In this document: positions 1 through 64,000 of the stretch, piece by piece
Layout of the letters: each line of letters begins with the position of its first letter
Numbering within the stretch: the stretch's first letter is position 1
IMG/VR virus record: IMGVR_UViG_2882238243_000002
Span: 78,447-142,446 of that record
Length of the DNA stretch: 64,000 bases
DNA from: a virus
Lineage: Duplodnaviria > Caudoviricetes
Strand: one strand, 5' to 3'
Notes under the pieces: model-generated
Seen by the model: the letters and a program-made list of their open reading frames with translations, nothing else
The model's database searches: none
Told to the model about the DNA's origin: nothing
Position numbers and translations under genes: made by a program

Positions 1-167
1 AATTAACGCCACACATGATGAGACATGAATATACCACTATATTACAAAGAGAAACGAATGATCCAACGTTCGTACAGGAGCAAGGAAGGTGGAAGTCTGA
101 TAAGGTTATGAGGTCTGTATATGATAGTGGGGCAAGTAGGTCTTTGGGTAAACTGGCAAATATGTAA
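1..167 (+). CDS. Tyrosine recombinase/integrase, C-terminal fragment (truncated by window start)
   Basis: Frame 3 reads LTPHMMRHEYTTILQRETNDPTFVQEQGRWKSDKVMRSVYDSG...NM*: H-x-x-R box, W at the H/W position and a catalytic Tyr candidate (VY). Not in the ORF track. Confidence 0.8.
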   Translation, partial: LTPHMMRHEYTTILQRETNDPTFVQEQGRWKSDKVMRSVYDSGASRSLGKLANM

Positions 168-255
168 ACATAAGAATTGTGTGTTTCATAGAGAATGGAT
201 TTGTGATAAAATTGAAAGAGAATTAAAAAGAATGCAAGGACGGAGCCGGTTTACC

Positions 256-435
256 ATGAAGAAAATTTTAGACTACACAATTAATAAAGATGATATGGCA
301 AAGATGGACGATAGAGAAGTGGCAGAATTGTTAATGTACACCGATAGAGATAGAAAAGAATTAGAAGTTGCCGAGAAAATATATTGGTGGTGTGTTGAAG
401 AAATTAATCGAAGAGAAGATGAGGTGGTTTCATGA
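256..435 (+). CDS. Hypothetical protein
   Basis: ORF track 121..435; ATG at 256 after GGAG is the more likely start. Confidence 0.5.
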   Translation: MKKILDYTINKDDMAKMDDREVAELLMYTDRDRKELEVAEKIYWWCVEEINRREDEVVS

Positions 436-629
436 AATGCACATTAGAAGAGGATGTTAATACTTGTCAATTCTTCAAAAGAGAGGTTCACACATGAAAT
501 GAAGGTAAATGTTCTTTTCAGGAAGAAGACGAAACAAACGTAAACGGAGAATATACAAGAGATAAGCGTTGGTATGAGCAATATTACAAGAAGAAAGATT
601 GATTTCAAGTGAAGAGGAGGATTTAACAT

Positions 630-851
630 ATGGAAACTATTTTGTATGGGGAGCATAGCGTGTGGAAATTTTTAAAAAAAGATAGATATACCAAAGAAGG
701 AATAAAGAAAACAGAACAGATTTATGATTTTCTTCAAAAGATGAAAGAAGATGTGGGTGTTGACAGAATGAGAGAATTGTTTGATATGTGGAATGAATAT
801 AGTGATGAGACATTTTGGATTTTATCAAACATTACTCATGATAATGAATAG
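630..851 (+). CDS. Hypothetical protein
   Basis: ORF with GAGGAGG RBS. Confidence 0.65.
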   Translation: METILYGEHSVWKFLKKDRYTKEGIKKTEQIYDFLQKMKEDVGVDRMRELFDMWNEYSDETFWILSNITHDNE

Positions 852-879
852 CAGTTAAAAGCCAGATTAATAGGAGGAA

Positions 880-1038
880 ATGATGGAAAAATTTATGAAC
901 GAACCAATCCCATATGAGCGGACTAATAAAGACATTATTCAGGAATATGAAAAGTGCCAAGATAAAAAGAAAGTGGCTGTCATATGGGGAATTAGTGTAA
1001 AAGAAGTTGATGAGATATTAAAACAAGAGAAGACTTGA
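880..1038 (+). CDS. Small hypothetical protein
   Basis: 52-aa ORF after AGGAGG, read by eye. Confidence 0.5.
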   Translation: MMEKFMNEPIPYERTNKDIIQEYEKCQDKKKVAVIWGISVKEVDEILKQEKT

Positions 1039-1049
1039 GGTGATGTTAT

Positions 1050-1205
1050 ATGAAAGTAAAGAGAAATAATCCGGAGTGGTGTTGTCAACAGATTGAGGAT
1101 AAAATACAAGATTATAAAATAAGTATAACTGAAACAGAAAACGAAGATGTAAGAAGGCAATTAGAAATTATTGTTGAGGACTTAGAAGAAATATTATATG
1201 GATGA
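1050..1205 (+). CDS. Small hypothetical protein
   Basis: 51-aa ORF after GAGGTG; its TGA stop forms the left arm of the repeat site at 1203. Confidence 0.5.
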   Translation: MKVKRNNPEWCCQQIEDKIQDYKISITETENEDVRRQLEIIVEDLEEILYG

Positions 1206-1583
1206 AATGCTGTTTTCAAATTAAAAATTATTCAGGAGGATAATATGAATATGGATAGTAAGATTAATAATTTATTATATTTAGAAACAATCATAACAAA
1301 CCTGATACACCGTGAAATTGAAGAATTATTAAGAGGAAAAGAATCGGATAGTCAAAAACTTAAAGAAAGTATTATATACCAAATAGATGACAGACTGAAT
1401 ACACGATAAAATCAACTTTAAAAAGAAATTCATGTAAAAAGAAGTTAGAAGATATGGAATATGAGGTGAGCTTTTCTCCAGATAATTATGAATTAGTGAT
1501 ACGAAAATTTGATATGATAGACAAGCATTGAATAAAATCTTTGTTTGTGGTTGGAGAATAATAAACGTAAAGAGGTAAGGTAG

Positions 1584-1835
1584 ATGAAATTAAATTTTAG
1601 CTTGAAGAATAAGGAAGCAAGTTTAGAAGCAGATGTTGAAGGGGTTATTGAAAAAGGTTTCGAGCATAGGGCTAAAAATCCTAATAGAAAAACTCGACAT
1701 CAGATCAAACAAGAAGAAAAACGGTTGAATGAAGAATTAAAACAGAAAAAGTTAATTCAGGGTATGCTGCTGATGATGGGACTCATTGTTTTTGCTCTAA
1801 TTATCTGCGCAATCGGATCTGCGTTGAATTGGTAG
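1584..1835 (+). CDS. Small membrane protein
   Basis: C-terminal hydrophobic helix (GMLLMMGLIVFALIICAIG). Confidence 0.6.
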   Translation: MKLNFSLKNKEASLEADVEGVIEKGFEHRAKNPNRKTRHQIKQEEKRLNEELKQKKLIQGMLLMMGLIVFALIICAIGSALNW

Positions 1836-2291
1836 AAAAGATGTGAGAATTAGTGGTAAGATACAATGAAAGGATAGTTTCGTGGGAGGTGATGTTGTGG
1901 GATTTGATATGTACCTGATTAAGGTGGACAAAAATAAGATAAGAAATTTAGAAGAACCTTTGTGGCAAGAAATTCAAGATGCAACGATTGATGAAGTAGA
2001 TAACTATTATCCTGTTTTACATGATTTTTATTAGGATCATGATGATTTACAATGGATATATGAAGAATATAATCTCTTATCGGAAATCAGTTTGACTGAA
2101 ATAATTGAGTGGTTAAAAGAGAAAATAAAAACAAAAAAAACTTTGGTTTAGATAGTAGCGAAGAAAGAATGACTAAAATGGTTTATGAAAATATAAAAGA
2201 TTGGATTCCTCTAAAAGAAAATGAGATTGTTTATTTTGAGGAAGATAGCTAATAAAAGAGAAATCTCTTTTGGAAAGGAGAATAAGTAATT

Positions 2292-2504
2292 ATGGACAAT
2301 AAAAAATGCATTGAGATTTTAGAAACTTTAAAATGCGACTTAGATGACAATTGGGACAAATCAGACCCTGAAATAATTCAAATTATAAATAGATATTTTT
2401 CCGCTATTGATCATGCGATTATCAGTTTATCAAGTAAGAATATGGTAGGAGAACTGATTATTGAAGACAAAAAATATATTATTTGTGGACAAGAATTGAG
2501 TTGA
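2292..2504 (+). CDS. Hypothetical protein
   Basis: ORF with AAGGAG RBS. Confidence 0.55.
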   Translation: MDNKKCIEILETLKCDLDDNWDKSDPEIIQIINRYFSAIDHAIISLSSKNMVGELIIEDKKYIICGQELS

Positions 2505-2529
2505 TGATTTACTAGATAGGAGGGCTTGT

Positions 2530-3105
2530 ATGAGCGTGGAAATGCAAATTGCTTTATTGGGTATCATAGGCACCCTTGTAGGTACAGTATTAGGTTGGTT
2601 TTTAAATAATCTGTCACAGCGAGGAAAACTTAATATATATGTTTCATCTTGGAAAGATAAATTCGAGTACAATCATATTGGAACAATGGTTCCTAGTTCA
2701 AGCATCGAACAGACTGAAAGTTATTCATACAGATTAGCACTCGATTTATATAACGATAGTGGTGAAACAAAGATAATGAGAAATGTTGAAATTGTATTTG
2801 CTAAAAACAAAGAGGTATTGTATTGCAGTGTTCCCAAAGATGAAGCAACTGGGCGAACAAGCCATCCGATGGCATATTATGATGATGTATTACCTATAAA
2901 CATCCCACCAAAGACTGTTTTACATATAGAACTCTTCAAAGGGGTTTGGAAAAGTAATACCTCACTTGATTTTATTTGGAAAACTACTTCGGTATTTTTG
3001 AGATATGTAAACGAGAATAATAAAAAAGTAAGTGTTATGATTAATAAAGTAAACTACAAGGATTATTTTATTCATCATAAGACAGATGAGCAAGATAATG
3101 AATAA
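2530..3105 (+). CDS. Membrane-anchored hypothetical protein
   Basis: N-terminal TM helix (IALLGIIGTLVGTVLGWFL); TAA stop is the left arm of site 3103. Confidence 0.65.
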   Translation: MSVEMQIALLGIIGTLVGTVLGWFLNNLSQRGKLNIYVSSWKDKFEYNHIGTMVPSSSIEQTESYSYRLALDLYNDSGETKIMRNVEIVFAKNKEVLYCSVPKDEATGRTSHPMAYYDDVLPINIPPKTVLHIELFKGVWKSNTSLDFIWKTTSVFLRYVNENNKKVSVMINKVNYKDYFIHHKTDEQDNE

Positions 3106-3135
3106 AAGTTCAGTTTCAATACGGGAGGGATAAAT

Positions 3136-3360
3136 ATGGATTGGAATAAAGTAAATCTAAGAAGTAAAGATAAAAATTTACCACAAGCGGACATACCTGT
3201 AATATGGGCAACTAATGAAGAAACTCATGATGAAAAGATATTCCATAAATTTATTGGATGGCTAAGTAAGGATTGTAAATATGTGGAGTCTGGATGGAAA
3301 AGATATAGAGTAACTAGTAAATTCTGGTGGCAGGAATTGCCAGATGATCCGGAAATTTAA
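3136..3360 (+). CDS. Hypothetical protein
   Basis: ORF with GGGAGG RBS, bounded by sites 3103 and 3368. Confidence 0.6.
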   Translation: MDWNKVNLRSKDKNLPQADIPVIWATNEETHDEKIFHKFIGWLSKDCKYVESGWKRYRVTSKFWWQELPDDPEI

Positions 3361-3402
3361 TATATAATGAATGTGAAATTTCGTAGCATTGGGAGAAAGT
3401 AG

Positions 3403-4158
3403 GTGATATTTATAATTTATGTAACCGGAGATACTCATGGAGATTGGATGAGCCGTTTAAATTCTAATTCATTTCCAGAGCAAAAGGAGATGACCAAGGA
3501 TGATTATGTGATTATCTGTGGTGATTTTGGTATATGGGACAACTCCAACAGAGAAAAATATAATCTAAATTGGCTCGAAGATAAACCTTTTACAACACTG
3601 TTTGTGTCTGGAAATCATGAAAACTATGATATTCTTGACTCATTGTCAATTTCAGAATGGCACGGTGGCAACGTCAATTACATAAGACCATCAGTAATGC
3701 ACTTGATGCGTGGACAGGTTTTTAATATTGAAGGTAAGAATTTCTTTACATTTGGTGGCGCAAGTAGCCATGATATTTCAGATGGAATTTTGGAGAAAGA
3801 CGATCTCAAAATAAAAAAATGGAGAAAAGATTATTCTAAAATGTTTCGTATTAACCATGTCTCATGGTGGGAAAGAGAATTACCTTCCAACGAAGAAATG
3901 AATGAAGGAATTGCAAAACTTGCTGTTGTTAAAAATAAAGTTGATTATATTATCACTCATAGTCCATATACATGGCTATTAAAGCAGGTGGATGGTGGTA
4001 GTGGACTGTATAAACCGGATATACTGACCGATTACTTGCAAGACATCAAGCAAACTGTTGATTATAAGCATTGGATGTTTGGGCACATGCACACCAATCA
4101 AACGTTTTATTGGGAAAGAGCAAGTTGCTTATATGAACAGATTATTAGAATAGAATAA
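3403..4158 (+). CDS. Calcineurin-like metallophosphoesterase
   Basis: GDTHG, GDFG, GNHEN, THS and GHMH motifs. Confidence 0.85.
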   Translation: MIFIIYVTGDTHGDWMSRLNSNSFPEQKEMTKDDYVIICGDFGIWDNSNREKYNLNWLEDKPFTTLFVSGNHENYDILDSLSISEWHGGNVNYIRPSVMHLMRGQVFNIEGKNFFTFGGASSHDISDGILEKDDLKIKKWRKDYSKMFRINHVSWWERELPSNEEMNEGIAKLAVVKNKVDYIITHSPYTWLLKQVDGGSGLYKPDILTDYLQDIKQTVDYKHWMFGHMHTNQTFYWERASCLYEQIIRIE

Positions 4159-4212
4159 TGAAATGTCCAAACGTGAATTATAGTATTAATAAAAAAAAGA
4201 AATAAATTCCTA

Positions 4213-4241
4213 TTGAAAAAGAACAACTGTTCGATTATAAT
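4213..4241 (+). promoter_or_regulatory. SigA promoter overlapped by a LexA (Cheo/SOS) box
   Basis: TTGAAA (4213-4218), 17 bp, TATAAT (4236-4241), with GAAC-aact-GTTC at 4221-4232, directly upstream of dinB. Confidence 0.8.
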
Positions 4242-4272
4242 AACCTTATCCAATAATTTAGGAGGTGTCATT

Positions 4273-5538
4273 TTGGATAGGGTTATTTTTCATATAGATG
4301 TAAATTCCGCGTTTTTATCATGGGAAGCAGCATATCGCATTCATCATCTGGGAGGTAGATTGGATTTGCGTACAATTCCATCTGCTATCGGTGGAGATGT
4401 AAGTATGCGCCATGGTATTATTCTTGCTAAGAGCATACCAGCAAAGCCGTATGGAATTCAGACTGGAATGACGATAATGGAGGCAAAACAAAAATGCCCT
4501 AATTTATATTTGGCTCCTCCGAATTACTCTTTGTATCAGAAATGCTCGAAGGCATTTTTGACTATTTTACGTGAATATACACAAGATGTTGAGGTATACA
4601 GTATTGATGAAGCATTTCTCGATATGACAACTACAATGCACCTATATGGAGATCCTATAGATGTAGCTAATCAAATTAAGAATCGAATACGAGACGAATT
4701 AGGATTTACTGTGAATATTGGAATTTCATCTAATAAACTTCTGGCAAAGATGGCAGGTGATTTCAAGAAGCCAGATTTAGTTCATACACTTTTCCCGGAA
4801 GAAATTGAGAAGAAAATGTGGGTATTGCCAGTATCAGAACTATTTTTCTGTGGTCGAGCTACCACAAAGAAATTATTGAACTTTGGTATTAATACAATAG
4901 GAGATTTAGCGCATACTGATATAGAGTTCTTAAAAAGAAATTTAAAAAAGCAAGGTGAAATAATGTGGAACTTTGCGAATGGACTTGATTTTTCTGCTGT
5001 AATATCAGAAACGCCAAAACAAAAGGGGTATGGAAATTCTACCACCACTCAGTTTGATGTAAAAGATGCTGAGACAGCTCAAAAGGTGTTATTAGCATTG
5101 TGTGAAACTGTAGCTGCTAGATTGCGAAAAGATGATTTCCAAGCACAAGTAATATCTGTTGGCGTTAAGAGTTCCGATTTAAGTTATGCAAGTCATCAGA
5201 TGATTATGAAAAGTCCAACGAATATTACAAATGAATTATATTATTATTCTTGCAAGCTATTTCTTGAATTATGGGATAAACAAACTCCTATACGACATCT
5301 TGCGGTTCACACCAGTTCTTTAACATCTGAGTTTGGTTCCCGACAGCTTAACTTATTCGACGTAACTGATTATATAAGGTTAGAAACGTTAGATAAGACA
5401 GTAGATATTATCAGAACAAGATATGGTAATGATGCGGTTAAACGAGCAGTATTTATTCAAACGCCAATTGACCATATGGAGGGTGGAGTGTCTAGAGAAA
5501 AGCGTACAGTAGATTATTCAAAGATTAACGTTGTCTGA
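4273..5538 (+). CDS. dinB: Y-family DNA polymerase IV (DinB/UvrX-like)
   Basis: IFHIDVNSAF, YSIDEAFLD and NKLLAKMA motifs; TTG start at 4273 after GGAGGTG. Confidence 0.9.
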   Translation: MDRVIFHIDVNSAFLSWEAAYRIHHLGGRLDLRTIPSAIGGDVSMRHGIILAKSIPAKPYGIQTGMTIMEAKQKCPNLYLAPPNYSLYQKCSKAFLTILREYTQDVEVYSIDEAFLDMTTTMHLYGDPIDVANQIKNRIRDELGFTVNIGISSNKLLAKMAGDFKKPDLVHTLFPEEIEKKMWVLPVSELFFCGRATTKKLLNFGINTIGDLAHTDIEFLKRNLKKQGEIMWNFANGLDFSAVISETPKQKGYGNSTTTQFDVKDAETAQKVLLALCETVAARLRKDDFQAQVISVGVKSSDLSYASHQMIMKSPTNITNELYYYSCKLFLELWDKQTPIRHLAVHTSSLTSEFGSRQLNLFDVTDYIRLETLDKTVDIIRTRYGNDAVKRAVFIQTPIDHMEGGVSREKRTVDYSKINVV

Positions 5539-5549
5539 TTCAAAGGAAG

Positions 5550-5870
5550 GTGATTTTTGTGGGAATGGGCATCGGAATAAATGATACAATTACCGATGAA
5601 GGTGTGATAAAGGGGCATCAAGAAGAAGTGGCTTGTGATGCGTGGTTTACAGCTAGCGGCAGAATAATTATTCGCCTTATAAAACAAAAGAAAAAAGACG
5701 AAAGTATAGTTGAAATAGATAATATTCGTGTACTTTCATCATCTAAAAAGAACTTTTGTGGTATTCAAACGATAGAATTTATATGCGAAGCAGTTGTTGA
5801 AGGTTTTATGAAAAGATTTAAGCTGTTCTTTTACACAGAAGAACAAATATGGAGGATGATAATGTTGTAA
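5550..5870 (+). CDS. Hypothetical protein in the DinB operon
   Basis: ORF tightly between dinB and the SRAP gene. Confidence 0.6.
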   Translation: MIFVGMGIGINDTITDEGVIKGHQEEVACDAWFTASGRIIIRLIKQKKKDESIVEIDNIRVLSSSKKNFCGIQTIEFICEAVVEGFMKRFKLFFYTEEQIWRMIML

Positions 5871-5889
5871 TAAATAAGGAGGTGTAAAA

Positions 5890-6477
5890 ATGTGTGGACG
5901 ATATTATGTTGATGATAATACAGCCAAAGAAATTGAAAGATTGCTTCAAAAATTAGACAATCGATTAAAGGTAGCACATAAATCAGGAGATGTATATCCA
6001 ACTAACAGTGCAATGATTGTCAAAGGAGAAAATGAGAAGCTGATTTTAGATGAAATGATTTGGGGTTTCCCACAATATCAGAAAAAAGGTGTTATATTTA
6101 ATACAAGATCGGAGTCGGCATTAGAGAAAAAGACTTTCTCGAACAGTACACGGAGTCGTAGATGCCTAATTCCTGCAAAGGGGTTCTACGAGTGGGATAG
6201 TGTAAAAAATAAAATTTCTTTTGAGCGTCAAGATGGAGATACTATGCTACTGGCTGGTATTTGGAATAATTTTGGATTGGATAGAAGATTTACAATTTTA
6301 ACAACTGATGCAAATGAAACGATGCATCAGATACATGATAGGATGCCTTTAATAATCGAACCTGAAGAAGCAGAAACGTGGTTGTTTGATGAAAGTTGTG
6401 TAGAGTTTATGCTGAATAAAATACCATGTAATTTAGCAATTGTTGAAGGAAATTATCAGCAAAAACTAGATTTATAA
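5890..6477 (+). CDS. SOS response-associated peptidase (SRAP/HMCES family)
   Basis: N-terminal MCGRY, RCLIPAKGFYEW, IHDRMP. Confidence 0.9.
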   Translation: MCGRYYVDDNTAKEIERLLQKLDNRLKVAHKSGDVYPTNSAMIVKGENEKLILDEMIWGFPQYQKKGVIFNTRSESALEKKTFSNSTRSRRCLIPAKGFYEWDSVKNKISFERQDGDTMLLAGIWNNFGLDRRFTILTTDANETMHQIHDRMPLIIEPEEAETWLFDESCVEFMLNKIPCNLAIVEGNYQQKLDL

Positions 6478-6492
6478 TAATGTTTGATGAAG

Positions 6493-6528
6493 AAAAAGAC
6501 GATAGAAATTATTCACTATCGTCTTTTT
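6493..6528. terminator. Bidirectional intrinsic terminator
   Basis: AAAAAGACGATAG / CTATCGTCTTTTT inverted repeat between convergent genes. Confidence 0.75.
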
Positions 6529-6772
6529 TATTTTGTTTATTTAACATAAAATATGCCATTAAGCGATTTAATCGAGGATCATCTGAAACCATAATTTCAT
6601 TTGGTGTGCATTCGAGTTCGAGACAGATTGCTTCGAGTATTTCCAGCTTTATGCTAGTTGATTCGCCATTATATATTTTATCTACGGTCTTGTAAGTAAC
6701 GTCAATACGTTTTGCCAACTCATACCTGGTTATTCCTTTATTATCTAACTTATCTTTAATATTTAAACGCAT
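6509..6772 (-). CDS. XRE/Cro-C1 HTH transcriptional regulator
   Basis: ITRYELAKRIDVTYKTVDKIYNG...LEAICLELECTPNEI. Confidence 0.85.
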   Translation of the reverse strand: MRLNIKDKLDNKGITRYELAKRIDVTYKTVDKIYNGESTSIKLEILEAICLELECTPNEIMVSDDPRLNRLMAYFMLNKQNKKDDSE

Positions 6773-6810
6773 GTTGATATCTCTCCTTGTCCATGACTAT
6801 ACATACTAGT

Positions 6811-6903
6811 GTACATATAGATAATATCATACATATAGGAAAATAAATATAGGAAATATTTTACTTATAGTTACTTGACAACCTATATGTACTTGTGTAT
6901 AAT
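6811..6903. promoter_or_regulatory. Divergent promoter region with operator-like repeats
   Basis: TTGACA (6875-6880), 17 bp, TATAAT (6898-6903); GTACATATAG at 6811, ACATATAGG at 6831, inverse CCTATATGTAC at 6882. Confidence 0.65.
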
Positions 6904-6945
6904 ATGAAATATAAAGGCACTAATCAGAGAGGAGGATGCGTAAAT

Positions 6946-7308
6946 ATGACACATAATTTAAAAAGGTTTGATATTGTTCTTGTTGATTATGGAATAGAAG
7001 TAATAGGCTCGGAGCAGGGCGGAATACGTCCATCTATTATTATACAAAATGATATGGGTAATATACATAGCAGCACAACTATTGTAATGCCATTAACAAA
7101 ACAAATCAAACGCCTCAACCAACCAACGCATACTCTCATTACAAAAGGAGAAGGCAAAGGAATAGTTGAAGATTCTATGGTTTTAGGAGAATGTATGAGA
7201 CAAGTATCAGAAAAAAGAATTATCAAATATCTTGGTTCTATAACTGAAATTAATGAGAAAAGAAGAATTAAGCGTGTATATGACGCTAATTTTGGAGAGG
7301 TGGCATAA
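6946..7308 (+). CDS. PemK/MazF-family endoribonuclease-like protein
   Basis: KRFDIVLVD, GSEQGGIRPSIIIQNDMGN, TTIVMPLT motifs; ATG 6946 after GGAGG. Confidence 0.85.
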   Translation: MTHNLKRFDIVLVDYGIEVIGSEQGGIRPSIIIQNDMGNIHSSTTIVMPLTKQIKRLNQPTHTLITKGEGKGIVEDSMVLGECMRQVSEKRIIKYLGSITEINEKRRIKRVYDANFGEVA

Positions 7309-7587
7309 GTGCAATATATAATGATGAGTATGGAAGAGGCAAAAAAGGTTGCTAAGGACGATGCAATTGTCTTGCTCGCTGTTTCTAATTTAGAAACAGA
7401 TGATTGTAACACAGAATTTAAAAAGAGGAATTTTAGGGATTGTGAGAAACTTATTCAAGAAGCTGAAACAATAGCAAGGGTATATGATGATTTTGTCAAT
7501 CAGTTAAGAGTTTTTACAGCAAAGCAGGTTGATGTAATTAATTATGAACCGCGAGGTAAGTTAAGTACTATACTTCTTCGAGAATAA
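7309..7587 (+). CDS. Hypothetical protein
   Basis: ORF coupled to the MazF-like gene. Confidence 0.6.
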   Translation: MQYIMMSMEEAKKVAKDDAIVLLAVSNLETDDCNTEFKKRNFRDCEKLIQEAETIARVYDDFVNQLRVFTAKQVDVINYEPRGKLSTILLRE

Positions 7588-7638
7588 AATTCGTGACAAT
7601 TACCAAACTTACATATAAACATATGTTTGCTTTTGGTA

Positions 7639-7668
7639 TTGACTAGAACGCGTGTTCGGATATATAAT
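7639..7668 (+). promoter_or_regulatory. SigA-type promoter with LexA box
   Basis: TTGACT (7639-7644), GAAC-gcgt-GTTC (7646-7657), TATAAT (7663-7668). Confidence 0.7.
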
Positions 7669-7990
7669 AGTAAACAAGTCACGCAAAAAGAAAGAAGGCT
7701 AATCTTTTCATCGGTGTTGGCGCACCTCCAAGATTGAACCTTCTTTCAAATTACACATATATAACATAATACACGTCAGAATTGACGCAAATTATGAAAC
7801 ATAGCAGAAAAGCTATGTCTAAGCACATTTTACATACTTTCACTTGATTCGTCAAGTAAATTCTTGTGTTAAGGCAGTTCTGCTATAAAATCCCAATTAC
7901 AAAAAGAGAATAAGTAAGTGAGAGCTAAAGTAATAGAAATTACTTTGGTGTGATATTTTGTTGTCAAAAATCAAAAAAGGAGAAAAATAC

Positions 7991-8599
7991 ATGGCAGATT
8001 ATGTTATTACAGATGGTTCACGATGGATTATGAAAGACCGAAAAGGCAAATATGTTCCTACGTCATGTGAGACTTTTGCTGACCTTTACACCCAGAGACA
8101 GGCAAATGCGTTGTACAATAATTCTCTTCCTAAAGCACTGAAAACAGTATTTCGTGTAGAGAAGGTGGACAAACCACCGTCTCTAGTAAAGCAAGCAACT
8201 ATCAAGGATACTACATACAATACTGAAAAGGTTATGGTTGCTGATAATATCCAGAAGTGGTTGGACAAGGTATCTGACCTAAATGGGTTGGCTAATGATG
8301 CATTACATAGGAAAGAGGAATTATTAAAGCAATTAAGTGAAATAGACAAAGAGTTGTCCGATATTTCGCACTACATAGAGTTCGTAAATCTTAATGCAGC
8401 ACAGGGTTACATGACATATAAGATGATAAAGGATAGACGCATAAAACGTAGAAGTGTCAAAAATGAATTGGAAGTATTGGCTATTATACTTGGTAAAAAG
8501 ATTTCGGAAACAGCGACTGATGAAATTCAAAAGTGCGTGGCTGGAATGGATGTCAGACAATATGAGCCTAGAATTATGAAAGAGCTGTTTGATTTATGA
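7991..8599 (+). CDS. Hypothetical coiled-coil phage protein
   Basis: ATG 7991 after AAGGAG. Confidence 0.65.
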   Translation: MADYVITDGSRWIMKDRKGKYVPTSCETFADLYTQRQANALYNNSLPKALKTVFRVEKVDKPPSLVKQATIKDTTYNTEKVMVADNIQKWLDKVSDLNGLANDALHRKEELLKQLSEIDKELSDISHYIEFVNLNAAQGYMTYKMIKDRRIKRRSVKNELEVLAIILGKKISETATDEIQKCVAGMDVRQYEPRIMKELFDL

Positions 8600-8634
8600 A
8601 TAATTCAATGAAAAATTAGTGGGTGGGTGTGACA

Positions 8635-9291
8635 ATGAATAATATGCAAAAACAACAAAACAAGGGAAAATACTCTGAAACAGAAATTAAGATTATTGAA
8701 GAGTATTGTGATAATGAACTGTATATATTGAAAAAAATATGTGATCCTATAATTTTCAAAAAAGGTGTTCCACAAATGTACCACGATGATTTATATGCTC
8801 TTGCGGTAGACACGCTAGATGATAGTGTAAAGCGTTATGACGCCACTAAGGACTGCCAGTTTAAGACTTTTCTTACGGGAAACATTAAACGAACCTTTTA
8901 TGATTGGACAAGAGACAATACACGTTGGAAACGTTGTAATCTGCAAACAAACGAAGAGGGGAATATTGTAAAAGATGAAAATAATAATCCTATCATTATT
9001 CCTAATATTTCAATTGATGCTCCCACCGATGACGGAATTGATTTAAGTGAAAAAGTAGCGTCATCATTTAAAGTAGAGGACGAGCTATCAGAAGAAATTG
9101 GACTTTCATCTAATGACAAAATTGAAAAGTACCTAGAAAAGTTATCTAAAGTACAAAGACAAATTGTATTATTCTTGTCTGATGGATACTCCCAGGAAGA
9201 TATTAGAGAATTATTACATATAAGCAAAAAAGAATATTCAGATAACATGCTTACCATAAGAGCGTATGAAAACGTAAAAATATTATATTAA
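8635..9291 (+). CDS. Phage sigma-70 family (SigH/ECF-like) sigma factor
   Basis: Region-2-like DDLYALAVDTL..YDATKDCQFKTFL and region-4 LSKVQRQIVLFLSDGYSQEDIRELL. Confidence 0.75.
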   Translation: MNNMQKQQNKGKYSETEIKIIEEYCDNELYILKKICDPIIFKKGVPQMYHDDLYALAVDTLDDSVKRYDATKDCQFKTFLTGNIKRTFYDWTRDNTRWKRCNLQTNEEGNIVKDENNNPIIIPNISIDAPTDDGIDLSEKVASSFKVEDELSEEIGLSSNDKIEKYLEKLSKVQRQIVLFLSDGYSQEDIRELLHISKKEYSDNMLTIRAYENVKILY

Positions 9292-9307
9292 TTTGGGGGA
9301 CATAGTC

Positions 9308-10762
9308 ATGGCGAAGAAAATTAGAAAACAAACATTAGCATTAAAATCGTATCTTGAAAAGATGAAAGAAGAAAATCAAGAGATTAGAAGTGACCAGGAT
9401 GTACAGAGATTATCTGGTCAATGGGATAACAGTATGATTAATGAATTGGTTGCTACAGTACTTACCGATGACTATATTCCACCAATTATATTAGGAGAAG
9501 AAGAAAGAGAAGATGATACAACACAGCTTTGGGTTATTGATGGACTACAACGAAGCTCGACATTGGATTTGTACAGATATGGCAACTGGACAATTACATC
9601 AGCTATTGAAGATAGTATTATAGAGTATCAAAAGAACAAAATAGAAGATGGAAAAGTTTGTAGAGACGAAGAGGGTAATTTAATTAAGGATACTGTCGAA
9701 TTTGATATTAAAGGTAAAACGTTCGATGAATTGCCAAATGAACTAAAGAAAAAATTTGATGACTATCAAATAGAAATGGCAGTACATCAAAATTGCACAA
9801 TGGAACAAATATCAAAACTAATAAGGCGCTATAATAATCATCGCGGAATGAACACGGTACAAAAAGCCTTTACATACTTAAACAACTTTGCACGAAAAAT
9901 TCGTGCAATTATAGATATGAGATTTTTTAAAGATTGCATGAAGGATTTGGGTAAAGAAAAAATAAAGGGTGGCTATGAACGAATTATTATGGAGTCAGTG
10001 ATGGTAATGTTTCATTTGGACAAATGGAAAAAGACTCCTAAAGATATTGGAAAGTATTTAAACAATAATGCAACAGATGAAGAGTTTGATGTTTTAAAAG
10101 AAGTGATTAGTCGCTTAGAGCCTGTAGTAGATGATAATTTTAAAGAAATATTTAATATGAAAGATTCATTTATTTGGTTTGCATTTTTTCATAGGTTTTT
10201 AAAATTAGGTTTAGATGATAGTAGATTTAGAGATTTTCTTAAAGAATTTACAAGTGAATTACATAACAAAACATTTGAAGAATATGATAACAGATCCTTC
10301 GATACAGTTGACGGAGGGAAGGGTACTAAAGACAAGAGGGTCATCATTCAAAAATTGGACATGCTTGAAAAATTAATGAATGATTTTTTACATATTAAGA
10401 ATGTGGAATTTAGCAAAAATGAGCTGGAAATAGAGAATAACGAAGTGAGTAAAGAGCAATTTATTGCGGAAAATGTTGGCATGGATATTGAAGATATAAA
10501 AGCTGATATGGAACTTTATGAGCAATCACTTGACGATTTACTTGATAAAGCCGTAAAGGATGGTTCGAAATTGCTTAATAAAGCAAACAGAGTATCTTTG
10601 CTGGCAATGATTTCGTATTCGTATAAAGAAGACAAGGATTTAGATGAGTGGATGCTTGAATACGCAAAAAATAATAATACATATTTTATTGACCAAAAGA
10701 AGAATTACATACATATGCTTAAAGACTTAGAGAATTTTATTAAGAAGGGAGTAGCTGCTTAA
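9308..10762 (+). CDS. DUF262/ParB-like N-terminal domain protein
   Basis: QR..QW, IPPIILG and WVIDGLQR motifs. Confidence 0.7.
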   Translation: MAKKIRKQTLALKSYLEKMKEENQEIRSDQDVQRLSGQWDNSMINELVATVLTDDYIPPIILGEEEREDDTTQLWVIDGLQRSSTLDLYRYGNWTITSAIEDSIIEYQKNKIEDGKVCRDEEGNLIKDTVEFDIKGKTFDELPNELKKKFDDYQIEMAVHQNCTMEQISKLIRRYNNHRGMNTVQKAFTYLNNFARKIRAIIDMRFFKDCMKDLGKEKIKGGYERIIMESVMVMFHLDKWKKTPKDIGKYLNNNATDEEFDVLKEVISRLEPVVDDNFKEIFNMKDSFIWFAFFHRFLKLGLDDSRFRDFLKEFTSELHNKTFEEYDNRSFDTVDGGKGTKDKRVIIQKLDMLEKLMNDFLHIKNVEFSKNELEIENNEVSKEQFIAENVGMDIEDIKADMELYEQSLDDLLDKAVKDGSKLLNKANRVSLLAMISYSYKEDKDLDEWMLEYAKNNNTYFIDQKKNYIHMLKDLENFIKKGVAA

Positions 10763-10956
10763 TGCCTAGTAATGAATTTAATAAGTGTAATTTTTGCAGA
10801 GCATTTGATGAGTATGAGGGATGTCGCAGTTATCATTGCAATAACAAATTAGATTTTGTAGCGGTCCCCGACAAGTTAATTGAAAAAGCAAAAGAGAAAG
10901 CCATTTCTGTAACAGATGTAATTGCCTTATTAGAAATAGCAGGCAATGAAGTATAG
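10762..10956 (+). CDS. Small Cys-rich hypothetical protein
   Basis: ORF coupled to the upstream gene. Confidence 0.55.
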   Translation: MPSNEFNKCNFCRAFDEYEGCRSYHCNNKLDFVAVPDKLIEKAKEKAISVTDVIALLEIAGNEV

Positions 10957-10990
10957 ATATTAAATATAGTAGAAAAAGGAGAGATGAATT

Positions 10991-11779
10991 ATGTGTAGAT
11001 TTAAATCAGCAGTAATCTTAAAAAACAGGGTGATATTAGCGCCAGAAGGGAATGAAAGTCACTCAGATTTATTAAGGAGTTTAAATATTGAAGATTCTCA
11101 TTTTAATGCATCAAAGACATTTGTTAGAGCAGAGTTAGTGCCGCCAGATGGAAATAAGGCAATTGATATTGACAAATGGGAATATATTGTTGATCAAGAT
11201 ATTGTACCCGATTGGTTTGATGAAGACTCAGGCAGATATGAAATAGAAATGCGAAATGCAGTTGGCGAATATATGAAGGATAAACTTAAAAATATTATTT
11301 GCGGATATGATTGGACACCGGTTACAGAAGGAGAATATACATATTACTTCATGAATGGAATAATGTCTAAATCCAACTTTGGAAAAACAAACGACTACAG
11401 AGAATCTGCTGTTAGAGCAGATTTGCTATCTAGTAATCTACTGGCGAATTTAAAGGAAAAGTTTGGCGATAACCTTGTTCCAATTACATTAGACCTTACT
11501 TCTATGGATGGGTTTAAAGATTACGGAAATGTAGAAGGAGATCTTCTGGCCATTCCAAATATTGAATTATTAATGAAGTTTGGAAACCAAATTCAACTAA
11601 TAGATAATTGGTATTGGCTTGCAACACCAAATCAGACTCCTTCTAGGAGAGATTCTTCCAACGTTCAGTGTGTTGGCTCCGATGGCCTCGTGGACTGCTG
11701 CGATTGTTGCTGGAATGGCAGGGGCGTGCGTCCGTTTTTTATCTTGAAATCTGATATCTTAGTATCTGCAAGTAAGTAG
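10991..11779 (+). CDS. DGR target protein with C-terminal CLec-type variable region
   Basis: Ends WYWLATP...SNVQCVGSDGLVDCCDCCWNGRGVRPFFIL; 3' end matches the TR. Confidence 0.9.
   Translation: MCRFKSAVILKNRVILAPEGNESHSDLLRSLNIEDSHFNASKTFVRAELVPPDGNKAIDIDKWEYIVDQDIVPDWFDEDSGRYEIEMRNAVGEYMKDKLKNIICGYDWTPVTEGEYTYYFMNGIMSKSNFGKTNDYRESAVRADLLSSNLLANLKEKFGDNLVPITLDLTSMDGFKDYGNVEGDLLAIPNIELLMKFGNQIQLIDNWYWLATPNQTPSRRDSSNVQCVGSDGLVDCCDCCWNGRGVRPFFILKSDILVSASK
11655..11736 (+). repeat. DGR variable region (VR)
   Basis: 82-bp copy of 12255-12336 with 14 mismatches, all at TR adenines. Confidence 0.95.
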
Positions 11780-11796
11780 AGGGCAGCCAGTGAACA

Positions 11797-11819
11797 GGGC
11801 TAGGGCGTAAGCCCTGCCC
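11797..11819 (+). other. DGR target-recognition hairpin downstream of VR
   Basis: GGGC-T-AGGGC-gtaa-GCCCT-GCCC, a GC-rich stem with a 4-nt loop. Confidence 0.65.
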
Positions 11820-11857
11820 GTGAGCTTTGGATGAGATTGACAACAAGGAGCAAAATA

Positions 11858-12226
11858 GTGAGCGAAAATAAACTGGATATTATTGTAAAAGCAATAAATC
11901 TTATGGAATACACAATGACAATCACATCAAATAGAAAAAGATTTCCAGTTAAGCATTTAATGTTAGTAAGACGTATCCAGGAATGTTGTATGGATATTTA
12001 TGAATATTTGATTGATGCCAATAGGATTAAATTAGATACTTCAAAATCCGAACGACAAGAATTGCAGACCAAGGCGATTTCATGTTGTGATAAATTATCG
12101 TGTTATGTAGAACTTTCTATGAAATTAAATTTAGTTGGAACCGATACTGTTTCATATTGGCAAAAGCAAGTTAATGATGTGAAATATATGGCGATTGCAT
12201 GGCGCTCTAAAGACAAACAGAGATAG
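11858..12226 (+). CDS. avd: DGR accessory variability determinant (Avd, four-helix bundle)
   Basis: Position between VR and TR; NRKRFP..L..RIQ..C.DIYE.LIDAN...W pattern; GTG start after AAGGAG. Confidence 0.8.
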   Translation: MSENKLDIIVKAINLMEYTMTITSNRKRFPVKHLMLVRRIQECCMDIYEYLIDANRIKLDTSKSERQELQTKAISCCDKLSCYVELSMKLNLVGTDTVSYWQKQVNDVKYMAIAWRSKDKQR

Positions 12227-12254
12227 ATATGAAAATGGGTTGTTTGTTGCTTGA

Positions 12255-12336
12255 CTTCCAACGTTCAGTGTGTTAACTCCAATGGCAACGTGAACTACAA
12301 CGATTGTAACTGGAATGACAAAGGCGTGCGTCCGTT
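12255..12336 (+). ncRNA. DGR template region (TR)
   Basis: AAC/AAT-rich invariant copy of VR between avd and RT. Confidence 0.95.
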
Positions 12337-12455
12337 CTGGGTCGGAAGACGAAAGAAAGTAGGAGAAACACCGAAATTAGAGTCCCGATATCAAAAGAAT
12401 AGACAACCTTTCCTGTCTGATAAAAGGCAGGATAAATACAAAGGATTGAAATATT

Positions 12456-13523
12456 ATGACAGAAGATAAAACAGATTTTGAGGTCGTTACGGATTTTGGT
12501 AATTTATATCAAGCTTATAAAAAATCAAAATCAGGTAAGGGATTTTCAAAGAGCAGTCAACAATTCCAAGTGGCGACTCTTGATGGAATTCATCAAATAA
12601 AAAGAAGATTAGAAACCAAAACATACGAAGTATCTAAATATAATGAATTTACAATATATGAACCAAAAGAGAGAATTATTAAAGCAGGTTCATTTGTAGA
12701 TAAAATAGTTCAGCACAGCTTATGCGATAACGTATTAATTCCTAAATTGGAATCTGAATTTATTCAAACTAATTATGCTGGACAAATTGGAAAGGGAACG
12801 TTATACGGACTCGATTGTTTAAAGGCACAAATGTATTTGGCATATCAGAAATATGGATATAATTGTTGGATAGTTAAAGCCGATATAAGTAAATTCTTCT
12901 ATAATATAAATCGCGATATTTTAATAGATATAGTTGCTTATTTTATAGAAGATAAAGATGTATTTTGGTTGTGTAAAAAGTTTATAAATAGCACAGAAGG
13001 ATTGGGGCTTCCACTTGGAAATCAAGTAAGTCAAGTATTTGCATTATTATATCTATCCGGATTAGATCATTTTGTAACCGGCGAATTAGGTGTGAAATAT
13101 TATGGAAGGTATATGGACGACTTTTATTTAATTGTAGAAACAAAAGAATGTGCTAAGTGGTGTTTAAGTAATATTTATGAATTTGTTCATTCCCTTGGAT
13201 TAGAATTGAATAACAAAACTCAAATTATACCTTTCAAAAATGGAATTAAGTTTTGTGGTTTTCATACATATGTTACGGAAGATGGCAGGGTTATTCGTAA
13301 ATTAAAGAATGAGAACAAAAGAGCTGCAAAGAAAAAATTTAGAAAGATGGCTAACTTAGTGAATAAAGGTAAGTTAAGCAAGGATAAATTTAATGAGTCT
13401 TATTGTGCATGGAAAAATCATATTTCTCATGGAAATTGTGTTAAGTTGGGATATGAGATGGATAGGGATATAGAAGAATTATTTAATAAGTCTTGTGAAA
13501 CGAATATTTCAATAGTAGATTAG
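12456..13523 (+). CDS. DGR reverse transcriptase
   Basis: IYEPKER, KADISKFF, GLPLGNQVSQ, YGRYMDDF motifs. Confidence 0.95.
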   Translation: MTEDKTDFEVVTDFGNLYQAYKKSKSGKGFSKSSQQFQVATLDGIHQIKRRLETKTYEVSKYNEFTIYEPKERIIKAGSFVDKIVQHSLCDNVLIPKLESEFIQTNYAGQIGKGTLYGLDCLKAQMYLAYQKYGYNCWIVKADISKFFYNINRDILIDIVAYFIEDKDVFWLCKKFINSTEGLGLPLGNQVSQVFALLYLSGLDHFVTGELGVKYYGRYMDDFYLIVETKECAKWCLSNIYEFVHSLGLELNNKTQIIPFKNGIKFCGFHTYVTEDGRVIRKLKNENKRAAKKKFRKMANLVNKGKLSKDKFNESYCAWKNHISHGNCVKLGYEMDRDIEELFNKSCETNISIVD

Positions 13524-13561
13524 GAAGAGAAATATGAAGCTACTTAAATATTGATATGAGA

Positions 13562-13595
13562 AATAAATAGAGTAAAAATTTTTACTCTATTTATT
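13562..13595. terminator. Perfect 34-bp palindrome, probable bidirectional terminator
   Basis: AATAAATAGAGTAAAAA|TTTTTACTCTATTTATT between convergent RT and YkgJ-like genes. Confidence 0.65.
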
Positions 13596-14277
13596 AAGAA
13601 CCATTGATTATTTTTCTTACTGCGTAAGGAAGTAAATAATGTTCACTATGATCAATGAACTTTTGTCCATATTTATGTCTTATGTTTGTAACGTAGGTGT
13701 CGAAACCTGTATAACTGTAATCATAATTTAGTTTATTTACTATATCACAATATTTACTATTATTATACTGCCTGAAAGTCCAACAAGTATTAGGTCTAAT
13801 GCTATAAATGGAACAAATGTTATCATTTAAAAATAAACATTGTTTGTTCAATTTTGAATATTCTAAGTTTATGTTGTAACTTTCGTCGTTTGTTATATGC
13901 AATATTTTGAATGGTACAAGTGACTCGTTCACAGCATTACATATATTGTTGGCAGTGTTGCCAAGATACCTTTTAACTCTTTTATTTAAAAAATTTATAT
14001 GGTACTTTAACATTTCAAATTCAATAGGATCAATATAAATAGCTTGTGAACAACACTTAGAGCAGCCAATAGTGCATACGCATTTTAAGCCACAATTATG
14101 TTCGACAAGATTAATCATGTCAGTTGCACGTATTATTTCTTGTGAATTCCAATCAGTCAAATCTTTCAAATCTTTAAAATTTGGAGAAACGCCTAGATTA
14201 AAAGCTATTTTATTTTGATTATCTTTAATGTAATTTAGAATTTCTTTTGTTTTTAAATTCCAAATAAATTTACTCAT
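13594..14277 (-). CDS. YkgJ/CxxCxxCC family cysteine-cluster protein
   Basis: CTIGCSKCC, CLFLNDNICSIYSIRPNTC. Confidence 0.8.
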   Translation of the reverse strand: MSKFIWNLKTKEILNYIKDNQNKIAFNLGVSPNFKDLKDLTDWNSQEIIRATDMINLVEHNCGLKCVCTIGCSKCCSQAIYIDPIEFEMLKYHINFLNKRVKRYLGNTANNICNAVNESLVPFKILHITNDESYNINLEYSKLNKQCLFLNDNICSIYSIRPNTCWTFRQYNNSKYCDIVNKLNYDYSYTGFDTYVTNIRHKYGQKFIDHSEHYLLPYAVRKIINGS

Positions 14278-14401
14278 ATATACAACACTCCTTTGGGGAA
14301 TTATAGCAAAAATAAAATAAGAAGTAAATAGAAAGATACTAGTAAAGTAGATATATAAAAAATATAAATGGAGACGAAATCAGGATTTTAACGGAAAAAA
14401 G

Positions 14402-14447
14402 TATCAACATATAGTGGCAAATACAATATAAACACAACATATAGTAT
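14402..14447. promoter_or_regulatory. Tandem NrdR-box-like sites
   Basis: TATCAACATATAGTGG (14402) and ACACAACATATAGTAT (14432) resemble acaCwAtATaTwGtgt. Confidence 0.55.
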
Positions 14448-14465
14448 GTAAAAAGGAGAGAAAAT

Positions 14466-16520
14466 ATGGGATTTATTAAATTCAAAGAGGAATTGCAAAA
14501 GCATTTTAAAGAAATGACTAAAGATGTGACACATTTATTTGAGGTGGAAGTAGATAAGGATGAATTATGGAATACCTATCTTAGTAGTTATCCACCCGGT
14601 ACTAATAAAATATTTAGAGAACGTACAGAAAATGATTGCAGTTGTTGCCGACACTTTATTAAAAATATTGGCAACGCAGTTATTATCAAAGACAATCAAG
14701 TACATACAGTTTGGGATTTAGAACTAAATGATACTACATATCAACCAGTAGCAAATGCATTGGCATCTTTTATTAAATCTAATGTTGTAACTGATATCTA
14801 TATTAGTAAGGAAAAGAAAATTGGCACCGATTTCAATTATGAAGATATGAACGGAAAAATGCATAAATGGGATCATTTTTATCTTGACTTACCGGACAAG
14901 TTTGTTGATAGAAGTAGCCGTTCAATTGGAGATATTCAGGGAGGATTTAGAGATACAAGAAATGTATTTAAGCGTTCATTAGATGAAATTTCTATAAGTG
15001 CACTTGATACAGTTTTAGAACTTATCAATTCGAATACTCTCTACAAAGGTGAAGAATGGAAAGGCGTACTTACAGAATTTCGTAAATATAAGAAAGAATA
15101 TGACAAATTATCATCCGAAAAAGAGAAAGAATTATATACATGGGAACAATCTGTAAAAGCTGGTGTGGCTATTGGCAGAATTAGAAACCATAGTATTGGA
15201 ACATTGCTCGTTAATATCAGTGAAGATATGGATTTAGACTTAGCTGTTAAGAAATATGAACAGATAGTAGCTCCGTCGAATTATAAACGCCCAAAGGCTA
15301 TTTTTACCAAGAAAATGCTTGAAGACGCACAGAAAACTATTACAGAATTGGGTTATATGGATTCGTTAAATAGAAGATTTGCAACGCTTGATGATATTAC
15401 GGTGAATAATATTCTTTTCTCAAATAAGGATTCCGCTAAAAGAATTGTGGGAGTGGATGATATTTTTGGAGAAATGGAAAAAGATGTTGTTGTAAATCCT
15501 AAGAGATTTTCTAAGGTAGAGGATGTTACTGCAAAAGATTTTATTGACAATGTACTTCCAACTACAAAAGAGGTTGAGGTGTTTGTAGAGAATAAACATG
15601 ATAAGAATTTTGTATCTTTAATTGCCCCAATTAATCCAGATGCTAAAACAATGTTTAAGTGGAATAATGGAATGAGTTGGGCTTACACAGGAAATATCAC
15701 AGATAGTGACATGAAACAAAACGTGAAGGCTGCCGGTGGTAATGTAGATGGTGTTTTAAGATTTTCCATTCAATGGAATGAGGATGGAAAAGACAATTGT
15801 GATTTGGATGCACATTGTAAAGAGCCTAATGGTAATGAGATTTATTTCGGCTCTGATAGAAAACCAGATGTTTCAAGGTTGGGTGGTCAGTTGGATGTTG
15901 ATATTGTTAATCCTGGTGGTAAAGTAGCTGTTGAAAATATTACATGGGCAGATCAATTAAAAATGCAACCAGGTATATATAGATTTTTCGCACACCAATA
16001 TTCTGGTAGTGTGAGAAATGGATTTAGGGCAGAGATTGAATTCAATGGTGAAATCTATTCATTCGATTATAATAAATCAATAAGAAGTGGTGAGAATGTT
16101 CAAGTAGCAGAAGTTACTTTGGATGTAAACGGAGAATTTACCATTAAAGAGAAATTATCTGGTAGTTCAACGATTTCAAGTAGGGATGTTTGGGGAGTGA
16201 GTACAAATCAGTTTACACCAGTTTCCGTGATTTGCTATAGCCCTAACTACTTTGATGAGCAAGACGGTATTGGACACAGACATCTGTTCTTCATGTTGAA
16301 AGATTGTGTGAATCCAGAGTCACCGAATGGCTACTATAACGAGTTTTTAAAGAATGAGTTAGCAGACCATAAAAGGGTTTTCGAGGCATTGGGAGCAAAG
16401 TGCAAGGTAGAAGATTTAGAAGATCAGCTTTCAGGAGTTGGATTTAGTATGACAAAGCGAGCTGATTTAATAGTTAAAGTAAAAGGCGCAACAGAAAGAG
16501 TAATGAAAATTAAATTTTAA
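14466..16520 (+). CDS. Large hypothetical phage protein (684 aa)
   Basis: Long ORF; N-terminal DCSCCRHF; C-terminal DLDAHC..LDVD..ENI resembling YfaP/DUF2135-like domains. Confidence 0.7.
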   Translation: MGFIKFKEELQKHFKEMTKDVTHLFEVEVDKDELWNTYLSSYPPGTNKIFRERTENDCSCCRHFIKNIGNAVIIKDNQVHTVWDLELNDTTYQPVANALASFIKSNVVTDIYISKEKKIGTDFNYEDMNGKMHKWDHFYLDLPDKFVDRSSRSIGDIQGGFRDTRNVFKRSLDEISISALDTVLELINSNTLYKGEEWKGVLTEFRKYKKEYDKLSSEKEKELYTWEQSVKAGVAIGRIRNHSIGTLLVNISEDMDLDLAVKKYEQIVAPSNYKRPKAIFTKKMLEDAQKTITELGYMDSLNRRFATLDDITVNNILFSNKDSAKRIVGVDDIFGEMEKDVVVNPKRFSKVEDVTAKDFIDNVLPTTKEVEVFVENKHDKNFVSLIAPINPDAKTMFKWNNGMSWAYTGNITDSDMKQNVKAAGGNVDGVLRFSIQWNEDGKDNCDLDAHCKEPNGNEIYFGSDRKPDVSRLGGQLDVDIVNPGGKVAVENITWADQLKMQPGIYRFFAHQYSGSVRNGFRAEIEFNGEIYSFDYNKSIRSGENVQVAEVTLDVNGEFTIKEKLSGSSTISSRDVWGVSTNQFTPVSVICYSPNYFDEQDGIGHRHLFFMLKDCVNPESPNGYYNEFLKNELADHKRVFEALGAKCKVEDLEDQLSGVGFSMTKRADLIVKVKGATERVMKIKF

Positions 16521-16574
16521 TTTGGTCCTATGTCAAGATTTAGTACAAGTTAAAATGAGAAAAAATTCCTCACA

Positions 16575-17489
16575 TTAACTTGCTAGAAGCAGGCGGCCAT
16601 CTTGGCTCTGCTCATATAGTTTTTCAAAGTCATTTGGTGACATATAATCACAGTGACTGTGGATACGTTTTGTATTATAAAATGCCTCTAGATATTCAAA
16701 TACGAGGCGATAAGCCTGGTCGAAATCGAGGATATGAAATCGGTTCAGCCACTCCCGTTTTATGAGTGCATGAAATGATTCAATACATGCATTATCCCAT
16801 GGGAAGGCCTTTTTTGAATAACTACGCTTCATATTTTCGGTTGCTTCGTTGTAGGCTTTTGAAACATACTGAGAGCCGCGATCGCTGTGTATAATCAACG
16901 GAAGATCTGTTTTGCGACGTGCTTTTGCTTTGGTTATGGCATCAATTACACAAGAAACCTCTAACGTTTCTGAAAGTGTCCATGCAATGATTTTCCTGGA
17001 ATACAAATCCATAATGCTTGTCAGATAGACAAATCCGTCTACGGTCCAAATATAAGTGATATCGGTGCACCAAACAGCGTTAGGGCGGTCAGGATTGAAT
17101 TGTTCATCAAGGATATTTTGAAGTTCGTTACTAAAATCAGAATCTTTTGTAGTGATTGTCCATGGTTTTACCCATTGCGCTTTAATTCCCATTTCCTTCA
17201 TGTAGGTACCAACCGTTCGTTCTGCAATAACTTCTCCCTTTTTTTTGAGCTCTTTGGTGATTTTGGGAGCACCATAGTTTTGTTTGGAGCCATCATAAAT
17301 CTCTCTTATTTTGGCCTTTATAGTTTTCTTTCGTACGAGTGTATTTGAAGGAGTTTTTCTTAAAAATGCGAAATATCCCGATCGTGAAACGCCTAAGATT
17401 CGCAGCACTCTGGAGACAGAAACACGGCGTCCGTTTTTCTTGGAAGCTTCTGTCTTCTCAGATACTTCGAGGTAAATGGCTTGCGTCAT
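16575..17489 (-). CDS. IS3 transposase OrfB (DDE)
   Basis: WCTDITY, HSDRGSQY, DNACIESF. Confidence 0.95.
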   Translation of the reverse strand: MTQAIYLEVSEKTEASKKNGRRVSVSRVLRILGVSRSGYFAFLRKTPSNTLVRKKTIKAKIREIYDGSKQNYGAPKITKELKKKGEVIAERTVGTYMKEMGIKAQWVKPWTITTKDSDFSNELQNILDEQFNPDRPNAVWCTDITYIWTVDGFVYLTSIMDLYSRKIIAWTLSETLEVSCVIDAITKAKARRKTDLPLIIHSDRGSQYVSKAYNEATENMKRSYSKKAFPWDNACIESFHALIKREWLNRFHILDFDQAYRLVFEYLEAFYNTKRIHSHCDYMSPNDFEKLYEQSQDGRLLLAS

Positions 17490-17770
17490 TTTCCCAGAAT
17501 GCCGATGGCTTTTTTTAACACATCAAGTGCATCCTGTGTGTCGCGCAATTCACGCTTAAGACGGGCAATCTCCTTTTCTTCATCCGAAGAGAAATTTCCA
17601 GAGCCTCTAGATTCGAGATCACCTGTCTCACGAAATTCTCTTTGCCATCTTGATATAGACTGGTGGCTGATTCCAAGATTGTTGGCACAGCCAATCAAAC
17701 CAAGCTCCTTGTGGTCATGATAGTACTGGATGCAATCCAATTTAAATTGTTTGTCATAGTTCTTCGGCAT
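17486..17770 (-). CDS. IS3 transposase OrfA (HTH)
   Basis: YDKQFKL...ANNLGISHQSISRW...EIARLKRE; ATGA overlap with orfB. Confidence 0.9.
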   Translation of the reverse strand: MPKNYDKQFKLDCIQYYHDHKELGLIGCANNLGISHQSISRWQREFRETGDLESRGSGNFSSDEEKEIARLKRELRDTQDALDVLKKAIGILGK

Positions 17771-17889
17771 AATGAGACCCTCCATGATTCAGTACAAGTA
17801 TTGTACCATAATTTTTTATATTGGAATTTCTCATTTTGACTTGTACTATTTAAATTCTAACATCAATTAAGAAAAGGAGAATAAGGATT

Positions 17890-18279
17890 ATGAGTACAGA
17901 AAAAATGTTTATTTTAGCAACTAGAAACAAGATGAGGTTTCCTTATAAGGGAATGGTTTCAGTGGAAGATTTGTGGGATATGAGCGTATCTGCGCTTGAC
18001 TCAGTATTTAAAAATCTCAATTCACAGAAGAAACAAGCAGAAGAAGAAAGCTTATTAAATACAAAATCTAATGCTGATGAGGAACTCGAATTACAGATTG
18101 AAATTGTAAAATACATCGTATCCGTAAAATTATCAGAAAAAGAAACAAGGGAAAAAGCAAATATAATGAGAGAACAAAAACAAAAGATTATGCAAATTAT
18201 GGCTACTAAACAGGATGAAGCCTTGCAGAATGCATCATTTGATGATTTACAGAAAATGCTTGATGAATTAGGAGAATAA
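17890..18279 (+). CDS. Hypothetical phage protein
   Basis: ORF originally adjacent to the 684-aa gene before the IS insertion. Confidence 0.65.
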   Translation: MSTEKMFILATRNKMRFPYKGMVSVEDLWDMSVSALDSVFKNLNSQKKQAEEESLLNTKSNADEELELQIEIVKYIVSVKLSEKETREKANIMREQKQKIMQIMATKQDEALQNASFDDLQKMLDELGE

Positions 18280-18285
18280 TATTAT

Positions 18286-18317
18286 AGGGTTAGTTGGTGT
18301 AACGGCTGGCTAACCCT
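18286..18317 (+). terminator. Stem-loop, probable terminator
   Basis: AGGGTTAGTTGG...CTGGCTAACCC followed by TTT. Confidence 0.5.
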
Positions 18318-18356
18318 TTGAAGCAACGATTTCTTTCGAAGAAAGTAGGTGAAATA

Positions 18357-18968
18357 ATGCAAATGGAAACGCGTGTTGTTATAACCGATTATAATAAGTA
18401 TTGGAGAAGTTACAAAAATACTGTTGGGCATCACGGAACAATTAAAAGCGAAATAAGTAGTGCTGGAAATTACGCAGTGAAGATAGACGATTTACGAAAT
18501 GATAAGTTTAGTAGTGCAACCGGATGTTTCTGGATTAATAAAGAATATTTAAAATTAGAAAGCGAGGAAAATAATATGAGTAAATTAACAGGATTTAAAG
18601 CAGTAGCAGTGGTTAATCAAGGATATAAAAATTATCATTTTGCTATTTACGAAGATAATACAGAGTATCAAGTAGGGGATAGAATTATTGTGTCTGGAAG
18701 CGAAACTATACATACTATTACAGAAATCATTACGCCGGAAGAAGCAGAGCAAAGATATAAGGGGAATATAACAGCCGAGGTTATAGGGAAAGTAGATACT
18801 TCTGCTTATGAAGAAAGAGTTGCCAAGAGAAAAGAAGCGGAAGAATTAAAGAAGTCTATGGATAGGGCTATTAGGGAAATGGACGAGGTAAATAAGTACG
18901 AGATGTATGCAAATCAGAATCCTATTTTGAAAGAAATGTTGGATAAATATAAGAAGTTAGTTGGGTGA
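18357..18968 (+). CDS. Hypothetical protein
   Basis: ORF; internal RBS+ATG (MSKLTG) suggests a fusion or second start. Confidence 0.6.
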   Translation: MQMETRVVITDYNKYWRSYKNTVGHHGTIKSEISSAGNYAVKIDDLRNDKFSSATGCFWINKEYLKLESEENNMSKLTGFKAVAVVNQGYKNYHFAIYEDNTEYQVGDRIIVSGSETIHTITEIITPEEAEQRYKGNITAEVIGKVDTSAYEERVAKRKEAEELKKSMDRAIREMDEVNKYEMYANQNPILKEMLDKYKKLVG

Positions 18969-18972
18969 TGTG

Positions 18973-19344
18973 ATGAAAAAAGAAAAGTGGTTAGTGACGG
19001 AAAGTTCTACTAGACCAGCCGGTAAACCAGACAGATGTTTTTATTGCGGCCAATTGATAGGCGAACAACACAAAGAAGATTGTGTTATTAGAAGTAAAAC
19101 GGTTGTTGTAGATTTTACATTTAGAACTGTACTATCTGTTCCTGAGTGTTGGGACGAAGAACAAATATGTCTCCATTATAACGATGGGTCTTGGTGTGCT
19201 GATAATATATTGTCTGAATTAGACGGCAGAAGTGAGAAGATGGGATGCAACTGCGATATCTATAAAGCTAAATTTATTAGAGATGCAGATGAGAGAGATG
19301 AAGAAAAATATGGTGTTACATATATTTCAGAAAAAGAAAGCTAA
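18973..19344 (+). CDS. Hypothetical Cys-rich protein
   Basis: CFYCGQ...HKEDC. Confidence 0.6.
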   Translation: MKKEKWLVTESSTRPAGKPDRCFYCGQLIGEQHKEDCVIRSKTVVVDFTFRTVLSVPECWDEEQICLHYNDGSWCADNILSELDGRSEKMGCNCDIYKAKFIRDADERDEEKYGVTYISEKES

Positions 19345-19586
19345 AAAGAGAATAAATAAAAGAACAGTCTGACTAACTTTGGTCGGTGAGCAGACTGTTC
19401 TTGCAACACAACTAGGGATAATCCTGAGTTGATATTCTAATTATATCAATTCTGAAATGGCTTAGTCAAGCCTATTATCCCATTAAATAATGCTTTCATT
19501 TATTTTTAAAAGAAAGTGAAGAAATATAAATATAGGAGGAAAGAGGTTTTGTATACCGTTAAGTTGCAACTTACTCCTCATACATA

Positions 19587-19737
19587 ATGGAAATAAAAAG
19601 AGTTTGGTAAATGCCAAATAAAAATACATTTTCTATCATGCCTATAAGATAATTAATACATAAAGGAAATTTTATTGGTTCCTTATGGTGGTTGGCATAA
19701 TGATACGATTGTTGTTGTAGAAAGAAAATCAAATTAA
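19587..19737 (+). pseudogene. Deleted remnant of an adenine DNA methylase-like gene
   Basis: MEIKRVW*MPNKNTFSIMPIR*LI joined to EILLVPYGGWHNDTIVVVERK, i.e. both termini of a common phage methylase family with the middle missing. Confidence 0.55.
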
Positions 19738-19825
19738 AAGACTGAGTTCATCGGTCAACAAAAAAAGAAAGGACAAAAAATTTATTTCACCGGTGGAGCT
19801 GCGCAGCGATAGATTTGGTGGAAGA

Positions 19826-20368
19826 TTGGGATTAAACATAGGATATTTAACATCTGATATAGAAGACAATGAATTATTTTCTCCTTATTATATAGTAGAT
19901 CATATAGTCAAATACTTACCAAAGGATAAGATTATTTGGTGCCCATTTGATGATGAGTGGTCTGCATTTTATCAGAGATTAAATGAAGAAGGATTTAATG
20001 TCGTAAGAAGTTCTTTGATGGAAGGATGTAATTTCTTTGAATATGAACCTGATAATTGGGATATCGTTGTATCAAATCCACCTTTTTCAGTAAAGGACAA
20101 GATATTAGAACGATTGTATTCATTTAACAAACCGTTTGCAATATTACTTCCACTCAATTCATTACAGGGGAAAACAAGATATAAATATTTCAAAGAAGGT
20201 ATTCAGATTCTTAGTTTTGATGCGAGAGTTAGCTATCACGATAAAGAACATATGGATAGTGTGGTAAAAGGAAGTCCGTTTGCAACAGCTTATTTCTGTA
20301 GAGATTTACTTCCAAAGGATCTGATAATTGAGAAACTGGTTACATATGAAAGACCGCTGATAGGATAA
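19826..20368 (+). CDS. Putative N6-adenine DNA methyltransferase
   Basis: IWCPFD and VSNPPFS motifs. Confidence 0.7.
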   Translation: MGLNIGYLTSDIEDNELFSPYYIVDHIVKYLPKDKIIWCPFDDEWSAFYQRLNEEGFNVVRSSLMEGCNFFEYEPDNWDIVVSNPPFSVKDKILERLYSFNKPFAILLPLNSLQGKTRYKYFKEGIQILSFDARVSYHDKEHMDSVVKGSPFATAYFCRDLLPKDLIIEKLVTYERPLIG

Positions 20369-20575
20369 ATGGAGGAAGCAATAATGGAATTAGTTATGTG
20401 GGTATTAGTGGATGATAATGACAAAGTAGTGGATCAAGTTTTACTTTCTATAAATGATGAAGAGAAAGCAATTGATACATTTGCAATTCGAGGTGTAAAA
20501 GGCAAATATTTCTTTGGTTATTTAAAAAATAATGGAAGTAGCCATATTTCAAAAGTAGCAAAACAAGTATTTTAA
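20369..20575 (+). CDS. Hypothetical protein
   Basis: ORF track. Confidence 0.5.
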   Translation: MEEAIMELVMWVLVDDNDKVVDQVLLSINDEEKAIDTFAIRGVKGKYFFGYLKNNGSSHISKVAKQVF

Positions 20576-20597
20576 ACTAATGAAATTTTAGTTTCCT

Positions 20598-21155
20598 TTG
20601 AAGAGAGGTGGTGGAATTATTAAAGTAATATTTTTAGATGTAGATGGAGAACTTACATATTCAGGATATAGGAATGAATTAACAAATGGCATTGATCCAA
20701 AAAAAGTGTCACTATTAAAAAAGATAGTAGATGCTACAAATGCAATTATTGTGTTGTCATCTTCTTGGAAGGTTGGATTTGAAAAGGAAACCGGTATAAA
20801 GAGAAGGTTCTATCAAGTGTTGGAAAGTGTACTAAACGATTTCGGACTAAAAATCTTCGATGTTACACCAGATATCCCAGCTCAAATTTCTGATGACAAC
20901 CCAGCAGTTGAAGTAATGACTCTCGAAGACACGATTAATATCAAGTGTGTTTACGGCACTGGTAGAGGAGCAGAGGTAAGAAAGTGGATTGATGATAATA
21001 AGCCTGAGTCATATGTAATTTTAGATGATGAAAATCACGATTGGTCTGATTATGCTTTAGAGAAAAATTGGATTCAACCAAGTTGGTTTGATAAGAATGG
21101 CGGATTACATCAAGAACATGTAGATAAGGCAATTGCAGTATTAAACAGATTATAA
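20598..21155 (+). CDS. HAD-superfamily phosphatase (Swiss-Army-knife RNA-repair type)
   Basis: IFLDVDGEL, VLSSSWK, RGAEV, YVILDD. Confidence 0.8.
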   Translation: MKRGGGIIKVIFLDVDGELTYSGYRNELTNGIDPKKVSLLKKIVDATNAIIVLSSSWKVGFEKETGIKRRFYQVLESVLNDFGLKIFDVTPDIPAQISDDNPAVEVMTLEDTINIKCVYGTGRGAEVRKWIDDNKPESYVILDDENHDWSDYALEKNWIQPSWFDKNGGLHQEHVDKAIAVLNRL

Positions 21156-21309
21156 AAGGGGAATTGTAATGAATAGTGTTACAGAAACAGTAATAGGATC
21201 GGGATTGACAATGCCAGAAGCTTTGGTTGTATGCGTTTTGATCATTGTTGTGGGTATTATTATTTATAAATTGATAGACTCGATTTTTTAATTAGAGGAG
21301 AATGTATAA

Positions 21310-21630
21310 TTGAGAACAGAAAATGTAAAAGTAACATTTGAAATCCCTTGCCATTTTGATGAGCCTGATTGCAATGGAGATATTTATACAAGAGAGTCAT
21401 GGGAAGAAGCTGTTAAGAAGGCAGTTGGATTACCCATTGAAATTATTAATGATGATGGTAGTTCGACAGTTGTTGGTGTTATTCGGGAGTTTGAATTAAT
21501 TGATGATGGTGAGAATTCGTACATAAAAGCAGTTGGCTCATTGTGGCATGGTGGAACATCAGAGTCAGTTATATTTACTAGAAACAAGATAACAAGTGTT
21601 GAGTTGTGCGGTGTTGGGATTACAAAATAA
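21310..21630 (+). CDS. Hypothetical protein
   Basis: ORF with GAGGAG RBS. Confidence 0.6.
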   Translation: MRTENVKVTFEIPCHFDEPDCNGDIYTRESWEEAVKKAVGLPIEIINDDGSSTVVGVIREFELIDDGENSYIKAVGSLWHGGTSESVIFTRNKITSVELCGVGITK

Positions 21631-21647
21631 GGTATGGAGGATAAAAA

Positions 21648-22532
21648 TTGGATTTTAAGATTATAGATTGCATTGATTACATTTATATTTCAAAAAATGA
21701 AAGATATAGCACGTCTCTTGATAATTTATTTTTTGATGGAGAAAAAGCAGAAAAAACAAATAAAAATGGGTGGTACAAATTACCTCGTATTCCCAAAAAC
21801 ATAACAATTAAAAAGCCAAATGAGCAAATAGATAAAAGGTATGAATTAAAATCTGGTTATGCTGCTACAGAATTAATGCCACAAATCATTACAATGGGAA
21901 TGTATAACACTGATGAATATGATGAAATAATTGGTTGCTATTCATTAAAATATGATGAGATAGATGGCGGATTTGAGGACGTAGAATTCACTATTGATAA
22001 AGTATACACGAAGAAAGATTTTGAATTTATTCCGAATACATATCAAGCAAGTGTTGGGCTATTGACAGAAATCGAATATCCAGAGGAAATTTATCAGGAT
22101 ATGCCATGTAAATTGGATTCCAAGCAGGTTTTTGATTTGATTAGGGAACATGTAAAAGCTAATATAAATACTTCTATTGCAAAAGTAACTTCTGATTATG
22201 ATTTTCATTTTGAAGTGACAAGAAGTATCGGATTGGCTAATCCATATACAAAAATGGTTGATACAAATAATTCTTGGATGAATAAAAGAAGAAAGCCAAA
22301 ATGGGTTGAAAAAATGGTATCTGATAAATCTGTTCCTATCTTAAATATTAAGACACCCAGTTCAAGTGATTATGGAAAAGATTGCGTAATTCCTTCTCCA
22401 ATAATAGGGGAAAATTATAAAGATTTAGAGAAAAAGGTTAACAGCTATTTAGATGAAATTATGATTAATATTAATAAAAAATATTGTGAATGTCCTCAAT
22501 GTCAGGGTTGGGGAGTTGTGGAGGTGGAATAA
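21648..22532 (+). CDS. Hypothetical protein with C-terminal Zn ribbon
   Basis: Ends CPQCQGWG. Confidence 0.65.
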   Translation: MDFKIIDCIDYIYISKNERYSTSLDNLFFDGEKAEKTNKNGWYKLPRIPKNITIKKPNEQIDKRYELKSGYAATELMPQIITMGMYNTDEYDEIIGCYSLKYDEIDGGFEDVEFTIDKVYTKKDFEFIPNTYQASVGLLTEIEYPEEIYQDMPCKLDSKQVFDLIREHVKANINTSIAKVTSDYDFHFEVTRSIGLANPYTKMVDTNNSWMNKRRKPKWVEKMVSDKSVPILNIKTPSSSDYGKDCVIPSPIIGENYKDLEKKVNSYLDEIMININKKYCECPQCQGWGVVEVE

Positions 22533-22808
22533 ATGGCTACGATAAAATTTAGTAAAGACTATCTTAAGAACGAACTTGATTTACCTTATGAAAATACAAT
22601 TGTTGATAATATTATTGACACTGGAAGATGGTCTATTTATCACGAAATAGTGTTTGCAGATAAAGGGAAGTTTTACATGACGACTTATTCAGAAGGAGCT
22701 ACTGAGTGTCAGTATGAAATTCCTTGGGAATACGAAGACGAGATTGAATGTACCGAAGTAGAGTTAAAAGAAGTAAAGATTAAGAAATGGGTTCCAGTAG
22801 AGAATTAA
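22533..22808 (+). CDS. Hypothetical phage protein
   Basis: GRWSIYHEIVF...GATECQ. Confidence 0.6.
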   Translation: MATIKFSKDYLKNELDLPYENTIVDNIIDTGRWSIYHEIVFADKGKFYMTTYSEGATECQYEIPWEYEDEIECTEVELKEVKIKKWVPVEN

Positions 22809-23228
22809 TCATAAGAATTACGAATTTCGTTGGAGGTAAGAAATGTAAATGGACAATACGATAGAAACAAAAGCTCTAATTAAGTTGATTGAAAATTCCG
22901 CAATTGGACGTTCGACGAGTTATTGGAAAGGTTTCGTCAAGGCTGATGACCTTATAAAAATAGCGAATATGATTAACAAAGGTGAAATTGATAAATTCGG
23001 GAATGACATAGCAGAAATAGATAAATAAAAATTACAGAAAGGATTAGGGTGCTGCAGCCAATAGTCATATGAGCCTTTCGGTAGTTAAAAATAGAGAAAA
23101 ATATTTACTAAATGAAGATTGTCTTACAGGGATGAAAAGGATTAAGGAGGAACGTTATATTAGAAATTTTAGCAAATGATGAACAGAGAGTTATAAAACT
23201 ATATGTAGAAGATAGATTTTCGTTACGA

Positions 23229-23828
23229 ATGATAGCAGATGAATATGGAACAGATCATCATAGAATAAAAAGAATATTAGAAAAAAATGAAATAGAAATT
23301 ACCAGAAAGAATAGAAAAAGAAAAAGTTCTAAGGGTTACAAAAGAAAACCATTTACAGATGAGCATAGAAAGAACATAGGATTGGCACAAAAAGGCAAGG
23401 TGGCAAGAAACAAAGGTAAAAAGATGCCAAAAGAATCTTTATATAAGAACATACTCGGACACCTACATAGAAAAGTTTCTTTAGAGTGGCTACGATCGTT
23501 TGAGGATATAGAAAAATTAAAATACTTAAACCATATTATGAGTAGAGATAGAGTTGGTAAAAACTTCGCTAATGAAGAATATATAAATTTTATAGAATAT
23601 TTTTATTATAATAAAGGATTCAATAATACATATGATAATTGGATAAATGAGAATAAAGCGAAATACGCAAAGCCGTCATTAGACCATATAATTCCACTAT
23701 CCAATGGAGGTGGTTGGGATTTGAGTAATCTCAGAATAATTCCATGGTGTGTGAATAGAGCAAAATTTAATTATAACCCAAATGAATGGGAACATATAAA
23801 ACATAATTATTTAACGAAAGAGTGGTGA
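23229..23828 (+). CDS. HNH homing-type endonuclease with NUMOD3-like motif
   Basis: FTDEHRKNIGLAQKG; PSLDHIIPLSNGG..NLRIIPWCVNRAK; true start probably near 23157 after AAGGAGG. Confidence 0.8.
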   Translation: MIADEYGTDHHRIKRILEKNEIEITRKNRKRKSSKGYKRKPFTDEHRKNIGLAQKGKVARNKGKKMPKESLYKNILGHLHRKVSLEWLRSFEDIEKLKYLNHIMSRDRVGKNFANEEYINFIEYFYYNKGFNNTYDNWINENKAKYAKPSLDHIIPLSNGGGWDLSNLRIIPWCVNRAKFNYNPNEWEHIKHNYLTKEW

Positions 23829-23834
23829 TGAAAA

Positions 23835-24605
23835 ATTACGGAAGTAAAAATAGAAAGTAACAATATTTATAACGAGGACTGTTTGGAATTGATGCGATAT
23901 ATTCCTGATAAATCAATAGATATGATTTGCACAGATCTTCCGTATGGTTAAGGACAAAAATCTCGAAATAAGTGGGATACGGTTATACCATTTAAACCAT
24001 TATGGGAGCAGTATGAGAGAATAATTAAAGATAATGGAGCAATTATCTTATTTGCAAACGGAATGTTTACTGCTGATTTAATGCAAAGCAACCGAAAATT
24101 ATGGAAATATAATCTGATTTGGGAAAAGACTCAACCAACTGGATTTTACAATGCTAAAAAAATGCCACTAAGATCTCATGAAGATATTTGTGTATTTTAT
24201 AAGAAACCACCTACATATAGTCCCCAAAAGACAATGGGACATGTTAGGAAGGTAAGTAAAGCGGAACATAAAGTAAATTGCAAGCAGTCTACTGATTATG
24301 GAGTTGCTGGTCTTACTACCTATGATAGTACAGAACGATATCCAAAATCTGTATGGACTTTTGCAAAAGATATTCAGAAATCAGCATTGCATCCGACACA
24401 AAAGCCAGTGGCTTTAATTGAGGAGTTAATAAAAACCTATTCAAATGAAGATGATACCGTTTTAGATTCTTGTGCCGGTAGCATGACAACGGCAATAGCT
24501 GCCATTAATACTAATAGAAATTACATATGTTTTGAAAAGGATAGAGAAATATTTGAGGTGGGAAGAAATAGAGTTGAGGAACATTTAAAAAGTATAGACC
24601 GATAA
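23835..24605 (+). pseudogene. N4/N6 (beta-class) DNA methyltransferase with in-frame stop
   Basis: IYNEDCLE..IPDKSIDMICTDLPYG, TAA (23949-23951), then in-frame GQKSRNKWD...HPTQKPV...VLDSCAGS. Confidence 0.75.
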
Positions 24606-24879
24606 ATCTTTACATTCTTATGGTTTATTGATAGAGAGGAGAGAATTGAACGGGTTTTATGACAGAAATAGCGACTAGAAAAAGAAGATTGACTATTTGG
24701 GAGAGATTATCAATCAAACTTACATATAAAATACTTTATTCTAAAAGAGGAAAAAGAAGTAGATTGGTATTTTTAGGTGATGATAATCTGCCAGAGTTAA
24801 CTTTTAGTAAATTATTGAAATGGAAATTGAAACGATAATCTAAATGAAAACGATATTTCAAGATAATAATAGAGACGGC

Positions 24880-25065
24880 TTATTCGCCGTCCCTGCATGA
24901 ATCGTGTTTTGATATTTCTATGTTAAAGAATTTAGTTTTTATTTTTACATCGTGAATTTGGTCTTTTATACATATATGTAAAATAGCTCGAATGCCATAT
25001 ATAATCAAAATCACCAAAACCAAAGTAAAAACAACGCCCAAAAGAGCTTCCACATGAAGCACCAC
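24880..25065 (-). CDS. Small single-TM protein in inverted orientation
   Basis: ALLGVVFTLVLVILIIYGI; AAAGG RBS on the - strand. Confidence 0.5.
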   Translation of the reverse strand: MVLHVEALLGVVFTLVLVILIIYGIRAILHICIKDQIHDVKIKTKFFNIEISKHDSCRDGE

Positions 25066-25296
25066 CTTTCAGAAAAATGTGAGAGTGTTACTAGCTACAG
25101 TATATAAATAATAAGTTTTTTTGATTTTCTCTACGTTTTTAATATTTTTCTGTTTTGGTTTTATATTTGATTGTTGTTTAGTCTGTTTTAGGTTTTTTTG
25201 ATTTATATTATACATGATTATATCAAGGTTGTAAAGAAAAACGATATTAATTTGGATATAAAAAATATCAAGTATGCAGTTTTAAGGAGTGAATAA

Positions 25297-26019
25297 ATGA
25301 TAAAAAGAGAAGCTATTAATATAGAAGAAACAGTCAAAAAGATGTTTCCCAAAGAGCTTATCAAAGACTTACAAGATGATGAACGTATTTGTCCTACTTG
25401 TCATGGTTTGGGAATGCGAATAGAGAATAATGTTTATGGAATCCATGGTGATACATCTGAGGCCGGTAAAAGAGAGCGTTTCCCATATAAGCACCAAGCA
25501 TTATCTTTTTGTCCGGATTGTTACAATGGCGTACAAAAGCTGTGTGAGTATTGTAAACAACCATTTAAGCAAAGGGGATATTACCATTGTAACTGTGAGG
25601 GATTTAAGAAAGATGAAGAAGAAAAGCGAATTGCAAAATATAATGATATGGTTTCCAAAGCGAAAGATGTTCAGGAAGCAGATGTAACAACAATGTTGTA
25701 TTGTGAAGAGTTTGATAAATATTTTATCGATACAGATGACTTTTTTGAATATTGGGCTAGTGATTGTGATGATGAAGATATTATACCAGAAAGATTATGG
25801 GTGTGTTCTATTGCAGAAGTTGGTATTGATGCTGCTAATGTAATTGAAAACGCTTGCAGCGATTTACATGAGGATGCAAGTGAAAACTGTGATTATGGAA
25901 GTTTGCAGAAATTACTTGATATTTGGTGCAAAGAACAAAGTGGAACTACAACGTATTATCCTTGTTACGATGAATATATAACGATTGATTGGATAGGTAC
26001 TAATGATGAATACAATTAA
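25297..26019 (+). CDS. Zn-finger hypothetical protein
   Basis: CPTCHGLG, CPDC, CEYC. Confidence 0.65.
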   Translation: MIKREAINIEETVKKMFPKELIKDLQDDERICPTCHGLGMRIENNVYGIHGDTSEAGKRERFPYKHQALSFCPDCYNGVQKLCEYCKQPFKQRGYYHCNCEGFKKDEEEKRIAKYNDMVSKAKDVQEADVTTMLYCEEFDKYFIDTDDFFEYWASDCDDEDIIPERLWVCSIAEVGIDAANVIENACSDLHEDASENCDYGSLQKLLDIWCKEQSGTTTYYPCYDEYITIDWIGTNDEYN

Positions 26020-26419
26020 CGAATTTAGAGGTAAATATTATTTTTTAAGTAACTTTTATGAAGCACCTGTTGCGTATGAAGGGGTTACATATAGAAATAA
26101 TGAAGCAGCATTTCAGGCACAAAAAACATTTTCTGACAGAGAGTGTTTTGGAAACTTAGACCCTTCGTCTGCGAAAAAGTTAGGTAGACGTGTACAACTA
26201 AGAAGTGACTGGGAAAAGGTTAAATTTGATGAAATGTACAATATCGTAAAAGCAAAATTTAAACAAAATACTGAGCTGAAAGACAAACTGCTTAATACTG
26301 GTGATTTTCGTTTAGAAGAAGGTAATACGTGGGGAGATAGAATATGGGGAACTGTCAATGGTAAAGGGCAGAATAATTTGGGCAAAATTTTGATGCGAGT
26401 AAGAGACGAGTTGAAATGA
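26003..26419 (+). CDS. NADAR (YbiA-like) family protein
   Basis: FLSNFY, EAAFQAQK, AKKLGR, LRSDWE, AKFKQN, WGDRIWG, GQNNLGKILM. Confidence 0.9.
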   Translation: MMNTINEFRGKYYFLSNFYEAPVAYEGVTYRNNEAAFQAQKTFSDRECFGNLDPSSAKKLGRRVQLRSDWEKVKFDEMYNIVKAKFKQNTELKDKLLNTGDFRLEEGNTWGDRIWGTVNGKGQNNLGKILMRVRDELK

Positions 26420-26448
26420 AATGAAAGTCGAGTTTCATTAGAAAAGGG

Positions 26449-27612
26449 GTGGTGAGAATACAGTTACGAATGAATAAAAATGAGAGTATGTTAAAACAGA
26501 TAATAGCAGGAATGTCTGTATCTTTGGGCGTTAGTATTGTTACGGGTATATTTCAGATTATGAAGAGTATGAAAATGTCAACCATTCAAGTTGGAGAATG
26601 GGATAATTCGTATAATAATGTAAATAAACAATTATATAAATTAGATCCTAAGACCTACATTAAGCATAGGACTCCTACCACTAATCAGGATTTTTACGAG
26701 CTTAGTGAAAACATTTCTTATTTCATTAGGCTGAAAAATAATAATTATTTAAAAGTAGAAACATTCAGGGATAAAAATGATAAGACTTCGTATCCGGAGC
26801 ATCGCCTAAAAATATCATTCTTTGGAAAAGAAAAATACAAGAACAGAGAAGAGTTTTTAAAGAATGCCTTGAAAATGACAGATGATAAACATATCAGGGT
26901 TCAGTATTTAAATGAGTTTGACATGAGCTGCGATGTTATTCCGCATACATTTGATAATATTGTTCTCAACAACATCGTAAGAGACAGAATTGTAAAAGGA
27001 TTGTCAAACTGGGAGAAAAGCAAAGAGTGGTATGAAAAACATCAACTTGTACATAAAATCGGAGTATTTCTATATGGGAAGCCGGGGACGGGTAAGTCTA
27101 CTATTGCAAAAGCTATTAGTTCGATGTTTAGTAACGCCCCTATATTGACTATCGATCCAGATAATATTATGAATTCAGTTAATGGTATTCTTAGAACTAG
27201 AAAGAAATATAGTGGCACAATTATAGTTCTTGTTGAAGATTTTGATTTATTCTTCAAAAGTAGAGAAGAAATAGAGAATGTAGATTTAAACGTGCTACAA
27301 AAGAAACAAAAGGATACTAATCAAAATGCTATATTTCAATTATTAGACGGTGTATATTCGACAGATAATACTATTTATATAGCTACAACTAATTACAAAG
27401 AAAGGATAGATTCTGCACTTATAAGATATGGTAGATTTGATATTCAAGAAGAAATAGAATATTTTTGTTATAATGACGCATTAAATTTTGTTCAATTACT
27501 TGGATATAACAAGAGTGTTTTGGATAGTTTTGAGTTGGAATATCCTGTGCAGCCTTCATATTTGCAAAGTAAGGTTATGGAATATAGGGCAAGGAATCAA
27601 AAAGATAAATAA
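26449..27612 (+). CDS. BCS1-like AAA+ ATPase with N-terminal hydrophobic segment
   Basis: GVFLYGKPGTGKS, VEDFD, LLDG, TTN..ERIDSALIRYGRFD. Confidence 0.8.
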   Translation: MVRIQLRMNKNESMLKQIIAGMSVSLGVSIVTGIFQIMKSMKMSTIQVGEWDNSYNNVNKQLYKLDPKTYIKHRTPTTNQDFYELSENISYFIRLKNNNYLKVETFRDKNDKTSYPEHRLKISFFGKEKYKNREEFLKNALKMTDDKHIRVQYLNEFDMSCDVIPHTFDNIVLNNIVRDRIVKGLSNWEKSKEWYEKHQLVHKIGVFLYGKPGTGKSTIAKAISSMFSNAPILTIDPDNIMNSVNGILRTRKKYSGTIIVLVEDFDLFFKSREEIENVDLNVLQKKQKDTNQNAIFQLLDGVYSTDNTIYIATTNYKERIDSALIRYGRFDIQEEIEYFCYNDALNFVQLLGYNKSVLDSFELEYPVQPSYLQSKVMEYRARNQKDK

Positions 27613-27620
27613 GGGGATGT

Positions 27621-27857
27621 ATGGTATGGAAATACGAGAAATTTAAAGGTAATGGAGCTATATATGCTTTTTGTCCAAAGTGTAATTTTCATCATAATCC
27701 AAGTAATCTTGATTGTAAAACCATGATAGTAGAAATTACTTTTCAGTACAATTATTGCCCCATGTGTGGAGAATATCTGCACGACAAAGAAACTGAGACA
27801 GATGTTGATGTTACATGGGATGAGAGAGAGATTGCTGTGTTATATGAAGAATATTAA
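27621..27857 (+). CDS. Zn-ribbon hypothetical protein
   Basis: CPKC...YCPMCG. Confidence 0.6.
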   Translation: MVWKYEKFKGNGAIYAFCPKCNFHHNPSNLDCKTMIVEITFQYNYCPMCGEYLHDKETETDVDVTWDEREIAVLYEEY

Positions 27858-27883
27858 TGATAGAAAAGGGTTGAAAATCAAAT

Positions 27884-28444
27884 ATGAACATATATGAAGA
27901 AATGATAGAAAAACTGCAAACAAAAGAGAAATTAAATTCCAATGATGAACAGATATTATCAAAACTTAAAAAAGAATCTAATATTGTAAAAGCAACAGAA
28001 AAATATGGTGTAGATTTTTTACATAGAAGATTTATTGGGATAAATTATACACAAGATGGGATTCCTTATGGCTTAGTGGATCTTTCACCTAGTAGTACAT
28101 ATATTGGAAAACACGAAGAAATTACAAACATAGGAATGTTTGAAACTCCAGAAAACTTGTTATCAATTCGATTTTCAACAGGTGCTTATATTTTTGGGGA
28201 AGATTACCCTACTGCGTTTTTCAGAGAATTTTATAATGAATTTTTAGAAACAATGCAGCCGAAATACAGAGATAATATAAATAACCGTACATTTTATGAA
28301 TTAGATAGAATAAAAGAAGTTTTAGAAAAGTTCGATGTAATTATAAATAAGTATGAAAATTTGAATCGAGAAAACAGAAAGCAAAGAGCCATTGAAGAAA
28401 AATTAAGGGAAATTGAGAAATTAAAAGCATCGTTGAACAGTTGA
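27884..28444 (+). CDS. Hypothetical protein
   Basis: ORF; TGA stop is the left arm of site 28442. Confidence 0.6.
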   Translation: MNIYEEMIEKLQTKEKLNSNDEQILSKLKKESNIVKATEKYGVDFLHRRFIGINYTQDGIPYGLVDLSPSSTYIGKHEEITNIGMFETPENLLSIRFSTGAYIFGEDYPTAFFREFYNEFLETMQPKYRDNINNRTFYELDRIKEVLEKFDVIINKYENLNRENRKQRAIEEKLREIEKLKASLNS

Positions 28445-28482
28445 AATCTTGGTTTAATCTTGCATATGAAAGGTACTGAATT

Positions 28483-28707
28483 ATGGACAAAGTAAAAACA
28501 TATAAAACGCCAAAAGAAATAGTTGAGGATTATTTTCCTAATAGGATTAATGAAGGTTGTAAGGGCGGGGTTATTGGGTGTCCATATGAACTAGTATATA
28601 ACGAATTAATACACTTGACAGAACAAGAGTGCGTAAAATTCTGTAGCGAGTATGAATATGCAATACCGGCAGCTGCTTGTGACCAATGTTGGAAACAGAA
28701 ATCATAA
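28483..28707 (+). CDS. Small Cys-rich hypothetical protein
   Basis: Single ORF between sites 28442 and 28710. Confidence 0.55.
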   Translation: MDKVKTYKTPKEIVEDYFPNRINEGCKGGVIGCPYELVYNELIHLTEQECVKFCSEYEYAIPAAACDQCWKQKS

Positions 28708-28771
28708 GATAAATCCATCGTTTCATCGGAGAAATTAAGAGAATAAATATAAAAAATAGAAAGGGTAGTTT

Positions 28772-28814
28772 TAAGTTCCTATAGGGTAAAGGTGCACCTG
28801 CTTATGACGGTAAG
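28772..28814 (+). repeat. Leader repeat copy 1 (also at 51459-51500)
   Basis: TAAGTTCCTATAGGGTAAAGGTGCACCTGCTTATGACGGTAAG versus TAAGTTCCTATAGGATAAAGTGCGCACACTTATGACGGTAAG. Confidence 0.75.
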
Positions 28815-28819
28815 CAAAC

Positions 28820-29989
28820 ATGGAACAAAAAGAAAGAGCATTAGCGCATATTGAGAAAATTGAGTGGATTAAACCAATTGAAGGAGCTGATAATATTGAG
28901 CTTATTGGTATTCTTGGTTGGATTTGTATCGCCAAGAAGGACGAATTTAAACAGGGAGACTTAGCGGTATACATTGAAATTGATAGTAAGTGTCCTGAAA
29001 GCGATGAACGTTTTGCATTTTTACAGTCAAAACATTATAAAGTAAAAACAATGAAGTTAGGGAAGTTTAAAGTCATTTCACAGGGATTAGCCTTACCGAT
29101 TTCATTATTTCCAGAATTACATAATAAAACGATGGGTTCAGATGTTACAAATGATTTGAAAATTACTTACGCTTCTGAGGATGATATTAAAAGAAAATCA
29201 AATAAAGTAGATCCGGAAGCCAAGTATAAAGCTATGGCAAACAGAAGACCAGATTTATTCAAAAGACCGATAGTGAGAACAGCTATGAAATATAAAATTG
29301 GTCGAAGATTAATGTTCTTGCTGTTTGGAAAGAAGAAGGATAATCCAAAGGAATTTCCAAAGTGGATTGTAAAGACTGATGAGACAAGAATTGAGAATGC
29401 ACCATTCTATCTAAATAGTACATCCAAATTTATAAAGACAGAAAAACTTGATGGTACTAGCTGTACATTTGCAGTAGACAGATTAAAGAAGGGAAAGGAT
29501 AAGTTTGATTTTATTGTTTGTAGTCGTAATGTGAGACAAGCTGACAGAGAGCAGTCTTGTTACCATGAGTTGAATATCTATTGGGAATTAGCAGATAAGT
29601 ACAATATAAAGAAAATTCTTACGGGTTTTGCTTCAGAAAACGGTTACAACAAAGTCGTATTGCAGGGCGAAGGTGTTGGTTTTGTACAAGGCAATCCATA
29701 TAAATTAAAAGAGAATAACCTATATGTGTTTAATCTAATTGTAGACGGTATACGTTTCGGAACAATGGAAATGGCTGAATTTTGTAAGCAGAATGACTTA
29801 AATCATATCCCTATCATTGACGAAGCTTATACACTTCCTAAGACAATGGAAGAAATGAAAGTGGAAGCTGATGGATATAGTGAAATTAATACAAAAGTAA
29901 AGCGAGAAGGATTTGTATATAGAAGTATTGATGGTCAGCAAAGTTTCAAAAACGTAAGTCGCGAATATTTATTAAAGCACAACGGATAG
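28820..29989 (+). CDS. RNA ligase (Rnl2/DRB0094-like)
   Basis: N-terminal PIEGADNIE OB-like region; TEKLDGTS, CSRN, QGE, REGFV and SFK motifs. Confidence 0.85.
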   Translation: MEQKERALAHIEKIEWIKPIEGADNIELIGILGWICIAKKDEFKQGDLAVYIEIDSKCPESDERFAFLQSKHYKVKTMKLGKFKVISQGLALPISLFPELHNKTMGSDVTNDLKITYASEDDIKRKSNKVDPEAKYKAMANRRPDLFKRPIVRTAMKYKIGRRLMFLLFGKKKDNPKEFPKWIVKTDETRIENAPFYLNSTSKFIKTEKLDGTSCTFAVDRLKKGKDKFDFIVCSRNVRQADREQSCYHELNIYWELADKYNIKKILTGFASENGYNKVVLQGEGVGFVQGNPYKLKENNLYVFNLIVDGIRFGTMEMAEFCKQNDLNHIPIIDEAYTLPKTMEEMKVEADGYSEINTKVKREGFVYRSIDGQQSFKNVSREYLLKHNG

Positions 29990-29999
29990 GGGTGATTAA

Positions 30000-30800
30000 T
30001 TGTATAAAGAAGAAGTACAGAAACAAGTACGGTGTCATTATGATAAATTGATTAAATTAGGTTACAACGTAGTAGGTGTATTTCTATATGGTTCACAGAA
30101 TTATGAATTGGATTATGAAAATTCAGATGTTGATACAAAGGCTATTGTATTACCAACTCTAAATGATATTGTTTTAAACCGGCAGCCAGTAAGTACAACA
30201 GTTGATATGGGAGATAATTGTCTCTGTGATGTAAAAGATATTCGTAAAATGTTTGAGTGTTTCAAAAAGCAAAATATTAATTTTATCGAATTGCTCTTTA
30301 CACAATATTATGCATTAAATCCGATTTACAAGAGCCTATATCGACCTATGCTAGATAATGCTGAGATAATCGCTAGGTACAACAATTATGCGAGTATAAA
30401 TTGTATGTCAGGTATGGCATTAGAAAAATACAATGCGTTGACTCATCCGTATCCAAGTATTATGGATAAAATTGAAAAATACGGATGTGATCCAAAGCAA
30501 TTGCATCACATTTTAAGACTAAAAGATTTTATCATTAGATACTGTGAGGAAGAAGAATATCGTACAATCTTAATCCCTAAGAACAAAGAAGAACTATTAG
30601 ATATTAAAGCAAATTATCATTACGAGCTGGAATATTCTAAATCTTTGGCAAAGTCAACGTGTGATTGGATAAAAGAATACAAAGATGAGTATATGAAAGA
30701 CAATCCTGTCAAAATAGATGAGCGAGCAGAAAATATTATGGCAAAGGTAATGACAGATTTGATTACTTTCAGTATAAAACGAGAGGTGAATACAAATTAA
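30000..30800 (+). CDS. Pol-beta-like nucleotidyltransferase
   Basis: LYGSQNY..DYENSDVD; KQLHHILRL. Confidence 0.75.
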   Translation: MYKEEVQKQVRCHYDKLIKLGYNVVGVFLYGSQNYELDYENSDVDTKAIVLPTLNDIVLNRQPVSTTVDMGDNCLCDVKDIRKMFECFKKQNINFIELLFTQYYALNPIYKSLYRPMLDNAEIIARYNNYASINCMSGMALEKYNALTHPYPSIMDKIEKYGCDPKQLHHILRLKDFIIRYCEEEEYRTILIPKNKEELLDIKANYHYELEYSKSLAKSTCDWIKEYKDEYMKDNPVKIDERAENIMAKVMTDLITFSIKREVNTN

Positions 30801-31689
30801 CAAACCTAAATTATTTTGTTTTGTAGGGTTGTCTGCATCTGGAAAGTCCACAATAGCCAAGCAGATAGCGATTGTAAATGACTGTGCAATCATATCATCA
30901 GATGATATACGTGGTGAAATTTGTGATGGTGGTGTAATTGACCAGACTAAAAATGATGAAGTGTTTAGACTTTTTCACAAGAAAGTCAAGGATAATTTGA
31001 AATCTGGTAAAAATGTTATTGCAGATGCTACGAATATTAACATGAGAGCAAGGCGGAGTTTACTTGAAAACGTAAAGAATGTTGATTGCCATAAGATTGC
31101 TTACATAGTTCCAAAGTCGGTAGAAAAGTGTATTGAAGATAATATTTATAAAGAATATCCTGTACCACATCATGTTATTCAAAAACAGATGATGAATTTT
31201 CAGATACCGTTCTTAGAAGAAGGCTTTGATGAAATTCAGATACATAGATTTGATAAGGATTATGAATTAGCACTTACTGATATTCAAGACAAGATGATTG
31301 GATTTGACCAAATGAATCCACATCATAATATGACATTGAGTAATCACTGTGCACACGCTGGTTTATTGTTTTCTGATATATATGGCAAAGATTTTAGAGA
31401 TGCAGCATACATTCACGATATTGGAAAAATATATACTCAGAAGTTTGATGAGGAAGGTGTAGCTCATTATTACCAACATGAAAACGTAGGTAGTTATTAT
31501 TTATTGAGTAATTATAACAATCTTAAAATTGAAAGTAATGAGATTTTAAACATGTGTTTTCTAATAAATTATCACATGATACCTATGTCATGGAGTAATG
31601 ATAAGGCAAAACAGAAGTGGATGAAAAGATTTGGAGAATATAAATATAAGCTGCTTTTAGTTTTTAATGAGTGTGATAAAGCAAGATGA
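30796..31689 (+). CDS. Polynucleotide kinase (AAA_33) fused to HD domain
   Basis: GLSASGKST, SSDDIR, DATN; HH...HDIGK...HENVG; frame open from ATT 30796 after GAGGTG. Confidence 0.85.
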   Translation: MNKPKLFCFVGLSASGKSTIAKQIAIVNDCAIISSDDIRGEICDGGVIDQTKNDEVFRLFHKKVKDNLKSGKNVIADATNINMRARRSLLENVKNVDCHKIAYIVPKSVEKCIEDNIYKEYPVPHHVIQKQMMNFQIPFLEEGFDEIQIHRFDKDYELALTDIQDKMIGFDQMNPHHNMTLSNHCAHAGLLFSDIYGKDFRDAAYIHDIGKIYTQKFDEEGVAHYYQHENVGSYYLLSNYNNLKIESNEILNMCFLINYHMIPMSWSNDKAKQKWMKRFGEYKYKLLLVFNECDKAR

Positions 31690-31776
31690 AACAAATCTTT
31701 CGTATGGAAATGAGGTGAGATTATCAAAATAAAAGAGAAGATAAAACAATGGTTATTTAAAGATGAATTAACCGAC

Positions 31777-32172
31777 ATGAGTATTTTGCAAGAACATTAT
31801 CTACATATCAAGAAAACTTTGGAGAATCTAGAAAATCAGATACAGCAAGCACGAAATATATACAAACGATCATCTAATGAGTGTAAGCGAGCAACAGAAG
31901 AATGTGAAAAGGCTTATGAAATAGTTTCAGATTGTCAAAAGATGATGAATGAAATTTGTGATGTTGGTGTGGATGTGGACTTTCGTGATAATTATCATAG
32001 TTGGGCAGTAGTTTGCATTCATGGAAAAATGGATTTTATGAAATTCGTTCCTTTGAATCACTCTGATGTAAGAGAAGTGGCAAGATTTCTAAAACAATTT
32101 GAATATTCAAAAAGAGTAGTAGATAGTCCATTCTCCTATGGCATGATTGAAGATTTGATAGCAAGGTTTTAG
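31777..32172 (+). CDS. Hypothetical protein
   Basis: Single ORF between sites 31687 and 32177 (start may be upstream). Confidence 0.6.
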   Translation: MSILQEHYLHIKKTLENLENQIQQARNIYKRSSNECKRATEECEKAYEIVSDCQKMMNEICDVGVDVDFRDNYHSWAVVCIHGKMDFMKFVPLNHSDVREVARFLKQFEYSKRVVDSPFSYGMIEDLIARF

Positions 32173-32205
32173 CAGACGAAACGTGAATTTCAAGTTAGAA
32201 ATGAG

Positions 32206-32565
32206 GTGATTTATATAAGTAATCAATATAAAGCAGAGTACATACTAAGTTGCCAATTATCAGGTAGTTTTAGAGTTGGTCAATATGTTCTTTTAGAATT
32301 AGGTGGTCTTGATGAAAGCGGAGAATATAAAAGTAACTATTGTGGTGAAATAAAAAGGATTACCCATGACTCAATCCTTGTCGTCTCAGATCAAAATGAA
32401 AATCGTGGAATTGGTGGGTATATACCAATTTCTGATATCAAAACCATAACACTAGTATATAGGATTGATGAGAAAACCTGTGGCGGATTTATCTATGATG
32501 ATGATGTCTTTACTCCGAGTTTTGGTATCTATTGCAAAGATGATATAGAACAGAACACATGGTAA
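32206..32565 (+). CDS. Hypothetical protein
   Basis: ORF track. Confidence 0.55.
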   Translation: MIYISNQYKAEYILSCQLSGSFRVGQYVLLELGGLDESGEYKSNYCGEIKRITHDSILVVSDQNENRGIGGYIPISDIKTITLVYRIDEKTCGGFIYDDDVFTPSFGIYCKDDIEQNTW

Positions 32566-32578
32566 AAGGAGAAATGAA

Positions 32579-32827
32579 ATGAGTTTAGCAGATGGAATAG
32601 CATGGGAACGAGAATTTGGAAATAGTATGTCAACAAAAGTGGAAACAAGTAATGGTAGAAATTGTAGAAATTGTAATAAGTCAAATGTATGTAAATATAA
32701 AGAGACAGTTGTCGAAGAAGTTGAGAAATTAATTGTAGAAGTTGCGAATTTAGAATTACCTCTTTCTATTAATATTAATTGTCGAGAATTTTTAGGAAAA
32801 AACTCAACAGTTAGGGGAGTGCAATGA
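32579..32827 (+). CDS. Hypothetical protein
   Basis: CRNC...VCKY. Confidence 0.55.
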   Translation: MSLADGIAWEREFGNSMSTKVETSNGRNCRNCNKSNVCKYKETVVEEVEKLIVEVANLELPLSININCREFLGKNSTVRGVQ

Positions 32828-33672
32828 GTAGATTAACAGAAAATATACATAGTTTTGATCATTATCAAAAAGAGTTTGCCACTTGGGAAGCTACGGAACA
32901 AAATATTGACGATAATAAAGCATTTTGGATGTTGCGAAAGCCCGGTAGTCAGTACCAGAAAGTTTGTCTTTACAGAGACGGCTGCAATATGTTTATATAT
33001 GGCGACTACGGTCAATTCACATTTGATAATATGACGTGGTTAGGTGACGTTTACAATCTGGAATATGACAATATTGGATACCAGACGGAGAAGTTAAATT
33101 ATGAGAGTAAACAATCGCTGAAAGTATTTGACGATGATTATTGTAAAGAGGATATTATTAACTGGTTCGAAGAAAACGTTCAGGAAAGTTTTTATGATAT
33201 TGCAGACACTGATGAAGAGCTGAATATCTTAATCAGTAAAGCTAAAGAAAACTTAGTCAATTATGGTTTTGATGTAGACGATTTTTGTGAGAAATATCAT
33301 TGTGAGGATTTAAGAAGTCTATTAGATTTTACAGATGATCTTTTATCCAACACTGATGAATATGAATGGATTTCGTATCTTAGAAATAATACAGATAGAT
33401 TACAAGAATTTGATGAACCATGCGAAAGTAGTCTATGGAATGCCGGTAAGAGGATTAATCAGAGATACTTTGTTTGCATGTACGCATTACAGGTGTGTGG
33501 TGAAAAGTTGAAGGAACGAAAGGAGATAAAGATGCAAGACTGGGAAAGGATTATGTCAGAATTAGATAAACTAACAAATGAAGTAGTAAATAGATATGAA
33601 CGTAAAGCTGGGATTGTTATGTTAGAGGATATGAAAGATAGGATAAAAAAAGTGATTAAAGACAACAAGTGA
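32824..33672 (+). CDS. Hypothetical protein
   Basis: IYGDYGQFTF; internal AAGGAG+ATG near 33532 suggests a fused small gene. Confidence 0.6.
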   Translation: MSRLTENIHSFDHYQKEFATWEATEQNIDDNKAFWMLRKPGSQYQKVCLYRDGCNMFIYGDYGQFTFDNMTWLGDVYNLEYDNIGYQTEKLNYESKQSLKVFDDDYCKEDIINWFEENVQESFYDIADTDEELNILISKAKENLVNYGFDVDDFCEKYHCEDLRSLLDFTDDLLSNTDEYEWISYLRNNTDRLQEFDEPCESSLWNAGKRINQRYFVCMYALQVCGEKLKERKEIKMQDWERIMSELDKLTNEVVNRYERKAGIVMLEDMKDRIKKVIKDNK

Positions 33673-33710
33673 TTTGGCTTGAAATGCGACATTCGTAAGG
33701 AGGGAAATAA

Positions 33711-34217
33711 TTGAAGAAAAGATTTTACTTTGAAGTAATGTATGGGGATGCGGACGGATATGATGATTTTACACATATCACAGAAAATGAAGCAGAAATA
33801 AATTTTCTAACATTTTTCTTAAGTAAATACGATGAGGATTTGTTTCAATTTTACAATAGACCTGACTTGTTAAAATACAACGAGACATATAACAACAACG
33901 AGGAACAACTAGTAGCAATTGTTAATGAAATGGCAATATTGGGTAATGAAGTAATAAAACAAGACGATGATTGGGTGGGTTTTGGAATTATTGATAATGC
34001 AGTAAATAAATATAATGCTCATGGGTTACTAGAAGAAATTATATGCTTTGTTGGTAATTGGTTTGATTGGAACATGTATCATAGTGGAATGGATTGCTAT
34101 GGTTGTCCTCAAAGTTATGCCATTGATGATATAACCGGATGTGAAGAGATTACTAGGGAAGGTGCTATTAAAATGTTTAAAGAAAAATTGGGTATAAACG
34201 TTGTATTTACAGATTAA
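33711..34217 (+). CDS. Hypothetical protein
   Basis: Single ORF between sites 33680 and 34214. Confidence 0.6.
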   Translation: MKKRFYFEVMYGDADGYDDFTHITENEAEINFLTFFLSKYDEDLFQFYNRPDLLKYNETYNNNEEQLVAIVNEMAILGNEVIKQDDDWVGFGIIDNAVNKYNAHGLLEEIICFVGNWFDWNMYHSGMDCYGCPQSYAIDDITGCEEITREGAIKMFKEKLGINVVFTD

Positions 34218-34249
34218 ATGTTGATTTTAAATGATTATAAGGAGAGATT

Positions 34250-34447
34250 ATGAGTAGAAAACTAACTGATGTTTTGGAACTTGTTAATATTTATAATAAG
34301 ATTTTACTTCGTTCGAATGGTGTCGCAATTGGATTATATGGTGATAAGGATAGTATTGATAAAAAATTCTTACAGTACGATGTTGATTGTATTGGTGCAA
34401 TTACAAGAGACGATGAGCCATGTTTGATTGTTGATGTTTGCAGCTAA
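34250..34447 (+). CDS. Hypothetical protein
   Basis: ORF with AAGGAG RBS. Confidence 0.55.
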   Translation: MSRKLTDVLELVNIYNKILLRSNGVAIGLYGDKDSIDKKFLQYDVDCIGAITRDDEPCLIVDVCS

Positions 34448-34473
34448 ATTTATTCAAAAGGTGGTGAATTAGA

Positions 34474-34863
34474 ATAGGAAGACTAATAGATTCAGATGAA
34501 GTATCGAATAAAATATATTTAAATGGGTGTCTTACCGACAATGCCGAGGACGCAATTCAAGAAACTCCAACTGCTTTTGATATGAATATGGTACTTGATC
34601 AGCTTGGCGATTATGGCAAACACAAAGGAATTCTAAAAGGTGATTACGACAAATGTGAGATTTACATTCCTGTATCGGTTGCAAAGCAAATTATAAGAGG
34701 TAGGGGACTTGGAGGCGTTTTAGGATATTTAGAAGATAATAATAAGAAGGTAAACGACTGTTCCACTTGTAAGAACAACGTGGAATTTCCAGCTCCACAT
34801 ACCTGCAATATTTGCACAAGTCTTGACCAGGAAGAAGAATATGAGACGTGGGAGGAAAAGTGA
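34474..34863 (+). CDS. Hypothetical phage protein
   Basis: Frame open from ATA 34474 ((M)GRLIDSDE) after GGTGGTG. Confidence 0.55.
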   Translation: MGRLIDSDEVSNKIYLNGCLTDNAEDAIQETPTAFDMNMVLDQLGDYGKHKGILKGDYDKCEIYIPVSVAKQIIRGRGLGGVLGYLEDNNKKVNDCSTCKNNVEFPAPHTCNICTSLDQEEEYETWEEK

Positions 34864-35324
34864 TGGCAAGAGAACTAATTTGGGTTGAATCAGAATTAGT
34901 ACCTAAAATCGAATTGATTCAAGATATTATAAAACTAAAAGGAGAAGATATTAGTAAGGCAATTAATAAGTTGGTTGAAAATACAGATGTTTTAAAAACT
35001 GATAATATCGACACTTCTCTTCTTGAAATCAAACTACATGCTGCGAAAGTTAGAAATACATATAAGGAATTAGTAGACAAAGAGATCGAAGAGACGAATG
35101 TGTTATGGGAAGAATGTGATAGTCGAATCTATGAAAGCAGAACAAAGATTAATCAAATAAAAGACACTTTTAGCGAGTTATCCAGTAGTATAAAAGAGTG
35201 TTCTAACAGTTTGGATAGATGGGAAATGGATAAATTTTCAGATGCTATGGATTTAATTGACAGATATAATCAGTACTCAGATAAAGAGAAGGAATTACTA
35301 AAAGGACTAATGAAATCAGAATGA
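34863..35324 (+). CDS. Coiled-coil hypothetical protein
   Basis: ORF; TGA stop is the left arm of site 35322. Confidence 0.6.
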   Translation: MARELIWVESELVPKIELIQDIIKLKGEDISKAINKLVENTDVLKTDNIDTSLLEIKLHAAKVRNTYKELVDKEIEETNVLWEECDSRIYESRTKINQIKDTFSELSSSIKECSNSLDRWEMDKFSDAMDLIDRYNQYSDKEKELLKGLMKSE

Positions 35325-35352
35325 AAGGTGGGTTTCAACCGTAGAAAAAGAG

Positions 35353-35898
35353 GTGAAAATTTTGACTGATAAAGAAAGAATACTAATGACTATAATCACT
35401 AGAGTTATACCAGGACTTACATATTGTTGCCATTCATATGAAGACAGAGAAAAATATGTAAAATCATATATGCTGAATAGAAATGGATTAGAAAAAGGCG
35501 ACTTGGTTTTCGCTAATACTTCTATAAAAATGAATGATTTTGTGGTTGGTTTCATCGAAGACTTTAAACCTGAATGTACAGTTATCAGAGAATTGGGAAG
35601 CAATCGTTTATGTAATTATTATAATGAGTCATTTAGCGTAATAAACAAAGACAAACTTGGTTATGAAATATTAGAAGGTATTCAATATAAAATATATCAA
35701 AAGGTATTAAAGGCATTTTCTGATTATAGTAGTTATTCAGCCCGTTTTCATAGTATTGAGTTTAATAATAAAATTTGTACAGTAAAGTCAAGAAAGATGT
35801 TTTCTAATGAACCAACACATGAGTTTTCTTTTAAATACAATTCAAAAACAACAATAAAAGAGATTGGTAAATTATTAGAGGAGAAAGAGAATAAATGA
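35353..35898 (+). CDS. Hypothetical protein
   Basis: ORF track. Confidence 0.6.
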   Translation: MKILTDKERILMTIITRVIPGLTYCCHSYEDREKYVKSYMLNRNGLEKGDLVFANTSIKMNDFVVGFIEDFKPECTVIRELGSNRLCNYYNESFSVINKDKLGYEILEGIQYKIYQKVLKAFSDYSSYSARFHSIEFNNKICTVKSRKMFSNEPTHEFSFKYNSKTTIKEIGKLLEEKENK

Positions 35899-36275
35899 TA
35901 TATACAAGTTATTTTGCAAAGCTTAAATCACTACCAGATAATATAATTCCAATATCAATTTGTGCTAAAGCTCCTGATTGGTATAAGGGGTTAGAGTATA
36001 AAAAACTTACTCCTAGTTATGACTTATTGATGCATTGGAAGATATTCCATGATGAAGAATATTATAGAAAACGCTTTAAAGAACAAGTATTAGATAAATT
36101 GAACCCTGAAAGTGTTAGTAGCGATTTATGGTATTTATGTGATAACACAATGCAGACAGAACCAGATATTGTACTCATGTGTTATGAAAAATCGTCGAAC
36201 TTTTGCCATAGACATTTGGTGTCTGATTGGTTAAACGAGAATGGAATTAAATGTGAAGAATTGAAAGGAGAATGA
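35895..36275 (+). CDS. DUF488-like protein
   Basis: IYTSYF...LMCYEK..FCHRHLV. Confidence 0.75.
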   Translation: MIYTSYFAKLKSLPDNIIPISICAKAPDWYKGLEYKKLTPSYDLLMHWKIFHDEEYYRKRFKEQVLDKLNPESVSSDLWYLCDNTMQTEPDIVLMCYEKSSNFCHRHLVSDWLNENGIKCEELKGE

Positions 36276-36281
36276 AACAAT

Positions 36282-36560
36282 ATGAATTTTGGAGAAGCAA
36301 TTGAAAAATTAAAAGTAGGTCAAAAAGTTGCAAGAGATGGTTGGAATGGTAAGGATATGTTTGTCGTATATCAGAAGGGATATCCACAAGGTATTCCGTG
36401 TAATAAACAAACGGCAGATGCATGGGGGTTAAGTGAGGGCGAATTATTTAAGTGTGAACCATATTTACAGATTAGAATGGTAAATGGCTCTCATTCCATG
36501 TGGGTACCATCAATAAACGACTGTTTGGCAGAAGATTGGAATGTTGTAAGCACCAATTAA
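36282..36560 (+). CDS. DUF2829 / Thoeris anti-defence Tad2-like protein
   Basis: MNFGEAIEKLKVGQKVARDGWNGK...WVPSINDCLAEDW. Confidence 0.8.
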   Translation: MNFGEAIEKLKVGQKVARDGWNGKDMFVVYQKGYPQGIPCNKQTADAWGLSEGELFKCEPYLQIRMVNGSHSMWVPSINDCLAEDWNVVSTN

Positions 36561-36602
36561 ACTTCGATTTCGTTTGGAGAATATAAAAGGAGATGTGATT
36601 AA

Positions 36603-36785
36603 ATGAGAAAGACAAAGATTATAGAAACTACAGAGAAATATGATGAAAGTGGAAAATTAATAGAGAAAATAGTCAGAGAAGAAACAGATGAAGATGATGC
36701 GATTTATTATTCACCTAATTATTTCGATACTTCTCAAGGCACTGAATATCTAAAATATCAACCAACATGTCATTGTGCCAAATAG
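36603..36785 (+). CDS. Small hypothetical protein
   Basis: Single ORF between sites 36557 and 36804. Confidence 0.5.
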   Translation: MRKTKIIETTEKYDESGKLIEKIVREETDEDDAIYYSPNYFDTSQGTEYLKYQPTCHCAK

Positions 36786-36846
36786 TTTTAAAGAATATTA
36801 ATAGGAAATGTTTCTTTTATCTTATAAGGAAGGAAAATAATTAGCC

Positions 36847-38043
36847 TTGAGAGTACAAAGAGTAGAACAACAAATAATAAGAAAAAATAATCCGATTTGG
36901 ATAATAGTTGATAAACATTGTTTTTATTCAAAAAATGTATATAACGAGGCTAATTACTTATTAAGGCAGGCTTTTATAAAAGAGAATAAAATTCTAACTG
37001 CCTACGAAGTTCAAAAAATTATGCAACCAATGGACTGCTACAAGGAGTGTGGATCGCAGGCAGCCCAAAAGACCATCCAGCTATTAGATGAAAATTGGAA
37101 ATCATATTTCGCAGCCATTAAGGATTGGAAGAAAAGTCCGGGTAAATATCTTGGAATGCCCAAATTACCGAGATACCTTCCTAAAGATGGTAGACAAGTA
37201 TTTATGTTAAAGAATATTCAATGTTCATTAAAGGACGGTATATTCAGAATTTCTTACAAACCATTTAAACAATATACAGTCCCAACTCACGCTAATGGAA
37301 AATTAATGCAATGTAGGTTTGTTCCAAAACCAAATTATTATGTGATGGAAATTGTATATCAAATTGAAGTGCCAGATATTTCAGAAGAGAGAAATAAAAT
37401 TTGCAGTATTGATTTAGGAACAGAGAATTTAATAACGATGGTAAATAATTTTGGAGAGCAACCAGTTATTATTAAAGGTGGTGATATTAAATCTGCGAAT
37501 CAATTTTATAATAAGAAGAAAGCCGAATTACAGTCGCAATTAAAGAAAGACACCAGTAGAGATTGGAGTAATAAACTTCAAAAACTTACTGATAAGAGAA
37601 ATGAGAAAATCAAATATCTTATGCATTGTGCAAGCAAACAAGTAGTAGACTACTGTGTTCTATACAGTGTCGATACTCTCATAATTGGATTGAATAAGAA
37701 GTGGAAACAAGAAAATTGCAATATGCAGAATTTTACTTATATTCCATATGATATGTTTATCAATCAATTAAAAAGTAAATGTGAAGAAAATGGAATTGAA
37801 GTTATTATAACAGAAGAAAGTTATACTTCTGGGACATCATTTTTAGACAATGAGAGTCCTGTAAAGGAGAATTATAACAAGGATAGACGAGTTTATAGAG
37901 GATTGTTCGTATCTAATACTGGTAAGAAGATCAATGCTGACGTGAATGGCGCGTATCAAATTATGAAAAAGGTAATTCCTGATGCTTTTAGCGAGGGAAT
38001 AGAGGGTGCAGGTTTACACCCAATACAGTTGAAAGCTGTATAA
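36847..38043 (+). CDS. tnpB: TnpB-family RNA-guided endonuclease, no TnpA
   Basis: SKNVYNEANY, PKLPRY, SIDLG, EESYTS, INADVNGAYQI. Confidence 0.9.
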   Translation: MRVQRVEQQIIRKNNPIWIIVDKHCFYSKNVYNEANYLLRQAFIKENKILTAYEVQKIMQPMDCYKECGSQAAQKTIQLLDENWKSYFAAIKDWKKSPGKYLGMPKLPRYLPKDGRQVFMLKNIQCSLKDGIFRISYKPFKQYTVPTHANGKLMQCRFVPKPNYYVMEIVYQIEVPDISEERNKICSIDLGTENLITMVNNFGEQPVIIKGGDIKSANQFYNKKKAELQSQLKKDTSRDWSNKLQKLTDKRNEKIKYLMHCASKQVVDYCVLYSVDTLIIGLNKKWKQENCNMQNFTYIPYDMFINQLKSKCEENGIEVIITEESYTSGTSFLDNESPVKENYNKDRRVYRGLFVSNTGKKINADVNGAYQIMKKVIPDAFSEGIEGAGLHPIQLKAV

Positions 38044-38379
38044 ATGGCAAATATAAAAGCCGATGAATCTCCTGTTTCATTCGGAGAAAGATTTACTCTA
38101 TTATATTGGTTTGGCGGCTAATGAGATGGCAAGAAAGTTTTTACATAAAATCATATCAATTAAAAATTCCAATATTTAAACTGAACAGAGAATATCTGCA
38201 CGGGTGCTAAAATAGCTCACCCTTGGGAGAGTTCGCTCATAAATAGCTATTTTTACATAGATTTTTCATTATAGAGTGATTTTCTATGTATCGTCCGGGA
38301 GGGCGTTGAAGTAATAGATGTTTTAATATTTTACATATTTAACATACAAAAAATTTAATTAACGGAGGTAGTTTATTTA

Positions 38380-39606
38380 ATGAATTTTGAAATGACAGGC
38401 AAGATTGGACTCAGTAAAGAAACAGAAAAGTTTAAACCATATTTAGAAACAACATATGATTCAGGATGGGTTAAAAGAAAGATTATGTTTAACGTAATTT
38501 GTGGTGATAACAGACATTTGCTCACGGTAGATGCTGGCAGCTTTGCAGATGGACATGGAGACATCTATACTTTCAGCAAAGGTTCTATTGATGGCAGTGG
38601 TAATAAAGTAAAAGGTGAATCTTTAAAAATTCCATTTAAAGATAGGCTCACGTCAAAAAAACTGGCAGAAGTTGCTGAGTTCAAAAAGTTTATTTTTGAT
38701 TTAGAAAAGCCAGGAAGACGGTATAAACTAGAAAAAGCTGCCGAAAAAATCAAAGAAGGTACAAGTCTTACTGATGAAGAGTTGAAAGAGGTTGGGTTAG
38801 AGAATGAAGCAGAGGTAATAGAAGCTCTTGAAAAGAGTAAGAAGAAGCATCATGAATTTATTTCTGAGTGGGATTTTGCTGAATTTATCAAGAAGGTTAT
38901 TGAAAGTGGAAAGTATAAAGACAGCAAGTTTTTCATTAGAGGAAATAGCAATTATCAGTATTCAGATAAAAAGCAGCAAGTATATGAAAGTTATGTTCCA
39001 CAGAGAATCTACCTTGCGGCTGAAGATGCTGAAGAGTCTTCAACTGCAACTGTTAAAATTATTTATAATTCCGATAGTCTTGATTCCATGAGTATTGAAG
39101 AAAAGGGCAAATATTATGTGAATGGCTACATGATGGAATATGATAACAACCGTAAAACTAATATTCCTGTTCCTGTTACAATTACAATTCCTGTCGCACC
39201 AAAAGATGCAAGTGAAAAGGATAAAAAGTTTGTAGAGGGCATTAAGCGAAAATTCACAGTAGAAGATGATACATATAAAGAGCTTGGTATTGATATTAAA
39301 ATGCTTAATGGTGCTCAGAAGGTTGAAATCACAGATGACATGTTGACAGATGAACAGAAAGAGGATTTAGATTGTGGTCTTATTACTCTTGATGATATTC
39401 GTTCAGAACTTGGTGGAAGTGTGTATGGAGACAGAATTCAGGAGTATCAGTTTTTGAAGATTGCACGAGGATTTACTAAGGGAAGAAATGAAACAGTATA
39501 CACTGACGATGATATGGTAATCAGACCCATCGAAGAAGAATTACCAGAAGGCACAGAAGATTTGTTTGAGGACGAAGATGTAATAGATAGTGATGATGAT
39601 CTGTAA
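38380..39606 (+). CDS. Probable single-stranded DNA-binding protein
   Basis: First gene of the replication module; acidic tail EDLFEDEDVIDSDDDL. Confidence 0.55.
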   Translation: MNFEMTGKIGLSKETEKFKPYLETTYDSGWVKRKIMFNVICGDNRHLLTVDAGSFADGHGDIYTFSKGSIDGSGNKVKGESLKIPFKDRLTSKKLAEVAEFKKFIFDLEKPGRRYKLEKAAEKIKEGTSLTDEELKEVGLENEAEVIEALEKSKKKHHEFISEWDFAEFIKKVIESGKYKDSKFFIRGNSNYQYSDKKQQVYESYVPQRIYLAAEDAEESSTATVKIIYNSDSLDSMSIEEKGKYYVNGYMMEYDNNRKTNIPVPVTITIPVAPKDASEKDKKFVEGIKRKFTVEDDTYKELGIDIKMLNGAQKVEITDDMLTDEQKEDLDCGLITLDDIRSELGGSVYGDRIQEYQFLKIARGFTKGRNETVYTDDDMVIRPIEEELPEGTEDLFEDEDVIDSDDDL

Positions 39607-39667
39607 GATACAGGGGAATTCCTCCCAATTTAAACGAAGTATGAACATAAAAGGAGATTTTTATTAA

Positions 39668-40786
39668 ATGCAGAAACCACAGATTAATGTAATTAAACCA
39701 GATATTAAAAATTTATCAATCTATTTAAGGTCAACTAAAAAATTTGGAAAGACAACACTTTTTAGAGATGTAATTCTTGCAAAATATGGAGATGCCTCAA
39801 GAGGGCTTTTGGTTGGTTGTGGGAATGAAGTTGGATATAAAATGCTTGACAACTTAAATGTTACCCAGGTCAAAACATATAAGGATATGATTGAACTTTC
39901 AGATTGGTTAATCAAAGAAAAGGGGAAAGAGCATAATATTGAAATTATCGCTTTTGATACTGGTGATGAACTCACTCTGATTACGGATACCGAGACAATC
40001 AGGCAGAGTAACATTGAAAATCCGAATAAGAAATGCAAGTCTGTAAAAGCTGCATTTGGTGGATACACAGCAGGAGAAAAATATTCGGCTAATGATTTGG
40101 TTAAGCCATATATGACAAAGTTGCAAGAAGCTGGATTTGGGGTATGGGCTATTGCTCATACGAAATTTAAAACAATCAAGGAAAAGGGTGGACTTGAGGA
40201 AGATGGTTATATGCAGTTATCTTCTAATATGAGTGCTGATTACGAAGCTGCATTTGGTGATATTTTTGATGTGGTTCTCACCGGTGTAATTGATAGAGAT
40301 TTAGAAGAAAAGAAAGTAGGAGACAAGACTAAGAAATATACAACTGATACTGTTCGTAAGTTGTATTTCAGAGGTACTACTTTGATTGATGCTGGTGGGC
40401 GATTTGCAGATGGAGCAGTGCCAGAGTATATGATATTTGATAAACCCGATATGGGTTCGGAATTCATTAAAGTTGTAGAAGAAGGAATGGAAAAATCTAA
40501 GACAACATTTGATAAGCCAAAGACAACAACAAAGTCCAAGAAGGAAGAAAAGAAACCAGATCCACTAGAAGAATCGGCAGCTGATATTGATACAACACCA
40601 CCATTTGAAGAAGAAACTAATACTTCCAATTATCCGGATAACCTAGAGGAAACCATCAGAGTCATGTTCAAGGAGTGCAAGGATAAGGACTTGAAAGCAG
40701 AAGTAAAAATAATCATCAACTCTTTTGGTAAATTAAATGATTGTGATGACAATGCTTTGAAGGAAATTTATGACAAATTGAAATAG
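39668..40786 (+). CDS. AAA_24/Sak4-like ATPase
   Basis: KKFGKTT, AFDT, AFGGY, IAH motifs. Confidence 0.7.
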   Translation: MQKPQINVIKPDIKNLSIYLRSTKKFGKTTLFRDVILAKYGDASRGLLVGCGNEVGYKMLDNLNVTQVKTYKDMIELSDWLIKEKGKEHNIEIIAFDTGDELTLITDTETIRQSNIENPNKKCKSVKAAFGGYTAGEKYSANDLVKPYMTKLQEAGFGVWAIAHTKFKTIKEKGGLEEDGYMQLSSNMSADYEAAFGDIFDVVLTGVIDRDLEEKKVGDKTKKYTTDTVRKLYFRGTTLIDAGGRFADGAVPEYMIFDKPDMGSEFIKVVEEGMEKSKTTFDKPKTTTKSKKEEKKPDPLEESAADIDTTPPFEEETNTSNYPDNLEETIRVMFKECKDKDLKAEVKIIINSFGKLNDCDDNALKEIYDKLK

Positions 40787-40807
40787 TTGTATTTATCAAA
40801 TAATCAG

Positions 40808-40833
40808 ATTGGGTGGCTTACAAGCCACCCAAT
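40808..40833 (+). terminator. Strong hairpin
   Basis: ATTGGGTGGCTT-ac-AAGCCACCCAAT. Confidence 0.5.
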
Positions 40834-40853
40834 ACTATCAAGGTGGTGGGAAG

Positions 40854-41348
40854 ATGCTTGTCAAATGCAAAATATGTAGAAGCAAGGTAGATAGAAATGA
40901 AGCATATAAGGTAGTAGTTGATGGGAAAAATCATTACTACTGCAACAAAAATGAATATACTGAATGGAGAAAAAAGAAAGATATAAAGGATAGGGCATAT
41001 AATCTGATTTATGAGATTTTTGATAGAAAAGTAACTAATACAATTTTATACAAAGAAATTGGTGAGCTTGCAGATGTTTATACATATGAAAAAATATTGG
41101 CATATCTCATAGATAATGAAAATTATCTAACAAGTGTTATAAAGAAAACTTTTATAAGTGAGTATGCTCAAATTAGATATTTTACAGCAATCTTAAAGAA
41201 CAACTTAACTGATTTTCAATATGAGGGCGAATCAAAAGTGGAAATCAATAGGTTGGATATGCCTGACGTCTCTAACAATCAATTTAGTAGAAAGAAAAGG
41301 AAAAAATCATTGTCTGAATATGAGGAGGAAGTTGGTGAGCAGATATAG
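40854..41348 (+). CDS. Zn-finger replication-associated protein
   Basis: VKCKIC...YYC, upstream of the helicase. Confidence 0.6.
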   Translation: MLVKCKICRSKVDRNEAYKVVVDGKNHYYCNKNEYTEWRKKKDIKDRAYNLIYEIFDRKVTNTILYKEIGELADVYTYEKILAYLIDNENYLTSVIKKTFISEYAQIRYFTAILKNNLTDFQYEGESKVEINRLDMPDVSNNQFSRKKRKKSLSEYEEEVGEQI

Positions 41349-42898
41349 GCGAATTTCTTACAGGAGTCACAGATAAATACCCACTACAGTTATTAAAAGG
41401 AAGAGTAGAGGTAGAGGGGAACGTAGTTAGTTGCTTGTTCAAAGATATGCTTTTACTAGATGAAATCACACTAGAACAGAAAGATTTTATTACAAGTGAT
41501 GGGTTATTCTATTTTTCATTACTTAATCAGCTAAGAGGAAAAGGCTTCTATTCCCTTGATGAGGTTACAATTCTGTCAAATATGAATGAAGATGTAATTG
41601 AAAGATATGAGTCTTGTGGCGGATGGGATTCCATTCAGCATCAAATTGATATCATCAATGAGAAAAATTTTGATACATATATAGATATCCTATATCGAGA
41701 AAACATTATTTTACACATGCATGAGGACGGTTTTAATCTTTTAAAAAAGATTGATGTCAACGGGAAAGAAATATCACCGCTTAGTATGTTCCGTAAAATG
41801 GATGCCGAATCTGTGACTGATTGGTATGAAGCAAGAATTAGTTCTTATGGAACTGGATACTCTAGCAAGATTATTGAGGAGGAAGAAATTGATTTTGATG
41901 ACGAATTCATTAAAAACTGCCAAGAAGGATTAGAAAATGGTGTTCCTTTTGACATCGCTGGATATGACATTAATGGGGAAGAGATGAATTGCTTCCAATT
42001 CCTTTCCAGACAAGTAAATGGTTTATTGGAAGGGACACTTACTATGATGGGTGGATATAGCAGCACCGGCAAATCCACTTGGTGGGTAACAGTTATAATG
42101 GCACTTCTTTATAGAGATAGGAAAGTGCTGATAATATCTAACGAAGAAAATGTAAAGAAATTCAAAATCAAATTCATGGTCTGGTTGCTTGGCAAAAGAA
42201 ATAGATACTTTAAATTAACAAAGAAAAAATTGATGAGCGGAGACTTGAATGCAGAAGATAAAAAGCAGTTGGCTTCAGTTCAGGATTATTGGAGAAAGAA
42301 TTATAAAGGCAGAGTTAAATTTATTTCGTTAGCTGACGCGAATATGTCAATTGTAAAGAAGAAAGCAAGAGAAAATATCCTTAGATATGGATACGACACA
42401 ATACTATATGACACATTCAAACTGGATTTTGACTCTGCTGGCAATACCAGGCAAGATTTATCTCTGATAAAAGATAGCCGTGAGTTTGATTCATTATGTA
42501 AAAAGTATAATGTAATTGGATTGGCCTCTCTACAGCTTGCTATTAACACAATAGGAAAGTTATTTCTTGACAGTTCTGTTTTATCAAATAGCAAGCAGAT
42601 AAAAGAAGTTTTAGAAGGGTTATATCTTATGCGTAATGTATATGATGAAGAACTAGATCCTGATAATAAAAAATATTATTGTAAACCTTTCAAATTAAGA
42701 AAGGTAAATGATAAATGGATTCAAGAAGAATATGTGTGTGATAGAAATGCTGTTTGGAGAATGGTATTTCCAGATAAAACTAGAAGCGGGGCAAATTCAT
42801 CAGATAATGGAATAGCATATTTGTTAAAGTTTTCAGGAGATCACTGTATCTTTAGAGAGGTAGCACAATGCTATCCTAAACATGGATATATACAATAA
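41345..42898 (+). CDS. dnaB: DnaB-like replicative helicase
   Basis: GGYSSTGKS, ISNEE, YDTFK, LQL, KTRSG; frame open from ATA 41345. Confidence 0.8.
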   Translation: MGEFLTGVTDKYPLQLLKGRVEVEGNVVSCLFKDMLLLDEITLEQKDFITSDGLFYFSLLNQLRGKGFYSLDEVTILSNMNEDVIERYESCGGWDSIQHQIDIINEKNFDTYIDILYRENIILHMHEDGFNLLKKIDVNGKEISPLSMFRKMDAESVTDWYEARISSYGTGYSSKIIEEEEIDFDDEFIKNCQEGLENGVPFDIAGYDINGEEMNCFQFLSRQVNGLLEGTLTMMGGYSSTGKSTWWVTVIMALLYRDRKVLIISNEENVKKFKIKFMVWLLGKRNRYFKLTKKKLMSGDLNAEDKKQLASVQDYWRKNYKGRVKFISLADANMSIVKKKARENILRYGYDTILYDTFKLDFDSAGNTRQDLSLIKDSREFDSLCKKYNVIGLASLQLAINTIGKLFLDSSVLSNSKQIKEVLEGLYLMRNVYDEELDPDNKKYYCKPFKLRKVNDKWIQEEYVCDRNAVWRMVFPDKTRSGANSSDNGIAYLLKFSGDHCIFREVAQCYPKHGYIQ

Positions 42899-42919
42899 TA
42901 AGAAGTAGAGTGGTGAGAT

Positions 42920-43948
42920 ATGTTATCAGAAATTAAAAAGGAGTTAATTAATCACCCTGAAAAACTCAAGGAAGTATTAAAACATTTTGGTTATTGTAAT
43001 GTGGTAGCTAGAACAAAATATTTACAGTTTGGTAGAGATGAATATTCATCAAAAAAGTCTCTAGTTGTTAAACTGGAAAATAACCAGTATCTGTATGTGA
43101 CTGATTATGCAAGGAATATTCAAAAAGACTTATTTAGTTATATTAGCGAACAAAGAAAAATTGAATTTTCAGAAGTGCTGCATGGACTAAAAGGGATATT
43201 GGGTATATCTGACTACTGTGAATATTTTAGTAAAAAGGGAATTTTTGGTGGGTTTTATGAACGCATTAGAAAAAAAAGCACATACAAAGTCAATACATAT
43301 AATGAATCCATCTTAGACAATTATGCAAAATACGGCAATTTAAGATTCCTTGAAGATAGCATATCAATAAACACTCAACAGTTTTTTAATATTAGATATG
43401 ATGTTGAGTCACAAGGAATTGTAATACCAATATACGATCAAATAGGGCAACTCATAGGTATAAAGATCAGGGTGAATTTTGAGGTTTCAGATGGTGAGCA
43501 GAAATATTACTATTTGATTCCATGTGCAATGTCTCAAACTTTATATGGGTATTCACAGAACTATAACTATTTAGTGGAAAATACAGTGTTTATATTTGAG
43601 TCTGAGAAATCAGTGATGCAATGTCATTCATATGGAATAAGGAACTGTGTCGCACTAGGGAGTGGTTCTATTAGTTCAAAACAAGTGCAGATGATTTATG
43701 AACTAAATCCAAGTAAAGTAATTTTTATGCATGATGTTGGATTTGACTTAGAAAATATTATGAGAAATATCTTATTGGTAAAATCATATTCAAGATTTTC
43801 GGAAATTGAATTAGGGTATTGGAATTACTTTGACTATGGATATGAAGGGAAGATATCTCCCTCTGATTTAGGGAAAGCCGAATTAGAGAGAATTATAAAT
43901 ACAGAAATTTTATTGATTGGAGATGATGAAAGCGAAGACAACTTATAA
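42920..43948 (+). CDS. DNA primase (Toprim)
   Basis: IVIPIYD, KYYYL, LYGY, IFESEKSV, VALG, MHD. Confidence 0.75.
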   Translation: MLSEIKKELINHPEKLKEVLKHFGYCNVVARTKYLQFGRDEYSSKKSLVVKLENNQYLYVTDYARNIQKDLFSYISEQRKIEFSEVLHGLKGILGISDYCEYFSKKGIFGGFYERIRKKSTYKVNTYNESILDNYAKYGNLRFLEDSISINTQQFFNIRYDVESQGIVIPIYDQIGQLIGIKIRVNFEVSDGEQKYYYLIPCAMSQTLYGYSQNYNYLVENTVFIFESEKSVMQCHSYGIRNCVALGSGSISSKQVQMIYELNPSKVIFMHDVGFDLENIMRNILLVKSYSRFSEIELGYWNYFDYGYEGKISPSDLGKAELERIINTEILLIGDDESEDNL

Positions 43949-45551
43949 TGTGATTTCTGATTGTCGGGGAATGTGTGAGAATGAAATAATAAATACAATT
44001 ATTTCTGATAGAGGAATTAAAGATGTAGAGCATTTTTTGAATCCAAATGAAGGTGATTTGTTGCCTTTGGATTCCTTAGAAAATATTGATATGGCGAGAA
44101 AAATTGTTGAAAATGGAATCGATAGTGGCTCTCGCTTTGGTGTTTTATGGGATACAGATACAGATGGAGCAACATCTGGAGCAATCATGACCAGATATCT
44201 ATTGAATTTTACAAAAACTGTGTTTCCATTTATTAATGAGGGAAAAGCCCATGGATTGATAGGACAAGATATTGATAGATTCAATGATTGCGATATTGTG
44301 ATTGTTGTGGATAGTCTGGATAAAGATATAACTCAATATAAAGAATTGGTAACAAGAGGTAAAGAAGTTATAGTCTTAGATCATCATGCCATCGCTCAAG
44401 ATGTCCCATATGACAAATATGTCACACTGGTTAGTTCACAGAGAAACTATGATAATCTTGCTCTGTCCGGAGCAGGTGTTGTGTGGAAATTTTGTAAATA
44501 CCTTGATCAATATTTTATAGAGGATTATGCGGAAGACTATGTCGATCTGGCGGCCTGTGGACTTGTGGCAGATATGATGGACGTTTCTGAAAAGAGTATG
44601 GAAAACAGATACATAATTGAAATTGGACTAAATCGGATGATAAATCCTGCAATAAAAAAAATTGTCGGTAGTTTTCCCTTTAATAGTACTGCAATTTCTT
44701 TCAGTATCGCACCTTTGATAAATGCTGCAAACCGTATGAATCAAAATGAATCGGCGATGAGTGCTTTTTTAGCAGACGATAATAAAGAAGTTCTAAAATA
44801 TGTAAAAGAATTAAAAAAATGCAAAGAAGAACAAAATATTGAAGTCAAAAACTTGATGGATGATATTATCATTCAGGCAGACGGACAATTAGATAAAAAG
44901 GTTATATCTGTTTTTATAAATAGTGAAAATGGAATCTCTGGATTGGTTGGGAACAAACTACTTGAAAGATATCAAAGACCTTTGTTGATTTTAAAAGAGA
45001 TAGAAATAGGTGGAGAAAAATATTATGCGGGATCTGCAAGAGCAATTGGTATCGATGATTTTAGAAAACTTTGTAATGAAACTGGTGTTGCTGAAGCAAA
45101 TGGACATGAGTTGGCATTTGGGATACAGGTAAAGGCAAAAGAATATAGAGATTTTATTTCCAAACTTGAAGAGTCTTTGGAAAACATTGAATTTAAGATG
45201 GCAAGAACTGTGGATATTGAGTTAGATATATTTGATATAACAAGAGATTTAATTGACAAAATTAAGTCTATAGATAAAATATCTGGCACAGGATTTAAAC
45301 CAATAACAGTAAAAGTATCTGATATTACGGAATATGAGGTAGGTAGTATGTCTCAAGGGAAGCATCTTGTATTAAAACCAACAGATTATTTACAACTTAT
45401 CAAATGGAATTGGAATGGTTCATTTGATGATATGGAGGATAATGCGATATTAGAAGAACCAATAACTGTGATTGGTAAATTGGATTCTGGTTGGTTAGGA
45501 AGAACGTTTTCCTTAAAAATAATATGTGATGAAGTAAAGGTGGTGGCATAG
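43923..45551 (+). CDS. recJ: RecJ-like ssDNA exonuclease (DHH)
   Basis: DTDTDG, LDHH, LSGAGV, ADMM, PLINAANR, GSAR, GHELAFG. Confidence 0.9.
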   Translation: MMKAKTTYNVISDCRGMCENEIINTIISDRGIKDVEHFLNPNEGDLLPLDSLENIDMARKIVENGIDSGSRFGVLWDTDTDGATSGAIMTRYLLNFTKTVFPFINEGKAHGLIGQDIDRFNDCDIVIVVDSLDKDITQYKELVTRGKEVIVLDHHAIAQDVPYDKYVTLVSSQRNYDNLALSGAGVVWKFCKYLDQYFIEDYAEDYVDLAACGLVADMMDVSEKSMENRYIIEIGLNRMINPAIKKIVGSFPFNSTAISFSIAPLINAANRMNQNESAMSAFLADDNKEVLKYVKELKKCKEEQNIEVKNLMDDIIIQADGQLDKKVISVFINSENGISGLVGNKLLERYQRPLLILKEIEIGGEKYYAGSARAIGIDDFRKLCNETGVAEANGHELAFGIQVKAKEYRDFISKLEESLENIEFKMARTVDIELDIFDITRDLIDKIKSIDKISGTGFKPITVKVSDITEYEVGSMSQGKHLVLKPTDYLQLIKWNWNGSFDDMEDNAILEEPITVIGKLDSGWLGRTFSLKIICDEVKVVA

Positions 45552-45552
45552 A

Positions 45553-48500
45553 ATAGGGACTTTAGAATTAATCAAAACAATTATTCCAACGCTGAATTTT
45601 AAATTTCCGTATTCAGCAGAGGATTATGCAGAGAATTTATATCTTGAAAATTATCATTGCCATAAAGATTTTAGCAATACAAGTACACCTGATTGTGCAG
45701 AATCTATTGAGAATTATGCAAAGTTGACTCATGAATATCAGTCTAAATGTTTGTTTTCAGGAGATCATGGTTCACAAGGAAATCAATTCTTGGTATATAA
45801 AACTTCCGAAAATGAAAAATTAAAATATATTCATTCAACAGAAGCTTATTGGGTGAAGAATCGGTATGAAAAAGATAGAAAAAATTGTCACATGGTTATT
45901 GTCGCTAAGAATGCAGATGGTAGGGGCGATATCAACTTTGCCCTATCAAGAGCAAATGAGGATGGATATTACTATAAACCAAGAATTGACTTGGAATTAT
46001 TGTTTGATATTCCAAAGGATAATGTAATTGTTACCTCTGCGTGTATTGCAGGTTGGAATTACGAAGATGCTGAAGATATTTGGATTAAAATTCACAACTA
46101 TTTTGGCGATAATTTTTATCTCGAAGTTCAACCACATAATACAGATAAACAAAAGAAACTTAACCAGAAGATTCTTAGAATTGCCAAGGATAACAATATC
46201 CAGATTATAGCTGGCATGGATAGTCACTTTTTAAATGATAAATCATCAGTAAAACGTGATCAGATTCTTAAATATAAGGGAGTAAATTATCCAGACGAAG
46301 AAGGATGGTACATGGATTGGCCGGATACTAAGACGGTAATCCAGAGATTTAAAGAACAAGGTATCTTATCCGAAGAAGATATTTATAGATCTATTATGAA
46401 CACTAATGTGTTTGTAACAGAGTGCAGAGAGATTATTCTTGATAAATCATTCAAAATTCCCACTGTCTATCAAGGTAAGACATATGAAGAAAAGTGCAAG
46501 ATATACAAACATGAACTAAATATCGCTTATGCAAAAGAAAAGGAAAAGTCAAAAAAAAAGGCAGATGGAGTAAGGTACGAAGCCAAGGAAGTTATGGATT
46601 CTGGTGTTGTAGATTATTTCCTAACAAGCAAGGCTATTGTTGATGATGCGGTGAACAATGAGGGAGGTATATTAACAACAACTTCTCGTGGTAGTGCAGC
46701 TTCATTTATTACAAATAAATTATTAGGACTTACAACCGTCGATAGATTCAATGCTGATATCCCTATTTATCCAGAAAGGTTTTTAACAAAAGAACGTGTT
46801 GTTGCGGGTATGATGCCTGATATTGATTTAAACGTAGCTACTCAAGAACCGTTTGTAAAAGCGACAAGGAAATTATTGGGAGAACATGGCTGCTATCCAT
46901 TAATGGCTATAGAAAAACTAAAAGAAAAGGCTGCATGGCAATTATACGCTGGTGCCAATGATGTTAGCCCTGATGATGCAAATCAAATCTCAAAGTACCT
47001 AGATGAATACAACAAAGCATTAAAATATGCTGATGACGAAGAAAAAGATTTGATTTTGGTTGAAGATTATATTCCCGATGATTATTTGGAATTATATAAA
47101 CAAAGTAACGAATATCAGGGGATTACAATCAATTTAAAATGTCATGCCTGTGGACACATAATTTTTAATGGAGATGTTCGTAGAGAAATTGGACTCATCA
47201 GTGCTGTTTCTGAAACAACTGGTCAAAGAACTCTTTGTGCTGCTATTGAAGGTGGATACCTTGATGAATTTGGATATGTAAAAGAAGATTTTCTTATTGT
47301 TGATAGTGTTTATCTTACATATAAATTTTTTGGCAGTATTGGCATGAAAGTTCCAACATTTGATGAACTTAGAAAAATGATAGACGGAGATAAACTCACA
47401 TGGAAAATATACGAAAAGGGTATCACTTGTTGTGTGAATCAATGTGAAAAAGACGCTACTACTAATAGGGTTAAGAAATATAAACCACAAAATTTACGGG
47501 AATTGAGTAGTTTTATAGCCGCTATACGCCCTGGATTTGCATCTCTATTGAGCACATTTTTGAATAGGGATCAGTATACAACAGGAGAATCAAAAATTGA
47601 TGACTTACTGTCAGATACTGCTCATTTCATGATATATCAAGAATCAATTATGAAAGTTTTATCATTCCTGAAATTGGAAATGGGAGAAACATATGGTGTA
47701 ATCAAGTCCATTTCAAAGAAAAAATTGAAGGGAGAAAAGAAACAACGCTTATTAAATGAACTGACTACATCATGGAGAGAAGAATTTCATAACACTAATA
47801 GTTTTAATAATGTGTGGAATGTTATTGAGGATTCAGCTAGATACGCTTTCAACTCCCCTCATGCTTACAGTATGGGAGGAGATAGTGCATATCAAGCGTG
47901 GTTTAAAGCACATCATACAAAAGAGTTTTATGAGGTCGCCATTAACCACTATCAAGAAAAAAATAAGAAGAACAAAATTGATGCACTCGTGAAAGAGGCT
48001 ATAAAGTTTTATGGGTATAAACTAGGAGATTACGAATTTGGAGCAGACAATAGAAAAGTTACAATTGATGAGGAATTTGGATTGATTTATCCTAATCTAT
48101 CTAGTATTAAGGGGTTTGGAGAAGGAGTATCTGAAACACTTTTTGAGTTAGGACAAGAAGAATATGACAATTTTACAGATGTCCTGACGATTCTGTTTTC
48201 AAACTCGATAAACAAAACTGTTATTGACAAACTGATTAGAATTAACTATTTCAAAAAATACGGCGATGTTAATACTCTTTTGTGGATAACAAAATATTAT
48301 GACTTAGTATTTGAAGCTAAGACCATATCAAAGTCAAAGGCTGAGAAAAACAATCTTCCATTTGATATCTTGAAAAAACATGGAAACGAAACAGAAAAAC
48401 AGTTTAACAAAATTAATTCAGTTGACTTGTTGAATGAACTAATTCAAAACATCAAATATCAAGAACTAACTATAAAAGAGCGTCTGGATAATGAGAGAGA

Positions 48501-48846
48501 GGTATTGGGAATTGTATCTAGTTATGAAGAGAAAGCTGATAAGAGATTATATTACATCTCAGAATTAGAGTCTAAGAAGTCAATCACAAATGTAAGACTG
48601 TTTGAAATCTATAGTGGTAAAACTAGAGAAGTAAAAATGTGGACGAGTCAGTATAATAAGAGTCATTTTGAATTGGGTGATATTCTGTATATAACCTGTT
48701 TGGAGAAAAAGAATAAAAAAGAGCCAACAGGTGAAATAAATCCAGATACTGGGAAAAAGATATATAAGGAGATACCTGATAAATTTGAATACTGGTTGAG
48801 CAGATTCATTATAAAAAATGAAATTGAAAACGAGGTGAGAGATTGA
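45553..48846 (+). CDS. dnaE: DNA polymerase III alpha subunit (DnaE-type)
   Basis: PHP NYHCH, YYKPRID, SACIAG, RGSAASF, PDIDLN, HACG, KEDFL, YAFNSPHA; frame open from ATA 45553. Confidence 0.92.
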   Translation: MGTLELIKTIIPTLNFKFPYSAEDYAENLYLENYHCHKDFSNTSTPDCAESIENYAKLTHEYQSKCLFSGDHGSQGNQFLVYKTSENEKLKYIHSTEAYWVKNRYEKDRKNCHMVIVAKNADGRGDINFALSRANEDGYYYKPRIDLELLFDIPKDNVIVTSACIAGWNYEDAEDIWIKIHNYFGDNFYLEVQPHNTDKQKKLNQKILRIAKDNNIQIIAGMDSHFLNDKSSVKRDQILKYKGVNYPDEEGWYMDWPDTKTVIQRFKEQGILSEEDIYRSIMNTNVFVTECREIILDKSFKIPTVYQGKTYEEKCKIYKHELNIAYAKEKEKSKKKADGVRYEAKEVMDSGVVDYFLTSKAIVDDAVNNEGGILTTTSRGSAASFITNKLLGLTTVDRFNADIPIYPERFLTKERVVAGMMPDIDLNVATQEPFVKATRKLLGEHGCYPLMAIEKLKEKAAWQLYAGANDVSPDDANQISKYLDEYNKALKYADDEEKDLILVEDYIPDDYLELYKQSNEYQGITINLKCHACGHIIFNGDVRREIGLISAVSETTGQRTLCAAIEGGYLDEFGYVKEDFLIVDSVYLTYKFFGSIGMKVPTFDELRKMIDGDKLTWKIYEKGITCCVNQCEKDATTNRVKKYKPQNLRELSSFIAAIRPGFASLLSTFLNRDQYTTGESKIDDLLSDTAHFMIYQESIMKVLSFLKLEMGETYGVIKSISKKKLKGEKKQRLLNELTTSWREEFHNTNSFNNVWNVIEDSARYAFNSPHAYSMGGDSAYQAWFKAHHTKEFYEVAINHYQEKNKKNKIDALVKEAIKFYGYKLGDYEFGADNRKVTIDEEFGLIYPNLSSIKGFGEGVSETLFELGQEEYDNFTDVLTILFSNSINKTVIDKLIRINYFKKYGDVNTLLWITKYYDLVFEAKTISKSKAEKNNLPFDILKKHGNETEKQFNKINSVDLLNELIQNIKYQELTIKERLDNEREVLGIVSSYEEKADKRLYYISELESKKSITNVRLFEIYSGKTREVKMWTSQYNKSHFELGDILYITCLEKKNKKEPTGEINPDTGKKIYKEIPDKFEYWLSRFIIKNEIENEVRD

Positions 48847-49373
48847 AATATTACTATACTGAAAAGCAATTGAAGGAACTAGTTTCTCACCTCGTAATCC
48901 TTCACACTACTAATGAGCAGAAGAACCAACATATTTTGGATTATTATGATAAAAGAAGTATTAAACATAAGGCAAAAGCTTTAAAGACGGGAGACTATTC
49001 ATTTATGATAGAATCTTGTCCAGAATTAGGATTTGCAAAGGATACATATTTTACAGATGAATTATGCATTGAAAGAAAAAATTCTGTTGATGAATTGGCA
49101 GGGAATATCAAAGAACATGATGAAAGATTCTTCAAAGAACTAAACAGGATGATTAATATCAAAAATTCTTATCTCTTAATAGAGAACAATAGATTAGACG
49201 ATATCATCAGCCACAATTACCGGTCAGAGTACAACGAACTTGCTTTTATCAGAAGATTGTTAGGAGTTCAAAAGGTGGCAAATATTTATATTAATTTTGT
49301 AAATAAAGAGAATATGGGATTTATGATTTATGAGATTTGTTACAGTGCTTTAATGGGACAGATACTGAAATGA
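48843..49373 (+). CDS. ERCC4-domain nuclease
   Basis: TNEQ, LKTGDYS, IERKNSVDEL. Confidence 0.8.
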   Translation: MKYYYTEKQLKELVSHLVILHTTNEQKNQHILDYYDKRSIKHKAKALKTGDYSFMIESCPELGFAKDTYFTDELCIERKNSVDELAGNIKEHDERFFKELNRMINIKNSYLLIENNRLDDIISHNYRSEYNELAFIRRLLGVQKVANIYINFVNKENMGFMIYEICYSALMGQILK

Positions 49374-49428
49374 TTTTATTTTTCAAATGAAACATATTTT
49401 TCATAAAGAAAATCGGAGGTAGTGAAAC

Positions 49429-49626
49429 ATGATAATTGAAAGTAAAAAATATGCAATCGCAACTAAGGGGTTCCCGCTATTATTTGATGATGGAGAAGGA
49501 AATAACGTAAGTAATTTTGAAGAAGCTTTTCTGAGTTCATATGAAAGCACCGAAGCCGAATTGAAGTGCTATGATGAACCAGACAAGTATCAAATTCTTG
49601 AAGTAAAAGTTACATACGAGTTTTAA
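49429..49626 (+). CDS. Hypothetical protein
   Basis: GGAGG RBS. Confidence 0.55.
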   Translation: MIIESKKYAIATKGFPLLFDDGEGNNVSNFEEAFLSSYESTEAELKCYDEPDKYQILEVKVTYEF

Positions 49627-49641
49627 GGAGGCTGAAAAATA

Positions 49642-50034
49642 ATGTATCAGAACTGTTGTAAAAAGTGTGGCAGCACATCGCTCCACACTGAAGTAAAAGG
49701 TAGCAATACCGGCTTATACTGTGACGATTGCGGAGCCTGGGTAAAGTGGTTATCCAAAGATGAACTAAGGGCATTTGAGCATAGTAAAAAAGAGAATAAG
49801 AATCAAGGTGATATTATTGAGTGCGAAATCCCAATTGGCAGATTGTGTTGCTTTAAGCCATTAGATCAAGACGCAATTTATTTTGGACATATGGCTGGCA
49901 AGGTAGTTGATGATTTTGAAAACATGACGTATATGTATGTGCTTGTGTGTGACGATAGATACTTCTTTTCAAGAAAGGTTATTATCAAACCAAACGACGT
50001 TCACACGTCCAACGAGGCGAAGAGGTATTTCTAA
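49642..50034 (+). CDS. Zn-ribbon hypothetical protein
   Basis: CKKCGS...YCDDCGAWVKW. Confidence 0.6.
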   Translation: MYQNCCKKCGSTSLHTEVKGSNTGLYCDDCGAWVKWLSKDELRAFEHSKKENKNQGDIIECEIPIGRLCCFKPLDQDAIYFGHMAGKVVDDFENMTYMYVLVCDDRYFFSRKVIIKPNDVHTSNEAKRYF

Positions 50035-50035
50035 T

Positions 50036-50242
50036 ATGACAGAGAAAGTTAAAAAATACAGGACGAAACATAAGAGATGTAAATACTGTAAACATCTTAG
50101 GCTGGTTATTCGTCGAGATAATACTGGCGGTGATTATTATTGCTGTGTAGCAAAAGATAAAATCATCGGAGATTACTTCCCGGACATAACACAAGTGCCA
50201 AGATGTTTCTGTCAGTGTTATGAGGTAAAAGAAGATGAATAA
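50036..50242 (+). CDS. Small Cys-rich hypothetical protein
   Basis: MTEKVKKYR...CKYCKH. Confidence 0.5.
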   Translation: MTEKVKKYRTKHKRCKYCKHLRLVIRRDNTGGDYYCCVAKDKIIGDYFPDITQVPRCFCQCYEVKEDE

Positions 50243-50441
50243 TAATTGGACTTTATTTAAAGATGAGAAACCAAAGGTCGGTGAGCCGGTATTGTTTCAA
50301 GCAGAACGTGACGGGCATATGTATATCGGATATGTAACAACCTATGGAGGTGTTAAGTGCATTACTGCAAGAAATTCTACAGTAACTGGTATGAAACCTA
50401 TTACATGGATGGAATTGCCTGAAAGATATAAAAAGAGTTGA
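50235..50441 (+). CDS. DUF551-like protein
   Basis: W....DEKP...ITWMELP. Confidence 0.6.
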   Translation: MNNNWTLFKDEKPKVGEPVLFQAERDGHMYIGYVTTYGGVKCITARNSTVTGMKPITWMELPERYKKS

Positions 50442-50468
50442 AACAGTGGTTTCAACAGGAGGATATAA

Positions 50469-50684
50469 ATGAACGTAACAATAGAACTAATAAATTTACA
50501 GACATATATGATATCAAAGGATAGAAGTATTATCGATAGAAATGGGAAATATAAAAGCACTCCAGATGTACTTAAAATACTACATCAAATTTGGGAAGAA
50601 ATTGATGATAGCGAAAGACATTATTTAGAAAAATTAGTAATTGGGACTCCGTATTTCACGGGAGAAATGAGGTTTTGTTTTTGA
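50469..50684 (+). CDS. Hypothetical protein
   Basis: AGGAGG RBS. Confidence 0.5.
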   Translation: MNVTIELINLQTYMISKDRSIIDRNGKYKSTPDVLKILHQIWEEIDDSERHYLEKLVIGTPYFTGEMRFCF

Positions 50685-51025
50685 ATTTATTTTACGTGGG
50701 ATTAAAAGTAAGAGTAGTAAATGCAGATAAGAATTTGTATGGAGCATTGCTGGATGAATATCAAAAGCGTGGCTATTTGTATATAGCAGATATTTTTGAA
50801 AATGGGAATGTCTTTATTTCGTATTCCTCACACGGAGGATTACTCATGAGCTTCGATAGGAACTTATTAGAACCGTATTATGATGAAAATATTCTGCAAG
50901 TTCTAAACAATAAAAAGGAAGAACTTAAAAGAATTGGCAGAGAAGTTGCTGATATTGAGAAGTTCATAAATGAAAGGTGTAAGAACAGTAGTGAAAGCCC
51001 TATTTCAGAGAGAACGGAGAAATAA
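50675..51025 (+). CDS. Hypothetical protein
   Basis: ORF reading through site 50992. Confidence 0.5.
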   Translation: MFLNLFYVGLKVRVVNADKNLYGALLDEYQKRGYLYIADIFENGNVFISYSSHGGLLMSFDRNLLEPYYDENILQVLNNKKEELKRIGREVADIEKFINERCKNSSESPISERTEK

Positions 51026-51225
51026 AATATGAAACTTAAAATTACAACACAAATAACTGTGGACGACGATATTACTGGCGAAGAGATTGAAAAAATTAGA
51101 GAAGAGTTTGAGGACGTTGGCTGGGAAAATAATATGATAGCCACTCAACCAAATGTACATATAGAAGAAATTTCCAAGTAAACGAGTATTTTATACAACG
51201 TGAAATTTAAAACCGAATAAGGGGA

Positions 51226-51432
51226 GTGATAACTATGCAGTTTATTTTATCAGAACACGAAATGAAACGTGGTTGCGAATTACTAGATGCGTGGACTACA
51301 GAACCAACAACGTTGGATAGTGTTTATACGGAGCAAGTAAGTCTTAACGAACAAGGATATTTCACTGTAATACATTGCGTTGACGTGGACAATGACTTGT
51401 ATATAATTAAAGTATTTGAAAGAAATGAGTAA
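51226..51432 (+). CDS. Hypothetical protein
   Basis: ORF track. Confidence 0.5.
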   Translation: MITMQFILSEHEMKRGCELLDAWTTEPTTLDSVYTEQVSLNEQGYFTVIHCVDVDNDLYIIKVFERNE

Positions 51433-51458
51433 TATCTAATAAAATAGAAAGGTTACGA

Positions 51459-51500
51459 TAAGTTCCTATAGGATAAAGTGCGCACACTTATGACGGTAAG
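51459..51500 (+). repeat. Leader repeat copy 2 (also at 28772-28814)
   Basis: Near-identical ~42 bp leader, also followed by ATGGAACAAAA. Confidence 0.75.
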
Positions 51501-51503
51501 TGA

Positions 51504-52112
51504 ATGGAACAAAAGAAAGTATTAGCAGGAAGTAAATTGGCAGGTGGAAATCCTGCAAATGGAAGAGTTGAAAATGATTTTTATGCAACGAACCCAAAAG
51601 CGGTAAAGATGTTATTAGATGAATACGCTTTTAATGGGGAGAGGTGGCTTGAACCATGTGTTGGTCAAGGACATATTTCAAAGACTATTTCAGAAATCTA
51701 TAACAACGATGTGATTATTGATGGAATTGATTTAGTTGATAGAGGATTTCCGGATACAATTGTTGCAGATTTTCTTACATATGAGTCGGATAACAAATAT
51801 GACGTAGTAATAAGCAATCCTCCGTTTTCTCTTGCACAAGAGTTTATTGAAAAGGGATTGAGTTTATTAAAAGATAAAGGACAGATGGCAATGTTCTTGA
51901 AAATTCAATTTTTGGAAGCCGGAAAACGTAAAGAATTTTTTGAAAAATATCCACCTAAATATATTTATGTATTTAGAGATAGAATGGCGACTTGGAACAA
52001 CGGAAATGAAATAAATCCAGAGACAGGAAAGAAATGGGCAACTACAATGTGTCATGCTTGGTTTATATGGGAAAAAGGTAGTAAGACGGAACCGATTGTA
52101 AGATGGTTATAA
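51504..52112 (+). CDS. N6-adenine DNA methyltransferase
   Basis: DFYATNP, LEPCVGQG, ISNPPFS. Confidence 0.8.
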   Translation: MEQKKVLAGSKLAGGNPANGRVENDFYATNPKAVKMLLDEYAFNGERWLEPCVGQGHISKTISEIYNNDVIIDGIDLVDRGFPDTIVADFLTYESDNKYDVVISNPPFSLAQEFIEKGLSLLKDKGQMAMFLKIQFLEAGKRKEFFEKYPPKYIYVFRDRMATWNNGNEINPETGKKWATTMCHAWFIWEKGSKTEPIVRWL

Positions 52113-52147
52113 GATACAGTCGAAATCGTGATTTCATGCGATTTCAA

Positions 52148-52195
52148 ACACTATATATAGTGTTTGAGCGAGGATAATAACACTACATATAGTGG
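52148..52195. promoter_or_regulatory. Tandem NrdR boxes
   Basis: ACACTATATATAGTGT (perfect palindrome, 52148) and ACACTACATATAGTGG (52180), 32 bp apart. Confidence 0.7.
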
Positions 52196-52262
52196 CTGGC
52201 TGGCTGACTGAAAAATGAGAATTATGTATAGGTACAAGAAAATGATAGAAAGGCGTCAAATA

Positions 52263-52511
52263 ATGTTAGTAAGATATTCAAAATATATAGACGAACATAG
52301 ACTTCCAGAAGAATCCAAGTTTTTAAAGGGAGAATACATTGAAGATTATGACAGGTTCTATAATATGCTAAATGTAGCAAATAAGATTGGTAGGACTGTA
52401 AAATTAGCGATTGATAACGAATGGTATGAAGTTATAGATTTTGTTTATAACGTTCCCGAAGACGACGATTCATTGACACGTATTAATGTCTATGTTGAAG
52501 AACTATACTAG
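52263..52511 (+). CDS. Hypothetical protein
   Basis: ORF before ligA. Confidence 0.5.
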   Translation: MLVRYSKYIDEHRLPEESKFLKGEYIEDYDRFYNMLNVANKIGRTVKLAIDNEWYEVIDFVYNVPEDDDSLTRINVYVEELY

Positions 52512-52527
52512 AGAAAGAGGTGATAGA

Positions 52528-54495
52528 TTGAATAAAGTAGAAAAACTAAAACAATTAAATGAAACGCTAAATCAATACAGAGACTCATACTACAACGACT
52601 CAAAATCAGAAATTTCAGATGCGCTGTATGATGTCTTGTATGATGAATTAGTAGAATTAGAAAAAGAAACTGGAATTATCATGAGTAATTCACCCACACA
52701 AACTGTTGGGTATGAAGTTAAATCTAAATTAGAAAAGGTAAGACATAGTCATCCAATGCTGTCTCTTGACAAGACGAAATTAGCAAGTGATTTAGTTGAA
52801 TTTGCAAATGATAAAGACTGTTTATTAATGCACAAACTGGATGGGTTAACTATTTTGCTTACATATGAAAACGGAGAATTAATTCAAGCTGAGACTAGAG
52901 GCGATGGTGAACAAGGTGAACTAATCACACACAACGCTAAGGCATTTACTAACGTACCATTGAAAATTGATTTTAAAGAGCGACTGGAAATCGAAGGTGA
53001 AGCAATTATTACATATGATAATTTTGAAAGAATTAACTCTAGATTACCAGAGGACAAAAAGTATAAAAATCCAAGAAATCTAGTATCAGGATCTGTTAGA
53101 CAATTAGATAGTGAAATAGCTGCTAGTAGAAACATTAAATTTATAGCATGGAAAGTTCCTATTGGTATAGATACTAATTCCATGTGTGAGCGGTTGATGA
53201 TAGTTAGGTTCATGGGGTTTGATGTGGTGAATTACTGGGCTTACGCAAACAAGTCGAGCGATAGAGAAAACATTCATAATATGATACAGAATTTAAAATG
53301 TAGAGCAAAGGAGAATGGCATTCCGATTGACGGATTAGTTATGTCATACAACGATATTGAGTATGGCAAATTTCTTGGAACTACTGGACATCACCCAAGG
53401 CATTCCATCGCCTATAAATTTTACGATGAGGAATCGGCTTCTACTATCAAAGAGATCGAGTGGTCAATGGGAAAGACGGGAGATTTAACACCAGTCGCAA
53501 TATTTGATGATGTTGAGATTGAAGGAACCACAGTAAGTAGAGCTTCACTTCATAATGTAAGCATATTAAAGGATTTACAAATTGGCATTGGAGATGAAGT
53601 AACTGTATACAAAGCAAATCAAATAATACCACAAATACGTGATAATCATACAAGAAGTGACAATGTGATAATTCCTGACACATGTCCTGTATGTGACGGA
53701 TTTACTATTATTGTAAAAGATAATGACACGGAAGTACTAAAATGTAATAACCCAGAATGTAAAGGTAAATTGCTTGGAAGATTAACTCATTTCTGTTCCA
53801 AGAACGCTATTAATATAAAAGAGATGAGTGAGTCAACAATTGAGTTTCTTATAAATAAAGGTTGGGTTACACGTTTTGATGACTTGTATCATCTTGACAT
53901 ATATGCAGATGAATGGACTAAATGTGCTGGGTTTGGTAAGAAGTCGGTATATAAACTACTTGATAACATTGAGAAGAGTAAAAACACTACGCTTGATAGG
54001 TTTATCTATTCACTTTCTATTCCACTTATTGGTAAAACGGCGAGTAAAGCTATTTTTAAACACGTAAACGGAGATATTACAGATTTTTATGATAAGTTAA
54101 TTAACGGTTACAATTGGACTGCACTTGGCGATTTTGGTGCTACTATGAATGAAAGTATCAATAGTTTTGGTAGACATAATTGCTTGTGGATAAAAGAATT
54201 GGCAACAAATTTTATCTTTGAAATACCCAAACAAAACGCTCAAAATTATGGTATGAATATTTTGGAAGGAAAGACATTTGTGATTACGGGTAGCGTTAAC
54301 CACTTTAAGAATAGAGATGAATTGAAGGATAGAATTGAAAATTTAGGTGGTAAGGTATCTGGATCTGTGAGTGCTAAGACTGACTACTTGATAAATAACG
54401 AAAAAACAAGCAATTCTTCGAAAAATAAGAAGTCAAAAGAATTAAGTATCCCAATTATTACAGAAGAAGAATTTTTATCAATGATTAATAATTAA
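52528..54495 (+). CDS. ligA: NAD-dependent DNA ligase
   Basis: HPMLSLDK, HKLDG, TRGDG, NPRN, DGLV, AYKF, ASLHN, Zn finger and BRCT (FVITG). Confidence 0.95.
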   Translation: MNKVEKLKQLNETLNQYRDSYYNDSKSEISDALYDVLYDELVELEKETGIIMSNSPTQTVGYEVKSKLEKVRHSHPMLSLDKTKLASDLVEFANDKDCLLMHKLDGLTILLTYENGELIQAETRGDGEQGELITHNAKAFTNVPLKIDFKERLEIEGEAIITYDNFERINSRLPEDKKYKNPRNLVSGSVRQLDSEIAASRNIKFIAWKVPIGIDTNSMCERLMIVRFMGFDVVNYWAYANKSSDRENIHNMIQNLKCRAKENGIPIDGLVMSYNDIEYGKFLGTTGHHPRHSIAYKFYDEESASTIKEIEWSMGKTGDLTPVAIFDDVEIEGTTVSRASLHNVSILKDLQIGIGDEVTVYKANQIIPQIRDNHTRSDNVIIPDTCPVCDGFTIIVKDNDTEVLKCNNPECKGKLLGRLTHFCSKNAINIKEMSESTIEFLINKGWVTRFDDLYHLDIYADEWTKCAGFGKKSVYKLLDNIEKSKNTTLDRFIYSLSIPLIGKTASKAIFKHVNGDITDFYDKLINGYNWTALGDFGATMNESINSFGRHNCLWIKELATNFIFEIPKQNAQNYGMNILEGKTFVITGSVNHFKNRDELKDRIENLGGKVSGSVSAKTDYLINNEKTSNSSKNKKSKELSIPIITEEEFLSMINN

Positions 54496-54581
54496 ATCTA
54501 TTGAGGTGTTGGCGCATCGAAATAGAGAATTATACATATGTAACATAACTATAAATTCCATCAAATGTAAGGAGATAAAAA

Positions 54582-54827
54582 CTGAATACAGAAAATGCGA
54601 TTAAAATTAATCTTCACGGAAATGTAGACAAAGCAAGCAAATTGGTTAGTGTTGTCAATACATTTATTAGTGATGTTGATGTTGCCTGTGGTAGTCGTAC
54701 ACTTGATGCCAAATCTCTTTTATCAGTTATGAGTTTAGATCTTAGAAGAGAACTGAGTGTAAGGATTATTTCAGACAACATTGAAGAATACACACGTTTT
54801 ATAGAAGAAATGGAGGACTTTAAATAA
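54582..54827 (+). CDS. HPr-like protein
   Basis: SDVDV..GSRTLDAKSLLSVMSL; frame open from CTG 54582 after AAGGAG. Confidence 0.7.
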   Translation: MNTENAIKINLHGNVDKASKLVSVVNTFISDVDVACGSRTLDAKSLLSVMSLDLRRELSVRIISDNIEEYTRFIEEMEDFK

Positions 54828-55421
54828 TTGAAAATTGAGAATACAAGAGTATATGGTATTGAAAATGCAATTAGCGTAAGTAAATTTCCGATGGCAACAG
54901 ATGTAAGTAAGTGTGATGAATATTTGGGAAAGAACACAGCAAAACTTTCGAGTTGTAAACCGGGTACAGGTCACGACCAGTTCACACACGGAATAATTGT
55001 TCAATTTAATTTGACAGCTTCGAATAAGTTTTGGACAGAGGCTCAACGGTATCACTGGCTTGAGTTTATAAGTTCACAGTCAACAATGCATAAGATTACC
55101 CAATTTGATATCAAACAGCAATGCAATAGATATGTAGACGAATTTATTGTTGAGCGTTTACAGACATTGGTTAATGATTACAACAATATCGAGGACAAGT
55201 CTACCGATGAAGCTAAAGAAGCTTACTTAAAAGTTCTTTACAATATTCCATCTGGATTTCAACTAACAGCGGGAATGACAACAAACTATTGTCAATTGAA
55301 GACAATTTATCATCAAAGAAGACATCATAGATTGCCTGAATGGAAAGTTTTTTGCAAATGGATTGAAGAATTACCTAGATTTAAAGAATTGATGCTGGGA
55401 ATGGAGGACTGTTACGAATGA
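54828..55421 (+). CDS. ThyX-like phage protein
   Basis: HDQF...QRYH...SQSTMH...NY.QL..QRR.HRLPEW; located in the nucleotide-metabolism cluster. Confidence 0.5.
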   Translation: MKIENTRVYGIENAISVSKFPMATDVSKCDEYLGKNTAKLSSCKPGTGHDQFTHGIIVQFNLTASNKFWTEAQRYHWLEFISSQSTMHKITQFDIKQQCNRYVDEFIVERLQTLVNDYNNIEDKSTDEAKEAYLKVLYNIPSGFQLTAGMTTNYCQLKTIYHQRRHHRLPEWKVFCKWIEELPRFKELMLGMEDCYE

Positions 55422-55753
55422 CCAAAGAGGAGTTAGACATATTAGATGCAGTGAGTTGGAAAGATATGAATGATAGAGATCCACAAGATATTAAAATATG
55501 TCAAACAGAAAAAAATTATGATGTAGTAAATAGTCCCTCTCATTATACAGATACAAAAATCGAAGTTATAGAATATATAGAGGATAAGCAGCTTGGTTTT
55601 TGTTTGGGGAATGTAATTAAATACATATCAAGAGCAGGCAGGAAACATAGTGCTGATAAATCGGATAAAGAAAAGGCAATTGAAGATTTAAAGAAAGCAA
55701 AATGGTATTTGGACAGAAGGATTTTTGAAATAGAGAATGATATTAATGTCTAA
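55418..55753 (+). CDS. DUF3310 family protein
   Basis: VNSPSHY, GFCLGNVIKYISRAG, EDLKKAKWY. Confidence 0.85.
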   Translation: MTKEELDILDAVSWKDMNDRDPQDIKICQTEKNYDVVNSPSHYTDTKIEVIEYIEDKQLGFCLGNVIKYISRAGRKHSADKSDKEKAIEDLKKAKWYLDRRIFEIENDINV

Positions 55754-55919
55754 AGAAAAGGAAGTCACTCAAGAATTTATATATTGTAGTCTACGAAAGT
55801 GTCCACATACGGAGTGTCTTAGACATAATGCAAACACTCCGTGGAATGTGTTGATTTTGAGACGGAGGTACAACCCTGATAAAGATTGGAATTGCAAAGA
55901 TAAAGCGGAGGAACAATGA
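55746..55919 (+). CDS. Small Cys-rich hypothetical protein
   Basis: YCSLRKCPHTECLRH. Confidence 0.5.
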   Translation: MSKEKEVTQEFIYCSLRKCPHTECLRHNANTPWNVLILRRRYNPDKDWNCKDKAEEQ

Positions 55920-56359
55920 GTAAATCTATATATTTAGCTGGTGCTATGGAGATATACGAAGGCACGGATGTAGCAAGAGAATGGAGAAAGCAAGTTGAGG
56001 ACTATTTTTTACGTGATGGAATTGCCGATATTATTAATCCTACTAGGTATTATGAATATGGCAGAAATTATCACAAAACTGATATGGAAGTTTTTAGATT
56101 TGATCTGCACAAAGTTAGAAACGCAGACTTAATTTTAGTAAACCTAGCAGATATAAGAAAATCTGTTGGTACTTGCTTCGAAGTATATGAAGCATATAGA
56201 AGTGGAATACCAATCATTGGTTTTATTACAGATGATGTCGAAGGTAAAGAATTAACTAAATTAATACATCCTTGGATTGAGTGTTGTATTAACAGAATAG
56301 AAACAGGTGAATTTGCTTTAGAAGAAGCGATGATACATATTACAAAATATTATTGTTAA
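55916..56359 (+). CDS. Nucleoside 2-deoxyribosyltransferase-like / dNMP hydrolase
   Basis: IYLAG, INP, DL..V..ADLILV, SVGTCFE. Confidence 0.75.
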   Translation: MSKSIYLAGAMEIYEGTDVAREWRKQVEDYFLRDGIADIINPTRYYEYGRNYHKTDMEVFRFDLHKVRNADLILVNLADIRKSVGTCFEVYEAYRSGIPIIGFITDDVEGKELTKLIHPWIECCINRIETGEFALEEAMIHITKYYC

Positions 56360-56380
56360 AAAAGAAATTGGAGGATTTTT

Positions 56381-56587
56381 ATTACGATAGATTTAATTAG
56401 TACAAGTCACTTACTGGCTAGAGAATTATTATCCAAACCAGACGGATTTTTAACAGTGACAATAGACGGAAGAGAATGTGTAATCTCTAATATAAAAAGA
56501 AGTAAATCACACGCTAACGCTGATGATACAGTGATTAACTGGACTTTGAATACTAGAGATTGCGGACAAGGAAATTTGAAAAGGTAG
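56381..56587 (+). CDS. Small hypothetical protein (ATT start)
   Basis: GGAGG, 6 nt, ATT, then a 68-codon open frame. Confidence 0.5.
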   Translation: MTIDLISTSHLLARELLSKPDGFLTVTIDGRECVISNIKRSKSHANADDTVINWTLNTRDCGQGNLKR

Positions 56588-56784
56588 ATAAAAATGATTG
56601 AAATAATTGCAGACAAGGAAATCGAGCAGATTTCTAAGGAAGATAAGAAGTTAATTATTGAGCTGATTTGCAATGAACAGACTCATATGATTATTAAAGA
56701 CCATACGAAGTATGAGTCGGAGAAGTATAAGAAATTAGAGGAACTAAAGGTAAAGATAAAGGATTTATAAAGGAGTGTGGTTTA

Positions 56785-58011
56785 TTGAGAGTTATTAAGA
56801 GAGATGGACGCAAAGTAGAGTTTGATAAAGACAAGATAGTTCAAGCCGTATTAAAAGCGTTTAGTGAAGTTGATGGAGAATTAACATCAGAAGCAAAAAG
56901 AAAAGCTACTAACATCACCAATTACATAGAGGGGCTTCAAAAACCATTAAAAGTAGAAGAAATACAGGATATTGTCGAAGAACAATTAATGACAGGGAAA
57001 CGTAAGGATGTTGCTAAAGTTTTTATTTTATATAGAAATGAAAGAACCAAAACAAGAGAGAAAAACATGCAACTAATGAAAGATATTTCAGAAAAACTGC
57101 AAGCATCAAATGTACAAAATCAGAATGCAAATGTAGACGAAAAATCATTTGGAGGACGCGTAGGAGAAGCAAGCGATGCGGTTTTAAAGAAATATGCACT
57201 TGATAATTGTGTGTCTGAAATGGCTAAAAATAACCACTTAAATAATGAGATTTATATTCATGATCTCAATAGCTATGCGGTTGGTTCTCATAATTGTCTG
57301 TCTATTCCATTTGATAAATTACTACTAAATGGATTTAATACAAGACAAACAGATGTTAGACCGGCTCAATCTGTTAGCACAGCTTTTCAATTAATTGCGG
57401 TTATATTTCAATTGCAATCCCTGAACCAGTTTGGAGGTGTCTCGGCAACTCATTTGGACTGGACGATGGTTCCTTATGTAAGAAAAAGCTTTTATAAACA
57501 TTTTAAAGATGGTTTGAAATATGTTGAAGAATCAAATTATTTAAATTATGAGACCATGGAAGGTTATTCTATAGAGAACGATGGTTTTAAATTCCATAAA
57601 AAGGCATACCAATATGCAATTGATAAAACAGAAAAAGAAGTATATCAGGCAGTAGAAGGTATGTATCACAACCTAAATACATTACAATCAAGATCAGGAA
57701 ATCAATTACCATTTACCTCTATAAATTATGGAACTTGCACGGAGCCAGAAGGAAGAATGGTGACTAGAGCACTATTAGAAATTTCGATTAAGGGAATTGG
57801 AAAACTACACAAAACTTCAATTTTTCCGTGTGGTATTTTCCAGTGTATGAACGGTGTCAATCGTAAACCGGAAGATCCTAATTACGATTTGTACAGATTA
57901 GCATTAAGGTCAACAGCACAAAGATTATATCCAAACTATGCTAACGTTGATTGGTCTGGTAATGAAGGATACGACAAAAATGACCCCAAAACATATTTTA
58001 GCACTATGGGT
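56785..58011 (+). CDS. nrdD: Anaerobic ribonucleoside-triphosphate reductase, exon 1
   Basis: ATP-cone VIKRDG, ENAN-like QNANVD, IYIHDL, HNC, QFGG, ending YFSTMG. Confidence 0.92.
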
Positions 58012-58289
58012 AAGTGTAAATGCAGCCCATGTAAAACCGATTGAACCTTGCTTCGAGGGTGTGGCTGAATAAGCTGCTAACGGATAGGTCTTATTGAGAA
58101 GAGATTCTATGACATAAGATGAGTACCGTGCCAAACCTATTTATATAGGAAGTGTGTATCGACTAAGGTGGGATGAGTGTACCACAAGAGGGTTGGAGAT
58201 AAGCACCAATTCAGAGCAGTCGGCTTGTTGATGAAGAGTAGTGCCTTCGGAGAGAACATATAGTCAGTATCATTAGTAATAATGAGATG
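58012..58289 (+). ncRNA. Group I intron (278 nt, no internal ORF)
   Basis: 5' exon ATGGGT pairs with IGS GCCCAT (58025-58030) with U.G at the splice site; P7 GACTA (58161)/TAGTC (58261); terminal G 58289; splicing restores STMG|CRTANG. Confidence 0.9.
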
Positions 58290-59228
58290 TGCAGAACAGC
58301 AAACGGTTTTGATATTAATGGTTTAGGTCAGTTAAAAGATGGACGTGGAAATATTTGTCCCGTTACCATCATACTACCAACATTGGCAATGGAAACCAAA
58401 GATGTAGAAAAATTTATGGAGTTGCTAGATAAAAAGATTTATGAAGCAAAAGATATGTTGATAGAGCGATTTGAATGGATTTGCAGTCAGTCATCAGAAT
58501 CTGCAAAATTCATGTACGAAAATGGCGTTATGGAAGGATATATACCAGAAGAGGGAATAGTGAGTGCACTCAAACATGGAACATTGGCTTTAGGACAATT
58601 AGGATTGGCAGATACTTTGCAAATTTTAATTGGGTGCGACCACACAACAGGCAATGGAATGGTTTTAGCGAAAAGAATAGAACAACTATTCAAGGATAGA
58701 TGTGCAGAATTTAAAAATGAATATCAATTAAATTTTGGAGTGTATTATACACCGGCAGAAAATCTTTGTTTTACAGCCATGAAAAAATTTAAAGAAAAAT
58801 ATGGTGTCATTAAAAATGTGTCTGATAAGGAATTTTTTACAAATAGCATACATGTTCCAGTGTGGATTAATATGACACCAATGAAAAAAATCGACATTGA
58901 ATCACAATTAACTGGATATAGCTCGGCTGGCTGCATAACATATGTTGAATTAGAAGGTAGCGTTAAAAATAATATAGAAGCAATTGAAGCAATTGTGAAT
59001 TATGCAATGGATAAGGATATTCCGTATTTTGCTTTAAATGTTCCTAATGATATGTGTACCAATTGTGGATATTGTGATGATATTGACAAAGCTTGCCCTA
59101 TGTGTGGAAGTGGTGAAATCCGTAGACTAAGACGTGTGACTGGATATTTAACCGGCGACTACAAATCAGCTTTTAACGAAGGTAAACAACAGGAAGTTGA
59201 AATGCGAGTAAAACACGAAAAGTTCTAA
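58290..59228 (+). CDS. nrdD: NrdD exon 2
   Basis: CRTANG, GRGNI, TPAENL, TNS.HVP, C-terminal CxxC/CxxC and RRVTGYL glycyl-radical motif. Confidence 0.92.
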   Translation, partial: CRTANGFDINGLGQLKDGRGNICPVTIILPTLAMETKDVEKFMELLDKKIYEAKDMLIERFEWICSQSSESAKFMYENGVMEGYIPEEGIVSALKHGTLALGQLGLADTLQILIGCDHTTGNGMVLAKRIEQLFKDRCAEFKNEYQLNFGVYYTPAENLCFTAMKKFKEKYGVIKNVSDKEFFTNSIHVPVWINMTPMKKIDIESQLTGYSSAGCITYVELEGSVKNNIEAIEAIVNYAMDKDIPYFALNVPNDMCTNCGYCDDIDKACPMCGSGEIRRLRRVTGYLTGDYKSAFNEGKQQEVEMRVKHEKF

Positions 59229-59285
59229 AGTATTTAGAGAATTAAATGTTGGAGAGGTTATTAAATTAATCTCTACTAACATTTA

Positions 59286-60377
59286 ATGAGGTGGTACTTT
59301 ATAAGAATTTTAAATGAAGATACAAAAAGAAAAAGAACAGAAACATTCCGTAAACACATGTATGAGAAGGCAGAAAAAGAAATTGGTAATAAATATGGTA
59401 ATTTTATAGTAAAGAACATTAATTACAAAATTACCGAGCAAAATTATAACGAAGGTAAACGATATGGTATATTTTTCGATTTAGAGTGTGTATGTGGAAA
59501 CAAAAGAACACATAGATTTAATAGTATTAAAAGTGGACATGTTAAATCCTGTGGCTGTTCAAGATTTAATAATCCTCTAATTGTAGAAGATTTAACTGGT
59601 CAAAAGTTCGGTAGGCTCACAGTGATTGCAAGAGACATTGAAAGAGACAAACAAGAAATAGAAGATGAGAAAAAGAGAGGCAATGCACACTGGATATGTA
59701 AATGTGACTGTAGAAACCCTGATTATTCTAGTGTGGTGGGCTACCAATTAAAATCTGGACATACCCAGTCTTGTGGGTGTTATGCTTCAGAGCAAATAAT
59801 AAAACGAAATAAAAAATATTCAACCAAGTATAATCAGATTATTGATAATGGTGATGGATTTATTTCACTGATCGATGGAGACAACAGATGTTTGGTTGAT
59901 AAAGAAGATTATGACACTGTTAAAAATTGGTATTGGAGAAAGATTTGTAAACGTGGAGATAACACTAAAGGATACTGGATTACAAATGTTAAAATTGATG
60001 ATAAATATACCAAATCGGTACTTATGATTCATCAAGTAATAGCTGAATTGAAATATGGTGAATATGATAAAAATTTGGTGCCAGACCATTTATCAAGAGA
60101 TACTAATGATAATAGAAAATGCAATATTTTATTAAAAGATAATATGAGTAATAGCAGAAACAGAGGAATTAGTAAAGCCAACAGTTCTGGAAAGACAGGT
60201 GTTAGTTTTACTAAAGATAAAAATATGTGGACGGCATACATAACAGTAAATTATAAGACTATCTTTCTTGGAGACTATTCTGATATAAATGATGCAATCA
60301 AGGTTAGAAAAGAGGCAGAGCAGCGTTATGGGTTTACTTGTGATGATGTGGTGGCAGATTACGATGAGGTTATTTAA
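59286..60377 (+). CDS. Free-standing HNH/AP2 homing endonuclease-like protein
   Basis: CVCG..KSCGC repeats, DLTGQKFGRL, PDHLSRDTNDNRKCNI, NSSGKTGVSF..WTAYI..LG (AP2). Confidence 0.8.
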   Translation: MRWYFIRILNEDTKRKRTETFRKHMYEKAEKEIGNKYGNFIVKNINYKITEQNYNEGKRYGIFFDLECVCGNKRTHRFNSIKSGHVKSCGCSRFNNPLIVEDLTGQKFGRLTVIARDIERDKQEIEDEKKRGNAHWICKCDCRNPDYSSVVGYQLKSGHTQSCGCYASEQIIKRNKKYSTKYNQIIDNGDGFISLIDGDNRCLVDKEDYDTVKNWYWRKICKRGDNTKGYWITNVKIDDKYTKSVLMIHQVIAELKYGEYDKNLVPDHLSRDTNDNRKCNILLKDNMSNSRNRGISKANSSGKTGVSFTKDKNMWTAYITVNYKTIFLGDYSDINDAIKVRKEAEQRYGFTCDDVVADYDEVI

Positions 60378-60932
60378 ATGAATTACATAAAAATTGAAAA
60401 AGAGAGTGCTATTTCAGGAAACGGACTTCGTGTTGTCATATGGCTATCCTCTTGTTCACATAACTGTCCAGGATGCCAAAATCCTCAAACCTGGAATCCG
60501 AATAGTGGGATAGTATTTGACCAAGCGGCTCATAATGAATTATTTGAGCAATTATCAAAAGATTACATATCGGGGATCACTTTTACCGGTGGTGATCCCC
60601 TCCATGATAATAACCTTCGCGGTGTATTAGATTTGGTAAACGAATTCCATATTTCATATCCAAAGAAAAATATCTGGTTATATACGGGATTTTATTGGGA
60701 AGAAATATTTGAACCATCGTTCACTGAGCAGTCAGACGAAGAGATAGAAAAATATTTACAGGATTGTGAAATTAGAAAGAGAATTATATCTATGTGTGAT
60801 GTATTAGTTGATGGTCGATATGTTGATGAACTCAGAGACTTAACATTAAAATTTCGAGGAAGTAGTAACCAACGTCTAATTGACGTTCAACAATCATTGA
60901 AGAAAGGAGAAGTGATGCTATGGGATACATAA
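60378..60932 (+). CDS. nrdG: Anaerobic RNR activating enzyme (radical SAM)
   Basis: CSHNCPGCQN, GGDP, YTG, VDGRY, RGSSNQ. Confidence 0.92.
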   Translation: MNYIKIEKESAISGNGLRVVIWLSSCSHNCPGCQNPQTWNPNSGIVFDQAAHNELFEQLSKDYISGITFTGGDPLHDNNLRGVLDLVNEFHISYPKKNIWLYTGFYWEEIFEPSFTEQSDEEIEKYLQDCEIRKRIISMCDVLVDGRYVDELRDLTLKFRGSSNQRLIDVQQSLKKGEVMLWDT

Positions 60933-61063
60933 TTGCAAATTTAGCGTGTCTGCTAATGGGTATATTTATGGGCATTATTATATCTACACTATGCAAATCC
61001 GCTTCATCTAATTGGAACAACGAGGATAATATAGACGATAATCAGAAAAGCGAGGAATAGTGC

Positions 61064-61408
61064 ATGAAGAGATACATATTAAATAATAATGCAGAAATAA
61101 GTGCTTTAAAGAGTTATGGCTTCAAATATAGCGGCGTAGAAGATAAATGCATTGTTCCTATTTACTTATATAAAGATAAGCACAATAAGAAAATTCCACT
61201 TATTTTTTTATCGTTTACTATCAACATTTCAGACAAGTTTTTTGGATATACGGTTATTAATAAGGATAATACTTTACATTCAGCATATTACAACAAAGAC
61301 GGCAATAAGAACAATAAAGTTCTGAATACTATTGAGAGAAATATACAAAAGGAACTGTCAAAACTAGAGATGATGAATATTATCACAGTCAAAAGTGAGG
61401 AGGATTAA
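61064..61408 (+). CDS. Hypothetical protein
   Basis: ORF track. Confidence 0.55.
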   Translation: MKRYILNNNAEISALKSYGFKYSGVEDKCIVPIYLYKDKHNKKIPLIFLSFTINISDKFFGYTVINKDNTLHSAYYNKDGNKNNKVLNTIERNIQKELSKLEMMNIITVKSEED

Positions 61409-61602
61409 CTAACAATGCAAAGAGTAACTGATGGTAATCTTGCAAGTGAATATCTTTTTTATGATAGGGTGTTCAGTGTTTTAATAAAAAGTAAGAAACA
61501 TAAATTATGGAATAGATTGAGAATAGAGGGAAATAAACTTGATGATGTGCAAGAAAAGCTATTCCAGCAAATTAGATTAGGAAGTTGAGGGTGATAAAGT
61601 AA

Positions 61603-61815
61603 ATGCCAAACGTATATGAGTATAGGAAATTACTAATGAATAAAAATAACTTTTCACTTTCAGATATAGAAAGTTTTGAGTATATGACAGCAGATGAAAT
61701 TGACAATCTTCAAGCTGAAATTGAGAAAGATACTAACAATCCAAAACGACTTGAATTATTAAGAGCGTTTATTACTATGAAGAAGCAATTAGCAGAAACA
61801 GATCTGTTTAGATAA
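61603..61815 (+). CDS. Hypothetical protein
   Basis: ORF track. Confidence 0.5.
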   Translation: MPNVYEYRKLLMNKNNFSLSDIESFEYMTADEIDNLQAEIEKDTNNPKRLELLRAFITMKKQLAETDLFR

Positions 61816-61841
61816 GGATGTGAATTACAACGAGCAATTAT

Positions 61842-62597
61842 TTGATTGATAATTATAAGCAAAAATATAAATTAAAAACAGAATATGACTTGCAGCTTAA
61901 TCAATTTCCTCGTGGGTTGAAGGGTGAGTTATCAGATTATGACGTGTATATCGAATGTCAGAATAAAATGAGAATATTTAGTTATGGTCATGGAATTTTA
62001 CAAGCATATATTCCGTCACTGGGTAGAGGTAGAAATATACTGAAAGCAATAGCTGAAATTGTACAAGTTGATGTTGAGAAGTACATATATCAGGAAGAGT
62101 ATACGAATAAAAACGGTGAAGTCAATATGAGACAGATTTACGATTATGACAATTTTTATCATGCATTAAATGAAAATAAAACAATATTCAATATAGAAGA
62201 AACAGACTCAGAAATACTGTTTAAATTTCATTCTAAGAATTTTTCAGTGCTTGAACCATTTTTGAAACCGAAACAAAGTACCTCTGGACGTTCACCTTTT
62301 TCTACAAAGAATCTACGCAAAATCAAATATGAAATGTCGAGTGAGGATTTGTCAGCGTATAAAGAAATAACCACGAAAATTCCCTCGACAGACATATTAA
62401 AGTTAAGCACATACACGAATGATTTTATCAAATCACTGACAAACAAATCAAAAACTTTGGATGATATTAAGTTGGATATGAGCAAAAAATGTATCAAGGG
62501 AAAAGATTACATTCATAGTTTGGGCGATAAAACTTGGAATAATTATTTAGGATTTCTAAAAGGAGAAATATGTCGTGATTATGAAAAAGTACTTTAA
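61842..62597 (+). CDS. Hypothetical protein
   Basis: ORF track. Confidence 0.6.
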   Translation: MIDNYKQKYKLKTEYDLQLNQFPRGLKGELSDYDVYIECQNKMRIFSYGHGILQAYIPSLGRGRNILKAIAEIVQVDVEKYIYQEEYTNKNGEVNMRQIYDYDNFYHALNENKTIFNIEETDSEILFKFHSKNFSVLEPFLKPKQSTSGRSPFSTKNLRKIKYEMSSEDLSAYKEITTKIPSTDILKLSTYTNDFIKSLTNKSKTLDDIKLDMSKKCIKGKDYIHSLGDKTWNNYLGFLKGEICRDYEKVL

Positions 62598-62829
62598 AAC
62601 AAAAGAAGATTATATAGCATTTGCTGACAGTGAAATTGAAAGAACAAAAAGAGAATACTTCTATAAGCTGTTTATTCTAGCTACTGACAAAGAAGATTTT
62701 GTGTCAAGGGCTAAAAGAGATTTCCCAACTTTTTCGCAAGAAGAAATAGAGAAAGCATATAAGGACAATAGCAATATTTTGATTAGAGTTAGAAATAAGA
62801 AAACAAAGGAGAAAACTAAATGCAATTAA
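62581..62829 (+). CDS. Hypothetical protein
   Basis: ORF track. Confidence 0.5.
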   Translation: MKKYFKTKEDYIAFADSEIERTKREYFYKLFILATDKEDFVSRAKRDFPTFSQEEIEKAYKDNSNILIRVRNKKTKEKTKCN

Positions 62830-63314
62830 ATGAAAATGATTTAATATTTTCAAAAGTGAAACCCGATGCAATCATTCCAACTAAGAAAGATGAAGACGCC
62901 GGCTATGATATTTTTGCTTGTTTTGAAGAGGATTATATGGTCATTCCACCTCATTCAACGGTTATGATTCCAACTGGAATTGCTAGTGCGATGCATCCAT
63001 CTAAATATATTCAAATAGAAGAAAGAGGATCCACTGGAAGTAAAGGAATTAAAAAATCAGCAGGTGTCATTGACAGTTCGTATCGTGGAGAATGGTTTAT
63101 TCCAATTTCAAACGTAAACAATGTCAATATTATTATTTCAAAACTAAGTGATTATGAATTATTAAACAAAGACATAATTTACTCATATTCTAAAGCTATT
63201 GCACAAGGAATTGTCCACGAAGTAATTAAGATGAACAAAAAAGAAATCCCCTATGAAAAATTATTAGCTATTAAATCTGAAAGAGGCACAAACTGTTTAG
63301 GCAGTACAAATTAA
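62820..63314 (+). CDS. dut: Trimeric dUTPase
   Basis: AGYD, IPTG, RGS, GVIDSSYRGE, IAQ, ERG..CLGST. Confidence 0.9.
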   Translation: MQLNENDLIFSKVKPDAIIPTKKDEDAGYDIFACFEEDYMVIPPHSTVMIPTGIASAMHPSKYIQIEERGSTGSKGIKKSAGVIDSSYRGEWFIPISNVNNVNIIISKLSDYELLNKDIIYSYSKAIAQGIVHEVIKMNKKEIPYEKLLAIKSERGTNCLGSTN

Positions 63315-63334
63315 TAAAATTACAAGGAGTATGA

Positions 63335-64000
63335 ATGACAAAATTTACAAAATTACTAGGCGTGTCATTACTTGTAAGTATGTTCATGGTCGCCCCCGCA
63401 AGGGCGGCTGGAATATCAAATTACATAGACACATTAACAAATAACCAAGCAGAAATACAGAATCAAATAACTAAAATAATTGAACAGAATAAAGAACAAA
63501 AGAGATTAAACTTAGGGATAGAACTAGAAGAGATTAATAATATTGAAGATAGTCTTGAAAGGTATCTTGCATACAAAGAACTAGTATTTAACAACAATGA
63601 TGTTTTAGATGCACCCGAAACAATCTACGATTATTATACAGAAGAAGAGATCGCTATACTTTGGAGAATAGTAGAAGCTGAAGCTACAGCAGGTGATTTT
63701 GATAATAAGGTAAATGTAGCAAACGTAGTGTTTAATCGAGTTGATTCAGAAGATTTTCCGGATACAATTTCTGATATTGTGTTTCAGAAAAACTCAAAGG
63801 TCACACAATTTTCACCTGTTTCAGATGGACGTTTTTGGAAGATAGAAGTTTCAGAAGAGACAAAATTAGCATGTGAATATGCTTTTATTTTTGAAGATAC
63901 TACGAATGGGGCTTTGTATTTTACAAAGAATGCGACCGGATTTTTTAAGACACTTGATTACATTATGACTGATAGTATTGGTCATGATTTTTATAGATAA
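63335..64000 (+). CDS. SleB-like cell wall hydrolase (Hydrolase_2) with signal peptide
   Basis: RIVEAEA, VANVVFNRV, FPDTI..VFQ..QFSPV, TNGALYF, IGH.F. Confidence 0.85.
   Translation: MTKFTKLLGVSLLVSMFMVAPARAAGISNYIDTLTNNQAEIQNQITKIIEQNKEQKRLNLGIELEEINNIEDSLERYLAYKELVFNNNDVLDAPETIYDYYTEEEIAILWRIVEAEATAGDFDNKVNVANVVFNRVDSEDFPDTISDIVFQKNSKVTQFSPVSDGRFWKIEVSEETKLACEYAFIFEDTTNGALYFTKNATGFFKTLDYIMTDSIGHDFYR

Follow-up and report, generated by a model that had tools for sequence, protein, structure and literature searches.

Organization of the locus

The window, i.e., the whole 64,000-nucleotide stretch of DNA analyzed here, comes from a large SPbeta-like prophage of 156 kb and carries an array of short palindromes of the form TGAAA-N6-TTTCA, whose coordinates are collected in Table 1 together with those of the neighboring features. 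The array extends approximately 11 kb upstream of the window, as far as G000:C8:286846, and encloses the gene of a Xer-like tyrosine recombinase, whereas the replication, nucleotide and virion modules are nearly devoid of sites. For most sites, the distance between the first base of the upstream stop and the start of the site is 0–12 nt, and another 13–26 nt separate the end of the site from the next start codon, in agreement with the original prediction, which had placed them at or just after the stop of one gene and before the ribosome-binding site (RBS) of the next. The G or GG following the right arm (G at +19 in 75 of 137 perfect sites) is that RBS. The stop codon had been reported to lie in the left arm at 11 sites; rough gene calls give six at which it forms the first three bases of the arm (1203, 3103, 28442, 31687, 35322 and 50439) and two, 34214 and 36557, at which it is shifted one base further in. 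Family-wide, the former arrangement is found in 22 of 71 perfect junction sites.

Table 1. Palindromic sites and associated features (window coordinates; mismatches relative to TGAAA-N6-TTTCA)
Feature	Position	Strand	Remarks
Xer-like tyrosine recombinase gene, 3′ end	1–167	+	whole gene G000:C8:297472-298467, 331 aa
Site, one mismatch (AGAAA..TTTCA)	592–607		intergenic, RBS follows
Perfect site	1203–1218		TGA is stop of upstream gene
Site, one mismatch (TTTCG)	1867–1882
Site, one mismatch (TAAAA)	3103–3118		TAA is upstream stop
Predicted site, two mismatches	3368–3383		inseparable from chance
Perfect site, absent from original prediction	6584–6599		in overlapping ORFs 6480-6695(+) and 6509-6772(-); upstream of MazF-like gene
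Perfect site	13496–13511		within final codons of reverse-transcriptase ORF (12456-13523)
Predicted site, two mismatches	14375–14390		inseparable from chance
Predicted site, two mismatches	18319–18334		inseparable from chance
Site, one mismatch (TTAAA)	19483–19498
Predicted site, two mismatches	19735–19750		inseparable from chance
Site, one mismatch (TTTCC)	20581–20596		8 nt past a stop
Predicted site, three mismatches	22814–22829		unsupported
Predicted site, four mismatches	24603–24618		unsupported
Perfect site	24845–24860		then hairpin and minus-strand small gene
Perfect site	26422–26437		between 138-aa gene and AAA ATPase gene
Site, one mismatch (TTTAA)	28442–28457		TGA is upstream stop
Predicted site, two mismatches	28710–28725		inseparable from chance
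Site, one mismatch (TTTCG)	31687–31702		end of RNA-ligase three-gene block; TGA stop in left arm
Site, one mismatch (CGAAA)	32177–32192
Predicted site, two mismatches	33680–33695		at junction; inseparable from chance
Predicted site, two mismatches (TTAAA..TTTTA)	34214–34229		at junction; inseparable from chance
Perfect site	35322–35337		TGA is upstream stop
Predicted site, two mismatches	36557–36572		at junction; inseparable from chance
Predicted site, two mismatches	36804–36819		before TnpB; inseparable from chance
Site, one mismatch (TGAAT)	38064–38079		23 nt past TnpB stop; ~25 nt ahead of conserved replication block
Replication module	38105–49404	+	single block, 96.7% identical to relative G041; ends at last base of site 49388-49403
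Perfect site	49388–49403		mosaic boundary seen directly; centre catatt shared with G041
Perfect site	50439–50454		mosaic boundary seen directly; centre cagtgg shared with G041; stop codon in left arm
Perfect site	50992–51007		final codons of ORF 50675-51025
Predicted site, three mismatches	51178–51193		unsupported
Site, one mismatch (CGAAA)	52121–52136		last of the array

Specificity of the motif

Nine perfect copies are present in the window, whereas 100 dinucleotide shuffles averaged 0.46 and never gave more than 3; this bears out the claim that such sites lie far above chance. All eight of the perfect sites originally reported are present, and a ninth, at 6584, had been overlooked; it falls within the 4.3–13.4 kb interval described as having no sites at its gene junctions, a description that is not exact, although 6584 is located within overlapping ORFs and at no called junction. 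Over the whole prophage, third-order Markov simulations give the same picture for perfect copies (17 versus 1.6 in 30 simulations) and for copies with at most one mismatch (63 versus 29.6), with no excess once the two-mismatch class is added (334 versus 306). Re-reading the 30 predicted coordinates yields 8 perfect, 10 one-mismatch, 9 two-mismatch, 2 three-mismatch (22814 and 51178) and 1 four-mismatch (24603) sites and, since there is no two-mismatch excess, approximately 18 predictions are credible, the others not being supported above background. When only called junctions between early-arm genes are counted, a 6-base spacer returns 9 perfect sites, 15 with one mismatch and 26 with two, whereas the corresponding counts are 0/1/17, 0/3/30 and 0/0/11 for spacers of 5, 7 and 8 bases, respectively. 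Sites with no or one mismatch are thus specific both for the 6-base spacing and for a location at junctions; two-mismatch sites are inseparable from background by sequence alone.

The motif is common to relatives of 130–215 kb, with 8–26 perfect copies in seven of the 10 records counted and 3–6 in the other three, against 0–1 copies of the reversed motif (read backwards) in these records; in Bacillus phage SPbeta the motif takes the form TAAAA-N6-TTTTA. The arm variants among 101 one-mismatch sites are symmetric, which indicates that the motif acts as DNA rather than RNA and bears on the proposal of an RNA element after the stop codon, serving mRNA processing (e.g., by a MazF-like RNase) or translational tuning of the next gene. 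The position between stop codon and RBS would suit such an element, as would the PemK/MazF-like gene kept in six of seven relatives. However, the variants have no wobble bias: TGAAA..TTTTA, which allows G-U pairing, accounts for 15 sites and TAAAA..TTTCA, with its A-C mismatch, for 21, while TTTCG is found 6 and CGAAA 5 times. The arms are moreover conserved in sequence and not covarying, a 5-bp A/U-rich stem is expected to be weak, some relatives' sites sit directly after tRNA genes, and a role in RNA would leave the crossovers within the DNA site unexplained, so that an RNA signal, one of the alternatives first offered, is very improbable.

Boundaries of homology between relatives

The sites had been regarded as junctions of accessory-gene exchange, and comparison of relatives supports this. 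Between G043 and G044, 15 site junctions are boundaries and 3 are continuous, against 21 and 77 of the site-less junctions (odds ratio 18, p = 9e-7), and G043 compared with G042 gives 9 and 2 against 26 and 60 (p = 0.0015). The ends of megablast blocks (908 unique, from eight genomes) include 24 right ends at offset 15–17 and 23 left ends at −1 to +2 of a site, where a uniform distribution predicts approximately 1. In a set of 952 distinct site contexts from 151 sequences, junction changes with a shared upstream flank break at offset 13–19 in 41 of 64 cases, and those with a shared downstream flank break at −6 to +2 in 40 of 58. Homology between relatives thus breaks off at the outer limits of the 16-bp palindrome.

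The 6-base centre is shared in 111 of the 122 junction changes (56 same, 1 ambiguous and 7 different with the upstream flank shared; 55, 1 and 2 with the downstream flank shared), the different centres occurring in nine junction families. Crossovers between unlike centres predict equal counts of same and different, and the retention of the centre whichever flank is kept indicates that the crossover partners had the same centre. In the window itself the blocks 38105-49404 and 50036-50454 end on sites with centres identical in G041; direct comparison of boundaries covers these two sites only, because the accessory genes have hardly any relatives at the DNA level (167 sequences yielded 23 blocks with an identity of 80% or more). 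The homology of the RNA-ligase block to 25 related loci ends at 31685, next to the site at 31687. No sign was found of excision or shuffling within one genome, as originally envisaged, or of inversion: identical centres show no excess per genome, and no inverted blocks were found between G043 and G044. Similar centres are avoided only weakly within a genome (13 pairs, where the null averages 22.7 but is inflated by orthologues).

It has to be noted that several breaks lie at the RBS or just past the ATG and that a 26-nt RBS region is repeated on either side of one insertion; together with the site-less boundaries, these are consistent with general short-homology recombination. They would equally suit a site of operator type, bound by a dimeric regulatory protein (an HTH protein or an MrpR-like recombinase-fold repressor), for example, as a roadblock silencing toxic early genes in the lysogen, with swapping as a by-product of short homology between identical 16-bp islands. 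The precedent is given by the PeSLs of T4-type phages, in which repeated regulatory elements can drive shuffling (PMC2839356), and the intergenic placement recalls the stoperators of phage L5 (PMC6550527). Symmetric arms, a free centre and an 11-bp centre-to-centre spacing suit a dimer on one DNA face, and homology-driven exchange equally predicts the shared centre. However, 16 identical bases would be a very short substrate, the sparing of the replication, nucleotide and virion modules differs from stoperators spanning both L5 arms, and close to the array only one repressor/Cro-like pair was found, which is served by operators of a different sequence (GTATTC-N5-GAATAC, two copies) that occur nowhere else in the arm. 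The SPBRE, AAATACAAAWAATATGTAT, which is present at promoters in approximately 10 copies and was read upstream of five SPbeta genes (six copies, two before yonX), was not found in the window, excluding the suggested SPBRE/MrpR operator as the motif.

Candidate recombinase

The recombinase gene encodes a protein matching Pfam Phage_integrase (1e-22) with a SAM-like N domain, and its best PDB matches are XerH, XerA and XerD, XerH being the nearest solved relative; its score of 93 bits lies far under the curated Xer cut-offs of 220–335. Judged by its residues the enzyme is catalytically complete: five homologues of only 22–40% identity all have R, K and HxxR unchanged and retain H/W and Y. Such retention at this divergence argues for catalysis and against a purely regulatory role, in contrast to MrpR, which is described as having no catalytic residues (PMC10516654). 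Upstream of the gene lies TTGACA-17-TACAAT, a predicted strong promoter of lytic type, and no terminator-like site was found between it and the end of the gene. In 314 kb from 17 further loci around homologues of 63–67% identity, perfect sites number 31 with the N6 spacer versus 0–5 with other spacers. The site arms are identical while the homologues at 22–40% identity are very divergent. The SPbeta candidates YopP and YomM align to the window recombinase only at E values of 0.25 and 0.11, respectively, and have K at the position expected for the second Arg.

A recombinase homologue was not found in four of the 10 related records, which still hold perfect sites (10 in G041, a record 76% complete, 3 in G047, and 6 each in G048 and G049). 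This favors an operator, a reading that we regard as possible although somewhat unlikely, and also the view that the sites are passive linkers or targets of another, nuclease- or restriction-like DNA enzyme whose breaks stimulate exchange, the Xer-like protein serving, e.g., dimer resolution. Bipartite palindromes with a 6-base gap are also the layout of some restriction sites, and the prophage encodes an ERCC4-type nuclease and a RecJ-like exonuclease. On the other hand, no candidate enzyme for the site was found, 111 intact centres among 122 changes would require precise repair, and the match to XerH/difH recognition would be a coincidence, leaving this view improbable. A separate 417-aa integrase is encoded at the prophage end. 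Weighing against the recombinase reading, the window has at 39668-40786 the gene-order counterpart of SPbeta yorG (annotated as a Sak4-like annealing protein); the window protein itself gave only a partial terminase-like match in a family search.

Proposed model of exchange

With a probability of roughly 0.5, the palindromes are address-coded crossover points at which SPbeta-like relatives may swap accessory genes slot by slot. In this model, each half-site TGAAA would bind one monomer of the phage-encoded Xer-family recombinase, which would cut at both borders between arm and centre in the manner of XerH on difH; the assignment of this enzyme to the sites is putative, drawn from layout and neighborhood. 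Exchange would require matching 6-base centres, as is usual for tyrosine recombinases, such that the centre serves as an address. Two co-resident phage genomes would then recombine at sites of matching position and swap the segment between two addresses, while unlike centres within one genome would prevent self-deletion or inversion. Located in the array downstream of a lytic-type promoter, the recombinase would be made on infection or induction.

Comparison with known systems

A functional analogy is offered by an engineered method, recombinase-mediated cassette exchange with heterospecific lox or FRT sites, in which arms are identical, spacers differ and only like sites recombine, giving an ordered exchange of segments; we know of no described natural counterpart.

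The system is neither an integron nor SPBRE. Integrons (IntI, attI, attC), reported also in phages (PMC9892861), similarly place a site after the stop of cassette-like genes with a tyrosine recombinase nearby; here both attC hairpins and an IntI-type integrase are lacking, and no sign of circle excision or of capture at one attI was seen. The pdif (dif) modules of Acinetobacter plasmids likewise have many Xer-type sites flanking discrete accessory modules in varied contexts, but pdif sites are described as 28 bp long with distinct XerC and XerD arms, used by host enzymes and flanking in pairs (PMC6449649), while the phage sites are 16-bp palindromes with a single phage-borne recombinase and exchange seemingly limited to sites of the same centre. 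The integron/pdif-like label given at first is therefore not supported. SPBRE/MrpR (PMC10516654) and the L5 stoperators share dispersed short sites and one phage protein, MrpR having a recombinase fold, whereas the stoperators are described as asymmetric and oriented, with a distribution that takes in both arms of the genome (PMC6550527). The PeSLs are short repeats that separate small, dispensable early genes in a hyperplastic region and mark insertion, deletion or replacement boundaries in close relatives; they are, however, promoter and terminator cassettes acting by homologous recombination, with mini-circles (PMC2839356), while the 16-bp phage sites have neither promoter nor terminator and show a recombinase-type layout.

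That layout, recognized from the start as that of a tyrosine-recombinase core site, has its match in difH, which consists of TGAAAA, a 6-bp centre and TTTTCA (PMC3325230), nearly the same inverted arms as in the phage, and XerH is described as reading no more of each arm than its inner 5 bp while barely contacting the centre (PMC5241119). The TGAAA and TTTCA blocks are 8 bases apart in difH and 6 in the phage; and where difH occurs once per chromosome for dimer resolution with FtsK, the phage has dozens of sites, which lie at gene junctions and have individual centres.

Genomic setting of the array

The window (G000:C8:298301-362300) lies inside a 4.26-Mb genome, in a low-GC island at approximately 215-367 kb of contig C8, where GC is 0.31-0.35 as compared with ~0.40-0.43 outside. 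The structural and lysis genes of the prophage are on the minus strand, and the plus-strand long arm carries small early genes, a replication module and nucleotide-metabolism genes, with a 417-aa integrase gene adjoining host genes at the right end of the prophage. The replication module encodes a DnaB-like helicase, a primase, a RecJ-like exonuclease, a DnaE-type polymerase and an ERCC4-type nuclease, and its gene order is that of yorF-yorL of Bacillus phage SPbeta, so that the prophage is regarded as a distant SPbeta-like one. The array starts ~11 kb upstream of the window, its sites being clustered at G000:C8:286.8-350.4 kb only. The positions of individual genes and elements are collected in the table.

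Positions of genes, elements and example sites in the prophage, its relatives and SPbeta (window positions unless a record is named)
Feature	Strand	Position	Remark
ArdA anti-restriction gene and two P22_AR_N/ORF6C antirepressor-like genes		G000:C8:284972-285520, 285947-286699, 296563-297312	in the array, upstream of the window
Divergent HTH pair: repressor-like (83 aa), Cro-like (62 aa)	repressor-like gene minus	G000:C8:295796-296326 (window -2504 to -1974)	
Tyrosine recombinase gene (331 aa)		G000:C8:297472-298467; ends at window position 167	
Y-family polymerase (IMS) and SRAP peptidase genes		4213-6477	SPbeta counterparts: yolE-like polymerase, yoqW
PemK/MazF-like endoribonuclease gene		6895-7308	homologues in 6/7 related phage genomes; small ORF upstream contains perfect site 6584
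Sigma-70-like and GmrSD_N/DUF262 proteins		8623-10762	homologues in 7/7 related genomes; other than 58560-59228, the arm's sole non-replication genes kept in 7/7
Reverse-transcriptase gene (RVT_1)		10991-13523	ORF spans perfect site 13496
IS3-type transposase (rve, HTH_21)	minus	16575-17785	local GC up to 0.38
Small gene with its own terminator	minus	24845-25251	between a perfect site and a degenerate copy sharing AAAACGATATT; 11-base repeat at 24847 and 25238 present but imperfect
TnpB-type gene		36847-38043	
1.6-kb element of relatives (L076/L078, L098), with a 391-aa gene	gene minus	G043:156226-157815, G044:177093-178682	99.9% identical at two different places; at both, inserted directly after GAGGT of an RBS
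Site following a tRNA gene (L079)		G043:171455	
TAAAA-N6-TTTTA sites of SPbeta (L231-L233)		NC_001884: 86074, 86886, 87599, 88400	examples

Enrichment and form of the site

The motif is real. Perfect copies of TGAAA-N6-TTTCA number nine in the window as against 0.46 expected, and 17 in the 156-kb prophage stretch as against 1.6 in Markov simulations, with 24 in the remaining 4.1 Mb of the genome. Copies with one mismatch likewise exceed expectation in the prophage stretch (46 vs ~28), and those with two show no excess there. Of the 30 sites listed in the original prediction, some 18 are credible (eight perfect, ten with one mismatch), but the other ~12 are weak, nine having two mismatches and three having three or four, and the list was incomplete in that the perfect site 6584 was absent. 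The predicted enrichment at gene junctions was confirmed: copies with the 6-base spacer at the called early-arm junctions number 9 without a mismatch, 15 with one and 26 with two, as against 0/1/17, 0/3/30 and 0/0/11 for spacers of 5, 7 and 8 bases, these counts being approximate because the genes were called with a crude script. The predicted position between genes also held, in that most sites begin 0-12 nt from the upstream stop codon, counted from its first base, and end 13-26 nt ahead of the next start codon, with only the ribosome-binding site (RBS) between.

A logo of 137 perfect sites from eight genomes shows five fixed bases in each arm and a free 6-base centre, with A at offset -1 in 103 of the 137 and, beyond it, conservation of the downstream RBS only. 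The variants at 101 one-mismatch junction sites show mirror symmetry without favouring wobble-compatible changes, and some sites in relatives start directly after tRNA genes, 0-4 bases from the 3' end (two cases). Taken together, the logo, the symmetry of the variants and the tRNA-adjacent sites point to the site being read by a symmetric protein dimer on double-stranded DNA, rather than to an RNA hairpin, which the symmetric one-mismatch variants led us to set aside.

Homology boundaries at the sites

Many relatives of 130-215 kb are present in IMG/VR. The 63 loci around the polymerase gene hold 77 perfect copies with the 6-base spacer as against 0-24 with other spacers, and ten whole related records hold 3-26 perfect copies each as against 0-1 for the backward control. 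The closest relative, G041, has a polymerase 98% identical to that of the window, and shares with the window a block at 38105-49404 (96.7% identical) that ends at the last base of site 49388-49403 and a second one at 50036-50454 that ends on site 50439-50454. At both sites the centre is identical in G041 and the sequence past the right arm is unrelated. These are the only two window sites that could be compared directly, since the accessory genes of the window are nearly without relatives at the DNA level: the IMG/VR scans with the polymerase (63 loci), the RNA ligase (80) and the recombinase (17) gave almost no DNA-level match to the window's array, and the searches for closer relatives of the accessory genes returned a single match of 28% in the metagenome scan, host DnaE only among GTDB relatives, and nothing by megablast against the phage collection.

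The same pattern was found on a larger scale among the relatives themselves. An all-against-all megablast of eight genomes gave 908 unique block ends, of which 24 right ends fall at site offset 15-17 and 23 left ends at -1 to +2, with ~1 expected, and this clustering at the site edges persists when the sites are oriented by gene direction. In a pooled set of 952 distinct site contexts from 151 sequences, junction changes with one flank in common and the other different have their break on the outer edge of the 16-bp site in 41 of 64 upstream-shared and 40 of 58 downstream-shared cases.

Site and site-less junctions of the early arm also differ when the related records G043 and G044 are compared, with 15 boundaries and 3 continuous cases at the former and 21 and 77 at the latter (odds ratio 18, p 9e-7), as they do between G043 and the related record G042 (9 and 2 vs 26 and 60), this control being partly confounded because the sites lie in variable regions. 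A role of the site as a seam of gene exchange is well supported by these comparisons in the relatives and is seen at two sites of the window.

The 6-base centre as a putative address

Tyrosine recombinases of the class considered here generally need matching centres. Were sites with unlike centres to recombine within their arms, every product would have the centre of one parent and not that of the other, and "same" and "different" centres would be expected to be equally common among the changes. A shared centre is found in 56 of the 64 upstream-shared and 55 of the 58 downstream-shared changes, so that the exchange partners nearly always carried the same 6-base centre. The arrays of G042, G043 and G044 present the same centres in the same order with different genes between them; for example, between the centres tgacga and aattgc there is a 108-aa gene in one and a 114-aa gene in another. 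Two blocks have exchanged places among these arrays, each with its upstream centre kept.

Identical centres are not in excess within one genome, and insertion of genes flanked by like centres was rejected on that ground. The comparison of G043 with G044 revealed no inverted blocks. An avoidance of similar centres within a genome is a weak result, the null model being flawed.

It has to be noted that shared centres would also result from homology-driven exchange, with the identical 16-bp islands as its substrate. Boundaries occur at site-less junctions as well, at the RBS or the ATG and in one case between the two copies of a repeated 26-nt RBS region, which would fit short-homology recombination in general, and the gene order shared with SPbeta yorG suggests that the phage may encode an annealing protein, but a family search of the protein at the yorG position did not confirm this. 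Catalysis by the Xer-like recombinase, with the centre serving as an address, is the best-fitting mechanism, one that we infer from the site architecture and the candidate enzyme described below.

A candidate recombinase within the array

The recombinase consists of a Phage_integrase catalytic domain and a SAM-like N-terminal domain, and its best solved relatives are XerH, XerA and XerD. On the Xer models it scores 93 bits, compared with NCBIfam cut-offs of 220-335 (XerC, XerD, XerS, XerA), and it is a divergent relative outside every named equivalog. The integron-integrase models do not match it, and match the homologue in G043 over a 50-residue stretch only. The R-K-H-R-H/W-Y set expected of a Xer/dif recombinase is complete, with R184, K210, H281 and R284 invariant in five homologues and H/W and Y present in each by eye; even at an identity of only 22-40%, the homologues in G043, G045, G046 and G050 retain R, K, HxxR, H/W and Y. 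No homologue was found in the records G041, G047, G048 and G049, of which G041 is 76% complete and still has 10 perfect sites, and this weakens the case for the enzyme. A further 17 loci around homologues of 63-67% identity contain 31 perfect sites in 314 kb.

A repressor/Cro-like switch is located upstream of the gene, its promoter (TTGACA-17-TACAAT) being overlapped by two perfect operators of the form GTATTC-N5-GAATAC; the HTH pair is followed by a P22-type antirepressor gene and then by the recombinase gene, and no terminator-like site is found between the switch promoter and the end of the recombinase gene. The repressor/Cro pair was considered as the binder of the sites and rejected because it has these operators of its own.

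According to one report on XerH (PMC3325230), difH consists of TGAAAA, a 6-bp centre and TTTTCA, and recombination is lost when the G or the A run is changed. In another (PMC5241119), base reading by XerH is confined to the inner 5 bp of each arm, with hardly any contact to the centre, so that arms of 5 bp are no longer an objection to a tyrosine recombinase.

A related site in SPbeta

SPbeta contains no perfect TGAAA-N6-TTTCA. When the 5-mer palindromes at the early-arm junctions of SPbeta are counted without bias, TAAAA-N6-TTTTA ranks first, with 19 copies at junctions and seven in coding sequence, where the positions are eight times more numerous, and these sites are likewise found just past stop codons and ahead of ribosome-binding sites. 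When a 2.6-kb SPbeta stretch with four such sites was searched against the phage collection, 9 of 13 distinct internal homology boundaries in Goe11-14, phi3T, SPbetaL1-8 and the BUCT phages were in a site or at most 9 nt from one, the four sites with this 9-nt margin making up ~5% of the stretch. Orthology of the recombinase with SPbeta YopP, YopR and YomM was not significant, with no alignment to YopR.

The alternative that the palindromes are the SPbeta repeated element (SPBRE), to which MrpR binds, was rejected. SPBRE was read as AAATACAAAWAATATGTAT upstream of five SPbeta genes, which are among those named as peaks in the MrpR paper, in six copies, two of them upstream of yonX. Its form, ATACA-N7-TGTAT, differs from the window motif, and at three mismatches it is not enriched in the window (3 matches vs 3.8 expected).

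Proposed exchange system and its significance

These observations resulted in a broader model, to which we assign a probability of roughly 40%. SPbeta-like phages, ranging from B. subtilis SPbeta, with TAAAA-N6-TTTTA, to large prophages of gut Firmicutes, with TGAAA-N6-TTTCA, would possess a natural cassette-exchange system. Its recombinase, a Xer-family enzyme encoded by the phage, would act on 20-70 minimal core sites with unique 6-base centres as addresses, and co-resident phages could thereby trade unrelated accessory genes one slot at a time, with no need of homology in the flanks and with their own genomes left in order.

Phage mosaicism is usually put down to rare illegitimate recombination combined with selection, or to homologous exchange within flanks that are conserved. 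At the seams of the mosaic genomes compared here lies a defined 16-bp element of recombinase-type layout, and these seams retain a position-specific 6-base label while unrelated genes replace those between them. If the recombinase does carry out the exchange, related phages would have a dedicated means of reassorting their genes for host takeover, defence and counter-defence, and this would be, if true, a naturally occurring equivalent of the cassette exchange engineered with heterospecific sites. As SPbeta and its cultured relatives share this architecture, the idea is testable directly in Bacillus subtilis.

Comparison with known site systems

No account of the junction palindromes was found in the literature searched, which included a passage of an SPbeta review. 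The system is not an integron, a pdif system, an SPBRE system or a stoperator array. The likeness to integrons proposed originally fails in that the recombinase is not of the IntI type and the sites lack attC hairpins: attC sites are long imperfect hairpins with paired core sites, whereas conservation here ends at 16 bp and one flanking base. The pdif-like claim stands in so far as gene modules bounded by sites recur in different contexts, but pdif sites are 28 bp long with distinct XerC and XerD arms and are served by host enzymes, whereas the arms here are symmetric 5-mers and the recombinase is phage-borne. MrpR has a recombinase fold with its catalytic residues lost, in contrast to the intact catalytic set of the window's recombinase.

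The stoperators of L5 are asymmetric, oriented with transcription, spread over both genome arms and bound by the immunity repressor, whereas the present sites are palindromic and clustered, and the local repressor/Cro pair has other operators. The PeSL of T4-type phages is a composite of an early promoter and a terminator stem-loop, whereas the present site has arms that make up an A/T-rich repeat of 5 bp lacking a T run.

In form, the sites resemble Xer/dif cores. The dif site is a single one per replicon, used for dimer resolution, whereas the present sites recur at gene junctions, the prophage having 17 perfect ones and relatives as many as 26. As in the Xer/dif core, where the central region is 6-8 bp long, inverted arms surround a 6-bp centre and specificity would reside in the inner arm bases, and the architecture of XerH/difH is that seen at the sites of the window.
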